The notes under the pieces were generated by a model. It had not been told where the DNA came from and did not search any database. It was given only the letters and a program-made list of their open reading frames with translations. Below are positions 1 through 64,000 of a stretch of DNA of 64,000 nucleotides, piece after piece (the first letter of the stretch is position 1; every line of letters starts with the position of its first letter). A program made the translations under genes and the position numbers. Source of the stretch: a virus; IMG/VR virus record IMGVR_UViG_3300030103_002259, positions 19,392 through 83,391 of that record; one strand, written 5' to 3'.

Positions 1-2
1 TG

Positions 3-3000
3 AGCATTTGGTGCATACTCTCCATCACGTAGTATAGATTCTAATTTATTATATATTTTACTAATTTCCTCTGACTTTGTATTAGCTGTAGCTTTATAAG
101 GTAAAAAGTTAAGAGTAGGAGGTTTTGCTAACTCTTCTGCTTTTAAACGGTTTACTCTAGCTAACTCTTCATTAAGCTCATCAATTAAATAAACTTGTTG
201 TTTTAACCATCTATCCCTTAAAGTTTCATATTTATTAGGATCTACCTCTTTTAAATTTTCACTCTCCTCTAAATCAGTTACTAAAAATTCATCAAACTGA
301 AAAGTTATCTCTTCCTGAGCATCAACATCAAAATCTTTAAATGGTGTATCTGTAGTGTAAAACGCAGGAGCATTTATTTCTCTATCAGAAGATCTAAACT
401 CATCAGTCAACTTTTCTAAAAGAGCATCATACTCCTCATTAATTTGTTTAACAGACTCCTTATAAGATACATTTATTGGATCTAACAGATAAGCATCAGC
501 GTTTTCTCCAACTATAAGTTTATCAGTTTCAGCATCATTAATTTCTTGTTGAAGCTGATCTTTAACATCAGTCAAATATGCAGACAAAATTAACTTTTGA
601 AATGCAGCACCTACCTGAGTATCTCGTAATACAGACTCATCAACATCAGCTTTTATTTTATCAGCAGTCTTATTTAATTTTTGTAAGCTTTCTGGTATAG
701 TAATTAATCTTTCTACAGATTCTTGAAACTGTTCCTCAGTAATAAACCCTTCTGCAACTGTAGATTGATATGCAGCCTCCAGCAATACATAATCATTACT
801 TTCTAATTGATTTAGAATACTATTTAGTAGGTTCATTCTTGCAACTAAATCTATACGTTGTTGCTCAGTATCAACCTCTCTTTTATCAATCTCTTTTAGT
901 AGTTCATCAAGAGTATTACCAAACTTTTCTTTAAATGCAATATCAAACTCTTCTTTTTCATAATTAAGAGCTTCGGTTCTAGCAGCTTCTATCTCATTTT
1001 TTCTAGCCTCAAAAGTATCTTTATCAGTAACATCCTCTTGATCATCTCTCTGATAGTCTGCCTCAGCAGCCATTTCAAATAATTCTACATACTCCTCATA
1101 TAAAAGACTATCCTTATTTATTATTCTTTTGTTAGTTATATCTATAAAATAATCAGGTAGTTTATCATGATCTTCAACCCAGTCTGCAAACTGTTCTAGA
1201 TCTACAAAGATACCTTTATCTGCAAGCTCATTTATTAAAGCATTTTTTTCTATATTAGATTGATTAGCATCAACTATATCTTTAAAGTATTGCTCTCTAT
1301 TATTATAGAGATCTTTCATCCACTTAAAATTAGAATCAACATGCTCAAAGAAATCTTTTGGATTACTTAGTAGATTAATATATGTAGCAAGACCAGCATT
1401 TTCATTTTTAATAATGTGCATATTTAATAATGAATCAAATAAATTATCAAAACTTTCATTATCTAATTGCATCTCAAGCTTTGCTCTTTCTTGTGGATCA
1501 GAGACTAATGACATTAATAAATTTCTAAATGAATCTTTGTATCTTGAAAATTCAGTAGTTTTACCATCTTCAAAATCTTTCATCATTTCATTTAAGACCT
1601 GTATCTCAACCTCTTCTGGGGTCAATGATGGATCTTTTTCCATCATTTCAGTCTTAAGATTACTAACAATTTTATTTTTAAAGTATGCATTTATCAGATC
1701 ATTCTGAGCAGATTCATACTCTTTAAGAGCTTCTATTTTTGCTTGTCTAAATTCTAGGTCTTGATTGATCTCAGATTGATATTCTAAATTAGGATTAGAT
1801 CTTAAACCATCTAACTCAGTTTCTAACATTGCAATCTCTCTACTTAGCTTTGCAGGATCTACTAAAGAACTTACTTCTGAGAAGTTTAAGTTTTTAATAG
1901 CATCTACTTCACTTAGCATATTATAAAGCTTGCTTTGTGTTTTTAGGTTCTCATCAAAAGAACTTTGAAAAAAGACAAAGTTTTGTAGCGCTAATTGGTA
2001 CGCTCTATTATATATTTGAGCCTTCTGATAATCTTCACTACCTTTTTTAAAGTCATCTAAATTAATTTGATACTTCATTTTATCTCTAGCAGCACGGTAC
2101 CTCTTAGAAACCATCTCTGCAGACTGTATATTTGCATCTAAATCAGCTAGAGCTTTTTGACCCTGACCTGACTCAAGCCCCCAAGCTTCTTCAATATCTT
2201 TAGGACTAGCTTCTTTATAAGACTTTAAATTCTTTAAGAACATATCAAAAGTATTATTCTGTAAAGATGTCATAGCAGCACTCATAAATGCGGCAAATGC
2301 AGTATCTTTAGCCTCTTTCTCAGTTATTTCTTCTGAGTCTATTGTTTTAGCAGCTAGCATCTGATTTGCATAATTACTAAATCTTGGGTCAAAAAAGAAT
2401 TTAGCATCTTTATGCATTGTGTTTAAAGCATCTTTCATTTGATTAGCCTGTTCTTCTTGACTATCTAAATACTCTTGCCAATTATTTCTATGCTTATAAA
2501 ATCTATTGTAACCCATAGTGGCACCATTAACCAATCTACCTGGTAACTGTAAGATAGTTCCCATGGCAAAACCTGATGCAAATGTTTCAAAACCTTGAGC
2601 ACTAATTTGTTGATCTATACCATTACTTAATTGACCCAATACATATTGCATGTTTTTAGCGCTTGGGTCATAAAAAGTTTTCTTATAATATTGTTTAGTA
2701 GCTTCATTTAAAACATCTTGAGCAGTCTCTTGAAATCCTTCCATGACATTACCCTTAAAGTAATTCCATGCAGTATTACCCCATACTTTAGGCTTAGTAA
2801 ATCCTTTTAAAGCATTTTTAAAACCTATTTTTTCTATATTATATGCACCATCTACAACCTTTTTTCCTGGATCATATACAAGCTGGTATTCTCTATTAGC
2901 TCTACCTAAAACAGTAGTGCCCGCAGCCATCTTAGATGTACCTCGTAAGAAACTAGCTTGTGTAATAGAAGGGAATACAATCTTATTTGTATAAAAAACT

Positions 3001-4223
3001 AATGCTGAATTATGTAAAGAGTTTCTCCAACCAGCTGCATCAGCTTGTTGCATAAATTCACTCTGTAGTTCAGCACTTGGAGCAACACCATATTTGGAGT
3101 AGTAATCATTATATAATTCATCATATGTTTGTTGCTTAGTAAAACCACCCTCAAGTCTACCTTCAGAAATAGCCATATTCATATTCTTGACATCATTCCA
3201 AAAAGCGCCCGCAGTTCTTGAATATCTTGCTAGATTAGTTAAATTTTTAGAAGTTTTAATACCTTCATAAGTATTATCTAATGGGTTTATAAATTTACCA
3301 AAGTTTCCAGCAGCTTGTTTCCAAAGTTGTTTTGATTTTGCAACATTAGAATACGTTTTAATCTGCTTCATCATATTACCCATTGCTTTAGCAGATTGAT
3401 ATAATGATTTAGGTAGTCTTGCAAAGTTCTTAAACATACCTGTTACACCACCTAAAGCAGCGCCAGGAACAGCTCCAACACCACCTTCTGCTAAACCTAC
3501 AGCACCACCAATAAGAGCACCTTCTATAGCACCTTCTAATAATATACCAGCTGAGTAACCAGCACTTAAAACTAAATTATTTGTGAAACCACCTAATCCA
3601 CCCTTACTACTATAAGCAAGTTGATTTAAATAATCATATTCTGAAGCTTCTTCATCACTTGTATCAAAAGGACTTTTACCTTGCATCATATTACCATATG
3701 AATGCAAAGGACTCATAAAACCTAATCCTAGCATTGGTAAAGCAGCAACTTTCAATGTTCTACTTAGATCATCACCAAAGCTTGTATTATCATTATACCA
3801 AGACTCATTATCAATAAGTGGGTTAAATCCTATTTTATTATACGTCTCTTGACCATAAGCCTTATATCTATCTTTAAATGCACCTTTAGGAGATGAATCA
3901 AAAGTATACATAGGAGCATACGCTCTTTTGTTTTGTTGTGAATTTACTGTAGCTGCAGTTTTTCTAGATAAAGCCTCGATCCAATCACCACCTAAATCTG
4001 GATTAGTAGAATTTTCTTTAACATCTTGAGGTGTATAGTATGGTGGTAATCCCCCTGTATTTTTTTGAGTATCAAACGTAGTATTTTCAAAAGCATTAGG
4101 TACAGAATTAGGAAACATAGGTGTTAATTCATTAGACATACCTATTTTTGCAGGATCAAACATGTCTGTCATACCAGCCAACTCATCAACTTGACTATCT
4201 GGATTTAATTTTTCTTCTGCCAT
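3..4223 (-). CDS. Giant putative virion cargo/ejection protein, N-terminal part only; runs off the left edge of the window
   Basis: Not in the ORF track because there is no stop in the window. ATG at 4223 (MAEEKLNPDSQ...) sits 3 nt after the upstream stop, and the frame is open wherever I checked it (3420-3560 and 3-50). It has a Gly-rich hydrophobic segment (GILLEGAIEGALIGGAVGLAEGGVGAVPGAALGG). Its position matches the giant cargo/virion RNA polymerase genes of crAss-like phages. Confidence 0.75.
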   Translation of the reverse strand, partial: MAEEKLNPDSQVDELAGMTDMFDPAKIGMSNELTPMFPNSVPNAFENTTFDTQKNTGGLPPYYTPQDVKENSTNPDLGGDWIEALSRKTAATVNSQQNKRAYAPMYTFDSSPKGAFKDRYKAYGQETYNKIGFNPLIDNESWYNDNTSFGDDLSRTLKVAALPMLGLGFMSPLHSYGNMMQGKSPFDTSDEEASEYDYLNQLAYSSKGGLGGFTNNLVLSAGYSAGILLEGAIEGALIGGAVGLAEGGVGAVPGAALGGVTGMFKNFARLPKSLYQSAKAMGNMMKQIKTYSNVAKSKQLWKQAAGNFGKFINPLDNTYEGIKTSKNLTNLARYSRTAGAFWNDVKNMNMAISEGRLEGGFTKQQTYDELYNDYYSKYGVAPSAELQSEFMQQADAAGWRNSLHNSALVFYTNKIVFPSITQASFLRGTSKMAAGTTVLGRANREYQLVYDPGKKVVDGAYNIEKIGFKNALKGFTKPKVWGNTAWNYFKGNVMEGFQETAQDVLNEATKQYYKKTFYDPSAKNMQYVLGQLSNGIDQQISAQGFETFASGFAMGTILQLPGRLVNGATMGYNRFYKHRNNWQEYLDSQEEQANQMKDALNTMHKDAKFFFDPRFSNYANQMLAAKTIDSEEITEKEAKDTAFAAFMSAAMTSLQNNTFDMFLKNLKSYKEASPKDIEEAWGLESGQGQKALADLDANIQSAEMVSKRYRAARDKMKYQINLDDFKKGSEDYQKAQIYNRAYQLALQNFVFFQSSFDENLKTQSKLYNMLSEVDAIKNLNFSEVSSLVDPAKLSREIAMLETELDGLRSNPNLEYQSEINQDLEFRQAKIEALKEYESAQNDLINAYFKNKIVSNLKTEMMEKDPSLTPEEVEIQVLNEMMKDFEDGKTTEFSRYKDSFRNLLMSLVSDPQERAKLEMQLDNESFDNLFDSLLNMHIIKNENAGLATYINLLSNPKDFFEHVDSNFKWMKDLYNNREQYFKDIVDANQSNIEKNALINELADKGIFVDLEQFADWVEDHDKLPDYFIDITNKRIINKDSLLYEEYVELFEMAAEADYQRDDQEDVTDKDTFEARKNEIEAARTEALNYEKEEFDIAFKEKFGNTLDELLKEIDKREVDTEQQRIDLVARMNLLNSILNQLESNDYVLLEAAYQSTVAEGFITEEQFQESVERLITIPESLQKLNKTADKIKADVDESVLRDTQVGAAFQKLILSAYLTDVKDQLQQEINDAETDKLIVGENADAYLLDPINVSYKESVKQINEEYDALLEKLTDEFRSSDREINAPAFYTTDTPFKDFDVDAQEEITFQFDEFLVTDLEESENLKEVDPNKYETLRDRWLKQQVYLIDELNEELARVNRLKAEELAKPPTLNFLPYKATANTKSEEISKIYNKLESILRDGEYAPNA

Positions 4224-4225
4224 AA

Positions 4226-7200
4226 TTAATCATTATAGTTAAACCCAACATTAGATGGGGTCATACCAAATACCTTTTCTGCATTAGCAATAGCTTCTTC
4301 ATTACCTTCCTTAACAAACTTTTTATACATCATTTGATTTTGCATAGAAGCTGCATTTATTGCTTCCATCATACTTCTTTGAATATCCTCAAGTGTTGAA
4401 CCATTTCTATTTACACCATAAGATAAAGGTTGAGGTGATGAGGTTTTAATTGTACCATCTGCCATTAACCCCTGCAAAGTAAAAATACCTTGATGTGTTA
4501 CCCCAGGGACACCATCAATTTTTTGTATAATGTAAGAACCTGCATTATAAGGATCTTGATATTCAATTTCACCAAGAGCATTTAAAGCCATTTCTAATGG
4601 TGTTTCTTTATTTGTAGTTATAAATTCATTAGCCCATTCATTTTTTGGAGCAATAAATGTTATACCATTACTCATAATATTATCAATAGATGCATTGATA
4701 GCGCTTTTATCATCAGTCTCACCCTCATAATTTTGATATGGTACTGACTTAATATTCTCTTCTAAAAACTTTCTACTTGGAAATATAGTAATTGCATTTG
4801 TATTTCTATCTTCCATAGCTATACGCGAGTTACTAATTTTAATAGGATCTATTTTAGAACCAGCTTTAATTGCATTTTGAAATAAAGTTTCTACAAGACG
4901 CACAGCCTTATTTGGTTCCAAATCATGTTTAAATCTACCATCTTCTTGTGACTCAGGTTTTGCTAAACCAACAGTACTAACTCTATAATTACCTACTTGA
5001 TTAAAAGTAATTTTATTTAGATCTTGTATAATACCTTGGAAATCTCTAAAACCTTGGCTTTGTGGATCTTGCATATTTACATATCTATCTTCAAAGTTAC
5101 TAGCTAATGAAGCTTTTCCACCAATAGCGCCTGAACTAATACCATTAATCATAGTAATAAGTCCTGTTTCTTTATTTGGATCATAGACAATACCATTATA
5201 AGCTTCATCTAAAACAGATTCTATATCATTAGCAAAAGAGCTTGCTTGTTCAACCTCTCCAGCAGCAGTATTATTTTGTTTTTTCCATTCTGCAGCTAAC
5301 TCATCTCTATAATCTGAAACTGAATCATAACCTGAAGCTCTTGGTATATCCCAATAATCAGCTGTATTAATTAATTCAGGTTCAGATTCTAAACCATACT
5401 GTCGTTCTAATGATTGCATAGTAGCATCATTATCTATATATCTATTTAGCTCTTCCCATTGCTCACTACTTAAACCTTTTGTTTCATTCCAATCAGTTCC
5501 CTTTTTAATTTTACCTACAACTTCTCTTTCCTTAATGGCATTTTTTTCAAGTATCTTAGGTAAAATGTTTTCTAAAACATATGATTCTACATCAGGACCA
5601 GCATAATCAGTACCATCAATATTTACTAACTCATCCACATCCTCTAATTCTCTACCATCTTGTATAGCAGTTTCATTTTCTCCTAACTTTCTAACAAGAC
5701 CAGCTCCATCAAAATATTGTTCCTTATAATATTCAGCTAAATCATGTATATCATCTTCATCTAAAACATCAGAATACTTTTTAGTCAAAGCTATTTTTAA
5801 ACCATCCATTACTTTAGATGAATTAATATCATAGATTTTTTCATTAGCCTGTTCCAGTTGAAGATATTGTTCAAACTTCATTCTAGAATCTACTAGTTTA
5901 GGTTCAGATACTAACCATCTATCAGATGTAGTAGATCCTGCGTTTTTTATTAACCAATTTTCCCAACCATCATGAGCAAAAGTATTTTGCATCATACTTC
6001 TACCTTTAGTCTTATCTTTAGTCCAAGTTTCATACATTTTTTGAAACTTATCAAAAGCTTTTTCATTTGCATCTTCACTATAAGTTCCTGGCCTTTCAAA
6101 TAATGTATTTGGATTTAATTCAGATTGTCCAGTAAACATTTGAGCTGTCATTAACTCACTTATGCCAGGGGCAAACCTATCTGGATTAGGTCTAAGTGTT
6201 ACCTGACTACCATCTTGTAATGTACCAATATATCCATTAGGAGATTTTACAACGTCCTTATATTTACCTGTGGACATATAAAACTCCTTAGTACTCATTT
6301 CTTTTATCTTTCTACCAATGGCACTATTAGGATCTAATCTATCATTACCACCTTTAACTGCCATTTCTCTAGCAAAAGTTCCAACACTAACTAAATTTTT
6401 ATCAGTTAAAATTTGATTCAACTCTTTTTTAGTAATTGCATTTGTTTTAACTAAGTTATGCAAAGTTGTATATAGCGCATCATAAAATGGATCTTTGGCA
6501 GCACTCTCAGAGTTCTTTAACATTTCTGCATTCAATGCTGCTAAATCTATAGGATCTTCAGTTGTGCTTCCTGGATCACTACTTTTTCTTTCAAAAGTTT
6601 TATCATAGTCATCATTATTAACTAATGTACCACCAAGTAAAGGGTTTTTAGGATCAATAGCTTTATATTGAAACTTACCATTTTTTATACCCCAGTCTAT
6701 ATATTTTTGATGAGCTTTTGCTTTTGCTTTTAATGTATTCTCATACTCAATTTGACTTCTTTTGTATTTATTTTTTATTCTCTCCAACCCAAGTTTACTT
6801 AAGTCTTGTTCATATACAGCATCTATAGTAGAATAACCTTGCGCAGCCAAACCAATATCTGCACGAGCAAACTGAGAGGCCATACCTGCATCTACCTTCA
6901 TTCTAGCTAAATCCATATTCTGAAGATTTAAACCCCCAGATTGACCTTGAGTAACTGCAGTTCTATTAGCATCATTGAGTTTAGCGTTTAGTTTACGTGT
7001 ACTCATCAAGATTGCTTCTTGTACTGTGGCTCCAGAAGCCAATGCTTCTAAATATTTTTTTTGTTTAGGATTTACATTACCAGCTTCTATAGCATCTTCA
7101 ACTTCATTAGACTTTTGTTTAGTAACTTTTAAATCTTCAGCAGCTAATTTATTTTGATCATTTGCTTGGTTAGCTAACCAGTTATATTGTTTTTCTAAAT

Positions 7201-8005
7201 AAGCTTTTTCTGCAGCGTTTTTATCAGAACCATATTCACCTAAATGTTGGTTAATCCAGTCCTTTCTTTCCACATATGCTCTTACTCTATATATATCCTG
7301 AAGCTTTGGATTTTTAGCATACTCTGCAATAAACATTTGATTTAATGTTGGTATCAACTGTTGACCGTTTCTTGCAGTAATAGTTATATCACCATAAGGA
7401 TCTTTTTGACCTTGTTGATTTACATTATATTTAGATTGAGCTTTAATGCCTAGCTTTTTAGCCATGTCCATATAATGCTGCACTGAATTAATATATGGTG
7501 TATACTTAACATTATTAAAACCCAATGTTTCCTCTAAAGTAGCATCAGCAAAATCTTGCATCTGATAGTTAATAGCTTTAATACCTTGAGGCCACCATTG
7601 AGAAGATAACTTTTCATCTTGAGAGTTTTGCAAAGAGTTAGCTCTTGCCAATACATTATAAGCATTCTTTGTATATGCCATATCTTTCATCAAGTACTTA
7701 TCTTCATAGAATGGTCTAAATACTTGTGTAGCCTGCTGTACATTTTGTTGTAATGATAAATCAAGATTAGTTACCTTCTTTAAGTTATTATCTATATCTC
7801 TAAGTAGAACATCCTTTTTTTCTTTATTTAGATTGTGAGTCAAAGGAGCATTGATAATATCAGAATAGATATTATTAAGTTCATTATAGTTTTTATCATA
7901 CTGATTTTGCTTAGTCTGCAAAACATTAGCATAAAAGTTAAAGTCAGGCTGAAAAGGCTGATAATCTGGTATGTAATCTGTTACTCCCTGTAAATACGTT
8001 GCCAT
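4226..8005 (-). CDS. Large putative virion cargo (ejected) protein, 1259 aa
   Basis: Long, helical-looking ORF starting MATYLQGVTDYIP..FQPDFNFY. It lies in the cargo block downstream of the muzzle gene. Confidence 0.6.
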   Translation of the reverse strand: MATYLQGVTDYIPDYQPFQPDFNFYANVLQTKQNQYDKNYNELNNIYSDIINAPLTHNLNKEKKDVLLRDIDNNLKKVTNLDLSLQQNVQQATQVFRPFYEDKYLMKDMAYTKNAYNVLARANSLQNSQDEKLSSQWWPQGIKAINYQMQDFADATLEETLGFNNVKYTPYINSVQHYMDMAKKLGIKAQSKYNVNQQGQKDPYGDITITARNGQQLIPTLNQMFIAEYAKNPKLQDIYRVRAYVERKDWINQHLGEYGSDKNAAEKAYLEKQYNWLANQANDQNKLAAEDLKVTKQKSNEVEDAIEAGNVNPKQKKYLEALASGATVQEAILMSTRKLNAKLNDANRTAVTQGQSGGLNLQNMDLARMKVDAGMASQFARADIGLAAQGYSTIDAVYEQDLSKLGLERIKNKYKRSQIEYENTLKAKAKAHQKYIDWGIKNGKFQYKAIDPKNPLLGGTLVNNDDYDKTFERKSSDPGSTTEDPIDLAALNAEMLKNSESAAKDPFYDALYTTLHNLVKTNAITKKELNQILTDKNLVSVGTFAREMAVKGGNDRLDPNSAIGRKIKEMSTKEFYMSTGKYKDVVKSPNGYIGTLQDGSQVTLRPNPDRFAPGISELMTAQMFTGQSELNPNTLFERPGTYSEDANEKAFDKFQKMYETWTKDKTKGRSMMQNTFAHDGWENWLIKNAGSTTSDRWLVSEPKLVDSRMKFEQYLQLEQANEKIYDINSSKVMDGLKIALTKKYSDVLDEDDIHDLAEYYKEQYFDGAGLVRKLGENETAIQDGRELEDVDELVNIDGTDYAGPDVESYVLENILPKILEKNAIKEREVVGKIKKGTDWNETKGLSSEQWEELNRYIDNDATMQSLERQYGLESEPELINTADYWDIPRASGYDSVSDYRDELAAEWKKQNNTAAGEVEQASSFANDIESVLDEAYNGIVYDPNKETGLITMINGISSGAIGGKASLASNFEDRYVNMQDPQSQGFRDFQGIIQDLNKITFNQVGNYRVSTVGLAKPESQEDGRFKHDLEPNKAVRLVETLFQNAIKAGSKIDPIKISNSRIAMEDRNTNAITIFPSRKFLEENIKSVPYQNYEGETDDKSAINASIDNIMSNGITFIAPKNEWANEFITTNKETPLEMALNALGEIEYQDPYNAGSYIIQKIDGVPGVTHQGIFTLQGLMADGTIKTSSPQPLSYGVNRNGSTLEDIQRSMMEAINAASMQNQMMYKKFVKEGNEEAIANAEKVFGMTPSNVGFNYND

Positions 8006-8064
8006 AATTTATTGTCTATTTGTAAATCTATTAAAATTTTATAAGTTTAATAAATGTTTAAAGT

Positions 8065-11000
8065 TTATAATATAAATGGATATACATTACTTGCATAAAC
8101 AAACCCACCATCATCATATACATATCCGCCTTTCTGATTTCCTTGTATTGGAAGATTACCAGCATTAACACCACCATATCCTGGAGGTGTCCCAGAATTA
8201 CTAACAGATGTAGCACTAGCTTGCAACTTCTCTTTCATCTCTATACACTGTTTTATTTCTGCTTCACTAGTTGCACCTTCATTCTGACATTCTGTTTTTA
8301 ATTCACCATAGCTCTTACGAACAGTTGAACGTTTACCAGTCATATCTCTACCACCTTTAAATGCTAAACTACCTCCATCAGCTGGATTAATATCATACTG
8401 CTCATTCAATGCATTAAGATTCTGTTGCTTCTGTCTATTTGTAATAGCATTTGTATACAGATTTCTTAAGTTAGTTCTAGCAGCTAACTTAGCATTATCA
8501 AACTGTTGATTAGCTACAGTGGTTTGATCATACAAGTTCTGACTTATCTGTTGATTAGTAAGTTGTTCTTGATTTCTGATACCAACCTTTTGTTGCTCAT
8601 TAGCATTAGCAGCAGCTATGTTATTTACGTTATACTGATTTAATGTATCTGCAGCTTGTTTAGCAGCTTGACCTTGTATACTAGCAGCTCTTGCAGATTG
8701 AGCCTGTGCTCCAGCAAACTGACTAATTGCTTGCGTTTGTATATTAGCCTGTTCAGCTTGTGCTGCAAGCTCTCTAGTTGGATCAGCATATATAGCATCA
8801 GGTTCTTCAAGATCTACTCTTGGCGCCCAAGGCATATATTTTTTAATACCCATTAAATCACCAAAGGCTCCAGTAGTTTTAATTGTATCTTGTAGCCACC
8901 ATGGAGCTGGTTCATCTTCTACAAGTATATTTTCATTCTCTTCACATGGTAAACAATCACCTGTTGCAGGGTCCACACCTACATCTATTATACTACCATC
9001 TTTTTTCTCACATGGACATTTCTTTTTATCCTCTTTAGGATCACATGGACATTTACCATTCTCATCTTTTTCCATATAGAAATCACCATTAGGATCATCA
9101 CATTGACAACCATAATCTACACTAGTTGATTTTATACCTGTAAGTTCTCCAGCAGTAGTGTTACCATATACACTTGCATATCTATTACTACCACGCCCAT
9201 TTGGATCTAATTCTTCAGGCTGTACTATACCATCACCATCTAAATCTAAACTTTCAAAATCATCTATAGGAGATACATTAGTACCAAGATAACCTCTCAT
9301 TCCAGTTTCATCTGGATCACCCTCTTGTTGTTGACCCATAAAGTTTCTAATAGCAAATTGTGTATCTGCATCATAACTACTTGCATTATTCATCATATTA
9401 GCATATGCATGAAAACCTGCTTGTTGAGCCGCTCTACTATTTTTACCATCACCTAGTTCACCGCTTCCAGAACCCATTTCTAAAGGTTCACCTATAGCAG
9501 TTGCTATTTGACCTAAAGAAATATTATTAGGATTTACTAAATCACCATTTCTATCACGTCTACCATATTCTTCAGCTATAAACTTTTTAGCTGAATTAAA
9601 TTCTGTTTGAGTAGTTATAGGTGTACCTGTTTCAGGATTTACTATATCCATACCAGAATTTATACGAGCCTCTACATCAGGCCAACTTCTAAAACCTTTA
9701 CCACTATTACTAAATAATACAGGATCAATTTGTTTAGCTTTAAACATCAAGTTCCTTTTCTGCATCTTCATGAACTGTTCAATTCTTTCATCTGGGTTAA
9801 AAGCTCTTAATGATGCTTCATTTGCTGTTTTAGCAGCAGCATTTCTATAACCACGAACATCTGATATTGAATTTTCGTATTCTTTATTAAATTGATCTCT
9901 AATCTTAGGGTCTTTAAAACCTTCTTTTAAAAGATAATATTGAATAGCAGCCGCTTTACCAGAAGGAGTTGTGCCAAAATCAGTACCCATAGTTTCTTCA
10001 TCATAATCAGGAGTAACCCCTGTTTGATATTTACCTATACTTTTGGTACCATCAGCATTAACTCTAATAATTTTTTTTCCGTCTTGATTTGCTTGCCAAG
10101 CTTTTCTTTCATAATCAGGATCATTAACATTAATTTCTACACCATTCTGTGCTTTAGGTATAGATCTACCTACAGAAGCTTTAGGTGTATCATAAAATGG
10201 CATATCATAACCACCCATCATCATACCATACATAGCCATAGGCATACCACCATATTGTTTCTCTGATATTTTTGGCGCATCTATACCATATTGTTCTAAT
10301 CCTTGATAAAATAAATCTAAATCATTAGACCACTCAGTATTATGAGGACCTTCTGTTAAACCTTCTTCCATTAACCTCACAATACCTTGTAAGTGATCGG
10401 GATTATTATAATCTTTTACCAGACAATCTAAGCAAAACTTAAATGTGCCATCAGCATTCATCATATCAGGATCCTGATTCCACATGTCAGGATTATTTAT
10501 AAAGTAATCATACTCTCCTCTAGCATAATCATAAAAACTTTGTGGCTCATCTTGAACTTCAGCTTGTTGTACATCAATGCCATTTTGAGCTCTTAAAATT
10601 CTTCCACCAAAAGACATTGATGGTTGTGCAACAGGAGCTTGATTCATTTCTTCTGCTTCAGCAACATCTTCACTCATCTCACCATCTTCTCCACCACCTT
10701 CTTTTTCTTCAACCTTTTTTGTTAATTGTTGATTTACTGCTTTTAACTGAGGGTTAACAATATCAGCCTCCTCAATATTATAGATTTTTGCAGCGGGCTG
10801 TGCAACAGCAGGTAAACCTTGCGGCATACCTTTCATAGACTCTTGTACTAAAGCTAATTCAGCTAGTTTAAGATTATAATTCTTAATCATTAACTCAGCT
10901 GTTTTTCTTGATAACTGATCTGAATCAGGATCTTCTAAAATTTTTCTATACTTATTAATATCATATTGTTTAGCAATCTTAGCAGGAGTTAAAGATTTTT

Positions 11001-11373
11001 TTTCATTCTTACCAAAACGTTTTAAAAGTTTTGGGTCTTTTACTTTCATTGATCTAGTATCACTATAGATAAAAGTATCATCTGGTAAGCTTAAAGGAAC
11101 ACCACCACTACTATGGCGTGGACCTTTTATTATTTTATGTTCTGGAATACCATCACCATTCAAATCACCAAGTACAGTTTCACCACCTTCAGCCTCAACA
11201 TTAGCCTCATCTCTAGGTACACTAGTTATAAACTTACTTAAACTTAATGCAGGCTGTTGCATAGACTGAGTACTTCGCCCACCCATTGCAGCATTATCAT
11301 TATACAAGCTATAATCTACTTGTTGTCCGACTTTAGCTTTAGGTAATCTTTTTATTCTTACTCTTCTTTTCAT
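8065..11373 (-). CDS. Putative cargo protein with NVEAEGGE...GPRHSSGGV domain, EF-hand-like loop and Gln/Ala coiled coil
   Basis: 1102 aa. Has an EAEGGE and G-x-x-H-x-x-GGV segment of the kind seen in crAss-like cargo proteins, a DLDGDGIVQPEE loop, a Cys cluster and several xQxGG/PKAQxG motifs. Confidence 0.6.
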   Translation of the reverse strand: MKRRVRIKRLPKAKVGQQVDYSLYNDNAAMGGRSTQSMQQPALSLSKFITSVPRDEANVEAEGGETVLGDLNGDGIPEHKIIKGPRHSSGGVPLSLPDDTFIYSDTRSMKVKDPKLLKRFGKNEKKSLTPAKIAKQYDINKYRKILEDPDSDQLSRKTAELMIKNYNLKLAELALVQESMKGMPQGLPAVAQPAAKIYNIEEADIVNPQLKAVNQQLTKKVEEKEGGGEDGEMSEDVAEAEEMNQAPVAQPSMSFGGRILRAQNGIDVQQAEVQDEPQSFYDYARGEYDYFINNPDMWNQDPDMMNADGTFKFCLDCLVKDYNNPDHLQGIVRLMEEGLTEGPHNTEWSNDLDLFYQGLEQYGIDAPKISEKQYGGMPMAMYGMMMGGYDMPFYDTPKASVGRSIPKAQNGVEINVNDPDYERKAWQANQDGKKIIRVNADGTKSIGKYQTGVTPDYDEETMGTDFGTTPSGKAAAIQYYLLKEGFKDPKIRDQFNKEYENSISDVRGYRNAAAKTANEASLRAFNPDERIEQFMKMQKRNLMFKAKQIDPVLFSNSGKGFRSWPDVEARINSGMDIVNPETGTPITTQTEFNSAKKFIAEEYGRRDRNGDLVNPNNISLGQIATAIGEPLEMGSGSGELGDGKNSRAAQQAGFHAYANMMNNASSYDADTQFAIRNFMGQQQEGDPDETGMRGYLGTNVSPIDDFESLDLDGDGIVQPEELDPNGRGSNRYASVYGNTTAGELTGIKSTSVDYGCQCDDPNGDFYMEKDENGKCPCDPKEDKKKCPCEKKDGSIIDVGVDPATGDCLPCEENENILVEDEPAPWWLQDTIKTTGAFGDLMGIKKYMPWAPRVDLEEPDAIYADPTRELAAQAEQANIQTQAISQFAGAQAQSARAASIQGQAAKQAADTLNQYNVNNIAAANANEQQKVGIRNQEQLTNQQISQNLYDQTTVANQQFDNAKLAARTNLRNLYTNAITNRQKQQNLNALNEQYDINPADGGSLAFKGGRDMTGKRSTVRKSYGELKTECQNEGATSEAEIKQCIEMKEKLQASATSVSNSGTPPGYGGVNAGNLPIQGNQKGGYVYDDGGFVYASNVYPFIL

Positions 11374-11374
11374 A

Positions 11375-22400: not shown

Positions 22401-23820
22401 TTGCACCCAGAGTCCTATTAACACCATCAAAATTTAAAACCCTTCTTGCACCACGTTCATTATCAGGATCAAACACAGAACCTAATTTATCCATTCCACC
22501 TGTTAGCCAATTATCATCTGGTAAATAAGGTTGAAGTTTATTTGAATCTATAAATTGAGCACCAAATCCATGTTGAAGCAAATTACTTATATTCTCTTGA
22601 GTAGTTTTATTTTGATGTAAACCAAGCTGTAAAGGGTTTGTATAATCAAAAAGTTTAAAAGGAACATCTGAAACACTAGTAATTACATCAGGGTTAAGTA
22701 TAACTAGCTCGTTACCACCTATATCTATTACACCATCTATTCCATATTTAGATCTTAATGTTGCTGCCTTTTGTGGAGTCATCCCCATATGCCCACCAAT
22801 ATGCGGACCTGTTGAACGTTCAATAAAATGTACACCAACATCTCTAAGTGCATTAAGAACATACGGATTATTACCACCAACCAACCTAGCATTAGGAGAA
22901 ACTCCTATTTCTTTTATTCTTCCAAGATCAGCTGGTCTACTAGAAGGATCCCTCAGAAGTTTACTTATAGCAAATTCTGTAGGAAGATCATATTTTAGTG
23001 AAGCTTGAGCACCTTGATTTTTATTAAGACCTCCAAAAAAACCATACTCTGTCAATGAATTACCAGGTTTAGTACCAGTTGATGTCCAATCTTTAAATCC
23101 TTTAGGGTCTATTTTTGAACGATCAAATTCAAGATCTTCTAAAGTAAAACCTGGACTTGTTGAACCAACACCGTGATAAAAACTTCCAAGTGGTTCTGTT
23201 AAAAAACCATCATCATCAAATACTAAAGAATCACCCCTTTTTGTTTCAATAACATATGGATTTTCTAAATATTTTTCAATATTTGTTTTAAAAACATCTG
23301 ATGATTGCAGAATCATATCTTGCATGAGAGCTAGTTTTTCCTCTTCTGACTTTCCTAGTATATTAAAACGCCTATCTCTAGTACCACGACTTACATCATC
23401 TGCAGTAATTTCTATTCTATTATCAGTTGTAAGATCAACACCTCTCAATGGAACTTCATATTGACCAGGGTCAAGTTGGTTCTTTAGTAGTCTACCTTGA
23501 CTTTCTTTAATTGCAGATACTATACTAGGTAGCCTTAGTCCATACTTTTTGTAATCTGCAGCGGCCCTTGCTAAAACATCAAGTTCTGCTTTAGATAATA
23601 TCTTTCCACGTCTCAATGCATTTATTCCTTTAAAAGCACCACCACCTTGGAAATATTGAGCATTAGGATTATAAATTCTTCTAGGGCTTGGTTTACTAAA
23701 AAGAGGATTAGGTGCAAATACAGAATTAGTAGCAGATAAACTTTTGCTATATCTTTTAGTTCTGTATTGATCTCTTAGATCTCTATCTATTGCACTTAGT
23801 ACTCTTTTATTATAACTCAT
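19444..23820 (-). CDS. Polyvalent protein with ADP-ribosyltransferase-like modules and an HExxH metallopeptidase-like module
   Basis: 1458 aa. Modules: FYHG..; TYRGS..LFTSTDREVARQYA..VKSAIGNDGMFD..NIY; LHEAAH..PNELHSE; FYRKIG. They are separated by QxGG/LPKAQxG motifs. Confidence 0.65.
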   Translation of the reverse strand: MSYNKRVLSAIDRDLRDQYRTKRYSKSLSATNSVFAPNPLFSKPSPRRIYNPNAQYFQGGGAFKGINALRRGKILSKAELDVLARAAADYKKYGLRLPSIVSAIKESQGRLLKNQLDPGQYEVPLRGVDLTTDNRIEITADDVSRGTRDRRFNILGKSEEEKLALMQDMILQSSDVFKTNIEKYLENPYVIETKRGDSLVFDDDGFLTEPLGSFYHGVGSTSPGFTLEDLEFDRSKIDPKGFKDWTSTGTKPGNSLTEYGFFGGLNKNQGAQASLKYDLPTEFAISKLLRDPSSRPADLGRIKEIGVSPNARLVGGNNPYVLNALRDVGVHFIERSTGPHIGGHMGMTPQKAATLRSKYGIDGVIDIGGNELVILNPDVITSVSDVPFKLFDYTNPLQLGLHQNKTTQENISNLLQHGFGAQFIDSNKLQPYLPDDNWLTGGMDKLGSVFDPDNERGARRVLNFDGVNRTLGAREHFVDLPFSIPFGEKWWKAAEPNLDLIRQRGGPIELELDDEEIQKYVDGGYIVEDLPKAQLGAALAKAAKKLPVKNFKSQIDWGKWNKNIPNNKPLIEEYRAIEYNTKQNDTWMKNADGSLFKGTPEQFVQQQSKNFKKAFPQGAGSTYRGSMKNLEDLHQPLFTSTDREVARQYATLNGKLVGNVNELYYPMSSKSADLDVNYQVWDSLNLSDIDPRLGEQDYSTAKELNDVVKDLRSQFPEGTTTDKIMKYMIENDIDNIKLNNVFDGDPLLYNDFGNVTMINNRPGNRVKSAIGNDGMFDMSNSNIYKSLLPLTLGLPFAFEDKRNKRKKLKDGGLPKAQRGASLSKAINKISKNAKLVKEVQPSIKKLTSKVISNKIDNTKKGLTRAIQDITKGERSFGEVLPLTPSQKKAADLEASLAIQEGVNFNDKWFYEVDPKFGKILREDISDKILDIFEFSGPQNRQDKYFAQEFRGDGSGDFEGLGRLGLGDGLTLDNTLIYSGNTPGLNLENPLVKTRNILRPQGITDILSSKFTDPEKKFLIKNYLQNDTAGVNKSSLNLSVTNPGIGLYRYPSSEITDIALHEAAHTSQGLGMLNRGFGNVLAEFDSGKGYFYPNENTNIGRFFKEVMPDKDWIGSPNELHSELMVVRKRIYDEWTNDKTVKEAFKVDPNTGKTLDIAERDKRISEWALGELRNPSNSTLDGMLEMEGTGVPLNSFFKKGVPKEKKYQALRYLPGLAIPFALPGLMNDNDKPKLQRGGSILKNIGRAIKNPISAPLTAFTKNELTPGSHFYRKIGNKKGLQDLIKQKGAKAPAPILMKSGVTVDTPFFGKGDEPNNNYRGIFAVETDLPNKSKYDWSHHVGGVENYGVAPFDKIDRGLLDKVPLEDLNVYRKKWFSNNYKKLDKDNLEAGLKGAGLQPLLENTFKWGTRGFLADQLFNDGDNTGGDLLGFQKGGVLELGDEVTEDMVEELRKQGYTIEEI

Positions 23821-26800
23821 TACCTTTGTGATAATTGATTCTTACTATTAACTATTTTCATTATCATATTAATATCATTACACTCTTTTCTTGTCAATGT
23901 TATAAAGTTAGTATAATGTCTGAATTTTTTTCTTTGAAGTTCAGATTTATTATAATCTAAGTTAGATTGATTAAGAACTCTAGTGTAACCATTTTGAGAT
24001 GTCACCCAAGTATTTTCAGAAGCATAGTTACCTTGTAGTATTGTAGTACCAGGTATTACTGACCCTGTTGGTGGATAACTAGAACCTATTGGAAACTCCG
24101 CTCTATCTTTAGTAATATCCCAGAATTGATTTATTCTATACTTCTGCTCTTCTTTAGTAAATAAAACATCATATGAAGATAAGTTATCAGCCAACTTAGG
24201 ATACTTCATAGATTCTACAATATTATTTTTAGGATAAAGATTTAAATTTAAATACCCAGAAACTTGTTCTGAATTATAAATAACTGCTTGATCAAAATTA
24301 TAATCTAATACATGATGTTGATCAATACAATTACTCTCCTTTCTTCTATAACATTCTAATATATAAGTTAAAGATCTTAAGGTAACTACATTTTGTCCCG
24401 TAAGCGAAGGTATCTCAACTTCAAACCCATATTGTTTACCATAGTAATTACAAAAACTATTACACAAGTAGTTATGTCTCCATAAACCATCTTTCTTTGT
24501 AGAAATAAAATAATCTTTAGTACCAAAATTAAGATCTGGATGCCAATCATGATAGCTAACAAAGAAATTACTTTTTGGATCATAACTAACTGTCCAAGAA
24601 GCATCCTCAAAAATTCTTTCATCTCCTAGTCTATATTGAGTATTTTTATTTTCATCTACAGAAAAATAATCACCTGTACCATCTGAATTTAAAGGTATAT
24701 ATTTAGTTCTTCCTTTATACTCATCTTTTAAATAGTAGTCAGTTTTACAGAAGTATAACATTGTACTTGTATTACCATAGATTGCTTGACATCCTATACC
24801 AGCTACTGGGTTATCTATATAAGGGTATTCTGGAAAATCTTCAGTTAGCTTATATGGCATAAATAATGTAAACCACCACTTTAATCCTGAGTTAGAAATT
24901 TCAGTTAAACCTTGACCATAAGAAAATATTTTCCCCTGATCTTGACTCATATAAAATATACCCACTGGAGTAGATATTACAGATAACCTACTTTGACATG
25001 AACCGTACTCATATGGTAAATCTGCTGATGAAACATTTTGTTGTGGCTGACTAAACAAACCACCATCACCTATAGTAATCTTTGTACCTAAATCAGTTTG
25101 TAGTGTATCAACACCTTGATACATTATTGGAGATTCATTTTTAAACGTAATAAAAATACCACTATCGTTTATTGACTTGACACTATTTATTTGACTTTTA
25201 AAAGACTTATAGTTATTAATTAAATAAATAAACCAACTATCTTTTACAGATTCATCTTGAACAGGTAAAGAATAAATTAACCTATCAGGAAAATATGTAA
25301 AACATAAGTTTGCAACAGAAGGATCATACGTTCTAGCTTGTAAAAATCCTTGTGAGAAATATTGATTATATAATTTAGATATACTCAAGGAATAGTCATA
25401 TCTATAATCTGTACTTTGACCGATAACATTGGGGTTAATATTAAACATAGCCCTATAGTCTGTATACCTATACGGATTATAATGTTTTCTACCAACCTCC
25501 TCTGCTTGTGATCTAAAGTCTGTAAGAACATCTGTTTCAACAAAGAAATCTCTTATGCCTGAGTTAGCTAAATAAAAGTAAGCTTGTTTAATTGAAAATA
25601 CGCCCTTTTCCTTATCTTGAAAAATACCTAGAATACCTGAAGGTTTTCTTTTATCATCTGTATAACTATAAAATCTATTATTATTAACTCTATAGTCTAA
25701 ATTAAAAAAAGCATTAGGTAATGCACCCTCACCTACAACATCATCAGCAAATATATTGAATGATTCTTTTAAATCACCAACATCATATTTCTTACTATTA
25801 ATTGCAAACCTAGCGTCTGGAATTTGATCTCTTAAGAAATAATTAAACTCAAAATCATCTGGTTGATTATATAACCAATCATAGAAAAATAACATATTAT
25901 TTTTTTCTGTATATCTAGTTACATAAGTATCACCTCCAAAAAATAAATCAGTACTTGTAATTCGTTTATAATAATATACTATGTTATCAATTGGACAAAA
26001 ATATTCTAAATCTAAAGGCGGTGTTTCTGATAGCTTTTGTTCACAAGGTGAAATAATAACCTGTTTAACAGAATCTAATTGACCATATTGATTTCTAATT
26101 CTAGACCTTAGAGCTCCATATTGACTAGCAATGGGTAAACCAAAAGCATTTCTAGGATTTTCAAAAGTTGGTAATTTTCCATCACTTGGTATTAGAGGAC
26201 TATTACTATTTTGTACTAGTGTGCCCAAAGTGACTAATGATGAATCTTTTTCTCCTAACAACTTTGGTCCAATATTAACACCTTCAGAAAATGCTGGATT
26301 AAAAAATGGCCCTGATTTAGTTCTAAGAGTAACTGTCTCAGGTCTTTTTAAATTATTAATAGTATAGTTTTGATACAACCCTAATTGATTTTGATAAGTA
26401 GGAACCTCTTGAAAATTATTTTTTATGTAAAAACCATCATCTAATTTAAATCTATATAAGTCAGTAAACTCAGGAGGGTTCATATTAGAATAAAAACCAT
26501 GACTTATCTGTTGTAAAGCAAACTGTCTTTTGGGTGTAAAAGCATATATTAATTCTAAAGTAGCACTTGCACCTTCTGAAAAATAATATGCTATATGATT
26601 TATAGCACCAAGAGTTTTAGCTAACGGTCCTAAGTATGTCCAAGCAGGTAGCTCTACATTAACTGTAGTGTAAGGCACTGTTGTTGCACCAGTTAATGCA
26701 AGGGGAGCCATCGCAGCATAAAATGAGGCATCAATAGCTGCCATACCTGGAGCTTCATATGGCGGAAATAAACTTACTAGAGAATCAGCTGCACCTGCGG

Positions 26801-29222
26801 CACTTGAATGATATGCTTGCAAAAGAATATTTCTAGCTGTTACAGCGGCAATAACACCAGCTTGACCACCTATGTATGTAGCAGATGATACACCAAGAGC
26901 ATCTCCTGGTAAAGAGCCTGATGTAAATTCTTGTTTTCTTTCTGTTTTTTTACCCATTAAAGATAAAGTAACTGCAGCAAGACCAGCAACTATTATTGGT
27001 ATCAAGGCAGCATTAGTAATCATTCTAAATTCAGGATGATCACTTGGTTCTATAAACTGTTGTGTACTAATACCAGATATGTGACCGTATAGTTTAAACT
27101 CAGTTGTATTTAATTGAGGATTTCTAAAAGTAGTTTCTGGTGAATGAAATGTAAATATATCAGTAGGTATTTGTTGATTAATTACATCATCTTCATCATT
27201 AGTATTTTTAATATATGGATCATTAAATCTAAAATTATGATCTGAAATATTATTAGAATGTCCTAAAGGAAGTATTGAATTAAAAGGATAATTAGGATAT
27301 AAACCAGTCTGGCCCTTTTTAACACTACCCTTAAACTTAAAAGTTCTAAAGTTATTTACCATACCTTTAGCAAGTATAGATTTGTTACCTTCTCTAGAAC
27401 CTCTCAATATTTCATACCCAACTATACCAGGTATATCATTACCATTTTGATCTTTAGGTAAAATAATATTTTCAAAATATACCCCTAACAATCTTATTTT
27501 AAAATCATTACCATTATTTAATGGATCAGGATTTGGTTTAAAATGAGAAACAACATCAGAACTACTATTTAATATAAAGTCTTCAGGAAATTTATGATGT
27601 CTAATGTATTTACCACAAAGGTCAAAACTACCATTTTGAGCTGGCCCAGTAGTCCAACAATATTCACTAGGGTTCCATATATCAGGTCTATTTTTAGAAT
27701 ACTTTTCAGTAGACTCCCAATAGCCCATATCTCCTACTGCAATCACTGTACCTCCATCTTCTGTTGTTGAACCAACTAAAGGTCCTGTAGTAATAGACGC
27801 AGTGTTTTTTACCTCAAATGCTTTATCATCATCAGTTAATGAATTTTGATCAGATATGATTTCATCTTCTAAAACTGTTTGTGTTACCCCATTAGAATCA
27901 ACATATTGAATTTCTCTAGGAGCTCTTCCTGGAATATGATACGAAGAAGATTTATCTCCTGTATCATAGACCCACCTTATATAAAAAGTATAAACCTCGT
28001 CTCTTAAGTAATTACCTTTATTACCACCTTTATCATAATAATTACCTGGATATTCTACTGAAGCCCACTTAGCTTTAATCATATTAGCTAAAGGTTGGTA
28101 ATTAAAATCAAATCTTGATCTAGGACCTACTCTAAGTAAATAACCATTTGCATCTGTCATTTGATCTGTTGTCTCAAATACAGGAGTTACAACTGGCAGC
28201 TGTTCAAGCGGAATTGATACTAAACTAGCATTAATTTGATCTACACTAATTCTTTCTACAGTGGTAGAATAAAAACCTAGTTGTACAGCTACAGTACCTT
28301 GATTAACATTTTGTACTAACACACATACAAACTCATCAAAGTTTTCCGTATCGGCCTTTACATTTATTTGTAAGGATCCTGATAAGTCATTTACATTATA
28401 AACAAATTGATTATTACTTTGAGAAAAATAATCTGTTACTTTTTGACCTTTTATAGTATATGCTATTAAAGCAAAGTAAGTACCATTAGCTATTGTACCA
28501 CCAGTATCACCTAGCTCAATAGATAAACATGGTGTCTCCATAAGCCTAGCTAATCTTGCTTTATCACAATCTAAAACATTAGTATTTTTACATATTTCAC
28601 AATCATTAACTTCTTCACATTCCTCAACCCATTGAACTCCAGGCCATAAAAACTCTACGTCTGTGCCATTACTATAATAATTATTACCTATATAATTATA
28701 AGAAGAATCAGGCCAAGAAGCATCATCACCAATATTTAAAAATCTGTCTGGATTATTACCATCTGCCCAATATACTTGCCAGCTACAATCTTCTTTTTCT
28801 CTAGAAGAACCTGATATAAGATAGCGTTTATCAAACTTTAAACATGCATCCTGAACAATTACTCTATATGTACAGCTGTCTGTTTCAAATAAACCTATTT
28901 CAGAATCTATAGGTCTACCAGATATATCATGACCTGCTGTATAAATAACCCACTTATCACTAAATAAATGTATACCACCTATTATATGTTTTTCTGTAAC
29001 CTCAGCAGGCATAGTTCTACCTGTAACACCGCATAAGTAATTAGATGATTCATTTGAAATAGTTCCAAGATCTCCTTCTATAGTACTACTAGTAGCATTT
29101 ATAGCATGAGTCCACATACCTTCAGTAACATATGAAGGTTCTGAATCTTTATTAAGACCTTTTACAAATGAATTTGTAACATCTTGAGATACATTTTGTA
29201 AACCAGAGTTCTTCTTAGCCAT
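23820..29222 (-). CDS. Tail muzzle / stabilization protein (P22 gp10-like, crAss-type)
   Basis: 1800 aa, beta-rich. N-terminal FVKGLNKD, YLRDEVYTFYIRW, GGDTYV, W-T-V-S-Y...HDWHP near the C-terminus. Lies directly after the ring genes, as in crAss-like phages. Confidence 0.75.
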   Translation of the reverse strand: MAKKNSGLQNVSQDVTNSFVKGLNKDSEPSYVTEGMWTHAINATSSTIEGDLGTISNESSNYLCGVTGRTMPAEVTEKHIIGGIHLFSDKWVIYTAGHDISGRPIDSEIGLFETDSCTYRVIVQDACLKFDKRYLISGSSREKEDCSWQVYWADGNNPDRFLNIGDDASWPDSSYNYIGNNYYSNGTDVEFLWPGVQWVEECEEVNDCEICKNTNVLDCDKARLARLMETPCLSIELGDTGGTIANGTYFALIAYTIKGQKVTDYFSQSNNQFVYNVNDLSGSLQINVKADTENFDEFVCVLVQNVNQGTVAVQLGFYSTTVERISVDQINASLVSIPLEQLPVVTPVFETTDQMTDANGYLLRVGPRSRFDFNYQPLANMIKAKWASVEYPGNYYDKGGNKGNYLRDEVYTFYIRWVYDTGDKSSSYHIPGRAPREIQYVDSNGVTQTVLEDEIISDQNSLTDDDKAFEVKNTASITTGPLVGSTTEDGGTVIAVGDMGYWESTEKYSKNRPDIWNPSEYCWTTGPAQNGSFDLCGKYIRHHKFPEDFILNSSSDVVSHFKPNPDPLNNGNDFKIRLLGVYFENIILPKDQNGNDIPGIVGYEILRGSREGNKSILAKGMVNNFRTFKFKGSVKKGQTGLYPNYPFNSILPLGHSNNISDHNFRFNDPYIKNTNDEDDVINQQIPTDIFTFHSPETTFRNPQLNTTEFKLYGHISGISTQQFIEPSDHPEFRMITNAALIPIIVAGLAAVTLSLMGKKTERKQEFTSGSLPGDALGVSSATYIGGQAGVIAAVTARNILLQAYHSSAAGAADSLVSLFPPYEAPGMAAIDASFYAAMAPLALTGATTVPYTTVNVELPAWTYLGPLAKTLGAINHIAYYFSEGASATLELIYAFTPKRQFALQQISHGFYSNMNPPEFTDLYRFKLDDGFYIKNNFQEVPTYQNQLGLYQNYTINNLKRPETVTLRTKSGPFFNPAFSEGVNIGPKLLGEKDSSLVTLGTLVQNSNSPLIPSDGKLPTFENPRNAFGLPIASQYGALRSRIRNQYGQLDSVKQVIISPCEQKLSETPPLDLEYFCPIDNIVYYYKRITSTDLFFGGDTYVTRYTEKNNMLFFYDWLYNQPDDFEFNYFLRDQIPDARFAINSKKYDVGDLKESFNIFADDVVGEGALPNAFFNLDYRVNNNRFYSYTDDKRKPSGILGIFQDKEKGVFSIKQAYFYLANSGIRDFFVETDVLTDFRSQAEEVGRKHYNPYRYTDYRAMFNINPNVIGQSTDYRYDYSLSISKLYNQYFSQGFLQARTYDPSVANLCFTYFPDRLIYSLPVQDESVKDSWFIYLINNYKSFKSQINSVKSINDSGIFITFKNESPIMYQGVDTLQTDLGTKITIGDGGLFSQPQQNVSSADLPYEYGSCQSRLSVISTPVGIFYMSQDQGKIFSYGQGLTEISNSGLKWWFTLFMPYKLTEDFPEYPYIDNPVAGIGCQAIYGNTSTMLYFCKTDYYLKDEYKGRTKYIPLNSDGTGDYFSVDENKNTQYRLGDERIFEDASWTVSYDPKSNFFVSYHDWHPDLNFGTKDYFISTKKDGLWRHNYLCNSFCNYYGKQYGFEVEIPSLTGQNVVTLRSLTYILECYRRKESNCIDQHHVLDYNFDQAVIYNSEQVSGYLNLNLYPKNNIVESMKYPKLADNLSSYDVLFTKEEQKYRINQFWDITKDRAEFPIGSSYPPTGSVIPGTTILQGNYASENTWVTSQNGYTRVLNQSNLDYNKSELQRKKFRHYTNFITLTRKECNDINMIMKIVNSKNQLSQR

Positions 29223-29223
29223 A

Positions 29224-30252
29224 TCACACTACATTTGTATTATTACGTCTTCTAAATGAATTAGCTGGTGCATATGATGAAAACATATCATAGTATCTAG
29301 CATATTGAGCTTTTCTATTAGCTTTCCAAATTTGTTTAATTTCTGCAAAGTTTGGTGTATTAACAAAACTTAATGCTTGATTTCTTGCAGCTCTTAAATC
29401 ACCCATAATTAATTGTAATCTTTGAGCAACGTTTTCACCATTCAAAGCTAAATTTTCTAATATTCTTTTCTTAAATGCATACTCATAATATTCATTTAAA
29501 AGTTCATGATCAGGAACAAGTAAGTTTCCATCATCATCTACCAAATCTCCTTGATAATTTATGTATACAAAACCTTCATCAAAACTTGTATATAAAAAAC
29601 CATGTTTAATATAACCTTCATTAGGAGCATTATAATATACATTAGGTGAATCACAGTCTACATTTTGACTCACCTTCATATGCAAAGGTGTCAATGTAGT
29701 ATACTTTCTAATATTACTTTGATTAATGACTTGAATTAGCTCATAAGACTCACCTTTACAGTTCATAAAAACTCTAGGTTTAGTTAATGCATCTCCATAA
29801 GGTTGATTAGGATCATGTGTTAAACATGTACCCAAGTTTCCCTTATCATCACAACACGGAGTAGGTTCAGAAGTATCACAAGGATCTGGTACTTGAGCTG
29901 GAAAATCATCATATGTTTCAGGAATTCTTCCATCAGTGATTTTTACTTCATGCATATTAGTACCACCAGCAAAGCCATCATAACCTACAACGCTATGATA
30001 ATCACCACAAACTAAACCATAGTTAAAAACCTTAAAGTCTTCAGGCAACCTTACCTTACCGTGACAAACTTCTAAAATAGTTTCTCTTTGTTGATTAATT
30101 CTAAAACCTAATTCAAAATTTAGCTTTCGTGCTAATTTAATTAGTGTTTGAGGTTCAATCATATTCTCTAGAGCAAATGTATTCATGTCTATTGATACAT
30201 CTTCTAATAGTTGATCAAAAGTTCTATATTTAAGTGTATAATTAAAATCCAT
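29224..30252 (-). CDS. Tail ring / tubular protein (P22 gp4-like)
   Basis: GFLYTSFDEGFVYINYQG...DDDGNLLVPD segment, immediately upstream of the muzzle gene. Confidence 0.7.
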   Translation of the reverse strand: MDFNYTLKYRTFDQLLEDVSIDMNTFALENMIEPQTLIKLARKLNFELGFRINQQRETILEVCHGKVRLPEDFKVFNYGLVCGDYHSVVGYDGFAGGTNMHEVKITDGRIPETYDDFPAQVPDPCDTSEPTPCCDDKGNLGTCLTHDPNQPYGDALTKPRVFMNCKGESYELIQVINQSNIRKYTTLTPLHMKVSQNVDCDSPNVYYNAPNEGYIKHGFLYTSFDEGFVYINYQGDLVDDDGNLLVPDHELLNEYYEYAFKKRILENLALNGENVAQRLQLIMGDLRAARNQALSFVNTPNFAEIKQIWKANRKAQYARYYDMFSSYAPANSFRRRNNTNVV

Positions 30253-30923
30253 TATCTAAGTGCGTTTTGACCATCATCTAGGTTATCTTGTGGAACCTGC
30301 ATGGTTGTTGTAAATTCTTTGACTACCATTTGTTCAATCTCTGAAAATAAGTATTCAGGAAAAGGTAAAGGTTGATCTTGTCTTACCTTACACTTTAAAT
30401 CTTCATCACATTGAAATGGGGATATATCATCATCAAATACAGCCTCTACTCTAATAGCATCCCAATCAACATTAGGTAGATATAGATAACCATCTAAGTA
30501 CCAGAAGTAAGGCCTTTTGTTATATTTAAATGTTGTTGATTTAGCAATTGATGTCCAAGTACCTGGATCCGTTCTATATACTTCTATAGAGCTATCAATA
30601 GAAGATACTGTACGTATAATTGGACCAAATAAACCATCAAAAATATCTGGTAATTTTTCTTTAGTTCTTTTAAAATAACATCCAGAATATACACCCATGC
30701 ACCCAGCCTCTACCTTATCTACATCAATAAGTTCCATCATTGGTAGTACAGTAAATATAGAACTTACTCTCATAAGCCTATATTGATTATCTTCTCTTTT
30801 TAAAAGAGTTTTACCGTACTTAATTATTGAATAATATAAAGTTCTATCAGTTAGAAAAGGATCCTCCTTAACTGCTTTTAGTGTATTTCTTACTCTTGAT
30901 ATTGATTCTCCTATTGTTGTCAT
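30252..30923 (-). CDS. Tail ring protein
   Basis: MTTIGE..., YFWYLDGYLYLPN, C-terminal P-x-D-N-x-D-D. Translationally coupled to both neighbours. Confidence 0.6.
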   Translation of the reverse strand: MTTIGESISRVRNTLKAVKEDPFLTDRTLYYSIIKYGKTLLKREDNQYRLMRVSSIFTVLPMMELIDVDKVEAGCMGVYSGCYFKRTKEKLPDIFDGLFGPIIRTVSSIDSSIEVYRTDPGTWTSIAKSTTFKYNKRPYFWYLDGYLYLPNVDWDAIRVEAVFDDDISPFQCDEDLKCKVRQDQPLPFPEYLFSEIEQMVVKEFTTTMQVPQDNLDDGQNALR

Positions 30924-31501
30924 ATGTTAAATTCATTATAATTTTTTAAATCATCTTGAGTCTTTTTTAAACGTACTTCTTTATACCTCGTTTTTGCATA
31001 TGACAATTTTAATTTCTTCAAAGGATCAACTACCAAATACTTATTCCAATTTTCAGGATAAGTTTTAGATACATTTCTTTTAAACTTCCTACATGCAACA
31101 AATCCCCAAAATTCTCTGTTTCTAAATTTATGTTTTGGAGCATGGTTAGAATAAAATATTTTAGCTAGCTTACCGTCAGTTTCCCAATTCTTATTGGTGA
31201 CTTGTACTCCATGTTCACGGGATTTACCAAAATCAATATTATCTTTTTTACTTGTTTGGCAAGTTCCTATAAACAACCATCCTAACTGTTGTGGTAACTC
31301 TATACCATCTCTATGATCTATTACTTTATCACTAATCATTTCATTAAATGACTTAATAATAGTTCTTAACTTACTATCGTCTAAGTTTTTATACTTAGGA
31401 TGTTTAATTTTAAATTTTTCAAAGAACTCTTTATTTAAAACACTATAAACTTTAGGTCTAAATCTTGGAGCTTTTACGTCTGGTCTGTTAAATTCCTTCA
31501 T
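30920..31501 (-). CDS. IHF/HU-like DNA-binding protein of the crAss structural block
   Basis: Basic protein with helical N-terminus then GIELPQQLGWLFI, and an F-V-A-C-R-K-F-K-R segment. Position next to ring genes matches crAss-like synteny. Confidence 0.55.
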   Translation of the reverse strand: MKEFNRPDVKAPRFRPKVYSVLNKEFFEKFKIKHPKYKNLDDSKLRTIIKSFNEMISDKVIDHRDGIELPQQLGWLFIGTCQTSKKDNIDFGKSREHGVQVTNKNWETDGKLAKIFYSNHAPKHKFRNREFWGFVACRKFKRNVSKTYPENWNKYLVVDPLKKLKLSYAKTRYKEVRLKKTQDDLKNYNEFNI

Positions 31502-31503
31502 AA

Positions 31504-31516
31504 TAATATAGTAAAA
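31504..31516 (-). promoter_or_regulatory. Putative late promoter motif TTTTACTATATTA
   Basis: Motif copy 3 nt upstream of the 31501 start. Confidence 0.55.
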
Positions 31517-31544
31517 ATTATTGGTTTTAACAAATGTAACTATA

Positions 31545-31575
31545 AAAACGAAACCCCCACAAGTGTGAGGGTTTT
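31545..31575 (-). terminator. Intrinsic terminator
   Basis: AAACCCTCAC-ACTT-GTGGGGGTTT stem with one G-U pair, followed by CGTTTTT. Confidence 0.7.
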
Positions 31576-31613
31576 GCCATTGTTAGCCACAGAAACCAAC
31601 AAACTGCGACAAT
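31545..31613 (-). ncRNA. Candidate 3'-UTR small RNA (bulged hairpin with UUUGUUGGUUU loop, plus terminator)
   Basis: ATTGT-CGCAG [TTTGTTGGTTT] CTGTG-(GCTA)-ACAAT stem that needs a G-U pair, so it folds best on the minus strand. Confidence 0.4.
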
Positions 31614-31616
31614 ATT

Positions 31617-32072
31617 TTAACCTAATACAATTGTTCTTACTGTACCTGTAAATGAACCAGAACTTAATGTATAATTACCTAATGAAGTACATATTACTTC
31701 AAACTCTTTAGTTACATCAGTATTAGTTGCAGTATCAATAATTAATACTTGTACATATTGCTGTTGTAATGTATGAGTACAAGCTACAGTACTAGTTGGA
31801 GGACCTGCTGTAATTGCTTGAGCAGTTACAGAAGTATCATCTCTTCCTGTAGTACTAGTACATATATAAGATACAAGTTTAGTAATTACTGAATCTAAAT
31901 AATCATTACGTGAAATAACAGTGTCTGCCCCACAGACAATATCAGCACCAGTGTAAACAATACACTGTGCATTAAATACCTCAGCACATGCTGGAGGACA
32001 CGGTGGTACAACGGTATAAGCACCTGGTGTACATCCGCATTGGGTAGTTGAGTTACAATTTGAATTAGCCAT
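31617..32072 (-). CDS. Cys-rich small structural protein, paralogous to the N-terminus of 32096..33985
   Basis: NAQCIVYTGADIVC resembles SSNCVIWQGPDIEC in the upstream gene. Confidence 0.55.
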   Translation of the reverse strand: MANSNCNSTTQCGCTPGAYTVVPPCPPACAEVFNAQCIVYTGADIVCGADTVISRNDYLDSVITKLVSYICTSTTGRDDTSVTAQAITAGPPTSTVACTHTLQQQYVQVLIIDTATNTDVTKEFEVICTSLGNYTLSSGSFTGTVRTIVLG

Positions 32073-32095
32073 TTTTATTTTTATTTTTTAATTTT

Positions 32096-33985
32096 TTAAT
32101 CTCCTATTTTTTGTATAAAGAATTCAAAGTAATCACTAGTAGCTAAGTAACTACTTAAATACTCCCATCTTGGATTAGGTTGACTGGGAGATGAAGGATC
32201 TTCATCATTAATAAACATTCCTAATTTAACTTCTAAAACATCACCATCTTTTAATACAACCCCTAATGCTGTTCCCGATAATGTACATTTTGAAATGGAA
32301 TTATTTGGAGCAAATGAATCATTTGCATATAATTCACAAGATCCTGGTGCAGCTACATTCTGTATAGCTGATATTACAGTAATTCTAGGATTCGCTTTAG
32401 TTAAAGAACTCACTACAACTCTTGCTATATTATTAGAACCCTGAAAAACAGTAGCTCCATTGCTTAAGTCATGTGAGCTAAAAGTTCCTGTATAACTAAT
32501 CATCTCAGCTGAAACTATCACACCAGCAGTAGCTGTTATATCAATAAACATAGTACCATTAGGAAAATTGACCTGTACAAGTCCATCTACATAAGTAGAA
32601 ACACTTGGGGTACCTCCAACTAGTACATTAACACCAGCTGGGGTGTCATTAGATGATAAGTTATCACCACCGTACCAACCTTTACCTGTTCCAAAAAATG
32701 TACCAGAAGTTGCAGGTTCAGGAGCCGCAGGAGAACCAGAAGAAGATGGTATATTACTTGTGACAGGAGCGCTTAAAACAATATTATAACATAGGTTATA
32801 TACACCGCCCATTCCTGCTGGTATTATAAAATTTCCACCAGTTATTATACCACCTGAAAATGTATCATATATATCACTGCCTGCAACACCTGGAAATTTA
32901 AAAGGACCAGGTACACCTTGGCAAAGACTATTAACTGAACCAGAATTAATATACCCATCTTTTATTAAATATAAACCACTAGTAGAGTTAATATTACTAG
33001 CGCCTCCTCCTAGAGTATTAGAACCTGTATTTCTAATTAAAGCTCTAGGTTGATTTATATTTGCAGTAAAGTTATAATTAGGTAAGCCTGTATTTTCAGT
33101 AAATGATATTGTATCACTATCTGTAAATGTTACAGTAGTAATATTTCTAAGATCACAAACTGCTATCCATAAATTCTGTATAGTTTGAGCTAATGTATTG
33201 GGAGCCGATATCCAACCAGTTGGTCCTGGATATGCACTAGACATTGTACCAACAGCTGCGTCATTACCATCTACAATAGAAGCTGAAGCAGCAGTTATAC
33301 AAGATGGATTAAAAACACTTAATAAATCAGATGCGGTTCCAGAAGAACCTAGTATGACATCAATTGTTGCACAATAACCTATTGTAGCATCATTCACTAA
33401 ATTATCTAATACAACATCAATTGGTGCAGTAGGAGAACCTATAATGGTCTCAAAACAACCTGTTGGTATTGGAGGAATAGTAAATGAAGGAGGTGTTGCA
33501 TTTTCTAATGCAGTAACTCTAATATCAATATTAGTTATTTGATCTTGTAAACTAAGAATTTCAGTAACTAAAGAACATACTTTATTTGCAATTGCTTGTA
33601 CATAATCTACAAGCTGCATATTAGTTGTAGTTCCTTCAACAAAACAATCAGCTACTGATACAACACAATCAGGACATCCTGAATCTGTTGTAGGAGTAGA
33701 TGCAGGCACATCTTCTAATTCACATATTCTAGAAATTAATAATTGAATAAGTGCTTCAAAATTTTCTGGAGGACATGCAGCTGAGATACCTAAACAAGTT
33801 AAATCATAACTAGATACATTTGTTTGTTTCATCAATGTACATAACTCAACAGCTAATGCATAAACTACATCAGAAACAGTATCTCCTTTACAAAGCGTAA
33901 TACATTCAATATCAGGTCCTTGCCAAATAACACAGTTACTTGATATAGGAGAACAAGGTTTATTATCTAAATTTAACGGTTTCAT
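32096..33985 (-). CDS. Putative tail fibre/appendage protein (Cys-rich N-terminus, coiled coil, beta-rich C-terminus)
   Basis: CVIWQGPDI.C N-terminus, heptad segment ILSLQDQITNIDIRVTALE, and a Gly/Ser/Thr-rich C-terminal region. Confidence 0.5.
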   Translation of the reverse strand: MKPLNLDNKPCSPISSNCVIWQGPDIECITLCKGDTVSDVVYALAVELCTLMKQTNVSSYDLTCLGISAACPPENFEALIQLLISRICELEDVPASTPTTDSGCPDCVVSVADCFVEGTTTNMQLVDYVQAIANKVCSLVTEILSLQDQITNIDIRVTALENATPPSFTIPPIPTGCFETIIGSPTAPIDVVLDNLVNDATIGYCATIDVILGSSGTASDLLSVFNPSCITAASASIVDGNDAAVGTMSSAYPGPTGWISAPNTLAQTIQNLWIAVCDLRNITTVTFTDSDTISFTENTGLPNYNFTANINQPRALIRNTGSNTLGGGASNINSTSGLYLIKDGYINSGSVNSLCQGVPGPFKFPGVAGSDIYDTFSGGIITGGNFIIPAGMGGVYNLCYNIVLSAPVTSNIPSSSGSPAAPEPATSGTFFGTGKGWYGGDNLSSNDTPAGVNVLVGGTPSVSTYVDGLVQVNFPNGTMFIDITATAGVIVSAEMISYTGTFSSHDLSNGATVFQGSNNIARVVVSSLTKANPRITVISAIQNVAAPGSCELYANDSFAPNNSISKCTLSGTALGVVLKDGDVLEVKLGMFINDEDPSSPSQPNPRWEYLSSYLATSDYFEFFIQKIGD

Positions 33986-34000
33986 ATTTATGTCTAATTA

Positions 34001-34013
34001 TAATATACAAATT
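34001..34013 (-). promoter_or_regulatory. Putative late promoter motif AATTTGTATATTA
   Basis: Motif copy upstream of the 33985 start. Confidence 0.55.
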
Positions 34014-34017
34014 AATT

Positions 34018-36678
34018 TTAACAATTGCAAGTTGTGCAAATGCTTGTATTCCCACATGAACAGGAGGATTTAGATGCACAATTAAAACTAGGATCTCTAA
34101 GAGCTTGCATATCAATTAAAGTCTTTTTTAATATCCAATTTTGTAGCTCATCTGGACAACAATTAGATATACCATATCTTTCTTCTAAAGCTTTTTTATA
34201 CATTATGTCAGCAAACTCACATGTTATTTTATCATACTTATCTGCTGAAAGCACTGGTGTATTATAGCCTGGTTTTACTTTTCTATTATTTTTAAATACT
34301 GGTTGTGGACATTGACCCTCTTGACAATCTCCAAATTTTTCTAAATAAAAAATACCATTATCATATGCTTCCTTTGGTACAACATACTTAACACACATCT
34401 TACCAGTAGTTTCTCCTGGAGGTAGCTTATATGAAAAGAATACATCATCACAATCATAATACTCTACTTGGCCTGTATCATCCTCAGATACATTTGTAAT
34501 TTTAACACATTCACATTTAGCATCTGCTAGAAGACAATCAGGGCAGTCAATATATTCTGAAGCAAATGTAACTGACTCAATCATTCCTGGAGTATCAGTA
34601 GCAGCCACTTGCCAGCATCCAGTACAATTTGATATCTTAATAACCTTACCTTTATAGGCATTTAAATCAGTATCTGTATAAATTATTCTAGATGAATCTT
34701 CACAATCTGTTAATTCAAAATAGTCTGCCTTACATTTTTCACAATCATCAAATGAAGACGTTATTGTAATATCTGTATCTGTAGGTGGATTATATGTAAT
34801 TAACTCTACATAATAACACCCACAATTATCCAATTCTACAACTTTATCTACATGTGTAGATAAATCATTTGTTGTATATAAGATATCTACCGCATTATCA
34901 CAAGAGGTTAGTTTATAAGCAATAGGTCCTATACATTCAGGACAATCATCATATACTTCTAAAACAGTTACATTAGTAGGACAATCTTCACAACCAATAT
35001 TACATACAGTAGAAGCAAGGGTGCGAACAGAACTTGTTGCAGTTCCATCAGGCCATCTACCTGAACCTGGCCAAGGATTTAATAATGGACAATCAGGAAT
35101 ACCACTATTTACTATAGCTAAAGTATCTGAACTAGGAGGCGAAGGATCACCAACTGCTGATAATTTAGTTATATACCAACCGCCTACACCTACAGGATTT
35201 GACCATATAGCATATGTTTCCATGGCACCACCACCTGGTCCAGCTGTAATTTCAAACTCCCAAACCTTTTGATTATTATATACTAATCCATTAAATATTG
35301 CTGTAGTTTGATATACACCGTCTACACGTATATCAACACATAAACAAGAACCATCTATTACTTGCCAGCAACCTTCATACCCATTTAATGTTACTATTTG
35401 ATTTTGTAAAAAGTAAGGGTATAATTCAGATTCTGTATATATTACTTCTTGTGTTTCACAATTAACTAATGCAAAACATTCTATAGGGCATTCATCATCT
35501 ATACAATTTGAACCCTGATTAATAATAAACGAAGCACCTGGGGAGACAGCACCAATTGAAGGATATATACTAGAACAGAATTTACCAGGCCCCATTTGAT
35601 TAGTTACTAGATTACCATTACAATCTACATATGTAACGATACCAACTCCTGATCCTGTACCAATACCAGACTGTCCTTTAAACCCACTAGGTACAATACT
35701 TGGACTTATAGAACCAACATTTGAAGAACCTGTACTAACAATTTCATAGCATTTACAATCACAGGGAGCAGGTTTTACAGGATCTACTGAAATAGTAGCT
35801 ACAGCATTAACACACGATTCTGATGGACCTACATACCAAGTTCCAGCCATAGGCGTTCCTAAGTCATTATCTATAAGTGTTACAAATTCACCAATATAGT
35901 TAGATATATCATCTACACCATATTGATTTATATCTGATAAAACTTGAAATGTATTACCATCACAATCATATACAGTATAACAAAACTGTGGACATCCTAG
36001 ACAAGCATCAACTACAGCCTGACTATCACAATCTAAACCTGAAGTTGCTGTAGTAACTTGAGTAAAAGTTATACCCTCAGCATAAGCAGGAGCTGCACTT
36101 AAGCTATTATATTCAGTTTCAGGTATATCTTGTACCACAGTTACTGTATAACAACTACCAAACTCTATATTCTGGATATAAGATGGTGACCCTACTGATA
36201 TAAGACTTTGATTTATTTGACCTTGGAGATTGCTTAAACCACCTGTATAAAATATAGGTATAATTATTCCTAAATAATCTTGGTAATTATCCCCGCGAAA
36301 CTCAAGTGTATCATATTGCTCACAACATGGAGTAAAAACAAGTTTATTAAAACCAGGACTACAATCAGAACATGCAGCATCTTGGCAATCTACAACTGGA
36401 GTAAATACAGAATAATCAAGATCAGCAGTAAGACCAAAAAAACCATTTCCAGTAACTGTAAATGTATAGCAATCCCCTGTTATAAACTCTACTATATTAC
36501 CATTATTATCCGTTAATGTTTGGTTTGCACCAGTATATACAAATACCTCAGAACCTGGTAAAGGAGGTGTTAATGAACCAATACCACCTGTTGCAGGATC
36601 TACACTAACTAATAATGTACCTGTTTCACCACTATTACAACATCTAGTGATTTCTATATATGGTATTGTGTTAGCCAT
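34018..36678 (-). CDS. Cys-rich repeat structural protein, 886 aa
   Basis: Repeated [YF]-x-L-x-x-C...IYT...GC[WY]xV...[FY]xDCxxC units. Confidence 0.6.
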   Translation of the reverse strand: MANTIPYIEITRCCNSGETGTLLVSVDPATGGIGSLTPPLPGSEVFVYTGANQTLTDNNGNIVEFITGDCYTFTVTGNGFFGLTADLDYSVFTPVVDCQDAACSDCSPGFNKLVFTPCCEQYDTLEFRGDNYQDYLGIIIPIFYTGGLSNLQGQINQSLISVGSPSYIQNIEFGSCYTVTVVQDIPETEYNSLSAAPAYAEGITFTQVTTATSGLDCDSQAVVDACLGCPQFCYTVYDCDGNTFQVLSDINQYGVDDISNYIGEFVTLIDNDLGTPMAGTWYVGPSESCVNAVATISVDPVKPAPCDCKCYEIVSTGSSNVGSISPSIVPSGFKGQSGIGTGSGVGIVTYVDCNGNLVTNQMGPGKFCSSIYPSIGAVSPGASFIINQGSNCIDDECPIECFALVNCETQEVIYTESELYPYFLQNQIVTLNGYEGCWQVIDGSCLCVDIRVDGVYQTTAIFNGLVYNNQKVWEFEITAGPGGGAMETYAIWSNPVGVGGWYITKLSAVGDPSPPSSDTLAIVNSGIPDCPLLNPWPGSGRWPDGTATSSVRTLASTVCNIGCEDCPTNVTVLEVYDDCPECIGPIAYKLTSCDNAVDILYTTNDLSTHVDKVVELDNCGCYYVELITYNPPTDTDITITSSFDDCEKCKADYFELTDCEDSSRIIYTDTDLNAYKGKVIKISNCTGCWQVAATDTPGMIESVTFASEYIDCPDCLLADAKCECVKITNVSEDDTGQVEYYDCDDVFFSYKLPPGETTGKMCVKYVVPKEAYDNGIFYLEKFGDCQEGQCPQPVFKNNRKVKPGYNTPVLSADKYDKITCEFADIMYKKALEERYGISNCCPDELQNWILKKTLIDMQALRDPSFNCASKSSCSCGNTSICTTCNC

Positions 36679-36816
36679 TTATCTTTTACTTTTTAATTTT
36701 GCTTCATATGAGCTTGCACATGTACTGCATACTTGTTTACCATCTGAAGCTGTTCTTTTTTGACATCCACATGATAATCTTTTTCCGCAGTTCATACATC
36801 TTACTCCTGCTGCCAT
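36679..36816 (-). CDS. 45-aa Cys-rich zinc-finger-like protein (below the ORF-track cutoff)
   Basis: Translates as MAAGVRCMNCGKRLSCGCQKRTASDGKQVCSTCASSYEAKLKSKR*. It fills the gap exactly, its stop abuts the next ATG, and AAACCAAC precedes its start. Confidence 0.75.
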   Translation of the reverse strand: MAAGVRCMNCGKRLSCGCQKRTASDGKQVCSTCASSYEAKLKSKR

Positions 36817-36837
36817 AACTTGTTGGTTTAGTTTAGT

Positions 36838-37380
36838 TTAACAATGTTTACATTCTAACTTTTGTAATAGTTTTAATGCATAATTATATAATGTCATTCC
36901 AGCTTGGCTTTCATGACATGTTTCTACTTTAGCTTTTGCTGCATCTAAGTAACCTTTAATAAGCTGTAAGTATCGCAATCTTTCTTTTACTTTTGGCCGA
37001 GGATCACAATTAGACGCATCTATATCACATAATAGTTTTTCATATATACTTAATGCATGAGTCATTCTTAAATGATTATAATCAACATATACTGCACAAG
37101 ATGGATCTACTGTATATCTAATAAAGTAAATACCATCTGGTAAGCATGCATGTATTGAATCACAATTTTCAGTTTGAATTCCTAAATCACATGCTGTAAT
37201 AGAAGGAGTATCTCCTGGAGTAAACAACACTTCCGTGCTATCATTAAAACCAGGTACAGTAATTAATAAACGAGGATTGAATATTGATACCAACGGTGAA
37301 TACACACTTGTATCAAGTACTTTTAAAACACATGATGTAGTCACACTAGGTACTTCTAAACTTAATACATGATTTGCCAT
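36838..37380 (-). CDS. Putative tail hub / fibre-attachment protein
   Basis: LPDGIYFIRYTV followed by a helical C-terminus with Cys. Position after the auxiliary capsid gene matches crAss hub genes. Confidence 0.5.
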   Translation of the reverse strand: MANHVLSLEVPSVTTSCVLKVLDTSVYSPLVSIFNPRLLITVPGFNDSTEVLFTPGDTPSITACDLGIQTENCDSIHACLPDGIYFIRYTVDPSCAVYVDYNHLRMTHALSIYEKLLCDIDASNCDPRPKVKERLRYLQLIKGYLDAAKAKVETCHESQAGMTLYNYALKLLQKLECKHC

Positions 37381-37391
37381 ATTGATAAAAT

Positions 37392-37430
37392 AAAAAAGGG
37401 AGAGGAGAAAATAAATCTCACTCTCCCTTA
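37392..37430 (-). terminator. Intrinsic terminator after the auxiliary capsid gene
   Basis: AAGGGAGAG/CTCTCCCTT stem plus a T-run. Confidence 0.75.
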
Positions 37431-37449
37431 TATGAGTAATTAATTATTG

Positions 37450-38934
37450 TTACTGTTGATCTTCTGCAGCTGGTGGAATTTCTTCAGCTGGTGGAATAGG
37501 GGCAACAGCTGCTGCTACCACAACAACACTTGGGTCATCACATGCAACAATAGCTTCCTGAGTATAATCAATACAATCTTCATTACCAGCAGCAATCAAT
37601 GTATTTTGGACATCAGCTAATAATGCTTGTATATCAGCATTTAAACCAGCAGCTCCACCAGTTGGCGCAGCAATATCTAATAGATACTGATCGTTATCAA
37701 ATGTACCTGAAGGATTATTGAATCTTGGAATAGTATGTAAGATAAATGCTCTATCATATAATGCAGTTCTATCAACTTGTCCAGGACCAGTTCCTAACAT
37801 GTCATTACCTTGAGTAATCTCACGAATTCTTAAATCAGTTGCAAAAGGAATTTGTCTGTAAGATTCTGATAAGATAAAGTCTCTCAATACACTTTCACCA
37901 AGTCCTTGTGGTTTTTTACCTTCACACTCATTTACAATACAAATTCCAGTAAACTCACATGGATCACCATTTAAGTCAACTTCAGAAGCAAATAATCTTA
38001 GAGGCTCAGTTCCGTAGAAATCTGATGGTTGGAAAGTACAATCTCCAAATCTAGTTTCTTCATAAGCACCTACTAACGTTAGTCCAGCACACTCATCAGT
38101 GTAAGCAGCAGGAGTATAAGCATCAGCAGTAGTTGCAATAACTGTAGCTGGACCAACTAAACCTAAGAAGGCGTTAGTTGCAGCAACAGCAGAAAGAAGT
38201 ACAGCAGGAGCAGTTCCAGCAGGATATACTAGAGTTGTTCCATTTCCTACAGCACCGCCAGAACCAGCAGCAGTTACAGTAACTACAGGAATAACAAATG
38301 GTTCTGCATTAGTACGTCCATTAGGTCCAGAACCTGTAAGAATAACACTCTCTTGAATTCCTCTTTGCCATTCAAGCATTACAATAGCTGGGTTAACAGC
38401 TACAGGAGCAATTGAGTCATCCTCACAACATCCTGTATAAGCAGTAACTTCTTGATATGCTTGACGATTTAACATTCTCAATGCAGGGGATCCTTTTACA
38501 TCTACTCTTAAGTGATAGTTTTCACCACATAAGAAAGTTGGACAGCAGTTTGGATCTCCAGCAGTAAATGGTGTAGTACCAATATGTAAAATAGACTGTT
38601 GAGCAGGATTTGCTCTTTGAGTCCATATTTTACTGATATACTTAGGATTAATTCCTTTTGATTTAATTGATTCTTGGTAACCACCGTGGAAAGGTCCAAT
38701 TCTGTCACTTCCATAAGGAGCACCAGATGCAACAACAAATTGACATGTAGTTGCTTCATCACCAGCACCAGCTGCACCAACATTAAGTGGTGTCCACTGT
38801 CTTGCATCATACAAAGATAATTGTCCTGAAGTTAGTTCACCACTAGTAGCAGTAGTAGCTGGAGGTGCTGCTACAGGAGCAATATACTCAGACATAATGA
38901 ATGTCTTTCTAAAAGCATTGTTAAAATAAGCCAT
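37450..38934 (-). CDS. Putative auxiliary capsid (decoration) protein
   Basis: 494 aa, Ala/Gly/Pro-rich, with its own promoter motif and terminator, consistent with high expression. Call rests on crAss-like synteny. Confidence 0.55.
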   Translation of the reverse strand: MAYFNNAFRKTFIMSEYIAPVAAPPATTATSGELTSGQLSLYDARQWTPLNVGAAGAGDEATTCQFVVASGAPYGSDRIGPFHGGYQESIKSKGINPKYISKIWTQRANPAQQSILHIGTTPFTAGDPNCCPTFLCGENYHLRVDVKGSPALRMLNRQAYQEVTAYTGCCEDDSIAPVAVNPAIVMLEWQRGIQESVILTGSGPNGRTNAEPFVIPVVTVTAAGSGGAVGNGTTLVYPAGTAPAVLLSAVAATNAFLGLVGPATVIATTADAYTPAAYTDECAGLTLVGAYEETRFGDCTFQPSDFYGTEPLRLFASEVDLNGDPCEFTGICIVNECEGKKPQGLGESVLRDFILSESYRQIPFATDLRIREITQGNDMLGTGPGQVDRTALYDRAFILHTIPRFNNPSGTFDNDQYLLDIAAPTGGAAGLNADIQALLADVQNTLIAAGNEDCIDYTQEAIVACDDPSVVVVAAAVAPIPPAEEIPPAAEDQQ

Positions 38935-38964
38935 TTTTTTTCTTTTTTAAATTTTATAAATAAA

Positions 38965-38987
38965 TAATATACTATAATATACTAAAA
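38965..38987 (-). promoter_or_regulatory. Tandem putative late promoter motifs (TAGTATATTA twice)
   Basis: Two adjacent copies upstream of the auxiliary capsid gene. Confidence 0.6.
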
Positions 38988-39012
38988 GTTTTTTAATTAA
39001 TCAAACCTAAGA

Positions 39013-39711
39013 TTAATTATTTCTTTCAGCCTCTTGCTGACCTCTAGAATACTGATTTCCAGATTCTATATCTCCAGCTATTATACTTACAGCTTCGTCA
39101 ATAATTAATTCTACAATGTCATCTTTAAACTCAGAAGTAACATCTGTAGTAGATTCAACTTCAGTATATGGATTTATACAACCTTTAACTTGAATTAATC
39201 TAGGCTGTCTATAGTAAGTAAGTTCTGATTTAGATATTTCAAAGTCTGCGTTAGTATAAATGTTTATACCATCATCAGTTAAAGTAGCAAATGTTTCCGC
39301 CCAAGAAAAACTAGGTTGTTTAGATTTATCTCTCAAAAGCTGATTAAGATTTTCTTCTTCTGCTAAATAGACAGTCATTCTTCTATTTTCACAACAACCT
39401 TTACATGCGTTAACATCAAGCCTTTTCCACTGTAAATAATCTTTAGGTACAGGACCTCTATAATAAATATCTTCTTCTTGAAGTAAAATTGGATCCTGAA
39501 CTAATATAACCTGAAGATCATCTTTTCTTCTGGTAGATTGCTCATCACCTTCTCTTAATGTATTAATACCATGCAGCTGTCTTCTGCACCACTCTACTTG
39601 AGCTTTGTTAAAAGCCTCAACTATTTGCCAGCACAAAACATTATCATAATCTTGACTATCAAGTTTATTGAGCCTTTCTTTAATTTTTATTGTAAGTGTG
39701 CTATTTAACAT
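39013..39711 (-). CDS. Tail ring / head-tail connector protein
   Basis: LNKLDSQ...FNKAQ, LTYYRQP and ELIIDEAV motifs typical of crAss ring proteins. Confidence 0.65.
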   Translation of the reverse strand: MLNSTLTIKIKERLNKLDSQDYDNVLCWQIVEAFNKAQVEWCRRQLHGINTLREGDEQSTRRKDDLQVILVQDPILLQEEDIYYRGPVPKDYLQWKRLDVNACKGCCENRRMTVYLAEEENLNQLLRDKSKQPSFSWAETFATLTDDGINIYTNADFEISKSELTYYRQPRLIQVKGCINPYTEVESTTDVTSEFKDDIVELIIDEAVSIIAGDIESGNQYSRGQQEAERNN

Positions 39712-39881
39712 TACTTCTTTTTCTTTCTTTTAGCGGCAATCTTTTTAAAAGTCTTAGCAAGTGTTTTAGCTTTACCTGTACAAGTCTTCTTTGTAATAGG
39801 TGTGCATTTACCTTTAGTACCTCTCTTCTTAATAGAAGCACTAACTTTTTGCATCCACTTTTTATCTTTCTTTTTCGCCAT
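39711..39881 (-). CDS. 56-aa Lys-rich protein (below the ORF-track cutoff)
   Basis: Translates as MAKKKDKKWMQKVSASIKKRGTKGKCTPITKKTCTGKAKTLAKTFKKIAAKRKKKK*, with a TAATG overlap into the next gene. Confidence 0.8.
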   Translation of the reverse strand: MAKKKDKKWMQKVSASIKKRGTKGKCTPITKKTCTGKAKTLAKTFKKIAAKRKKKK

Positions 39882-39883
39882 AT

Positions 39884-40378
39884 TTAAATTCTTGATCTAT
39901 AGCGTTTTGTTTTACCGTCTCTATATATTTTTTCTTTTCTAACCCCTCTTGTTTTACCTCTATTATTAGTTCTAGATCTTGATGACATTTCTGAACTTGA
40001 AATTAAATTACCAGCTTTATCATACGTCCTAAAGTCATCAGTAATTTTTTCTTTTGATCTTGATCTTGTATTATCTCTTCTATTAGTTCTAGACTTTATA
40101 TTTCTATAATAACTATCATCATTTGTAGTATAACCACCTTTATTTTCACCTGTAAAATTGGTTATTTTAGATTTACCTATACCCGTTCTTGTAAGTTCAG
40201 ATTTTCTTCTAGTACCTCTTCTATTAGTATTACCACTTCTATCTTCAACGGTATTCATCTCTCTATTACTTTCAACTTGACCACTCCAGGTACCTCCTTG
40301 CTGAAGCATAGGTTTTGGCTTTTGTCTAGATTCTCTAAAGAATCTTAAAACTTCTGTAGGGTTAGCTTTATTTTTCAT
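39884..40378 (-). CDS. Arg/Lys-rich protein with LQQGG motif and internal SRTNxRG repeats
   Basis: Likely start is MKNKANP at 40378, downstream of the promoter motif at 40456. RTNRR/RTNNRG-type repeats. Confidence 0.65.
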   Translation of the reverse strand: MKNKANPTEVLRFFRESRQKPKPMLQQGGTWSGQVESNREMNTVEDRSGNTNRRGTRRKSELTRTGIGKSKITNFTGENKGGYTTNDDSYYRNIKSRTNRRDNTRSRSKEKITDDFRTYDKAGNLISSSEMSSRSRTNNRGKTRGVRKEKIYRDGKTKRYRSRI

Positions 40379-40455
40379 AGTTATTTTAATAATCCCAGTA
40401 AATAAAGATTTGATCATTCTCTTCTTCTGGATCTTTAAAAGTTTTGTTCATATAT

Positions 40456-40468
40456 CAATATACAAAAA
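40456..40468 (-). promoter_or_regulatory. Putative promoter motif TTTTTGTATATTG
   Basis: Variant copy in the only sizeable gap of the basic-protein array. Confidence 0.5.
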
Positions 40469-40756
40469 TTAGCAATTCCATTTACGTAGAGATTTGTTAA
40501 TTCTTGAATTAGGATCATTCTTTTTCTTAGATCCTGTCATCTTCTTTTTCATACCTGACATTCTAGCACAAAAACTTTTTCTTCTCTTAGCAGCTTTACT
40601 ATTTTTTTTAAGTTTAGAAGGTTTTGTTGTAACAGCAGTTTTAAGTTTACTTCCAGGGTTAGCCTTTCTGTAAGAAGCAACACCTTTTTTATTTAAGCCA
40701 CCTGACTTACTTTTACCTTCCTTCCTAGTCCAAGCTGGAGTTTTTTTAGTTGCCAT
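40469..40756 (-). CDS. Small basic phage protein (DUF6321-like)
   Basis: PAWTRKEGK..GGLN.KG..SY...RRKSFCARM...DPNSRINKSLRKWNC is a family I recognise from aquatic phages. Confidence 0.7.
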   Translation of the reverse strand: MATKKTPAWTRKEGKSKSGGLNKKGVASYRKANPGSKLKTAVTTKPSKLKKNSKAAKRRKSFCARMSGMKKKMTGSKKKNDPNSRINKSLRKWNC

Positions 40757-40772
40757 AATTTAAAACATTCTT

Positions 40773-41399
40773 TTAAAATCGTAATTTTCTTTTAACTTTA
40801 TTTTTAATTCTTTTTAGTTTAGCTTTAACTTTACCGTTACCGCCAATATTCAAGCCGTTACCACTACGTTTTGGACCAGACATACATTTACCCTTAACTA
40901 CCTTACCACCTCTACAACCACCACCTCTAACTGCAGCACCTCCTAGTTGCATATACTGACCACCTAATTTTTGTTCTTTAATGTCATTAAAATACCCTAG
41001 TACTGCTGCGGGGTTTGTCATATTACCACCCATTTGCATTTTGCTTCTAATTTTTTTAGAATTCTTTTTAAAAGATTCAGTATCAGCCATTTTAGGAGAT
41101 GGACCTAAACCTGACTTTCCATAAACCATTTTTATAGCCTTAGTTTTTATAGGATCCTTTAATGTTTTACGTTTTTTACCCATTGGTCTAGCTATAGACA
41201 TACCCATCTGAGCTTTAGGTAATTTAGGTTTAGTGTGACCATAACCCTTCTTTTTCATACGGGTATGATCAGCCATAACTTTTGCTTTATAACCCTTTCC
41301 TGTTTTAGGATCATACATCATATGAGGTTTAAACTTCTTCTTAGCAGCACTCTTTTTAGCACCACCTTTACTATATAAACTTTTTGGCATTGTATTCAT
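40773..41399 (-). CDS. Lys/Gly-rich basic protein with multiple xQxGG motifs
   Basis: Motifs YSKGG, LPKAQMG, MQMGG, QKLGG and MQLGG, plus a KFKPHMMYDPKTGKG module. Confidence 0.7.
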   Translation of the reverse strand: MNTMPKSLYSKGGAKKSAAKKKFKPHMMYDPKTGKGYKAKVMADHTRMKKKGYGHTKPKLPKAQMGMSIARPMGKKRKTLKDPIKTKAIKMVYGKSGLGPSPKMADTESFKKNSKKIRSKMQMGGNMTNPAAVLGYFNDIKEQKLGGQYMQLGGAAVRGGGCRGGKVVKGKCMSGPKRSGNGLNIGGNGKVKAKLKRIKNKVKRKLRF

Positions 41400-41668
41400 T
41401 ATTTTCTTTTTTTAGTTGTTTTTCTTTTTCTAACTGAACTAGTTCTATTACCCATACCAACTCTTTTCTTTTCAGCAACAACAGAAGCTTTTCTAGAACC
41501 TAAACCGCCCCATGTCACTGGAGTTTTTTTAGAAACTTTTTTGCTAGGTCTACATTTTTTGACGGCTTTATTCTTAGAGGATCCGCACTTATTGCCTTTT
41601 TCATCAGTCCACTTTTCTTTGAACCAACGTTTTAATGCTGCACCTTTAGCTGTCTTTCTAACCGCCAT
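41399..41668 (-). CDS. Small basic phage protein (LKRWFKEKW family)
   Basis: LKRWFKEKW..G.KCG...KCRPSKKVSKKTPVT; DUF5872-like by recollection. Confidence 0.6.
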   Translation of the reverse strand: MAVRKTAKGAALKRWFKEKWTDEKGNKCGSSKNKAVKKCRPSKKVSKKTPVTWGGLGSRKASVVAEKKRVGMGNRTSSVRKRKTTKKRK

Positions 41669-41877
41669 TATCTTTTCTTTTTGCTCTTACCAGCTTTTCT
41701 TTTTCTACACTTAGCAATCATACCACTAGCATAAGCAGAAGGAAATACTTTATGAGCTCTTTTAGCTGCATAGTAACAAGAGTCTTTTTTACTCTTAGTT
41801 TTTTTCTTTTTAGATCCTCCTTTTCTAAAGAATTCTAAAATTTCACCGTCCGTATTTATTCTACTATAATTAGGCAT
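41668..41877 (-). CDS. Small basic phage protein (KDxCY...FPSAYASG family)
   Basis: KDSCYYAAKRAHKVFPSAYASGMIAKCRK; DUF5872-like by recollection. Confidence 0.6.
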   Translation of the reverse strand: MPNYSRINTDGEILEFFRKGGSKKKKTKSKKDSCYYAAKRAHKVFPSAYASGMIAKCRKRKAGKSKKKR

Positions 41878-41879
41878 AA

Positions 41880-42068
41880 CTATAAGCTTCTTCTTAATGA
41901 GGCACCTCTGATAACTTTACCTTTGCCACATGAGCCACCATACTTTAATTGTTGTCCTTGAATAGTTCTTGGATTATTACTATATCTAGCCATAGTCTTA
42001 CCTGGGTAAGGATTTTGACCTCCATTTTTCATTTTGTGGGCACCGCCACATTTCATACATTTTGGCAT
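41880..42068 (-). CDS. Small basic protein with xKxGG motifs and C-terminal SLRRS
   Basis: MKCGG, MKNGG, LKYGG and GASLRRSL. Confidence 0.65.
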   Translation of the reverse strand: MPKCMKCGGAHKMKNGGQNPYPGKTMARYSNNPRTIQGQQLKYGGSCGKGKVIRGASLRRSL

Positions 42069-42078
42069 ATCTTATATT

Positions 42079-42381
42079 TTATTTATTTTTTATACTTCTT
42101 CTTAGTGATCCACCTTTAATTAATTTTGGTTTAGATTTATTACTTGATTTAGGAGATCGTGATACTTCATATAATACTGTACCATAAGGATCTGTCTCTA
42201 AAATCTTATATTGTACGTCTGTGATACCTCTTTTTTTAAGAGCACGTCTTCTTGCATTATAAGCACTTCTACTAGGCGCCACTCTCTTACCCAAAACAGG
42301 TGAATAATCTTTACTTTTCTTAGCCGCTTTCTGAACTGCTTTAGCTATACCACCTTTCTGATATTTTGTAAGGTGTTTCAT
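42079..42381 (-). CDS. Small basic protein, YQKGG...GGSLRRS paralog
   Basis: Starts KYQKGGIAKA and ends KGGSLRRSIKNK. Confidence 0.7.
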   Translation of the reverse strand: MKHLTKYQKGGIAKAVQKAAKKSKDYSPVLGKRVAPSRSAYNARRRALKKRGITDVQYKILETDPYGTVLYEVSRSPKSSNKSKPKLIKGGSLRRSIKNK

Positions 42382-42383
42382 AA

Positions 42384-42764
42384 TTAATGCTTTTTACTTC
42401 GTCTTAATGACCCACCTTTCATCATCTTCATACCACCATACTGAGCATAGCCCATTTTATTACGAACATCTGTTGGTAATGATCTTAGACCATTAAACTT
42501 TTTACCAGCTGGAACACTTTTCAAAGAACCGCCTGATTTAAATTTAGGTTTTTGAAGTTCAGGATACTTCATGCGATTCATATTGTCACCTTTTTTTACG
42601 TCTACCCCAAACATTCCAGGCTTATATACATTCAGTGATTTACGTTTAAGTTTCAAAGAAGCAGGTGTTTTTCCAGCTCTTTTTACCTTTGCAAGTTTTC
42701 CAGTTGTTTTTTTAGCAGCCTTTGCAGCAAGTTTTGCAATACCACCTTTTTGATACTTTTTCAT
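42384..42764 (-). CDS. Small basic protein, YQKGG...GGSLRRS paralog
   Basis: Starts MKKYQKGGIAKL, contains FKSGG and AQYGG, ends KGGSLRRSKKH. Confidence 0.7.
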   Translation of the reverse strand: MKKYQKGGIAKLAAKAAKKTTGKLAKVKRAGKTPASLKLKRKSLNVYKPGMFGVDVKKGDNMNRMKYPELQKPKFKSGGSLKSVPAGKKFNGLRSLPTDVRNKMGYAQYGGMKMMKGGSLRRSKKH

Positions 42765-42766
42765 AG

Positions 42767-43135
42767 TTAATGTTTTCTAGATCTTCTTAAATTTTTACCT
42801 CTGATAACCCCACCTGATCTATATAACTTCATAGTAGGATTATTTTCTAACGCAGCTTTAAACATATCAAGAGCATCTTGATTAGTAATATTAGGATTCT
42901 TTAAAAAACTCTTTACTTTCTTAGCATCACCAGAACTAATTACACCACGTTTTTGCATAGCCTGCCTCAAACCTTCTTTAGCATATTGGTCTGTATCATA
43001 CTTTTTTCCTTTCCTACCTATAGTTGTAGTTCTCTCAGGTAATTTAGGTTTAGGTACTTTAACTTTCTTTTTTGCAGCTTTAGCAGCACTACTTATAATC
43101 TTACCCCTTTGTGCTTTTGGTAAATACTTTTTCAC
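42767..43135 (-). CDS. Small basic protein, LPKAQRG...NLRRS paralog
   Basis: Probable GTG start at 43135 (VKKYLPKAQRG), immediately after the upstream stop. Ends SGGVIRGKNLRRSRKH. Confidence 0.65.
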   Translation of the reverse strand: MKKYLPKAQRGKIISSAAKAAKKKVKVPKPKLPERTTTIGRKGKKYDTDQYAKEGLRQAMQKRGVISSGDAKKVKSFLKNPNITNQDALDMFKAALENNPTMKLYRSGGVIRGKNLRRSRKH

Positions 43136-43136
43136 C

Positions 43137-44033
43137 TTATAAAGATTTTGGAGAGTTATTACCTCTTTTTCTACTTCTGCTAATTTTTCTAACAATTTTT
43201 TTAGCACTCATAGGTCTTCCACCACCTTGGTTTTTCTTAACAACACCTTTTCTAGTTACTCTCTGAGTTAATCCAGATGGAGAAGTTATAGTTCTACCTC
43301 GTTGAGCCTTTGTAAGTTGAGTTCCAGATCTTTTAGAAGGAAGATTTTTTCCACCTGGTATAGGTCTTGTAACTTTAGCTTTACCTTTCCCAGTAGCTTT
43401 TTTTCCTGCTGCTTTTGTTGCTCTTTTAAGATCTTTTTTAGTTCTAGGCATTCCAGGAGGCATCATACTTGTACTTGATTTTTCCTTTTTAAGTGACTTT
43501 CTTAATACTTTTTTCATTCCTGGTGTAAGCTTTCCAATAGAACCACCTTTTTGCATTTTAGTTGTCTTAGCATATTTTTTTACAGCTTTTTTAGCACTAA
43601 CAGGTCTTCCCGCACCTTGATTCTTTTTAGCTACGCCTTTTCTATTTACTTTAGTTTTTAGTCCAGACTTAGAAGTTACAGTTCCGCCTTTTTGCATTCC
43701 AAGGGTAGCAAGTTTTGTAGATGATTTTCTAAGAGGAGATACCTTACCACTAGCTTTAGCTCTACTTTTACCTGAAGCTATTTGTAAAGCTTCATTAAGT
43801 TTTGATCTCATATTAGCTCCAGTTGATCTTAAACCACCTTTAGTTAAGCTTTTTTTAGCAGCAGCAGTGCTTTCCATCTTTCTCCTAATTGGAGCCTTAG
43901 AAGTAGATTTTCTACCTGGAGTACCTTTACCTTTTCCAGCAGCTTTTACAAGCCTTGTCATTTTTGCTAATCCTTTTTGGCCTTTTGGTAATCTTTTTTT
44001 TGCACCACCATAACCATACTTTTTCATTGCCAT
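43137..44033 (-). CDS. Histone-H1-like Lys/Arg/Gly-rich protein with internal duplication
   Basis: 298 aa with very few acidic residues. Duplicated unit T[VI]TSxSGL...RKGV[AV]KKNQG[AG]GRP[VM]SAKK. MQKGG twice, LPKGQKG and KAQRG. Confidence 0.7.
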   Translation of the reverse strand: MAMKKYGYGGAKKRLPKGQKGLAKMTRLVKAAGKGKGTPGRKSTSKAPIRRKMESTAAAKKSLTKGGLRSTGANMRSKLNEALQIASGKSRAKASGKVSPLRKSSTKLATLGMQKGGTVTSKSGLKTKVNRKGVAKKNQGAGRPVSAKKAVKKYAKTTKMQKGGSIGKLTPGMKKVLRKSLKKEKSSTSMMPPGMPRTKKDLKRATKAAGKKATGKGKAKVTRPIPGGKNLPSKRSGTQLTKAQRGRTITSPSGLTQRVTRKGVVKKNQGGGRPMSAKKIVRKISRSRKRGNNSPKSL

Positions 44034-44052
44034 TTTTGTTTATTTTAATTTA

Positions 44053-45069
44053 TTAACTATTCCAATATGCTTCTGAAGTTTTAATTAAACCTTTTAAAAT
44101 ATCTTCATTTAAAGGATCCTTTAAAAACTCAAGAACATCAGATACATTTCTACCTAACATAACATTTTGCTTTGCATGATAAATATACCCATCTGCTTTT
44201 GTGATAATCTCTTTATAAAAACTAGAGTCTTTAATAATAGATCTAATTTTTAAAGTTTCCATATCACATTTTACTGCATCTAAGAAAGTTTTTACTGCTC
44301 TCTCCATGTTGCTGTCAGATCCTTCTGCATGAATATATTCATCCATATTTTCATACAGGATATCTAATGGTGTTGATTTTTTGTATTGCGTACTATTAAC
44401 ATCTACAACTTTTGCTACATAGAAAAGTTTAGTGCTATTTTTATCAAATAATTTTTGCAGTTCTGATAATGCCTTATTTCTAAGTTTTTTGTATTCAGTT
44501 CTACTAGATACTGTTTCTTCTTCTTTATCTAAGAAAAATTTAGGCGGCTTTGGTTTTGTTTTTGCATCTTCATAACTTTTTGCAATTAAAGAAAACCCCC
44601 CTGCTTCTATAGCATATAGTTTAATTCTATCATATGGATCTGACATATTTAAAAAAGTTGGTTCATTACCTACTTTGATTTCTATCTTATTCCAAAATTC
44701 TGAATTATCAGGTTTAAGAAGTTTTACTTTATTCCAAAAGTCTTTATCTTCTGGATCAATAATATTAGAAGCTAATTCTGCTTCTAGATCAGCTACAGCT
44801 TTTCTTATCTGTCTTGTTTTAGCTTCTCTAGCTTCTTTAGAAAGTTTTTTAACTTCTGGAGCAAATTCATTAAGTCCTGTCAAATATCTATTGATACCAT
44901 TAATTTCTAGACAAGCCAATTGTTCTTGGTGTTTTACACCATCAAATAAACTTAATCCATAATTTTCTAGACCCATGTTATCTACTCTTGCATTAAAATA
45001 AGGCTTAATAGCAACTTTTGATTTAGTTCCTGATGCTACCTGTACCATTGTAAAATTATTATCTGCCAT
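44053..45069 (-). CDS. Conserved crAss-like protein downstream of MCP (gene-75-like)
   Basis: Directly follows MCP. RYLTGL..., FW, LNMSDPYD and LG...FLKDPLNEDI features. Confidence 0.55.
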   Translation of the reverse strand: MADNNFTMVQVASGTKSKVAIKPYFNARVDNMGLENYGLSLFDGVKHQEQLACLEINGINRYLTGLNEFAPEVKKLSKEAREAKTRQIRKAVADLEAELASNIIDPEDKDFWNKVKLLKPDNSEFWNKIEIKVGNEPTFLNMSDPYDRIKLYAIEAGGFSLIAKSYEDAKTKPKPPKFFLDKEEETVSSRTEYKKLRNKALSELQKLFDKNSTKLFYVAKVVDVNSTQYKKSTPLDILYENMDEYIHAEGSDSNMERAVKTFLDAVKCDMETLKIRSIIKDSSFYKEIITKADGYIYHAKQNVMLGRNVSDVLEFLKDPLNEDILKGLIKTSEAYWNS

Positions 45070-45107
45070 TGGTTTTTGTTTTTGTTGGTTATTATTTGTT
45101 GATTATT

Positions 45108-45142
45108 AAAAAAAAAGGGAGAGGAACAGCCCTCCCCCTTTT
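45108..45142 (-). terminator. Intrinsic terminator after MCP
   Basis: GGGGGAGG/CCTCTCCC stem followed by nine Ts. Confidence 0.8.
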
Positions 45143-45160
45143 CAAGAATTTATATTCAGA

Positions 45161-46774
45161 TTAGAATGATCCTCCAGTAACTGGGTTTCTCATAACAATC
45201 TTCAATACCTTAGTTGGGTCTTTTACCCATACAGCTGGCATTGTTTGAGACATCATAACTCTATACCCATTGAATTGTCCAGAAGACTGGAATCCTTGAG
45301 CACGACCCATATAGTCCATTGTACCATTTTGATACCACCACTTAAGTTGGTTATCCCACTCTAACTTCAACAAGAAGATGTTGTCATTAGTATTATCAGT
45401 GATGTCAAAGATAATGAATGAATAAGAAGATAATGGGAATCCATCAATGATTGGGTTCTCAATATCATTAGTATTTACATTATCAAATGCTGGGTTAAGT
45501 ACAAACTTAACATTAGCAAGGAAAGGAATTACATAGCTAGTGTAAGCAAAACCAAAGTTCAAGTCCATTCCTTGACCAGTGATTGCACCTATATCAGCAG
45601 CTTGAATTACAAGACCTGATGCTACAGCATCTCTCTTAATAGCTTCATTCACCATTCTCATTCCACCCATACCAGTTTGAACAATCAATTGTCTACCTGG
45701 ATCTGGACCTTGGAATTCAACTTTACCATTAAAGAAGTTATAAATCTCAGAACGGAATAAGTCAAGGTTAAAGTTATTTTTGTTATATACTCTTTTGAAA
45801 GAGTTATCAAGCTGTTGCCAAAGACCTACAGATAATCTTAAATCATCTGGTCCGTCTTGCCTAACTCTACCACCTTGTCCCCACATTAGGTAACACTCAA
45901 TATCAGAAGCAATCTTAGAAAGATGTGCAGCTTCCATTTGAGTAAGGAAAGTTCTAGAAAGATCACCATTATCAAATGCTCTCTTTACTTTATCTTTACC
46001 CATTGTTTTTACCATGTCATCTAAAGATGCTACAGCAGGATCCATATTTTTATCAAAAGTTCTCCAGATCTCAGTTACAGGAACTGTACCATCTGCATTC
46101 ATTCCACCTTTGATCATAAGATCAGCTCTAGAAGAAACTGAATAGTGAACATGAGCTTCTGCACCACCTACATAATTGTAGAATTCACGGAAACCTGTTT
46201 TAGTAGTGATGTCAGAGAATCTTTCACCATACTCACCTCTAGCAGAACCTTTTCTAAAGAATTTAGTTCCATTTGCTAAAAATGCTCTGTCAAATGAAGC
46301 AGCAGTATTATTGTTGACCATTTGTACAGTATAAATAAAACCATCTCCCATTGGAAGAATGTCTTCATCTGTAATGTAAAGTTCAGCACCATTGTATTTA
46401 TCATAAGTGATAATATCACCGTGACCAAAGTCTTTACAGCTCATCTTAATGCGGAAAGTTGTACCATCTACACCAAGAACACCTTCTCCTTCAATATCCT
46501 CAATAATATAAGGAAGATCATTAGATACAGGAGTTTGCCACTTATACTCACCACGAGCATTATCTACCATGATTACATTTTTACCACCAAAGCTAGACAT
46601 TTGATAAAGGGGCATCTCTACCTTCTGAGACATTGCCCATAGGTCCACTGGACCTAAGTCCATCGGTTCTGCATCCTTCAACATGTTAACCAAGTGGTAA
46701 GAGTCTACGTGTGAACTTGCGTTGTACGCTGTATCCCGTAGAAAGATACCATTGTTTAAAACTGGAGTTGCCAT
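45161..46774 (-). CDS. Major capsid protein (crAss-like)
   Basis: 537 aa in the order portal, scaffold-like, MCP. Features EYKWQ, LMWG...G.WQQ, TGMGGM, FGF.YTSY and LNPAFDN. Biased codon usage and a strong terminator follow. Confidence 0.85.
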   Translation of the reverse strand: MATPVLNNGIFLRDTAYNASSHVDSYHLVNMLKDAEPMDLGPVDLWAMSQKVEMPLYQMSSFGGKNVIMVDNARGEYKWQTPVSNDLPYIIEDIEGEGVLGVDGTTFRIKMSCKDFGHGDIITYDKYNGAELYITDEDILPMGDGFIYTVQMVNNNTAASFDRAFLANGTKFFRKGSARGEYGERFSDITTKTGFREFYNYVGGAEAHVHYSVSSRADLMIKGGMNADGTVPVTEIWRTFDKNMDPAVASLDDMVKTMGKDKVKRAFDNGDLSRTFLTQMEAAHLSKIASDIECYLMWGQGGRVRQDGPDDLRLSVGLWQQLDNSFKRVYNKNNFNLDLFRSEIYNFFNGKVEFQGPDPGRQLIVQTGMGGMRMVNEAIKRDAVASGLVIQAADIGAITGQGMDLNFGFAYTSYVIPFLANVKFVLNPAFDNVNTNDIENPIIDGFPLSSYSFIIFDITDNTNDNIFLLKLEWDNQLKWWYQNGTMDYMGRAQGFQSSGQFNGYRVMMSQTMPAVWVKDPTKVLKIVMRNPVTGGSF

Positions 46775-46804
46775 TTATTTATTTGTTTTTATTTGTTTAC
46801 TAAT

Positions 46805-48100
46805 TTAAAAACCTCTGCTAAACATATTTTGTTTTTTCCGAGGAACTGTCTGTTTTTTTCTTGTTGTTCTTCTTGAACTTGTTGAAACATCTTTTTTAAC
46901 TGTTGCTGAAGAACTTAATTTTCTTGCTTGTTCAGCTGTTTTTAATTGTCTTGCAGTTTTTCTTACAGCTTCATCAGCTCCAACAGATCTTACTTTAGTT
47001 TTGTAACCTTTTGGATCTGCTAATAACCATAATGCCTCTGCAATAAGATCATGTCTAGGTTCTACAAACTGGTACTTTTCTAATAAATGCCCTAATAAAT
47101 TTGTAGGTTTCCCAGATATTGAAGGGTAATTAGGTTGAACTAAACCAGAAAATAAAAGACTTTGTGTCTTTTTATCTAATTTTAAATCATCTAATTGGCC
47201 TTGAGCAAGTGTATTATATACATTATCTTGATATGCTTTTGCTTGTTCAGCTTGTTGAGCTTTTTTCTGTTCTTGCTCTGCTAGTTGTTGTGCAACAATT
47301 GTTTCTTGCATTTTATCTAACTTTGGCTTAAACTGTTTAGCTTTTTTACCAAGCCTGTCAAGATCTGCCCAATCTTGTATTTCAGCTTCTATTTCTTCAG
47401 CTGTACCAAATCTTGTAGCATGAAGATATTGTCTTGCAATTTCAGCTTGATGATTTTCATCTTCAGGATTTAGATCCATAGTATCTTCTACTTGGGCTAA
47501 AGTTCTAAATAAACTTTTTAAATCCTGACCTCCATCTGCAACATACTTTGCTGCAACTTGAAGTTCTTCAGGTAAAGATTGAAAAAATTCTCTAGGAGTA
47601 TCTTGTCTAATCTTTTCTTCCCTTTGCTGAAAATTTGTTTCAAATAACTCTCTGAAATCTTTAGCTGTATAATCTTCTAAATCCTTATCATCATCAAATG
47701 GTAATAAAGATCCTTCTTCTATCATTTTATTAGCTAATTCAACAAGACCGCTCTTATCTACTCTAGGTCTTCCTGATGCAGTTTCTCCATTTTCTTCTTG
47801 TTCTGAGATCATCTCATCCAATTCAGAAATAGTTTCTTCTGCAGTTTCAGTAGGTGTTACCTCTACTTCTTCTGAAGTTGTTTCAACAGGTTTGTCAATG
47901 AACGTTGTGTCTACTTCCTTTTCCTTTGAAAAGACTGTATTTTTTTCTTCTAAATCTTCTTCAGGTAGCATGACACTTTCTGCTCCTGGTTGTCCAAAGA
48001 TTTCATCAATATTTATATCTACTTCCTCTACCGTTGTAGATTCTTGTATTTTAGACTCAGTATTTTGTACTTCGTCTGAAGTTGATTTTTCTTCACTCAT
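46805..48100 (-). CDS. Acidic scaffold-like protein upstream of MCP (gene-77-like)
   Basis: Very acidic N-terminus, coiled coil and basic C-terminus, located between portal and MCP. Confidence 0.65.
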   Translation of the reverse strand: MSEEKSTSDEVQNTESKIQESTTVEEVDINIDEIFGQPGAESVMLPEEDLEEKNTVFSKEKEVDTTFIDKPVETTSEEVEVTPTETAEETISELDEMISEQEENGETASGRPRVDKSGLVELANKMIEEGSLLPFDDDKDLEDYTAKDFRELFETNFQQREEKIRQDTPREFFQSLPEELQVAAKYVADGGQDLKSLFRTLAQVEDTMDLNPEDENHQAEIARQYLHATRFGTAEEIEAEIQDWADLDRLGKKAKQFKPKLDKMQETIVAQQLAEQEQKKAQQAEQAKAYQDNVYNTLAQGQLDDLKLDKKTQSLLFSGLVQPNYPSISGKPTNLLGHLLEKYQFVEPRHDLIAEALWLLADPKGYKTKVRSVGADEAVRKTARQLKTAEQARKLSSSATVKKDVSTSSRRTTRKKQTVPRKKQNMFSRGF

Positions 48101-48123
48101 TTTTGTTGGTTTTGTTTATATAA

Positions 48124-48136
48124 TAATATACTAAAA
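48124..48136 (-). promoter_or_regulatory. Putative late promoter motif TTTTAGTATATTA for scaffold/MCP
   Basis: Motif copy upstream of the 48100 start. Confidence 0.6.
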
Positions 48137-48195
48137 TAAATCTTAAAGATTTAAAATTATTTTAAAAATTTTAATTAATTTTTTGCACTATATAG

Positions 48196-50946
48196 CTAAG
48201 TAGCATCATTTTGATTTCTAACATCATATTTATTTTTATTTTCTCTAGCTATTTGTAGTTGTTTATCTGCTATTTCTTTTTGAGCTTGTATTTTTTCACG
48301 CTCAATTTGATTTTTAGCAGATTCATTATTCATTCTATTTACTTCCTTTTCTCTTTGCAAGTCTGTTTGTGTTTGATATTGTTCAGTATCTCTAATATCT
48401 TTCATAGCATCTTGGAAGTCAGATTGCATATTTTTATCAATATCTGCCATTGATCCATAACCCGCAGCTCTAATTTCAGCAACAAGAATATCTTTTCTTC
48501 TTTCTTTCTCAGCTTCTTGAGCTTCTGCATCCAATCTCATTTGCTCTTGTTCTTTCTGAGCCTGTAATTGTTGTTCTTGCATTTGCTGTTGTTGCTGTTG
48601 CTCTTGTTGTTTTTGTTGTTGTTGTTTTTGTTCAGATGTTTTTAAAACTGTATTTAGTCCAGCAATAGAATCTGATTGAATAATTTTACCTAAGTCATAT
48701 ATACTAGCACCTGTAGTATTATTCTGCATAGCCATTTGTTTTAATTGCTCTAATACAGCTCTATGGTTTGCAGTTGTAGTACAAAAGATATTGAGATCTC
48801 TCATCAAAAGATCTGTACCATTAATTTGAAAATTAACTTTTTCATCCAGTGATGTTATATAAGTCAATCTTGCAGATGGTTTAGTACTATGATAATATTG
48901 AGCTAGATCTGTTCTCATTTCATGTACTCTAGGCATTAGATAATCTGAGTGTTGTACAAAGTACATTTCTGTTTGGGCATATGATGCATTGGCCGCTTGT
49001 TCTACACCAGTAGCTGTCATTTGTGATAATTGCTGCCCCATTCTTTGTGGATTAACACCAATTACCTCATATGCTTGTTGTTTAAAATGATTAGCTAATT
49101 GAACTCTAGACATTAATCTATTAGTCTGATCTAAATCAAGTTTCTGAAAATGCTGGAAGTTTAATGCATTTTCTGTATTTGTAATAGTAGTATCTAGTGG
49201 TAGCATTTGGAAATCTTTCATAGCTACATAAGCTTTAGATAAATTACCTTTACCCCAGTCCTCACCTAATGAATGTTTAGGTAATGCATTTTGATCTAAT
49301 AAAATTACAGTACCTAATTCATCTACTAAAATATCAGCTATTTGATTATTTACAATATTAAAACCTATTTGATATGGTTTCATTAAATCAATAAGAGCTG
49401 TTGATTTAGTATTTCTATCAGAAAATACAGCACCCTCTACAGGTAGTTTACAACCATATAAACTATTCTCACCTTTAAACTGAAATTTAAGAGGATTTAA
49501 ACGATTAGTATTTATACCTAAATACATAGGTGCAAGTCCTCCTGGATTATTCATACCCCAATAGCTAGGAATATTTGGTCCTATTTTGATACCACCCCAA
49601 ACCTCATTGATCCAGATCCAATCAATATGTTCTCCAAATAATAAATTTTCTTTATTCTTATTTTTAAATAACCTAGTATCATAAATAGGTTTATCTGTAA
49701 TTTTGTAATCTTCTGTAACAATCTCGTTTAATATTTGACCATCTTCAGTTACTTTAACTAGATGACCTAGTTTTCTTTGTGACTTCCAGTAAGATTGTGT
49801 AACCCGTAATAAGTTTGCATCAGGTGAATCTAACATACTTTCACTTTCACCTATAATATCTGCAACTACATCACCTCCGTCATATAATCCTGAATCACCC
49901 ATAAATGATGTATACTGACGCATGGCTAAAGATGGTCTATCTGTATTCCATTGATGTGATTTAGTAGCATCATAAAAAGAACCATCATTTTGCTGACCAG
50001 TAATAGTATAACCAGCAGATCTTACAGGATAAATTGATTCTAAAGATTCTAGCTGCTCTTCAGTCATTAAAAATCCAAATTTATCTATAACATCAGCTGC
50101 TGTATACATATCTGTTTTACCAACCCACTGACCATCTGAGATATATCTAGTATCAGGAGATTTATGGTAAAAAGTTAATGCAGGATTCCAGAGCTCTACA
50201 TCATAATCATCTTCCATCATATGAAAATGCCAGAACTCTCTATCTGTAATTAACATATCACGAAAGCCTCTTTCTTCAAGCTCATCCATTCTAAATCTTT
50301 CAATATCTACTTTATGTTGATGTTCAGCCCACTGTTCCACCATAGATCTATAGTCTTTCTTAAAGAACTGTTCTATTTCAGGTAAGCTTTTGATATTATC
50401 TGAAGACATTTGTTGTTGTGCTTCTTGAGAGTTAGGATCTAATCCTTGAGCAACCATGGCGGCCATTATCTTAACTTGTGCATCTGCCATTAATGTTTTT
50501 TCTACCTCAGCTCTTTTCTGTTCAAGCATTTCATTATATGAAAATTCATCAACAGCTCTATAAGTTAATTTAGTAGATCTTTTTGCAAACTCTGCAACAA
50601 GTACATTTACAACATTAGGAATAATTGGATAAAATCTTAGCTCAAGAGCATTTGAAGTATCATCTAAAAGATTTTCTACAATATCTTTCATTTCATTATC
50701 ATCTTCGATAATGTAATCTGTTCTATCAATAATACCTTTTGCTAGCTTATAATTTTTCATTAGCCTTCTTGAGTTTCGTCTTAATTGTTTAAGACCATTC
50801 CACTCAAGCCAGTCTAAATTCCAAGCAGCCCATTCTTGTGTTTTATCTTTTTTAGGTAGAAACTGAAGAGGTTGAGTTAAAGTACCCATCCTTTCTTGTT
50901 TAGCTTTAGCGCCTTTTTTTAATTGAAGTGCATTAAATACCTGCAT
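48196..50946 (-). CDS. Portal protein
   Basis: 916 aa after the terminase. YPIIPNVVNVL, WINEVWGG.KIG, L.DLMKPYQ..NI and GVNPQRMGQ motifs, with a Gln-rich C-terminal coiled coil. Confidence 0.85.
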   Translation of the reverse strand: MQVFNALQLKKGAKAKQERMGTLTQPLQFLPKKDKTQEWAAWNLDWLEWNGLKQLRRNSRRLMKNYKLAKGIIDRTDYIIEDDNEMKDIVENLLDDTSNALELRFYPIIPNVVNVLVAEFAKRSTKLTYRAVDEFSYNEMLEQKRAEVEKTLMADAQVKIMAAMVAQGLDPNSQEAQQQMSSDNIKSLPEIEQFFKKDYRSMVEQWAEHQHKVDIERFRMDELEERGFRDMLITDREFWHFHMMEDDYDVELWNPALTFYHKSPDTRYISDGQWVGKTDMYTAADVIDKFGFLMTEEQLESLESIYPVRSAGYTITGQQNDGSFYDATKSHQWNTDRPSLAMRQYTSFMGDSGLYDGGDVVADIIGESESMLDSPDANLLRVTQSYWKSQRKLGHLVKVTEDGQILNEIVTEDYKITDKPIYDTRLFKNKNKENLLFGEHIDWIWINEVWGGIKIGPNIPSYWGMNNPGGLAPMYLGINTNRLNPLKFQFKGENSLYGCKLPVEGAVFSDRNTKSTALIDLMKPYQIGFNIVNNQIADILVDELGTVILLDQNALPKHSLGEDWGKGNLSKAYVAMKDFQMLPLDTTITNTENALNFQHFQKLDLDQTNRLMSRVQLANHFKQQAYEVIGVNPQRMGQQLSQMTATGVEQAANASYAQTEMYFVQHSDYLMPRVHEMRTDLAQYYHSTKPSARLTYITSLDEKVNFQINGTDLLMRDLNIFCTTTANHRAVLEQLKQMAMQNNTTGASIYDLGKIIQSDSIAGLNTVLKTSEQKQQQQKQQEQQQQQQMQEQQLQAQKEQEQMRLDAEAQEAEKERRKDILVAEIRAAGYGSMADIDKNMQSDFQDAMKDIRDTEQYQTQTDLQREKEVNRMNNESAKNQIEREKIQAQKEIADKQLQIARENKNKYDVRNQNDAT

Positions 50947-50951
50947 AATTA

Positions 50952-53165
50952 CTATTTAATATTTTTGAAAGCAGACCTTTTTACAGATGTACCATTAATT
51001 CTCTTTCTTTTCCTACCCATATGTCTAAACGGACTACTCTTTAATTTATACAAATTTTCTGACTTTTGCAACTTTTTAGCATCATCATCCATGATAGTTC
51101 TCTTTCTATAACCTCTATTAGATTCTTGAATTCTCATAAATGCTACAAGCGCTGCAAAAGACACGAGCCTATCCACATTGACCCCATCTGCATATTCTCT
51201 CATTTCTTTTATAAGCATGGGATCAGGAATTCTTTCTATCCCGTATGTTTTTCTAACTATAGTACCATCCTCTTTTGTTTCTACATCTATCTCTTCTTTT
51301 GTAAACTCAATAGTATACGACAACAAATGAGCCTTAAATAATGTACCAGTATTCTTCCAACCATATTCTTGGAATACATTAGCATTAGCACCAAGATCTT
51401 TTAAAAACATAATTTGACTTTTAGGTACAAGATACTTTTGCTTCTTTCTGTGAATCATATAATTTATAAATAATGATATGTTATTTTCTATAACTGTCCA
51501 CGCATTATACCACTCAATTATATGTTCTAATCTTTCATGTGTTCTATTTATATCATCAAACCTTCCGCACCATGCAGCAACTATTTTAGCTGGTTCTATA
51601 TAAGTTTGCGTTTCTATACCAGTAACTTTTGTTACCTCTACAGAATTTTTCATTACATAAATAGAACATAATGATTCTGAGGTTGTGGTTTTACCTTCTG
51701 AAACAGGGTCAATAGATGCATAGTAAGTCCCAAAAGAAGGATTGTCTACAGGTCTTTCCCAAACTACCAAAACACCTTCTTTATTTTCTGTTTTCTTTTT
51801 TATTGGAAAATCTTTTATAGGTTGTTTATTAGACCTTTTAGATTGCAGCTTACCATTTTCATCTTCATACAAATCTATAAACTCATAACCATATGTTTTA
51901 TCTTCTATTCTTTGCTGTTGTGCAGCTAGCAGATGTGTAGGAAATACAGAAATAGATCTATGGTCAAATGCTTCTTTTATATTTCTTGGATGCTGAGATA
52001 TTCTCAATTGATAATCTTCTGGAGCCAACTCTTTTTTCCAATCTATAAATTGTTGTTCTAAAGCTTTAAGCGCTTTTTCTACTTTAGAGTTGCCATACTG
52101 GTCTATATGTGGAGGCATAGACCATTGTTCAGGAATAAATAAACCTGACAAACCAGTAGTACCTTTATCATCTATTAAATCAGTTTCTACAGCATAAATA
52201 TCTTTAGATGTAGGATTCTGAATCATATCTTTAAGCGGGTTACATTGTGACAAATCACCCACGGATCCTGCTGCTATAAATAATCCTGTAGTAGTAAGAC
52301 CAGATCTCATTGCTGGTCTCATGTACTCATATGTCTTATCCATTTTAGGTGCAATACCTGCTTCCTCATGAAAGAAGTATTTAACAGGACCCCCTACACC
52401 ATTTGTTGGATCTTTTTCAAATGACATTGCTTGTATAGTTCCTTTAAGTCCTACTTCAGTTTTTCTATTACCCTTTCTAACCTCAATCTTTTGTTGCCAC
52501 ATCATTATTTTGTTTGGGTTCATAGGTCTATACCATGCAGTATGTTCATTTAGAAATGCTGCATATTCATCTAAAAACTTCCAAGATCCTTTCTCATTGA
52601 TATAATCTTTAAGACTAGCGCCTATTTTTAATGTCACCCCAGCTTCAAACCATTGCTGGTTAATAAGCTTTGCCATATGATAGTAAGATGATGCTATCTG
52701 ACGTTTCTTTAGTATAGCAACATGTTTATAGTTTAACTCTGCTAGCATCTCATACAATGCCATATGATACTGAGCATCCCTAATATCAGCAAACCCAAAT
52801 TGTTGTATTTCTTTATTAAAGATTGGTAGAAAGTTTAACCACATATAATAATCACGGGTTATATACCAGGTTCCTTTTTTAGATTTATATATTACACCCT
52901 TTCTACATTTCTTTTTTTCACCATCCCAGTATTTAATAAAATCTTTTGATTTAAATGCTGATGTGCAATAAACACCTGTATCTTTAAACTTAGTTGCTTG
53001 TGAATTAAATTGTAAACTAGTTTTATCAAAATTATACTGACCAGGTTCTTTAAATAAAACTCTTATATAATCTGCAAAGTCTTCTCTGCTATCAAAGTCT
53101 GTAGTAGTCCATACACCATTATCCCAAGTTGGGATATCCTCATATATTTCTGTATTATTGATCAT
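50952..53165 (-). CDS. terL: Terminase large subunit
   Basis: Variant Walker A (ILKKRQIASSY), Walker B (YFFHEEAG), RNase H-like SIDPV...ENN and NVDRLVSF nuclease motifs. Confidence 0.9.
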   Translation of the reverse strand: MINNTEIYEDIPTWDNGVWTTTDFDSREDFADYIRVLFKEPGQYNFDKTSLQFNSQATKFKDTGVYCTSAFKSKDFIKYWDGEKKKCRKGVIYKSKKGTWYITRDYYMWLNFLPIFNKEIQQFGFADIRDAQYHMALYEMLAELNYKHVAILKKRQIASSYYHMAKLINQQWFEAGVTLKIGASLKDYINEKGSWKFLDEYAAFLNEHTAWYRPMNPNKIMMWQQKIEVRKGNRKTEVGLKGTIQAMSFEKDPTNGVGGPVKYFFHEEAGIAPKMDKTYEYMRPAMRSGLTTTGLFIAAGSVGDLSQCNPLKDMIQNPTSKDIYAVETDLIDDKGTTGLSGLFIPEQWSMPPHIDQYGNSKVEKALKALEQQFIDWKKELAPEDYQLRISQHPRNIKEAFDHRSISVFPTHLLAAQQQRIEDKTYGYEFIDLYEDENGKLQSKRSNKQPIKDFPIKKKTENKEGVLVVWERPVDNPSFGTYYASIDPVSEGKTTTSESLCSIYVMKNSVEVTKVTGIETQTYIEPAKIVAAWCGRFDDINRTHERLEHIIEWYNAWTVIENNISLFINYMIHRKKQKYLVPKSQIMFLKDLGANANVFQEYGWKNTGTLFKAHLLSYTIEFTKEEIDVETKEDGTIVRKTYGIERIPDPMLIKEMREYADGVNVDRLVSFAALVAFMRIQESNRGYRKRTIMDDDAKKLQKSENLYKLKSSPFRHMGRKRKRINGTSVKRSAFKNIK

Positions 53166-53670
53166 ATCCTAAACCATAACCACCTCTTACAGAAGATTGT
53201 TGTTCTTCTTGCAAGTCTTTGTATGCACCTTTAAATGAAGATCTAATCTGTTCAAATTTAGCAGCCGCATTTACCATAGAATTTATATTACCATCGCGGC
53301 CATGTTCTATTGGTGTAGTCTCCATATATCTCCCTAATCTATCTAACATAGCTGCAATACCTTTATATGCTCTGGATGTAGGTGTTTCATACATTCTCTG
53401 ACAAAATTTTAAAGCAGCGTAAACATCATCATCTTCTGTAGAAAACTCAGCTCCAATCTCCTCTAATATTAAAGACTCTTTATCTATATCAGGTGTATGA
53501 AAAAAAGGATTAAGATCTGGACTTGGGCAAGTCATATAAAATAGATATTGATATATTTTTAAATAATCATCAGGAAACTTTTCCATTATATCTTTTAAAG
53601 ATTTTAAAGTATAACAATGTTCAGTAGGAATTACAGTATCATTTTCAATATCAAATAGTCTAATTAACAT
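53155..53670 (-). CDS. Conserved protein upstream of terL (possible terminase small subunit)
   Basis: Overlaps the terL start. Helical, ending in VRGG. Function is inferred from position only. Confidence 0.45.
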   Translation of the reverse strand: MLIRLFDIENDTVIPTEHCYTLKSLKDIMEKFPDDYLKIYQYLFYMTCPSPDLNPFFHTPDIDKESLILEEIGAEFSTEDDDVYAALKFCQRMYETPTSRAYKGIAAMLDRLGRYMETTPIEHGRDGNINSMVNAAAKFEQIRSSFKGAYKDLQEEQQSSVRGGYGLGYDQ

Positions 53671-53674
53671 TTTA

Positions 53675-54484
53675 TTAGTTTTTTAAGTAGTGTAGTATTG
53701 CGTGCACTTCATCAATTAAATAATCTACAGGGAGTATGTTAACTTTTGATACAATAGGATCACCTGATGAATTAGTTTTTGTAATAGGATATCCATATTT
53801 ATCTTCACCTTCTTTTTCAAACTCAACATGATATATAAATATATTTCCTGGCTTTAATTTAGGATTATGCTTTAATATAATATACATATAAATACTGAGC
53901 TGTAAACTATAATGGTTAAAGTTACAATCATCCAAGTTAGTAACTGGAGAACTCATTTTCTCACTTATACCTTCCCAGTTTTTATAAGATTCTTTTTTAA
54001 TTTCTTTATTGGTCTTATAATCAATAATATGAACTTTATTATTTATAACTTCAACAAGATCTGCTTGACCACATATACCAGCAGACTTTAAATAAACCAT
54101 ATGTTCAGGGTAAATTCCTGGATCTAACTTTTGGGTTGAGGATAATTTTTTACCATCCTTTAATGGTTGAGGTGGTATTACAGGTATTACAACACCTTCT
54201 TTTTCCATAGAAGAAAGCGAACATAAATCAGCTTCTCTTTGATTATGATAAAATGTTCCTAAATCTGTAGCACGTTTAGATTCTTTATTCCAAATTTTAA
54301 TAATCTCTTTTGGTTCTAAATTATACCATTTTGACTTTTTATTTTTACTAACCTTATTGGCAACTTTTTTTGCATCAAAAGGTTTCTTAAGTTTTGAAAT
54401 CACTGTAGTTACACTAGTCCATTTTATATCTGACTTGTCTATACTATGGTAACTATGATCTTTTTCATTAAATAATAAATTCAT
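53675..54484 (-). CDS. PD-(D/E)xK (Cas4/RecB-like) nuclease
   Basis: SVTT, GTFYH, GICGQADLV, IIDYKTNK and YSLQLSIY motifs. Likely start MNLLFNE at 54484. Confidence 0.85.
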   Translation of the reverse strand: MNLLFNEKDHSYHSIDKSDIKWTSVTTVISKLKKPFDAKKVANKVSKNKKSKWYNLEPKEIIKIWNKESKRATDLGTFYHNQREADLCSLSSMEKEGVVIPVIPPQPLKDGKKLSSTQKLDPGIYPEHMVYLKSAGICGQADLVEVINNKVHIIDYKTNKEIKKESYKNWEGISEKMSSPVTNLDDCNFNHYSLQLSIYMYIILKHNPKLKPGNIFIYHVEFEKEGEDKYGYPITKTNSSGDPIVSKVNILPVDYLIDEVHAILHYLKN

Positions 54485-54486
54485 AA

Positions 54487-54789
54487 TTAATCTGTTAGTT
54501 GATCTAATATATCTTCTTCTGATTCTGTCATTAGTGCAGGCCATTCTCCTATTGGACATGCTGATGATAAAGCTCTTGTTTTAAATGCAAGTGAACATCC
54601 ACAATTACCACAACAAGGTTGTGTACCAGGCATCTCACATTTTGTTCCTTTAAGATCTATTTCTATACACTCTTTGCATAAAGACATTCTTTTTAAGGCA
54701 ACATCTTCTACAAACTCATCTCTAATTACTGCATTTTTAATACCTTCATAAATCTGTTTTCTGTTTTCCCATATTTTCTTTAAATTCAT
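54487..54789 (-). CDS. Cys-rich zinc-binding small protein
   Basis: R..LCKEC...CCGNCGCSL.FKTR.LSS.CP.G.W pattern. Confidence 0.65.
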   Translation of the reverse strand: MNLKKIWENRKQIYEGIKNAVIRDEFVEDVALKRMSLCKECIEIDLKGTKCEMPGTQPCCGNCGCSLAFKTRALSSACPIGEWPALMTESEEDILDQLTD

Positions 54790-55150
54790 TTTTAATCTTT
54801 TTATAAGTTGTCTTTCTTTCTTCTTCTAAATTGTGTAGTTCCATTAATTTAATAAGTAGTTGTAATTTATCTTCTATAGTTTTTTTATTATAATAAGCTG
54901 AGAATGTAGAAGTATCATGATTTTTTAAAACTTTTTTATATTTATCAATAGATTTTCTTATATAATTAGCTTTTGAAACAAAATGACCTAAACCCTCTAT
55001 ATTTAATCTTGTATATTCTAGATTACTTAAAGCCGATCTACATTCTTTATAATAAAAATCTATAAGTGCTTCAATTAAATTAGAATCTTCTTTTAACTTA
55101 TTACTAATCTCATCAATAAAAATCTTAACTTTTTTTGGATTCATAAGCAA
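54746..55150 (-). CDS. HU/IHF-like DNA-binding protein
   Basis: Two helices followed by RLNIEGLGHFVSK, resembling the HU/IHF I-x-G-F-G-x-F signature. Confidence 0.55.
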   Translation of the reverse strand: MLMNPKKVKIFIDEISNKLKEDSNLIEALIDFYYKECRSALSNLEYTRLNIEGLGHFVSKANYIRKSIDKYKKVLKNHDTSTFSAYYNKKTIEDKLQLLIKLMELHNLEEERKTTYKKIKNEFKENMGKQKTDL

Positions 55151-55505
55151 GAAATTTATAATCTAATAATATAGTACCTTTAGTTTGAATATTTAATTTA
55201 GGGTTAAGTAATATTAATTTTTTATTATTTGGATCTTTAATTATAAGTTTATTTTTTTCAGATTTATTTAAGGAATTTCTAACAGATTGGGGTGATTTAA
55301 AGATGCTGTCCTCTGGTTCAGAGGACGCATCTGAGCAAAAATTACTAAGTTCAATTGGTTGATTAAAAGATAATAATGTTAAACATTCAAGATCAGCATT
55401 ACTTAATATAATCTTATTAAGATAGCAGTGTGTTAATATTTGATACTTAACAATATCCCATTTATCAATCTTAACTTTTTTTTGAACTTGATTAACAACA
55501 GCCAT
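55125..55505 (-). CDS. Putative winged-helix DNA-binding protein
   Basis: FKSPQSVRNSLNK.EK..LI.K...ILLNP has a wHTH-like pattern. Confidence 0.4.
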   Translation of the reverse strand: MAVVNQVQKKVKIDKWDIVKYQILTHCYLNKIILSNADLECLTLLSFNQPIELSNFCSDASSEPEDSIFKSPQSVRNSLNKSEKNKLIIKDPNNKKLILLNPKLNIQTKGTILLDYKFLAYESKKS

Positions 55506-55506
55506 T

Positions 55507-55797
55507 TTAGGTTCTTTTAAGTTTACTTCTTTTTAGTGGTTTTTTATCTTGAGTTGGTTTAGATTTTGGCTTATCTACATCCTCATCTGAACCTTCTGGT
55601 GGTTGCGTACTAGCCATTAGCATTTGCCATTGATATGCAAAGTTTGCTCTTTTAAATCTAGCCTCTTCCACATCAGTTAGAAGTTGTTCATATTTAAGTT
55701 GTGATTCTAAATAAGGAATAGAAGAATCATAAAATTCTTTCATTTCTTCTTTTCTTTGATCTAGCTCTTCAGCTGATAAATTTTCTGGATTTTCCAT
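55507..55797 (-). CDS. Hypothetical coiled-coil protein
   Basis: ORF with an upstream promoter motif and an AAACCA-ATG start context. Confidence 0.55.
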   Translation of the reverse strand: MENPENLSAEELDQRKEEMKEFYDSSIPYLESQLKYEQLLTDVEEARFKRANFAYQWQMLMASTQPPEGSDEDVDKPKSKPTQDKKPLKRSKLKRT

Positions 55798-55818
55798 TGG
55801 TTTAAATTTTTATTTAAT

Positions 55819-55832
55819 CAAATATACAAATA
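55819..55832 (-). promoter_or_regulatory. Promoter motif TTTGTATATTTG (matches Bacteroidota -7 TAnnTTTG)
   Basis: Upstream of the 55797 start, immediately after a terminator. Confidence 0.55.
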
Positions 55833-55857
55833 AAGTTTAAACTTCTGTAGTTTAAAT

Positions 55858-55886
55858 AAAAAAACCTAGATAATTAAACCTAGGTT
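55858..55886 (-). terminator. Intrinsic terminator after the endolysin
   Basis: AACCTAG/CTAGGTT stem plus a T-run. Confidence 0.6.
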
Positions 55887-55916
55887 CTTTAATTCACACA
55901 TTACAAAACAAAAAAT

Positions 55917-56615
55917 TTATACTGTACCTTCAGCTTCTACTTGTTGTATCATTTGAAAGTGTATTTTAGCTATTCTATCTCTACCTTCTTCGGATAAAAG
56001 ATACTTGTGACAGTTATCTGAATTAGTCATAAAAAAGTTTTCAGAAAGTATTGCAGGCATATTAGTATCCATTAGTACTGTAAATTTAGCCTCCTGATCT
56101 ACATCACCATCTCTATATGTATCAGATCTCATATACTCTCCCTTAAACTCCCGTGCAGCTTTTTCAAATAGTATTGTTGCAATACCATCAGATTTAGTTG
56201 TACCTGGCGAAGTATACACACACCATCCATTTGCAGACTCTTCAGTATATCCATTTGCATGTACGCTCACATATATGCAAGGTTTTTCAGAAGACTTAGC
56301 TAATCTATTAGCTGTGTTTACTCTTTCTGATAAGCTAATATCATTTGGAGTATCTACTAGATTAATAGCATCTATACCATTAGCTTCACACTTTTTCATT
56401 AATCTATCTACTATGGCACGATTAAACTCACCTTCAAATAGCTGAGTACCATCTGGCCATACAGGAGATCTTTTACCAGGAGTTTGATATACACCATCCA
56501 CTATACCACCATGACCATTATCAAGTATCCAAAGATACTTTGATCCTGCTTGATGTTGTGTAATAGACATATCAAACTCTGTTTTACAATGAGGACATGT
56601 TATAATTTTTTCCAT
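55917..56615 (-). CDS. N-acetylmuramoyl-L-alanine amidase (Amidase_3) endolysin
   Basis: ILDNGHGG, E.EFN, SL.ERV..AN, VSVHAN and PAILSENFFMTN motifs. Confidence 0.9.
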   Translation of the reverse strand: MEKIITCPHCKTEFDMSITQHQAGSKYLWILDNGHGGIVDGVYQTPGKRSPVWPDGTQLFEGEFNRAIVDRLMKKCEANGIDAINLVDTPNDISLSERVNTANRLAKSSEKPCIYVSVHANGYTEESANGWCVYTSPGTTKSDGIATILFEKAAREFKGEYMRSDTYRDGDVDQEAKFTVLMDTNMPAILSENFFMTNSDNCHKYLLSEEGRDRIAKIHFQMIQQVEAEGTV

Positions 56616-56689
56616 AGCGCTCTAATTATAGCAGGCATTACAAAGAAAGCTGCAAAGTATAAGAATAAAAGTAGCGGAGTTACCCCATT

Positions 56690-56923
56690 TTATTTTTTGT
56701 TTCTAATTCGTGTTAATTTATCAATAGAAGTTAATCCTAGTGACCCAAATGCAAATAATGCTACAGCATCTACTAGATACTCAGCTGGTCTAATATCACC
56801 GTGAGTAAATGTATTTGCTACTAAAGAAGTTACTAGTGCTAATACACATAGCAATCCCCCTAATCTTTTAGATGAATAGTTTCCTGTTTCATCACTTAAT
56901 AATTCTTTAAAAAACGTTTTCAT
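56690..56923 (-). CDS. Holin-like two-TM membrane protein
   Basis: 77 aa, SSKR motif, two hydrophobic helices and a basic C-terminus, next to the endolysin. Confidence 0.65.
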   Translation of the reverse strand: MKTFFKELLSDETGNYSSKRLGGLLCVLALVTSLVANTFTHGDIRPAEYLVDAVALFAFGSLGLTSIDKLTRIRNKK

Positions 56924-57366
56924 AGTAATCTTTTTTTTAAAAATAAAAATAACCTGTAAGCTCCATAAAGCACTACAGCTATCATTAACCAGTTAAATAT
57001 CTTTTTCCAAAGTGGAGTTTTTTCATAATACTTAATTGGTATTTTTCTTTCTACTATTTTTTCTACCGTGATAGTATCACACTCACCTCTTATATATACA
57101 TTTTGTTTAATAGTATCATGAAATATTTTAACAGTAAGTCTTTCTTTCTGTAGAACTAGAGTATCTCTAGTTATTTGAGTAAAAAAGTGCTGACTAATAA
57201 GCGTATCATGTACCACTTTTGGTACTTCTACTTTGACTGTATCATGTATAGTTAAAGTATCTGTAGTAAGCAAATGAGGATGTTTATTTATTAACCTGGT
57301 AAACCTCCGTTGAGGAGTACAGGCAAATAAGCCTAATATTATTAATGCAGAAAAAATTCTTATCAT
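56920..57366 (-). CDS. Unimolecular-spanin-like lipoprotein
   Basis: Signal peptide with lipobox LFA-C, beta-rich xDT repeats and a C-terminal TM helix. Confidence 0.65.
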   Translation of the reverse strand: MIRIFSALIILGLFACTPQRRFTRLINKHPHLLTTDTLTIHDTVKVEVPKVVHDTLISQHFFTQITRDTLVLQKERLTVKIFHDTIKQNVYIRGECDTITVEKIVERKIPIKYYEKTPLWKKIFNWLMIAVVLYGAYRLFLFLKKRLL

Positions 57367-57689
57367 TTACTTTTAATTCCGTGAATGGCTTCAATGATCT
57401 CTATTTTCATTTTAGCCATGTCTTCTCTAAGTTGAGAAATAGATTGTTCTTGCTTTTCGCGATTGGACTCAACTTTAGTTTTTAGATCATCAATTCTTTT
57501 ATGAACTCTTTCAGTAATCTCTTTCTTGATACTTTTCATTTCATCTAGATCTTTAGAAAGATTATCTAATGTTAGTTGTTGTATAGTCACCTTTCCTTTC
57601 AAAGTATGCCATACACCTAAAGCGCCTGTTAATGATACTAATAATGCTATAAAAGCATCAAAACCTATTTGTAAACCTGAAACATCCAT
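57363..57689 (-). CDS. Membrane-anchored coiled-coil protein (holin/lysis-associated)
   Basis: Likely start MDVSGL at 57689, because the promoter motif lies at 57722. One TM helix followed by a coiled coil. Confidence 0.55.
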   Translation of the reverse strand: MDVSGLQIGFDAFIALLVSLTGALGVWHTLKGKVTIQQLTLDNLSKDLDEMKSIKKEITERVHKRIDDLKTKVESNREKQEQSISQLREDMAKMKIEIIEAIHGIKSK

Positions 57690-57721
57690 TCTCTCTTGTA
57701 TAAATAATAAACATATATCTA

Positions 57722-57734
57722 TAATATACAAAAA
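57722..57734 (-). promoter_or_regulatory. Putative late promoter motif TTTTTGTATATTA for the lysis cassette
   Basis: Motif copy upstream of the 57689 start. Confidence 0.55.
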
Positions 57735-57764
57735 AAATTTAAATATACCAGTAAATACGTAGGT

Positions 57765-58658
57765 TTAAATAGGGAATTTATGGGAGTCTACTTGACATAA
57801 ATGAAAGTCACCTTTATCTTTAGTAATAGTACGCCTATACTCTATATTTAGAATACGACCTCCTGTAGGTTTGATAGGTGCGCCACGTTCTACATGCCAC
57901 CCTTTACTTCCAGCACCATATTCTTCTTTATATGTTCCTGTAATCATCATATGAAGTTGTTTTTGCACATGTCTGTAGGTACTTCCTCCTTGTGTGCAAA
58001 CATCTCTAACATCATTTCTTGCAGCATTTTCGTGTATATGACCCATGGTAAATACATCAAAGTCTTCATACTTTTCTAAAGCTCTTGTAAGATTTAAAGC
58101 TCCTTTGGTTACAATACCGCCTCCACCTGATCCATGAAAGTATTTTATTTTAATAGATCTTGTAGAATCTTTTGTAGTTGGTTTAGCTCTTACTACTTGA
58201 TTTACAATAAACCAACCACCATAGCCACCAGTCATAACATTAGAATCATTTTTAAGATTAAGCAGCTTTACAAATCTAGCTAGTATATCAGTTTCTTGAA
58301 ATTTAATAATAGCTGTCTCGTGATTACCATAACCTATAACTGTCATTAAATGAGCATATGGTGACCACCATTCTACAGCTGTTTCTACAATGCTATCTAA
58401 ATACTTAGCATTATTGTGTTCTGGTCTAATATCTGATTTATTTCTTCTGTTATCACCTCTACCTTGCATTAAACAAAACATGTCTCCATTAATATGAATA
58501 GGAATAGATTCTTTTACACAATAGTCTAAATCTTTTTTTAATAGTTTCCAATCACATTTTGGATTATCCCAGTGTAAATCTGAAAACATTGCAATACGTG
58601 CTTTACTACCCCCTAGCTTAAGTTCATGAATATTATCAGCGTGTTTAATTAACTTCAT
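57765..58658 (-). CDS. Calcineurin-like metallophosphoesterase
   Basis: SDLH, NGD, GNHE, HG and GHIH motifs in the canonical order. Confidence 0.85.
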   Translation of the reverse strand: MKLIKHADNIHELKLGGSKARIAMFSDLHWDNPKCDWKLLKKDLDYCVKESIPIHINGDMFCLMQGRGDNRRNKSDIRPEHNNAKYLDSIVETAVEWWSPYAHLMTVIGYGNHETAIIKFQETDILARFVKLLNLKNDSNVMTGGYGGWFIVNQVVRAKPTTKDSTRSIKIKYFHGSGGGGIVTKGALNLTRALEKYEDFDVFTMGHIHENAARNDVRDVCTQGGSTYRHVQKQLHMMITGTYKEEYGAGSKGWHVERGAPIKPTGGRILNIEYRRTITKDKGDFHLCQVDSHKFPI

Positions 58659-58709
58659 AATTTTATTTTTTCTGAGGAGAGACGTTCTAATATAGTGTTT
58701 ATTTTTTAT

Positions 58710-59402
58710 TTAAATAAACAACTTAAAAAAGTTACCTTCATTTAAAGGTGCTGTAGAAAGACCTTTTATTTCTACCCTGTCTAAAGTTAAAGTTCCAAAT
58801 GTAGATGTTGCTTGTAAATCGAGATCACCAGCAGGAAAGCCTGTTGCAGTTGGAGCACCTAAAGCACCCGCAGCAACTTGTCTATTTGTATTATGCTGAC
58901 TAAAAAATCTATTGCTTCCAGTTGGTATTTGTTGCGTTAAAATTTGATTTACAGAACATGAAGTCATCATTACAAAAGATTCATCTTGTATAGTAAGTAT
59001 TCCATTGTGAGGTGTATTTTGAGCGCCTGTTCTAAGTGTATTTCCGACACCACCACAATCTCCAAAACTTTTTATAGCAATGCTAATTGGATTAAATTGA
59101 TTTCCATTAAAAGTAATAGTTAAAGTGTTACTTCCTGTGGGTGCCTGATTTAAAGCATAACAAACCATTCTTTGACTTAATCCAGATCTGTTTTGCTGAT
59201 ATACTTCAGTCATTGTTTGACCGCCATAAGTTGCACCAGTAAAAGTCCTGCCATTAGCGTTTGACATTGTTGCTTGAACTACAACAGTTTCATTTCCTGT
59301 CGTTGTAGGTGGCACCATAAAAATATTTGAAAATTGTTGACTTACAGAACTTGCTCCTGGTGTTGGATTAGCTTGTAAATTATTTCCAGATACAGGTACC
59401 AT
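58710..59402 (-). CDS. Beta-rich putative fibre/receptor-binding accessory protein
   Basis: Thr/Gly/Ser-rich, with TYGG..MT and APTGSNTLTITF segments and a short C-terminal FF tag. Confidence 0.45.
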   Translation of the reverse strand: MVPVSGNNLQANPTPGASSVSQQFSNIFMVPPTTTGNETVVVQATMSNANGRTFTGATYGGQTMTEVYQQNRSGLSQRMVCYALNQAPTGSNTLTITFNGNQFNPISIAIKSFGDCGGVGNTLRTGAQNTPHNGILTIQDESFVMMTSCSVNQILTQQIPTGSNRFFSQHNTNRQVAAGALGAPTATGFPAGDLDLQATSTFGTLTLDRVEIKGLSTAPLNEGNFFKLFI

Positions 59403-59680
59403 TATAATTCATTTATATTTGTTATTATAGGTAAACTCAAACCATCTATCATATCAACTTCAGTTCGTGCTTCATATACAAATTCAGTAGTTTCAAAAAA
59501 TGTACTTACAGACGCCTGGTTTAGCGTCAACTTAGTTCTATTTTCTGCTAAAAATTTTCCCAGACTAGTATCATAATCTTCATTGATCTGAATTGCTACC
59601 GCAGGGTCTTCTGTATATCCTACATCAGTGTACTTTAGATTATCTGTACCTTCTAACTCTATTTTTGAAATAATTATCAT
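59402..59680 (-). CDS. Hypothetical protein
   Basis: 92-aa ORF coupled to both neighbours. Confidence 0.55.
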   Translation of the reverse strand: MIIISKIELEGTDNLKYTDVGYTEDPAVAIQINEDYDTSLGKFLAENRTKLTLNQASVSTFFETTEFVYEARTEVDMIDGLSLPIITNINEL

Positions 59681-59681
59681 A

Positions 59682-61109
59682 TTACGCTTCTTCTGTTACT
59701 GCTATTACATTCCATTTACCTGAATTGCTATTGTAAATACAACCAACATATAAAAGTTTGCTAGCAGTTAAATTGGTTGGTAAAGTCACACCTATAGGTT
59801 CATATATTGCACTCCATGTAATATTTTTAACTAAACTTGCGTTTCCATCATCAAGCATTCTAAATAAAAGCTTTTGACCATTTACTGGATTTCCTGTAGG
59901 ACTATCAATAATAAAGCTTACATCTTGGGCATCTATTGTTACCATTGATGTGCTATCAGCATTTATATTTAAAGTAGCACCTGCAGTTACTTGACTATCT
60001 ACACCAGCTACATTAAGCTGGAGAGCAATGTCATTAGAAGTAGGATTATCTACTATTCTATTAGTATGACCTTGCGTAGGGACAAAATTAAGCCTTGATG
60101 TAGATCCCACTACTGTACTACGATTTAATACATCTATAGTAAATGTATTATCTACTGGAGGAGCAATACCTGTTTGTAATTTAATATCATCTAAGGCAAA
60201 CTCAACAGATGGAATTACAAGACTTGGTGGGTTAAACTGACTTCCTCTCCAAACTGAAAAATTTAAATATGCAATTGTATCTACATCTGGAGAATCAACA
60301 AAAAAAGATGTTGGTATACTAACCAATTGCCATGTATCTGCTAAAGATGCATCACAATAATTAGTAAGTTCTACTGATCCTAATTGAGGACCATCTCCAG
60401 GAGTATTATCTCCAAACATCCATACTTTAAAATAAGGCACACCTTGATCTACTAAGCTTTGAGGAAAGTTTACTCTAAAACTTAATTGAACATACTCACT
60501 TCTACTTACTGGACTAGCTGTACTAAAACTAACACCTCTTCTTTTACCATATTGCCCTATACTAGTTAATATGCATGAACTACCTTGAGGTGGTGTAGGT
60601 GTAGATGAATTAAAATCTGTTATGTTATTTATTCCAGCACTTCCTCTAACCCAATAAACAGGAGCAAAATCTTGATAAATAAGTTCAGTAGTTATGTCAG
60701 GAGTAGTTGCTCCTATACCTATAAGAACATATTGAACTAAAACTTGATCTACACCAATAGATGGAGTTATAGGATCAGATGCGGGCGTTCCTTGTATTAC
60801 AGAAACAACCTCACTTTCATCAACTACAATAGCATCAAATCTAGGATTAGTTGCGTCCCCAATAGCAAGTGTTACAGAAGTTTCTGCACTAGTATATTCA
60901 ATTCCTCCTATAAGGTATACTAAAGCGCTTACATCAAAAACCATTCCTGTTCCAGAATAAATGGCTCCTCCTGATATTAATTGATTACTTGCACCTGAAG
61001 TAGGTAAATCATCTATAGTTGCATATGGATTTATAGCTGAAGGACTATCTGCATTTACAGCCGCCTGATACGCATTGTTAGGTAAATTTCTATTTATTTT
61101 AGTAGACAT
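59682..61109 (-). CDS. Putative tail fibre/spike protein with carbohydrate-binding-like central domain
   Basis: N-terminal GDATNPRFDAIV, central WQLVSIP..F...LDDIKLQ jelly-roll-like pattern, C-terminal P.G.P..GQKL...YN...KW.V domain. Confidence 0.5.
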   Translation of the reverse strand: MSTKINRNLPNNAYQAAVNADSPSAINPYATIDDLPTSGASNQLISGGAIYSGTGMVFDVSALVYLIGGIEYTSAETSVTLAIGDATNPRFDAIVVDESEVVSVIQGTPASDPITPSIGVDQVLVQYVLIGIGATTPDITTELIYQDFAPVYWVRGSAGINNITDFNSSTPTPPQGSSCILTSIGQYGKRRGVSFSTASPVSRSEYVQLSFRVNFPQSLVDQGVPYFKVWMFGDNTPGDGPQLGSVELTNYCDASLADTWQLVSIPTSFFVDSPDVDTIAYLNFSVWRGSQFNPPSLVIPSVEFALDDIKLQTGIAPPVDNTFTIDVLNRSTVVGSTSRLNFVPTQGHTNRIVDNPTSNDIALQLNVAGVDSQVTAGATLNINADSTSMVTIDAQDVSFIIDSPTGNPVNGQKLLFRMLDDGNASLVKNITWSAIYEPIGVTLPTNLTASKLLYVGCIYNSNSGKWNVIAVTEEA

Positions 61110-61121
61110 ATTTTTAATTAT

Positions 61122-61508
61122 TTATTTTACATAAATTATTAATAAGTCTCCTGCATTTGATGTTGGGTCAGGATCATAGTTAAATGCAGAAGCTGCAAAT
61201 TTATGATCATTACCTCCTGCATCAAAGTTTATTGTTTCTCCAGGTTTAAGATCTTCTCCAAGAACTTTTGCTGTTGCTGTAGCGTGCGCATTATGAAAAG
61301 AAATAGATTTTATACTATCTGTAATTACATTAGCAGCTGGAGGCGCGGTTACAGAACTTACCCTCTCTATTATAGGTGTTGAAGGAGTAGTCCCACCTGA
61401 TGTAGCAGCTATGGCATCTATAATACCTTGTAAGCCCTTAAGCATTTTATATTGCCAAGGCCAATTAGTACCTTTGCCGCCATCTGTTTTTAAATTTCCT
61501 ATTGACAT
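61122..61508 (-). CDS. Hypothetical virion protein
   Basis: 128-aa ORF in the late operon with a beta-rich C-terminus. Confidence 0.5.
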   Translation of the reverse strand: MSIGNLKTDGGKGTNWPWQYKMLKGLQGIIDAIAATSGGTTPSTPIIERVSSVTAPPAANVITDSIKSISFHNAHATATAKVLGEDLKPGETINFDAGGNDHKFAASAFNYDPDPTSNAGDLLIIYVK

Positions 61509-61510
61509 TT

Positions 61511-61717
61511 TTATTGTTTTACTACATGAACAGCACCACTAGGTCTGCTGTATAACTCACCAACTTTTAGACCTGCTGCAATAGCAGCTGCATCATCCGC
61601 ATACTCTCTTTGAGTCATTCTTAATATCTCATTAAGATGCCCAAATTTAGCAGGAGCCATATCTTCTCCTGATTTTAAAAAAGGATCTGGTGACTCTGGT
61701 ATAAACTTTCTAGGCAT
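61511..61717 (-). CDS. Small protein with YADDAAAIAAGLKVGELY motif
   Basis: Motif recurs in fibre-associated proteins of Bacteroidota phages (by recollection). Confidence 0.55.
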   Translation of the reverse strand: MPRKFIPESPDPFLKSGEDMAPAKFGHLNEILRMTQREYADDAAAIAAGLKVGELYSRPSGAVHVVKQ

Positions 61718-61725
61718 AACTACTA

Positions 61726-62172
61726 TTATTTAGCCGATGCTTTAGCCGCTTCTGCATTTTTAGCATTACGTCTGCTAAGTTTATCTAATAGAATGTTTTT
61801 TGCTTCAACTTTTCTCTGCTCTTTTAAGACCTTTTTGTCTGTAGCAGTAAGCTTTTTCTCACCTATCGCAAACTTTTTATCAAAACTTCTTCTAGCTTGA
61901 ATCTCGTAAACTCTTGTTCTAGCTATATAAAAAGGATATTTGCTTAAATCTGGTTTAAACTGAATTCTTTCTTTTTCAATCTCTTTACCTGTAGGAGCTC
62001 CTGGGAACATTCCACTTGCAGTTCTATAGTCTCCTCTAATTGCCTCATCTACTACTTTAGTAAATACTGACTCACCTGCATACATATGTTCAACTGTTAA
62101 TTGACCTTCTACTTCTTTTAAAAGCGTTGATTTATCATTAGTTAATATTAATGCTTCTTTTAATTCTGCCAT
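61726..62172 (-). CDS. Hypothetical protein
   Basis: 148-aa ORF in the operon. Confidence 0.55.
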   Translation of the reverse strand: MAELKEALILTNDKSTLLKEVEGQLTVEHMYAGESVFTKVVDEAIRGDYRTASGMFPGAPTGKEIEKERIQFKPDLSKYPFYIARTRVYEIQARRSFDKKFAIGEKKLTATDKKVLKEQRKVEAKNILLDKLSRRNAKNAEAAKASAK

Positions 62173-62194
62173 TTTTCTTTGTTTTAATAAAATT

Positions 62195-62812
62195 TTATAT
62201 TCTCTCTATAGTAACGGTTGCATCTGCTTGACACATAAACTTAATACATACATACAACTCGCCAGCTGCTGGAAAAGTAGCAAGTCCTTGTACAGATATA
62301 GCTTGATTTTCTACTGTACCAAATTCAGCTTGTTGCAAATACATAATCTCAATCTGATCCGTACCACCAGCAATTAAATTATCTACATAAGCTCCTGATA
62401 CAATAGGACTATGTTCAAATCCTCCACCTAGTGCTCCACTATTATCTGCTACTACTACACTTTTATTTTCTGTAATAAGCATTGGTCCTACAGAAATATT
62501 TACTGTTCCAAAGTCCTCAATTATTTCATAAACACCACTTCCTGGCGCAGTTTCAGAAGATGTCATTTGTTGCTGAACACCTTTAAGCTCATATACTTGA
62601 AAAACCTGTCCTCCAGAAGTTATAGTTTCATTTTCACATTTACGCAATGAACAAGGATTGTCAAATAAAGTTCCTGGAATTAGCTCAGAGTCAGTTCTTA
62701 CGCCTATATCTTTAAGGAAGCTATCAATACTTGTGTTTAAATATTGCCAAAGTTGCGTTCTCTTAGACGCAAACGTTGTTAAGATGCTGGATCTTTTTAA
62801 TGATGTTGCCAT
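62195..62812 (-). CDS. Hypothetical (putative structural) protein
   Basis: 205 aa, first gene after the promoter motif at 62843. Confidence 0.55.
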   Translation of the reverse strand: MATSLKRSSILTTFASKRTQLWQYLNTSIDSFLKDIGVRTDSELIPGTLFDNPCSLRKCENETITSGGQVFQVYELKGVQQQMTSSETAPGSGVYEIIEDFGTVNISVGPMLITENKSVVVADNSGALGGGFEHSPIVSGAYVDNLIAGGTDQIEIMYLQQAEFGTVENQAISVQGLATFPAAGELYVCIKFMCQADATVTIERI

Positions 62813-62842
62813 TTGTTTCTTTTTTTAATAAATATACAGTTA

Positions 62843-62855
62843 TAATATAGTAAAA
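62843..62855 (-). promoter_or_regulatory. Putative late promoter motif TTTTACTATATTA
   Basis: Upstream of the 62812 start, directly after a terminator. Confidence 0.55.
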
Positions 62856-62866
62856 ATATTTGATAT

Positions 62867-62895
62867 AAAAAAGCCCCTAGTAAAAAACTAAGGGC
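62867..62895 (-). terminator. Intrinsic terminator after the groES operon
   Basis: GCCCTTAGT/ACTAGGGGC stem plus six Ts. Confidence 0.7.
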
Positions 62896-62938
62896 ATAAC
62901 TGATCTAGCCAGAGAAATTGGAAGACTGGATAACTAGA

Positions 62939-63151
62939 TTAGTTCATAAAAATAAGTTTGATTAGGAGGTATATCAAGAAACCCGCTAAAATAAATCCAG
63001 TAGATCCTATTACTATATCTTCTTTTGTAGGTGAAACTTTTTCATTAGTTATATGATCATGATGCTCTTGTAAGAATGCCGAAGAAAAACTAAGTATTAT
63101 TATCAAAGCTATAATACCTGTAAATCCCATTAATATTTTTACACCCACCAT
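62939..63151 (-). CDS. Small two-TM membrane protein
   Basis: Two hydrophobic helices flanking an EHHDH loop. Confidence 0.55.
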   Translation of the reverse strand: MVGVKILMGFTGIIALIIILSFSSAFLQEHHDHITNEKVSPTKEDIVIGSTGFILAGFLIYLLIKLIFMN

Positions 63152-63157
63152 AATCCT

Positions 63158-63463
63158 TTATTGCCACACCATTACAATATCATGAACGGTAACCATCATT
63201 TTCAGATCCCCATTCATATCAATAATCTCAGCATTATGAAGAGCATGAGTTCGGACATACACCTTATCTCCAGACTTTATATCAGTAACATCTTGTCCTA
63301 CAGCAAATACATTAAGATGAGTCCACTCCTTCATAGCATCTTGCTCTGCTTCCTTTTCCATTTCATCAGTAAGTATAAGATCTAACTTACCTTCTTCTTT
63401 CTCTTTTTTAACAGGTTTATCTAACATAACCCTATTACCTCTTAAAATAAATTTGCTTGTCAT
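63158..63463 (-). CDS. groES: GroES/Cpn10-like co-chaperonin
   Basis: LRGNRVML, LIL mobile-loop-like segment, VFAVG, IKSGDKVYV and HDIV. Likely start MTSKF at 63463. Confidence 0.7.
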   Translation of the reverse strand: MTSKFILRGNRVMLDKPVKKEKEEGKLDLILTDEMEKEAEQDAMKEWTHLNVFAVGQDVTDIKSGDKVYVRTHALHNAEIIDMNGDLKMMVTVHDIVMVWQ

Positions 63464-63481
63464 AATTTTTCTGGTTTTCAA

Positions 63482-63495
63482 CAAATATAGCAAAA
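63482..63495 (-). promoter_or_regulatory. Promoter motif TTTTGCTATATTTG (Bacteroidota -7 type)
   Basis: Upstream of the GroES-like start at 63463. Confidence 0.55.
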
Positions 63496-63555
63496 TTAAT
63501 TTACGGTAGTGTAAAAATAGTGTATTAGACATTTTGTAGGGTCCTATAGTAACAA

Positions 63556-63657
63556 CCCCCGCCCCATGCCAGCTGCGGTGGGTACCCCCCTTGCTTTGGC
63601 ACACAAACTTTTTTTCTGCTGCGCAAAAAACTTTTTTTGTCCTGTGGAAAAAGTTTC
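63556..63657. other. GC-rich homopolymer element plus A/T tracts at the strand switch
   Basis: CCCCCGCCCC...GGGTACCCCCC followed by repeated AAACTTTTTTT / AAAAAGTTT tracts, between divergent genes. Confidence 0.55.
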
Positions 63658-63713
63658 TTGCTTGCAGAACCTACGAACCCTAAACTTACAAAGAATCAAT
63701 AAAATTAATTCTT

Positions 63714-63959
63714 ATGTATACATTGTTAGTCAAAGTTTTCAATTCTTCAAAATTTGATAACCAGCGTTCCGCACAAGTTCTCAATATGCCCGCTGATGAA
63801 TCTGTTCCAGAGTTCATCAATTGGCATAAGAACTATGCCAAAGCCTGCGGCCTTGAGAACGGCCGTTGCTATGTCATAACTGTTCAGAAGGAACAGAATG
63901 ACAAAGGCTATGACAACTTCCAAATCAAGAACAAGCTTGAGTTGGGTAAGCTGTCCTAG
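63714..63959 (+). CDS. Hypothetical protein, first gene of the opposite (probably early) arm
   Basis: A-rich leader, higher GC and different codon usage from the late arm, followed by a terminator. Confidence 0.65.
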   Translation: MYTLLVKVFNSSKFDNQRSAQVLNMPADESVPEFINWHKNYAKACGLENGRCYVITVQKEQNDKGYDNFQIKNKLELGKLS

Positions 63960-63966
63960 CAAGAAC

Positions 63967-63995
63967 AAGCACCTTAACGGGTGCTTTTCTTTTTC
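63967..63995 (+). terminator. Intrinsic terminator
   Basis: AAGCACC/GGTGCTT stem followed by TTCTTTTT. Confidence 0.75.
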
Positions 63996-64000
63996 TTTTC

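Follow-up and report, generated by a model that had tools for sequence, protein, structure and literature searches.

The window analysed here (64,000 nucleotides, positions 19,392 to 83,391 of IMG/VR record IMGVR_UViG_3300030103_002259) comes from an uncultured crAss-related phage, and it raises the question of what a short peptide, repeated through several large proteins and again through a cluster of small ones, is there to do. The genes of the window all lie on the minus strand. The four large genes that follow the gene of a muzzle-like virion protein, itself adjoined by a gene with a Pfam CrAss_Ring_1 match, code for cargo proteins of a modular ("polyvalent") kind, and a group of 11 small genes, located after the capsid gene, specifies basic internal proteins (Table 1). 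In this phage and in its relatives, the peptide marks both the ends and the inner joints of the large proteins, which are predicted to be injected, and of the small ones, which are predicted to coat DNA.

Table 1. Features of the window, with amino acid positions of seam motifs given after each motif.
Feature	Position	Strand	Basis or remark
Muzzle-like virion protein, 1800 aa	23820..29222	-	PHROG 37948, 5.3e-48; seam motifs 0; cargo block starts from here
Cargo protein 1, 1458 aa	19444..23820	-	First gene after muzzle-like gene; seams FQGGG 57, RQRGG 502, LPKAQLG 530, LKDGG 808, LPKAQRG 813, LQRGG 1232, FQKGG 1428
Cargo 1 N-terminal 61-aa mini-module, FQGGG at its end	23638..23820	-	Homology blocks 1-61/62
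Cargo 1 internal junction, aa 502-537: RQRGG, acidic C-tag-like peptide, then LPKAQLG	22210..22317	-	Blocks 500/508-536/546
Cargo 1 HEAAH, aa 1060-1064, inside cassette 807-1238	20629..20643	-	Only protease-like motif of the window
Cargo 1 C-tag: FQKGG + 26-aa acidic helix-strand peptide, protein end	19447..19539	-	Independent homology block 1428-1458
Cargo protein 2, 1451 aa	15092..19447	-	Pfam SET match, homology module boundaries, AlphaFold model; seams MQNGG 12, FKKGG 584, VKDGG 654, FQKGG 750, LPKGQAG 791, FQKGG 1423
Cargo 2 N-tag: MKKYRITALPRMQNGG, basic strand, then LP-x-x-Q-x-GG	19400..19447	-	End-tag comparison
Cargo 2 SET-domain cassette, aa 659-749, from VKDGG to FQKGG	17201..17473	-	Pfam SET 9.5e-06
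Cargo 2 C-tag: FQKGG + 24-aa acidic peptide	15095..15181	-	End-tag comparison
Cargo protein 3, 1219 aa	11375..15034	-	Motif scan; seams FQMGG 28, MQQGG 156, LQEGG 287, MQSGG 995, MQEGG 1184
Cargo 3 C-tag: MQEGG + 31-aa acidic peptide	11378..11485	-	End-tag comparison
Cargo protein 4, 1102 aa	8065..11373	-	N-domain (about aa 1-260) kept in 10/10 genomes
Cargo 4 C-tag: NQKGG + 19 aa, end ...YPFIL	8068..8139	-	Tag type kept in 10/10 genomes
Array of 11 small Lys/Arg-rich ORFs, 56-298 aa, 21-43% K+R	39711..44033	-	Homologues in best 80 of 595 loci
Major capsid protein, 537 aa	45161..46774	-	PHROG 11589; seam motifs 0

Distribution of the seam peptide

The motif consists of a hydrophobic residue, Gln or Lys, any residue and Gly-Gly, and was scanned for in a strict ([FMYLIVW]-Q-x-G-G) and a relaxed (phi-[QK]-x-G-G) form; written out more fully it reads P-x-[FMYL]-[QK]-x-G-G-x-[VILT], with LP-K-A-Q-x-G as a variant that lies inside, and belongs to, the N-terminal tag (N-tag) of these proteins. 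All examples listed in the earlier note on this DNA are present in the cargo and small basic ORFs, the "dozens" of copies that it reported being right for the loose pattern Q.G[GA] (31) and not for stricter forms. The motif or its variant had also been ascribed to all four large proteins: cargo proteins 1 to 3 have strict copies, the third also KQEGG (355 and 806) and AQRGG (818); cargo protein 4 has no strict phi-Q-x-GG and only IPKAQNG (405), QYGG (373) and NQKGG (1079), plus a Met/Tyr/Gly-rich stretch. Most small basic proteins do carry it, as had been stated, with phi-[QK]-x-GG or PK[AG]QxG in 7/11 ORFs (LQQGG, MQMGG, MQLGG, LPKAQMG, YQKGG twice, FKSGG, LPKAQRG and MQKGG twice).

Enrichment was assessed with 2000 composition-preserving shuffles of each protein, the targets being 14 proteins (the four cargo and ten small basic proteins, 6600 aa) and the comparison set the remaining 48 of the contig (20850 aa). 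In the targets, [FMYLIVW]Q.GG occurred 18 times against 0.69 expected (none of the 2000 shuffles gave more than 4), and in the other 48 proteins it did not occur, against 1.22 expected; the corresponding values were 25 against 2.32 and 1 against 2.57 for [FMYLIVW][QK].GG, and 5 against 0.01 and 0 against 0.02 for PKAQ.G. The portal, capsid protein, terminase and 1800-aa muzzle-like protein held no copies, and the proposed enrichment in cargo and basic genes, and not in shell proteins, is thus borne out. The Gly codons of the motif vary (GGT, GGA, GGC and GGG), which places the signal at the protein level and argues that it is neither a DNA repeat nor a ribosome-binding site. The seam peptide is therefore a real protein-level signal, common to the cargo and small basic proteins and confined to these two classes.

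It is also shared by a large clade of phages and by one distant relative that has been cultured. Among ten related genomes (this one and nine others, labelled G000-G009), the relaxed motif was enriched in the cargo and small basic classes in 10/10, and in the best 80 of 595 confirmed stretches, which served as the set of related loci, basic proteins (n = 301) held 190 motifs, or 5.83 per 1000 aa, as against 23 motifs, or 0.079 per 1000 aa, in other proteins (n = 935). The cultured relative, Cellulophaga phage phi4:1, has the relaxed motif as well, in its virion protein gp040. The ratio of Gln to Lys at the motif is 18:6 in this genome and 26:54 in the nine others (Fisher 3e-4; chi-square p = 0.003), yet the Gln content of this genome is the lowest of the ten; G004 and G008 have Lys-only motifs.

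Seams, cassettes and end-tags

Both protein classes are built of exchangeable cassettes, with one seam peptide per cassette boundary and per junction of tag and body. Among the internal motifs of cargo-type proteins (148 motifs, 79 proteins), 69% had the end of a homology block at most 6 aa away, compared with 24% of random positions, and 45% had three or more such ends, compared with 9%. The database relatives of cargo protein 1 (45 proteins: its own record, P0001, and 44 others) are mosaics, and their BLAST blocks stop at its seams; P0002, P0004, P0006 and P0045 are without the cassette 1239-1427, excised exactly from motif to motif, and the N-terminal mini-module stands at internal positions 640-725 in P0017, P0022 and P0023. 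In seven sequences of 31-85% identity, L-Q-x-G-G at 1232-1236 and P814, Q817 and G819 of LPKAQxG are invariant. The internal junction of cargo protein 1 looks like a fused gene boundary, and a 62-aa separate gene of the window is found in one relative as a module inserted directly after Gly-Gly. One and the same junction occurs both in fused and in split form, as may be expected if the covalent link is finally irrelevant.

Enzyme cassettes include a SET fold in cargo protein 2 and Amidase_2, LysM and SLT in relatives. Homology to SET begins at about aa 659-664 and stops at 751-769, between VKDGG (654-658) and FQKGG (750-754), and this, with the homology-block ends, supports the earlier placing of the motif at domain boundaries. 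The cassette is modelled with a pLDDT of 82-96 and matches MLL1, SET8 and vSET in Foldseek with a probability of 1.00. In the AlphaFold model, an overlay that had been suggested as a check, confidence drops at FQKGG and FKKGG, but VKDGG sits in a confident turn (pLDDT about 80). The basic helix said to follow the motif is visible in the sequence but appears in one model at low confidence only.

Gly-Gly stands 12-40 residues before the C-terminus in 35/35 cargo proteins (500 shuffles: mean 6.6, maximum 14). The earlier suggestion that the motif itself is a packaging tag needs correction, since what is conserved as a tag is the peptide beside it, basic in the N-tag and acidic in the C-tag, and the motif forms the seam that joins tag to body.

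Possible processing and candidate proteases

Our preferred reading, to which we give a probability of roughly 0.45, is that the seam peptide is a signal read by some other factor and would most likely be a processing site. A separate factor, probably a protease, would recognise it; once the proteins were loaded, this enzyme would clip off their N- and C-tags and release the cassettes from one another, whether in the head or following ejection. With the motif after N-tags and before C-tags, a single specificity could remove both. The tape-measure protein of phage T5 is described as cut after R1127 (PMC10038345), and the cut sequence VPR/AEGG resembles phi-P-[KR]-A-[QE]-x-G.

Several observations count against processing. 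Unlike the substrates of T4- and phiKZ-type head proteases, the capsid, scaffold-like and portal proteins here are without the motif. Pro directly follows Gly-Gly in 12/141 cargo contexts, small residues after Gly-Gly show no bias in cargo (24%, against a background of 26%), VKDGG lies in its confidently modelled turn, and cuts at the terminal copies of small proteins would free only 3-16 residues. Cargo protein C1 of crAss001 is described as a single chain from tail to capsid (PMC10172136), although C1, unlike the cargo proteins here, has no seam motif.

The polyprotein or packaging code proposed earlier is upheld in part, as a protein-level signal at module boundaries of mosaic cassettes, but no protease of known Gly-Gly specificity came to light: at E<=1, the Peptidase_C48 (Ulp1), Peptidase_C39 and HK97-type S78 profiles had none in G000-G004, nor had Peptidase_C5 (adenain) in G005-G009. 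Zincin-like HExxH domains are the only protease candidates, and for none of them can a link to the motif be made. These candidates are three virion-associated domains, the first being the HEAAH of cargo protein 1, whose H, E and H are invariant, as is a downstream NELH; its cassette is confidently modelled at aa ~1090-1210 and had no Pfam, MPTase-PolyVal or fold match. Outside the window are HE[AS]WH in a giant RNA-polymerase-like protein with DFDxD (in 8/8 genomes holding that protein) and HEF[AS]H in a gp65-like protein, the contig's 1980-aa protein being a gp65 homologue (phmmer 1.8e-19). Processing by embedded zincin-like peptidases has been predicted for polyvalent phage proteins (PMC5512222), and fused crAss-like RNA-polymerase polyproteins are called "likely cleaved", with a zincin-like domain in gp65 orthologues (bioRxiv 10.1101/2020.03.07.982082). 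No HExxH candidate tracks the motif, however: the cargo-embedded form is in only 4/10 genomes, G003 (97% complete) yielded no gp65-like HEF[AS]H, gp035 and gp038 of phi4:1 are without HExxH, and phi14:2 has a zincin and no seam motif. If a zincin does cut, the scissile bond may precede the hydrophobic residue rather than follow Gly-Gly.

Alternative readings of the seam

The main rival, possible but in our view doubtful, is that the peptide stays uncut and serves for docking or loading, as encapsulin cargo-loading peptides do. The motif, together with what follows it (in the basic proteins G-G-S-[LIV]-[KR]-[KR]), would bind a conserved procapsid receptor, be it capsid interior, portal or scaffold, several copies giving avidity. 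Encapsulin shells and the capsid of this phage share the HK97 lineage. Docking requires no protease, which agrees with the failed search, and the motif is limited to proteins expected inside the particle, in which it occupies both termini and flexible stretches. The major capsid protein is 88-95% identical across the best 80 of 595 confirmed stretches while the cargo bodies are almost unalignable among relatives, as would be expected of an unchanging receptor that recognises an unchanging peptide. Gly-Gly is followed in the basic proteins by S/A, then V/T, then K, but cargo proteins do not show the S-[LIV]-K pattern there. Three small basic proteins of the window have the C-terminal end ...GG/GA-SLRRS..., and the encapsulin loading peptides given in PMC11190991 have G-S-L-R-R (M. 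xanthus, minimal) and GG-D-L-G-I-R-K (T. maritima), though a five-residue identity could be chance. Copies between all cassette pairs would be unnecessary for loading, and Gly-Gly before every C-tag, with the motif after N-tags, is more like a separator than a tag.

Less probable again is a passive hinge, a Gly-Gly joint that eases unfolding and threading through the tail, or a by-product of cassette exchange, whereby junction and tag peptides persist because mosaic cargo genes recombine there. The seams are clearly places of cassette shuffling and lie in low-confidence and probably flexible model stretches, and crAss001 cargo is thought to leave partly unfolded (PMC10172136); a hinge, however, needs neither a hydrophobic-[QK] pair placed two to three residues ahead of Gly-Gly nor the upstream Pro and the branched residue after, and its Q/K preference would not be expected to shift in concert within genomes, lineage by lineage. 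The motif also stands near the C-terminus or at the extreme N-terminus of one-module small proteins, two of which begin MKKYQKGG or MKHLTKYQKGG, with nothing upstream to hinge, and these we count for processing over a hinge. As for exchange, different copies use different codons, and a stretch of five residues is not long enough for homologous recombination.

A modification site is very improbable, whether for Lys methylation by the packaged SET enzyme at a histone-tail-like K-x-G-G or for Gln-Lys cross-linking: cargo protein 2 does hold a SET-fold cassette and the small proteins are histone-like in composition, but the SET-bearing genome has mostly Gln at the position, the Lys-only genomes are without a SET match (BLAST), Lys-type genomes lack the Gln to donate, and the motif also occurs in acidic contexts of cargo proteins. 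Chance or a compositional artefact can be dismissed, for although the target set was picked after the motif was seen and Lys and Gly abound in the basic proteins, the shuffles preserved composition, the motif is invariant in alignments, and it is replicated in the nine other genomes, the best 80 of 595 loci and phage phi4:1.

Genome layout and distribution of the Gly-Gly motif

The window covers bases 19392-83391 of an 83.4-kb viral contig with a CheckV completeness of about 70%, and every window gene lies on the minus strand. A crAss-like virion module is present, with a ring protein, a muzzle-like protein, a giant protein carrying DFDxD and a homologue of phi14:2 gp65. The nearest cultured relatives by capsid protein are all distant, namely Leptolyngbya phage Lbo-JY46 (28% identity) and Cellulophaga phages phi4:1 and phi17:2, and relatives of this protein are encoded in at least 595 IMG/VR stretches, the best 80 of which were kept and are 88-95% identical.

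Virion and cargo genes of the window, ordered from high to low coordinates, followed by the giants of the contig
Feature	Coordinates	Strand	Match or motif
Terminase-like gene (first in order)		-	
Portal	48196-50946	-	PHROG 6547, 2e-94
431-aa gene, acidic, helical, scaffold-like	between portal and capsid gene	-	
Major capsid protein	45161-46774	-	PHROG 'major head protein'
338-aa gene	after capsid gene	-	
Eleven small basic genes	39711-44033	-	
Conserved virion genes	between small basic array and CrAss_Ring_1 gene	-	
CrAss_Ring_1 gene	29224-30252	-	Pfam 7.2e-11
Muzzle-like gene, 1800 aa	just before cargo genes	-	PHROG 37948
Four cargo genes (proteins 1 to 4: 19444-23820, 15092-19447, 11375-15034, 8065-11373)	8065-23820	-	
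Further large genes	after cargo genes	-	
gp65-like protein, 1980 aa	C1:579-6521, outside window		HEFAH and LysM domain; phi14:2 gp65 homologue
Giant, 3249 aa	C1:6525-16274, outside window		DFDID (RNA-polymerase motif) and HEAWH
Giant, 2445 aa	reaches window 3-4223		DFDVD and weak PD-(D/E)XK match

Upstream of the terminase-like gene lie a PD-(D/E)XK nuclease, an Amidase_3 endolysin and a calcineurin-like phosphoesterase (53675-54559, 55917-56615 and 57765-58658). Cys-rich N-termini, conserved across the clade, occur on a 629-aa and an 886-aa virion protein (32096-36678), the latter alone also having a clade-conserved Cys-rich C-terminus. Small basic proteins at 41880-42068 and in relatives (L012, L025, L035) start with Cys-x-x-Cys-GG and contain YGGSCGK, possibly a small metal-binding knuckle.

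The motif studied here consists of a hydrophobic residue, Gln or Lys, any residue and Gly-Gly, with LPKAQxG as a variant, and its extended consensus is P-x-[FMYL]-[QK]-x-G-G-x-[VILT]. It had been described as enriched in the cargo proteins and in most of the small basic proteins; all examples named were recovered in the window translations, and the observation is confirmed and extended. When each protein was shuffled 2000 times, the 14 target proteins (four cargo and ten small basic; 6600 aa) stood above composition-matched expectation and the 48 other proteins (20850 aa) did not. For [FMYLIVW]Q.GG, 18 copies were observed in the targets against 0.69 expected (shuffle maximum 4), and 0 against 1.22 in the others; the corresponding counts were 25 against 2.32 and 1 against 2.57 for [FMYLIVW][QK].GG, and 5 against 0.01 and 0 against 0.02 for PKAQ.G. 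A copy is found in 7 of the 11 small basic ORFs, cargo protein 4 is limited to the variant IPKAQNG and two copies of Q-x-GG that lack the hydrophobic residue, and the capsid protein, scaffold-like protein and portal have none. The Gly codons of the motif vary, so the signal is one of protein rather than DNA sequence, which rules out an origin in a Shine-Dalgarno-like GGAGG or a repeated element.

In a sample of ten genomes, made up of this contig (G000) and nine longer related contigs (G001-G009), [FMYL][QK].GG exceeded shuffle expectation in the cargo and basic genes of all ten, with sites that are partly paralogous within a genome and therefore not fully independent. Observed and expected counts were 13 and 0.9 (cargo) and 11 and 0.6 (basic) in this genome, and 4 and 0.5 (cargo) and 3 and 0.2 (basic) in G004. 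Other proteins of the ten genomes were no higher than expectation in this count, which placed the G003 cargo proteins among them; later counts place these as cargo. Across 80 capsid-gene loci, 190 motifs occur in 301 distinct small basic proteins (5.83 per 1000 aa), 102 of which have at least one, against 23 motifs in 935 other proteins (0.079 per 1000 aa). The giants are nearly motif-free (1 motif in 26 proteins of at least 1900 aa). Beyond this clade, the motif is found on a virion protein of a cultured phage, gp040 of Cellulophaga phage phi4:1, which is encoded two genes past the muzzle-like gp042 with gp041 in between; its copies are FQAGG, YQNGG, LKSGG, FQIGG, FQSGG and a C-terminal LKWGG-KKR.

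Tags, seams and cassettes

The cargo proteins of the ten genomes end in a few conserved C-terminal peptide types, the acidic C-tags: ...GG-x(3-8)-ELGDEVDEAT-x-x-x-L-x-x-LGYTFE-x-I, ...GG-x-x-x-L[ST]-x-KEI-x-x-Y[IV]-x-DGYI[IV]E, ...GG-...-MT-x-EEL-x-x-F[LI]A-x-GG-x-VEYL and ...GG[YF][VI]Y...P[FI][IL]. Gly-Gly lies 12-40 residues from the C-terminus in 35 of 35 cargo proteins, whereas shuffling places it there in 6.6 proteins on average and in 14 at most. The N-tags are basic, as in MKKYRIT-x-[LI]P-x-x-x-x-GG and M-x-[KR]V[RK]I[KR]-x-[LV]P-[KQ]A[KR]-x-G, a consensus over the ten genomes by which LPKAQxG belongs to the N-tag. Inside cargo protein 1 a C-tag-like peptide runs straight into LPKAQLG, a junction that looks like a fused gene boundary. 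The portal C-termini of G004 and G008 (L049 region), two genomes with only Lys at the motif, read ...NKYDKGG[SE]VKNKK, the same Gly-Gly and basic tail that closes many small basic proteins.

Between the tags the proteins are mosaic, and the junctions of tag with body and of cassette with cassette are here called seams. A search with cargo protein 1 returned 45 proteins, its own record (P0001) and 44 relatives, the relatives being mosaics. BLAST blocks cover residues 1-61/62, 500/508-536/546, 551/556-787/794, 804/807-1238, 1248-1411/1426 and 1428-1458, and break at FQGGG 57, RQRGG 502 / LPKAQLG 530, LKDGG 808 / LPKAQRG 813, LQRGG 1232 and FQKGG 1428; in four relatives the cassette 1239-1427 is missing, excised exactly from motif to motif. 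Over 79 cargo-type proteins, a block end lies within 6 residues of 69% of 148 internal motifs and of 24% of random positions, and three or more block ends do so for 45% and 9%, respectively, HSP ends being common to related proteins. Counted in reverse, 108 of 1564 distinct block ends have a motif no more than 5 residues away, where 28 would be expected, so most block ends are not at motifs. The small proteins are mosaic as well: alignment A4 has a conserved 30-aa module between invariant Gly-Gly, and a separate 62-aa gene of the window is, in a relative, a module directly after the Gly-Gly preceding an SLRRS tail. A related-locus search with cargo protein 2 found none, because the cargo proteins are too divergent for it, and a search of the protein atlas gave only weak matches without names.

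The SET cassette of cargo protein 2 (17201-17473; aa 659-749) is indeed bracketed by motifs, as the earlier note had claimed: homology starts at aa 659-664, after VKDGG, and stops at 751-769, at FQKGG, and in relatives the cassette starts at protein residue 4-8. The cassette is compact and of the SET-fold lysine methyltransferase kind (model pLDDT 82-96), and Foldseek matches to MLL1, SET8 and chlorella-virus vSET confirm the SET fold. The proposed coincidence of motifs with AlphaFold domain boundaries held in part in two models. In cargo protein 1 (aa 800-1245) a confident core lies between two seam regions whose pLDDT is <50, and in cargo protein 2 (aa 576-830) confidence falls at FKKGG and FQKGG, but VKDGG is a confidently modelled turn that joins a 70-aa mini-module to the SET fold.

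SET cassettes also occur in cargo proteins of G005, G006, G007 and G009 and in many database relatives. A mini-module of ~65 aa (...IP-x-x-x-ITM-x-x-V...P-x-phi-[QK]-x-GG, phi being hydrophobic; 17489-17683, aa 589-653 of cargo protein 2) is packed against the SET fold in the AlphaFold model, and is found at or near cargo N-termini in G001, G007, G009 and many relatives. The N-domain of cargo protein 4 (aa ~40-260) is the sole cargo part kept in all ten genomes, at about 50% identity, with VPR..AN.EAEGGET and G.RH..GVPL.LP invariant and only a sub-threshold Pfam match to PBECR3 (RNase-like); a Met/Tyr/Gly-rich low-complexity stretch with repeated MAYGG-like units follows it.

Candidate functions of the seam and the search for a protease

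Seam residues do not vary in alignments of sequences that are 31-85% identical, and the choice of Gln or Lys shifts between lineages. The Gln:Lys count at the motif is 18:6 here, 0:7 in G004 and in G008, and 26:54 in the nine others together, a difference between this genome and the nine (chi-square p=0.003, Fisher 3e-4) calculated over sites that are not all independent. Overall Gln content is lowest in this genome. Such a concerted shift over unrelated cassettes suggests that one factor acts on all seams.

The seam is read here as a processing site, at somewhat under even odds (about 0.45). It separates tags from bodies at both protein ends, one junction type is found both fused and split, and MKKYQKGG is the start of some small proteins. 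Precedents come from polyvalent phage proteins, for which processing by embedded zincin-like peptidases is predicted in parts of PMC5512222, from crAss-like polymerase polyproteins, called 'likely cleaved' and accompanied by a zincin-like partner in passages of bioRxiv 10.1101/2020.03.07.982082, and from the N4 polymerase, which carries HExxH (PMC13434306). Against a cut stand the Pro that follows Gly-Gly in 12 of 141 cargo contexts and the absence of the motif from capsid, scaffold-like and portal proteins, together with the protease searches and the HExxH distribution given below. The interpretation in the earlier note, of polyproteins cut during head maturation or a shared packaging tag, is partly supported overall.

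An uncut docking peptide is a possible but rather less likely function. Tails of GG/GA-SLRRS on three small proteins, and of GG-S-[IV]-K-K in relatives, resemble encapsulin cargo-loading peptides, which are described in parts of PMC11190991 as short, C-terminal and Gly-rich, followed by a small residue, Leu and basic residues, on the cargo of an HK97-fold shell. The three small proteins share G-S-L-R-R with them, a short terminal peptide of the G-S-L-[KR] type, and the capsid protein matches PHROG 'major head protein'. The capsid protein is nearly invariant and the cargo proteins are divergent, which also favors docking. Encapsulin peptides, however, are terminal and usually single, whereas the motif here is also internal, between all cassettes. 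A complex prediction of the capsid protein (48-row alignment) with a 126-aa basic protein (11-row) gave a score of 0.00 and a mark of 0.32, without controls, and carries no weight for or against binding.

A passive hinge, or a seam along which cassettes are merely exchanged, is improbable; the shuffling of cassettes at the seams speaks for it and the Gln/Lys shift against it. The motif is very unlikely to be a modification site, and its readings as a SET substrate or a cross-link were rejected; that the enrichment is an artefact has a negligible chance.

Returning to processing, a broader and more doubtful proposal is that this large clade of crAss-related tailed phages, in which no head protease is recognizable, processes what its particles contain much as adenovirus does. 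In this view a packaged protease, perhaps an HExxH domain of the giant virion proteins, would read the Gly-Gly seams as a code and split the strings of effector cassettes into separate enzymes. The same protease would trim the histone-like core proteins, and the N- and C-tags beside the seams would be removable loading handles.

Of the protease types suggested earlier, clan CE (adenain/Ulp1-like) gave no match: Peptidase_C48 (Ulp1) had none in G000-G004 and Peptidase_C5 (adenain) none in G005-G009, five genomes each, this contig being in the first set only. The clan CE search covered these two families, and divergent members could escape the models. At E<=1, five genomes gave no match to Peptidase_C39, another of the types suggested, or to the HK97-type prohead protease Peptidase_S78, four of the five being at least 90% complete for the latter. 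The 431-aa ORF was rejected as a protease for its acidic, helical, scaffold-like character and has no Pfam or PHROG match. Pfam turned up no protease among the remaining window proteins, where it matched an amidase, a PD-(D/E)XK nuclease and a metallophosphatase; in the three giants outside the window it gave only LysM and a weak PD-(D/E)XK match. For 61 proteins encoded in the non-structural arms of G002, a complete relative, the sole peptidase-like entry among the 25 of 31 Pfam families listed was a 434-aa DUF2201_N/PhageMetallopep protein, a family that does not track the motif because it is absent from phi4:1, phi14:2 and Lbo-JY46. The same arms (L082-L083) have matches to ATE_C (arginyl-tRNA-protein transferase C-terminal domain, 1.6e-06), a spore-photoproduct-lyase-like protein and the RNA polymerase alpha CTD.

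Thermolysin-type zincins usually cut before a hydrophobic residue. Candidate HExxH domains, a further type suggested earlier, are present, but none follows the motif distribution. A cargo HExxH occurs in 4 of the 10 genomes, the gp65-like HEF[AS]H was not found in G003, gp041 alone has HExxH among six phi4:1 proteins checked, and phi14:2 has a zincin with the motif absent. The most widespread candidate is HE[AS]WH of the DFDxD giant (8 of 8 genomes holding that gene). The candidate zincin cassette in cargo protein 1 has HEAAH, with invariant H, E and H, and a downstream NELH; it has no Pfam match, and MPTase-PolyVal had none in 5 genomes. Its AlphaFold model (mean pLDDT 53.9) gave no Foldseek match at E<=0.001, and VIA-align matches at Z<=4.5 were mostly long helices.

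Comparison with known systems

In T4 and phiKZ numerous internal proteins of the head share a short motif, with N-terminal tags cut off and ejection proteins cleaved inside the head; motifs of this type end in Glu and are found on capsid and scaffold proteins too, and the head module has an S77/S78-type protease gene. Head-protease processing of internal and ejection proteins is likewise described for SPN3US in parts of PMC5694885 and PMC7411985. The motif here differs from these in ending in Gly-Gly and in sparing the capsid, scaffold-like and portal proteins, with no S78 match. In adenovirus, according to parts of PMC4246237, the AVP protease trims basic DNA-bound core precursors and other internal proteins at short Gly-containing sites (IVGL|G) and a released basic C-terminal peptide has its own role; it is, however, another virus lineage, and the hydrophobic residue here is five, not four, positions before the Gly-Gly end.

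Tape-measure protein pb2 of phage T5 is cut after R1127, according to part of PMC10038345, in the context VPR|AEGG, which resembles LP-K-A-Q-x-G. It is stored in the tail lumen and ejected, and a cut beside Gly-Gly frees an enzymatic domain; unlike here, the site is single and the cut is three residues before Gly-Gly. By this analogy a cut, if any, could fall before the hydrophobic or Ala position, and the likeness, at only about four of seven positions, may be chance.

The cargo proteins also recall the 'polyvalent' proteins that phages and conjugative elements encode (Iyer, Burroughs, Anand, de Souza, Aravind 2017; PMC5512222), which, in the text concerned, are large virion-delivered proteins joining unrelated enzyme domains, with extensive mosaicism and embedded HExxH. 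At least two unrelated domains in a mosaic architecture are found here, the SET fold and the HExxH cassette lying in neighboring cargo proteins, and relatives mix the same cassettes with SET, Amidase_2, LysM and SLT. In contrast to polyvalent proteins, a single explicit peptide delimits the cassettes here and recurs on the small basic proteins; none of 12 among the 30 passages of PMC5512222 on cleavage, processing or peptidases describes a junction peptide, and 'linker' is absent from its main text.

The cargo genes follow the ring and muzzle genes and precede the RNA-polymerase-associated giants, the place occupied in crAss001 by gp45 (C1) and gp46 (C2) (parts of PMC10172136) and in phi14:2 by g068-g070, all virion-packed and presumed injected; by this synteny, and by the MS/MS-based annotation of phi4:1 gp040, the cargo here may be delivered into the host with the DNA. 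Unlike here, these true-crassvirus proteins contain no copy of phi-[QK]-x-GG. The words cleave, proteolysis and protease are absent from the crAss001 paper (PMC10172136), and no small basic array was seen at this position in crAss001 as far as examined. crAss001 gp45 (L140:1988-4516) has a basic stretch at its start, then ...PPNIFDTGG, and near its C-terminus ...KAKGGKVRTKKKK, ends with a loose likeness to this clade's N-tag and Gly-Gly basic tail.

No Gly-Gly seam or cut site in phage cargo was found in the literature searched, at the level of listings and passages, and supplements on phi4:1, crAss001 and T5 may hold peptide-level proteomics. What this analysis contributes is the clade-wide extent, the tag-seam-body architecture, the Gln/Lys shift between lineages, phi4:1 gp040 as a test case and the T5 site check. 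If the seams are cut, they would provide a sequence rule that predicts what hundreds of hypervariable cargo proteins of phages yield on maturation, including which enzymes are released and where each begins and ends, and would reveal a processing system in a phage lineage without the usual head protease. If they are docking handles, they would be a natural address label to load foreign proteins into a phage head; on either reading, the motif identifies internal virion proteins from sequence alone. As phi4:1 gp040, annotated as a virion structural protein on the basis of MS/MS, carries the motif and has a published virion proteome, the question is directly testable. By eye, the ~65-aa mini-module is also recognizable at the N-terminus of gp040 (L135).

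Follow-up and report, generated by a model that had tools for sequence, protein, structure and literature searches.

Gene organization around the hairpin

The window analyzed here is a stretch of 64,000 nucleotides and makes up most of a virus record that consists of a single contig of 83,391 bases. It holds approximately 59 genes, all of which are on the minus strand. Ten of the encoded proteins were submitted to PHROGs, and four of them matched families of the large terminase (gene at 50952-53165), the portal (48196-50946), the major head protein (hereafter the capsid gene, 45161-46774), and proteins of unknown function. The other six proteins (151, 629, 886, 431, 338, and 180 aa) had no match in PHROGs. 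Pfam matched none of eight submitted proteins, the 151-aa Cys-rich protein being among those without a family. A 431-aa gene (46805-48100) between the portal and capsid genes is called scaffold-like here solely because of this position and its acidic, charged composition. The capsid gene is followed by a terminator (45143-45112, 14 pairs) and then by a 338-aa gene (44053-45069), and giant ORFs of 1,100-3,249 aa lie downstream of the head genes. The genes treated below also include a 96-aa gene (MENPEN..., 55507-55797), a 45-aa Cys-rich gene (36679-36816), the 151-aa Cys-rich gene (31617-32072, stop codon TAA at 31619-31617), whose 3′ UTR contains the hairpin under study, and a 193-aa gene (30920-31501) downstream of the hairpin and its terminator.

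Shine-Dalgarno-like motifs were present at only one of 59 genes, compared with 8.3% of random positions, and the 20 nt preceding the start codons were 51% A. The near-absence of these motifs fits a host with little use of Shine-Dalgarno pairing, in agreement with an earlier note on this DNA, which had placed the phage in a host phylum mostly without such pairing. In Bacteroidota, initiation depends on unstructured A-rich leaders, as stated in the available parts of two reports (PMC6847099, PMC7797042), and the Shine-Dalgarno-poor, A-rich start pattern of the window is the one reported there.

Structure of the hairpin and terminator

On the minus strand, the stop codon of the 151-aa gene is followed by the hairpin 5′ arm GUCGCAG (31604-31610), the 11-nt loop UUUGUUGGUUU (31593-31603), the 3′ arm CUGUGGC (31586-31592), UAACAAUGGCAAAA, and the terminator. 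The two arms form a 7-bp stem (31610-31586) with two G.U pairs. The earlier note had described a bulged hairpin with an 11-nt loop between the stop codon and a terminator; the hairpin, its loop, and its position were as described, but the stem has no bulge. The 9-nt core of the loop, UUGUUGGUU, is the proposed seed. A UAACAA spacer (31580-31585) follows the 3′ arm, and the intrinsic terminator (31541-31579) consists of a GC-rich stem, a lower A-tract/U-tract stem, and a U-rich tail. The distance from the hairpin to this strong terminator is 11 nt, and the terminator stem at 31574-31551 comprises 10 pairs before the U-tract. A GC-rich stem-loop, a U-tract, and a covarying stem thus characterize the terminator. 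The hairpin shares the terminator with the mRNA, and the same layout, between stop codon and terminator, is found in relatives.

No promoter-like box was seen immediately upstream of the hairpin. Downstream of the terminator, the promoter-like boxes TACATTTG and then ACTATATTATT (31502-31538, minus strand) precede the start of the 193-aa gene at 31501, and we infer from the sequence that they act as its promoter. The region of these boxes was conserved in an eight-sequence alignment (A1). A tripartite middle-promoter motif is described for crAss-like phages in the part of a preprint available to us (10.1101/2020.03.07.982082), and this motif may bear on the promoter-like box seen here.

Folded as a single sequence, the region exceeded 199 of 200 shuffles in stability (z = -2.75). 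The open-loop hairpin in the window has a predicted energy of -24.5 kcal/mol, which is near-optimal; however, the minimum-energy fold lies 0.9 kcal/mol lower (-25.4 kcal/mol), and in this fold the loop is paired with the downstream GGCUAACAA. In the ensemble, the window's loop is only about 25% unpaired, owing to the adjacent UAACAA, which can pair with the loop and mask the seed in this genome. An H-type pseudoknot was considered as a feature of the whole family and was rejected, since the loop partner AACAA is absent from divergent hairpins (L008, L011, and L012); its seeming invariance in the alignment of relatives (A2, below) arose because the search pattern itself fixed it. Pairing of the loop with UAACAA is a local masking fold of the window's genome and not a conserved helix. 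In Rfam, which includes phage antisense RNAs such as C4, no family was matched at its gathering score, the best being MicC with 26.6 bits (threshold 90) and the rnk leader with 24 (threshold 55), and these sub-threshold matches were driven by the terminator.

Conservation of the hairpin in related phages

A search with the 193-aa protein yielded 15 related IMG/VR loci, and in seven of these (193-aa protein 64-74% identical) the whole cassette lies directly upstream. Across these seven loci, the cassette showed a mean column identity of 82%, although the genes upstream of it differ. A scan with a pattern made of the loop core, the 3′ arm, and AACAA located the hairpin in at least 119 IMG/VR stretches, which are from a large clade of uncultured marine phages. 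The same hairpin pattern gave six chance matches in 185,579 species genomes, all of them without a stem or a terminator.

From the stretches found by the pattern, 84 distinct 78-nt versions were aligned (A2). All seven stem pairs were of standard type in 84/84 versions, and several were exchanged through wobble pairs (UA 59/UG 25, AU 52/GU 32, and AU 66/GU 18), while pair 10-31 occurred as UG in 51, CG in 20, and UA in 13. These and the other counts over relatives are not phylogenetically independent events. In the terminator helices, four pairs were changed on both sides, and one pair of the lower stem was CG in 64 versions and GC in 13. RNAalifold on the relatives returned the same hairpin and an extended terminator. 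The core was unpaired in the minimum-energy fold of 80 of the 84 relatives, the window's sequence being among the four exceptions.

Because the scan pattern had a fixed loop, two checks independent of it were made. First, a covariance model built from the aligned versions scored lower, at 30-36 bits, on copies from six loci of greater distance, whose 193-aa protein is 49-55% identical; these have the same loop on wholly different stems (GUGGUAG/CUAUCAC, GUGAUGG/CUAUUAC, and GUAGUAG/CUAUUAC). Second, a scan anchored on one variant of the terminator yielded 40 stretches, and UUGUUGGUU was intact in 39 of them. Ten whole virus records of rising divergence (see below) added the stems GAUAG/CUAUC, GUC-CACG/CGUGAC, AUCUCU/AGAGGU, and GUCUCAG/CUGUGAC, and each of their hairpins is followed by its own GC-rich terminator. 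The stem occurs in at least nine different forms, each of them pairable, and several unrelated terminator stems occur among the relatives. Of 17 diverse hairpins, 16 folded with five or more pairs and left the core fully open, compared with 5.7% of flank shuffles. The UAACAA spacer was not conserved in divergent relatives, and the loop, 10-13 nt long in relatives, was U/G-rich. Conservation of the hairpin was thus observed both in the loop core and as covariation of the stem. Furthermore, on the opposite strand the many G.U pairs would become A.C mismatches, indicating that the structure is selected on the coding-strand RNA.

Boxes complementary to the loop in the window

The loop is complementary to short A/C-rich boxes at the starts of several genes on the same strand. 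The box AAACCAACAAA (48102-48112) matches it at 11 of 11 positions and ends 1 nt before the AUG of the scaffold-like gene, with a predicted duplex energy of -12.4 kcal/mol. The 9-mer AACCAACAA occurs at 45082-45090, 12 nt before the AUG of the 338-aa gene and after the capsid-gene terminator, and at 36820-36828, 3 nt before the AUG of the 45-aa Cys-rich gene. These were the sites named in the earlier note, which had reported an exact match before the scaffold-like start and 10-of-11 matches before the other two genes, and all three were recovered on the minus strand, the latter two as 10/11 matches at 45081-45091 and 36819-36829. The note's 7-nt matches overlapping the AUG at 55797 and 45069 were likewise recovered but are weak; the one at 55797-55803, at the AUG of the 96-aa gene, has a predicted energy of -9.1 kcal/mol.

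The core of the box was also counted genome-wide, as suggested there. In 83,391 bases, AACCAACAA has three sense copies, each located 2-12 nt ahead of a start codon, and a sole antisense copy, which is the hairpin loop. When the 84 9-mers composed of six A and three C were compared, AACCAACAA alone had three leader copies, and the runners-up were shifted versions of the same box. Among 165 permutations of the same composition, the loop ranked first by the summed energy of its three best duplexes (predicted at -12.4, -11.8, and -11.7 kcal/mol) over 58 start regions. A duplex energy of -10 was reached in 3 of the 58 start regions vs 8 of 1,516 tiled windows of the coding strand. A weaker test counted loop matches with at most one mismatch on both strands and found seven vs 3.35 expected, a number that 2 of 100 shuffles reached. 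As the leaders are A/C-rich and of low complexity, weak matches are inflated.

Boxes in related phages

The box was then counted in relatives as exact matches only, since a wobble-tolerant pattern was too loose and matched 39 of 80 reversed leaders. For the scaffold-like gene, 37 of 47 related loci (protein identity 42-100%) had the exact box within the 45 nt that precede the start, and none of the 47 leaders had it when reversed. Most of the other ten loci have the box changed at one position (AACCAACAC or AACCAACAG). The distance of the box from the promoter-like box (of the TTTAGTATATTA type) varies among these leaders, as does its distance from the AUG. Before the 338-aa gene, the exact box was found in 50 of 80 relatives, with two matches in the 80 reversed controls. 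Eighteen of these 50 leaders carry two copies approximately 6 nt apart, and the box of this gene in relatives follows the capsid-gene terminator rather than a promoter-like box.

We also analyzed the ten whole virus records of rising divergence. A copy of the loop before a terminator was present in 10/10, and in all ten either the scaffold-like gene (404-438 aa) or the 335-340-aa gene has a box just upstream of its start, on the strand of the hairpin. The reversed 9-mer, used as a control, had 0-2 matches per strand per record. In four of the ten records (G005, G007, G009, and G010), a small Cys-rich gene (44-69 aa) is also preceded by a box. In four of ten, the box forms codons 3-5 of a gene of about 70-96 aa beginning ATGGAAAACCAACAA; the window's 96-aa homologue of this gene has lost the full box. 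As read from the tables, more than 20 contig names are common to the lists of hairpins and of leaders.

A search of a cultured phage collection by blastn with 30900-33000 gave no match, and tblastn with the capsid protein detected only distant relatives there, the best with 28% identity. Two of them, Cellulophaga phage phi17:2 and Leptolyngbya phage Lbo-JY46, share the order portal, unnamed gene, and capsid gene with the window; neither element was found in them, as matches equaled the reversed control and the leaders lacked the box. These searches thus revealed no laboratory phage carrying the element.

These data bear on whether the match of loop and box is a coincidence in low-complexity sequence, or a neutral relic such as an inverted, functionless copy of a leader. 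The leaders are indeed A-rich and simple, and the test with at most one mismatch is marginal. However, the box and the loop stood out against composition-matched controls, and loop and box remain unchanged across genomes whose proteins are only 37-66% identical, while the flanks and the stem change. We thus regard coincidence or a relic as extremely unlikely. A single recombinant cassette copied among relatives is likewise argued against by the diversity of stems and terminators.

A second alternative is that the hairpin is a protein-binding RNA element serving antitermination, processing, or stability, and the leader box an unrelated translation enhancer, with an incidental complementarity between them. 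Hairpins bound by proteins, such as lambda boxB, likewise combine a covarying stem and a fixed loop directly ahead of a terminator. In nut/boxB sites of the lambda type, the stem is short, the loop has 5 nt and is GNRA-like, and a boxA element and an N-type protein also take part. The anatomy here differs, with a U/G-rich loop of 10-13 nt, and no candidate binding protein was identified. Unstructured A/C-rich leaders would be expected in Shine-Dalgarno-poor hosts anyway, as the available part of one report implies (PMC6847099), and the covariation of the hairpin with its targets is not clean, both of which are in keeping with two unrelated elements. Nevertheless, even with both compositions given, the probability of such a complementarity by chance is about 1 in 84, and the elements occur together in 10/10 whole records and are both absent from 2/2 distant relatives. 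This explanation therefore appears unlikely to us.

A small further point in favor of pairing came from variants of the box. Among 75 distinct leaders, the one-off variants at internal C positions were C>U in 22 cases vs C>A in 7, while the leaders are 49% A and 31% T, i.e., A is commoner than T. The change C>U keeps a G.U pair with the loop. Over all box variants, the excess was modest, with 25 transitions vs 20 transversions, 10 of the latter occurring where the box abuts the ATG. These substitutions concern a third alternative, in which AACCAACAA/TTGTTGGTT is a double-stranded DNA site near late-gene starts and in the terminator-promoter cassette, read in either orientation by one regulator protein. 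Such a site would read alike in both orientations, a promoter-like box follows the hairpin at about 55-60 nt, and promoter-like boxes also stand shortly before several of the leader boxes. Against this, a preference for C>U is relevant to wobble in RNA and not to DNA, and in the cassette the motif occupies the loop of a stem that, with its many G.U pairs, is pairable only on the coding strand. Boxes are also located after the capsid-gene terminator, where no promoter-like box was seen, and within first codons. Recognition as a DNA site is accordingly very unlikely.

Proposed pairing between the loop and the leaders

The structure, conservation, complementarity, and co-occurrence of the two elements are established by the observations above. 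As both elements are conserved and occur on the same strand, with sequences that are exact reverse complements of each other, RNA-RNA pairing is the simplest link between them. Our favored explanation, to which we assign a probability of about 0.58, is that the loop pairs with the leaders, so that the hairpin-terminator would serve as an antisense regulator tuning the translation of head genes. The last ~70 nt of the head-module mRNA (31610 to ~31541, minus strand) would fold as hairpin plus terminator, and the hairpin loop would display an invariant U/G-rich seed that can base-pair with the A/C-rich leader box AACCAACAA of a small set of head-module genes. The predicted targets in the window are the scaffold-like gene, the gene after the capsid gene, and the small Cys-rich gene; in relatives, they would also include the first codons of the ~70-96-aa gene. 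The element would presumably act in trans, either as a processed 3′ fragment or as the 3′ end of the mRNA. Since the box lies within the 30S footprint and the host apparently lacks Shine-Dalgarno pairing, the pairing would most likely block initiation, and such putative repression would set the amounts or the timing of the target proteins; an effect on mRNA stability would be equally possible. We propose that the loop is unable to drift because several targets share one seed. The earlier note had suggested a 3′-UTR-derived phage RNA that regulates head genes in trans, and this proposal is supported in part, namely by the location in the 3′ UTR, the shared terminator, the conserved seed, and the complementary conserved boxes.

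Pairing could also take place within one long polycistronic head-module mRNA, between a 5′ leader and the 3′ end, without a trans-acting RNA, and might for example protect both ends or couple termination to translation. Genes, boxes, and hairpin all share a strand, and wherever both the scaffold-like gene and the hairpin could be placed in a record, the hairpin was 12-19 kb downstream of the gene. The lack of a visible promoter-like box just upstream of the hairpin is likewise consistent with a long transcript. However, at least one strong terminator, that of the capsid gene, lies between the boxes and the hairpin, and promoter-like boxes are also located inside the gene block, so that few transcripts would have both ends. 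Moreover, the several boxes of one genome cannot all use one loop on one molecule. We thus consider pairing confined to one transcript, like the protein-bound hairpin above, to be unlikely.

Pairing in trans between loop and leaders may also be placed in a wider reading, which we offer tentatively as one possibility. The box may be the ribosome landing site of a regulon of head genes that is antagonized by the anti-box seed on the 3′-terminal hairpin, which would make a self-contained post-transcriptional circuit present throughout the clade. As finished late transcripts accumulate, they would then feed back on the translation of the scaffold and the accessory head proteins. If this were true, it would be the first RNA regulon for phages of such hosts and a control of capsid-protein stoichiometry by RNA only.

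Comparison with known RNA regulators

RNA regulators that act by base pairing are familiar from model bacteria and from a few model phages. To our knowledge, they are almost unknown in phages of Bacteroidota-like hosts, in which translation is initiated without Shine-Dalgarno pairing. The bacterial small RNAs derived from 3′ UTRs mostly depend on Hfq or ProQ. Base-pairing small RNAs of this origin have been reviewed (PMC13501541), and CisR (PMC13250501) and UhpU (PMC12704781) have been described, as far as the available parts of these sources go. Within what those parts cover, the element in the window resembles these RNAs in lying between a stop codon and the mRNA's own terminator without an evident promoter of its own, and in having a short conserved seed complementary to several mRNA start regions. 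It differs in that they are cellular, whereas this one belongs to an uncultured phage of a Shine-Dalgarno-poor host, has its seed in a hairpin loop, would target the phage's own head genes, and is known from sequence alone.

In phages, the 3′-UTR-derived ncRNA1 and ncRNA2 of PAK_P3 are abundant late in infection, according to the part of the preprint available to us (10.1101/2023.10.13.562163). They were observed experimentally, with no target or seed given in that part, in contrast to the present element, which has predicted targets and was found in sequence. The c4 antisense RNA of P1/P7 is cut from an operon transcript, and its loops pair near the ribosome-binding region and block translation. 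The predicted pairing here is similar in that a phage RNA loop would act on start regions of the same phage's genes. However, c4 is located upstream of its target in the same operon, in a temperate phage, and acts on one antirepressor operon, whereas the element in the window is far downstream of its putative targets, belongs to the head module, and would serve several targets with one loop. GibS-type RNAs of Bacteroides have a seed in a loop and base-pair at start regions in a Shine-Dalgarno-poor phylum without Hfq. Small RNAs of Bacteroides, including GibS, are treated in a report available in part (PMC7366714). They share with the element the pairing, here predicted, at start regions in a Shine-Dalgarno-poor setting, as far as that part shows. 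They differ from it in being host-encoded and metabolic, and in not being located at a 3′ UTR with a terminator.

Among the papers listed in searches on promoters of crAss-like and Cellulophaga phages, on phage and UTR-derived small RNAs, and on the PAK_P3 ncRNAs, none described the element, and those listed for the 9-mer itself dealt with primers or unrelated subjects. Judged from the sequence features, the hairpin-terminator probably belongs to a known kind of regulator, here in a clade and a host type for which no such regulator is on record. If the pairing is real, it would be a simple case of a virus setting the amounts of its head proteins by RNA alone, and it would define a leader element that probably drives translation in a Shine-Dalgarno-poor host. 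The hairpin loop together with the box would also give a compact signature by which this phage clade could be recognized in metagenomes. Without real pairing, an explanation would still be needed for the hairpin as a strongly conserved, structured RNA without previous record.

A variant loop and metatranscriptome contigs

Clean covariation of loop and box, which the earlier note had proposed to look for in related phages, was not obtained, because the loop is almost invariant. As noted, 39 of the 40 terminator-anchored sites have the intact core; the only variant loop among them, UUUGUGAGUUU, was found in G011, a 30%-complete fragment, on a weakened stem. The same fragment contains a site, AACUCGCAA, that can pair with the variant loop through eight Watson-Crick pairs and one G.U pair. 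This site lies 2 nt before a start codon, after a terminator-like hairpin, and the gene behind it is a homologue of the window's 180-aa gene, which is boxless in the window. The leader of the Cys gene in G011 keeps a box of the canonical type, AACCAAUAA. This case is ambiguous, and the loop and the site in this fragment may be a decaying copy and a chance match. A scan for the variant loop returned ten stretches, nine of which were chance matches without a hairpin, and in five further fragments the covariance model detected one canonical loop, besides two weak matches that were unconvincing.

Metatranscriptome contigs from three of four marine runs cover parts of the head genes, as sequence that shows neither the ends, the strand, nor the level of the RNA. 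None of the contigs gave informative coverage of the hairpin. One contig of the head genes ends at 48122, close to the promoter-like box of the scaffold-like gene, and this position is not to be taken as an RNA end.

Promoter-like boxes and expression of the head genes

The window was analyzed for a T(A/T)(G/C)TATAT(T/A)-type box, for which 20 coding-strand matches were found, 11 of them located 12-50 nt 5' of gene starts. On the minus strand, such promoter-like boxes lie at 48123-48133, 34000-34010, 15050-15060, 55819-55829, 62842-62852, and 31503-31513. Relatives keep the box 5' of both the scaffold-like gene and the 193-aa gene, and it is probably the -10-like portion of this phage's middle or late promoters. 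The hairpin-terminator-promoter cassette preceding the 193-aa gene also contains TAnnTTTG, which we take to be a -7-type box.

A strong terminator of 14 pairs (45112-45143) follows the capsid gene. In many relatives (loci L195-L274), this terminator is followed by one or two leader boxes, the A/C-rich 9-mers complementary to the core of the hairpin loop, and then by the next gene; no promoter-like box was found between the terminator and that gene in these loci. Because the terminator precedes it without an intervening promoter-like box, the gene after capsid seems to depend on read-through for its expression, and the leader box would be its sole upstream signal.

Across the whole genome, Shine-Dalgarno-like motifs were depleted 5' of starts (1 of 59 genes versus 8.3% of random positions), and leaders were 51% A. 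Both features fit a Bacteroidota-like host. Contigs of three marine metatranscriptome runs partly covered the head genes (window 30000-49000), most deeply at 37450-38934 and over the capsid gene. Therefore, this phage or close relatives are present in marine RNA libraries.

Cys-rich genes and variation around the hairpin

The small Cys-rich gene of the head module (36679-36816) is conserved in relatives; its product is 44-69 aa long and has two CxxC pairs. The protein looks zinc-ribbon-like by eye, and Pfam contained no family for it. A leader box precedes this gene in four of the 10 whole virus records compared.

Among relatives (loci L016-L029), the 151-aa Cys-rich protein (31617-32072) showed conservation limited to its first ~72 residues in most, in which the C-terminal part was replaced; in others, the entire upstream gene was swapped. 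Despite this replacement, ~82% identity was retained across the hairpin-terminator-promoter cassette, which may mark a boundary for gene-module exchange.

The sole natural loop variant found was UUUGUGAGUUU (locus L330 / L332), with a weakened stem. It occurs in the fragmentary record G011, in which the gene homologous to the window's 180-aa gene has, 2 nt 5' of its start, a potential 9-nt pairing site for the variant loop.
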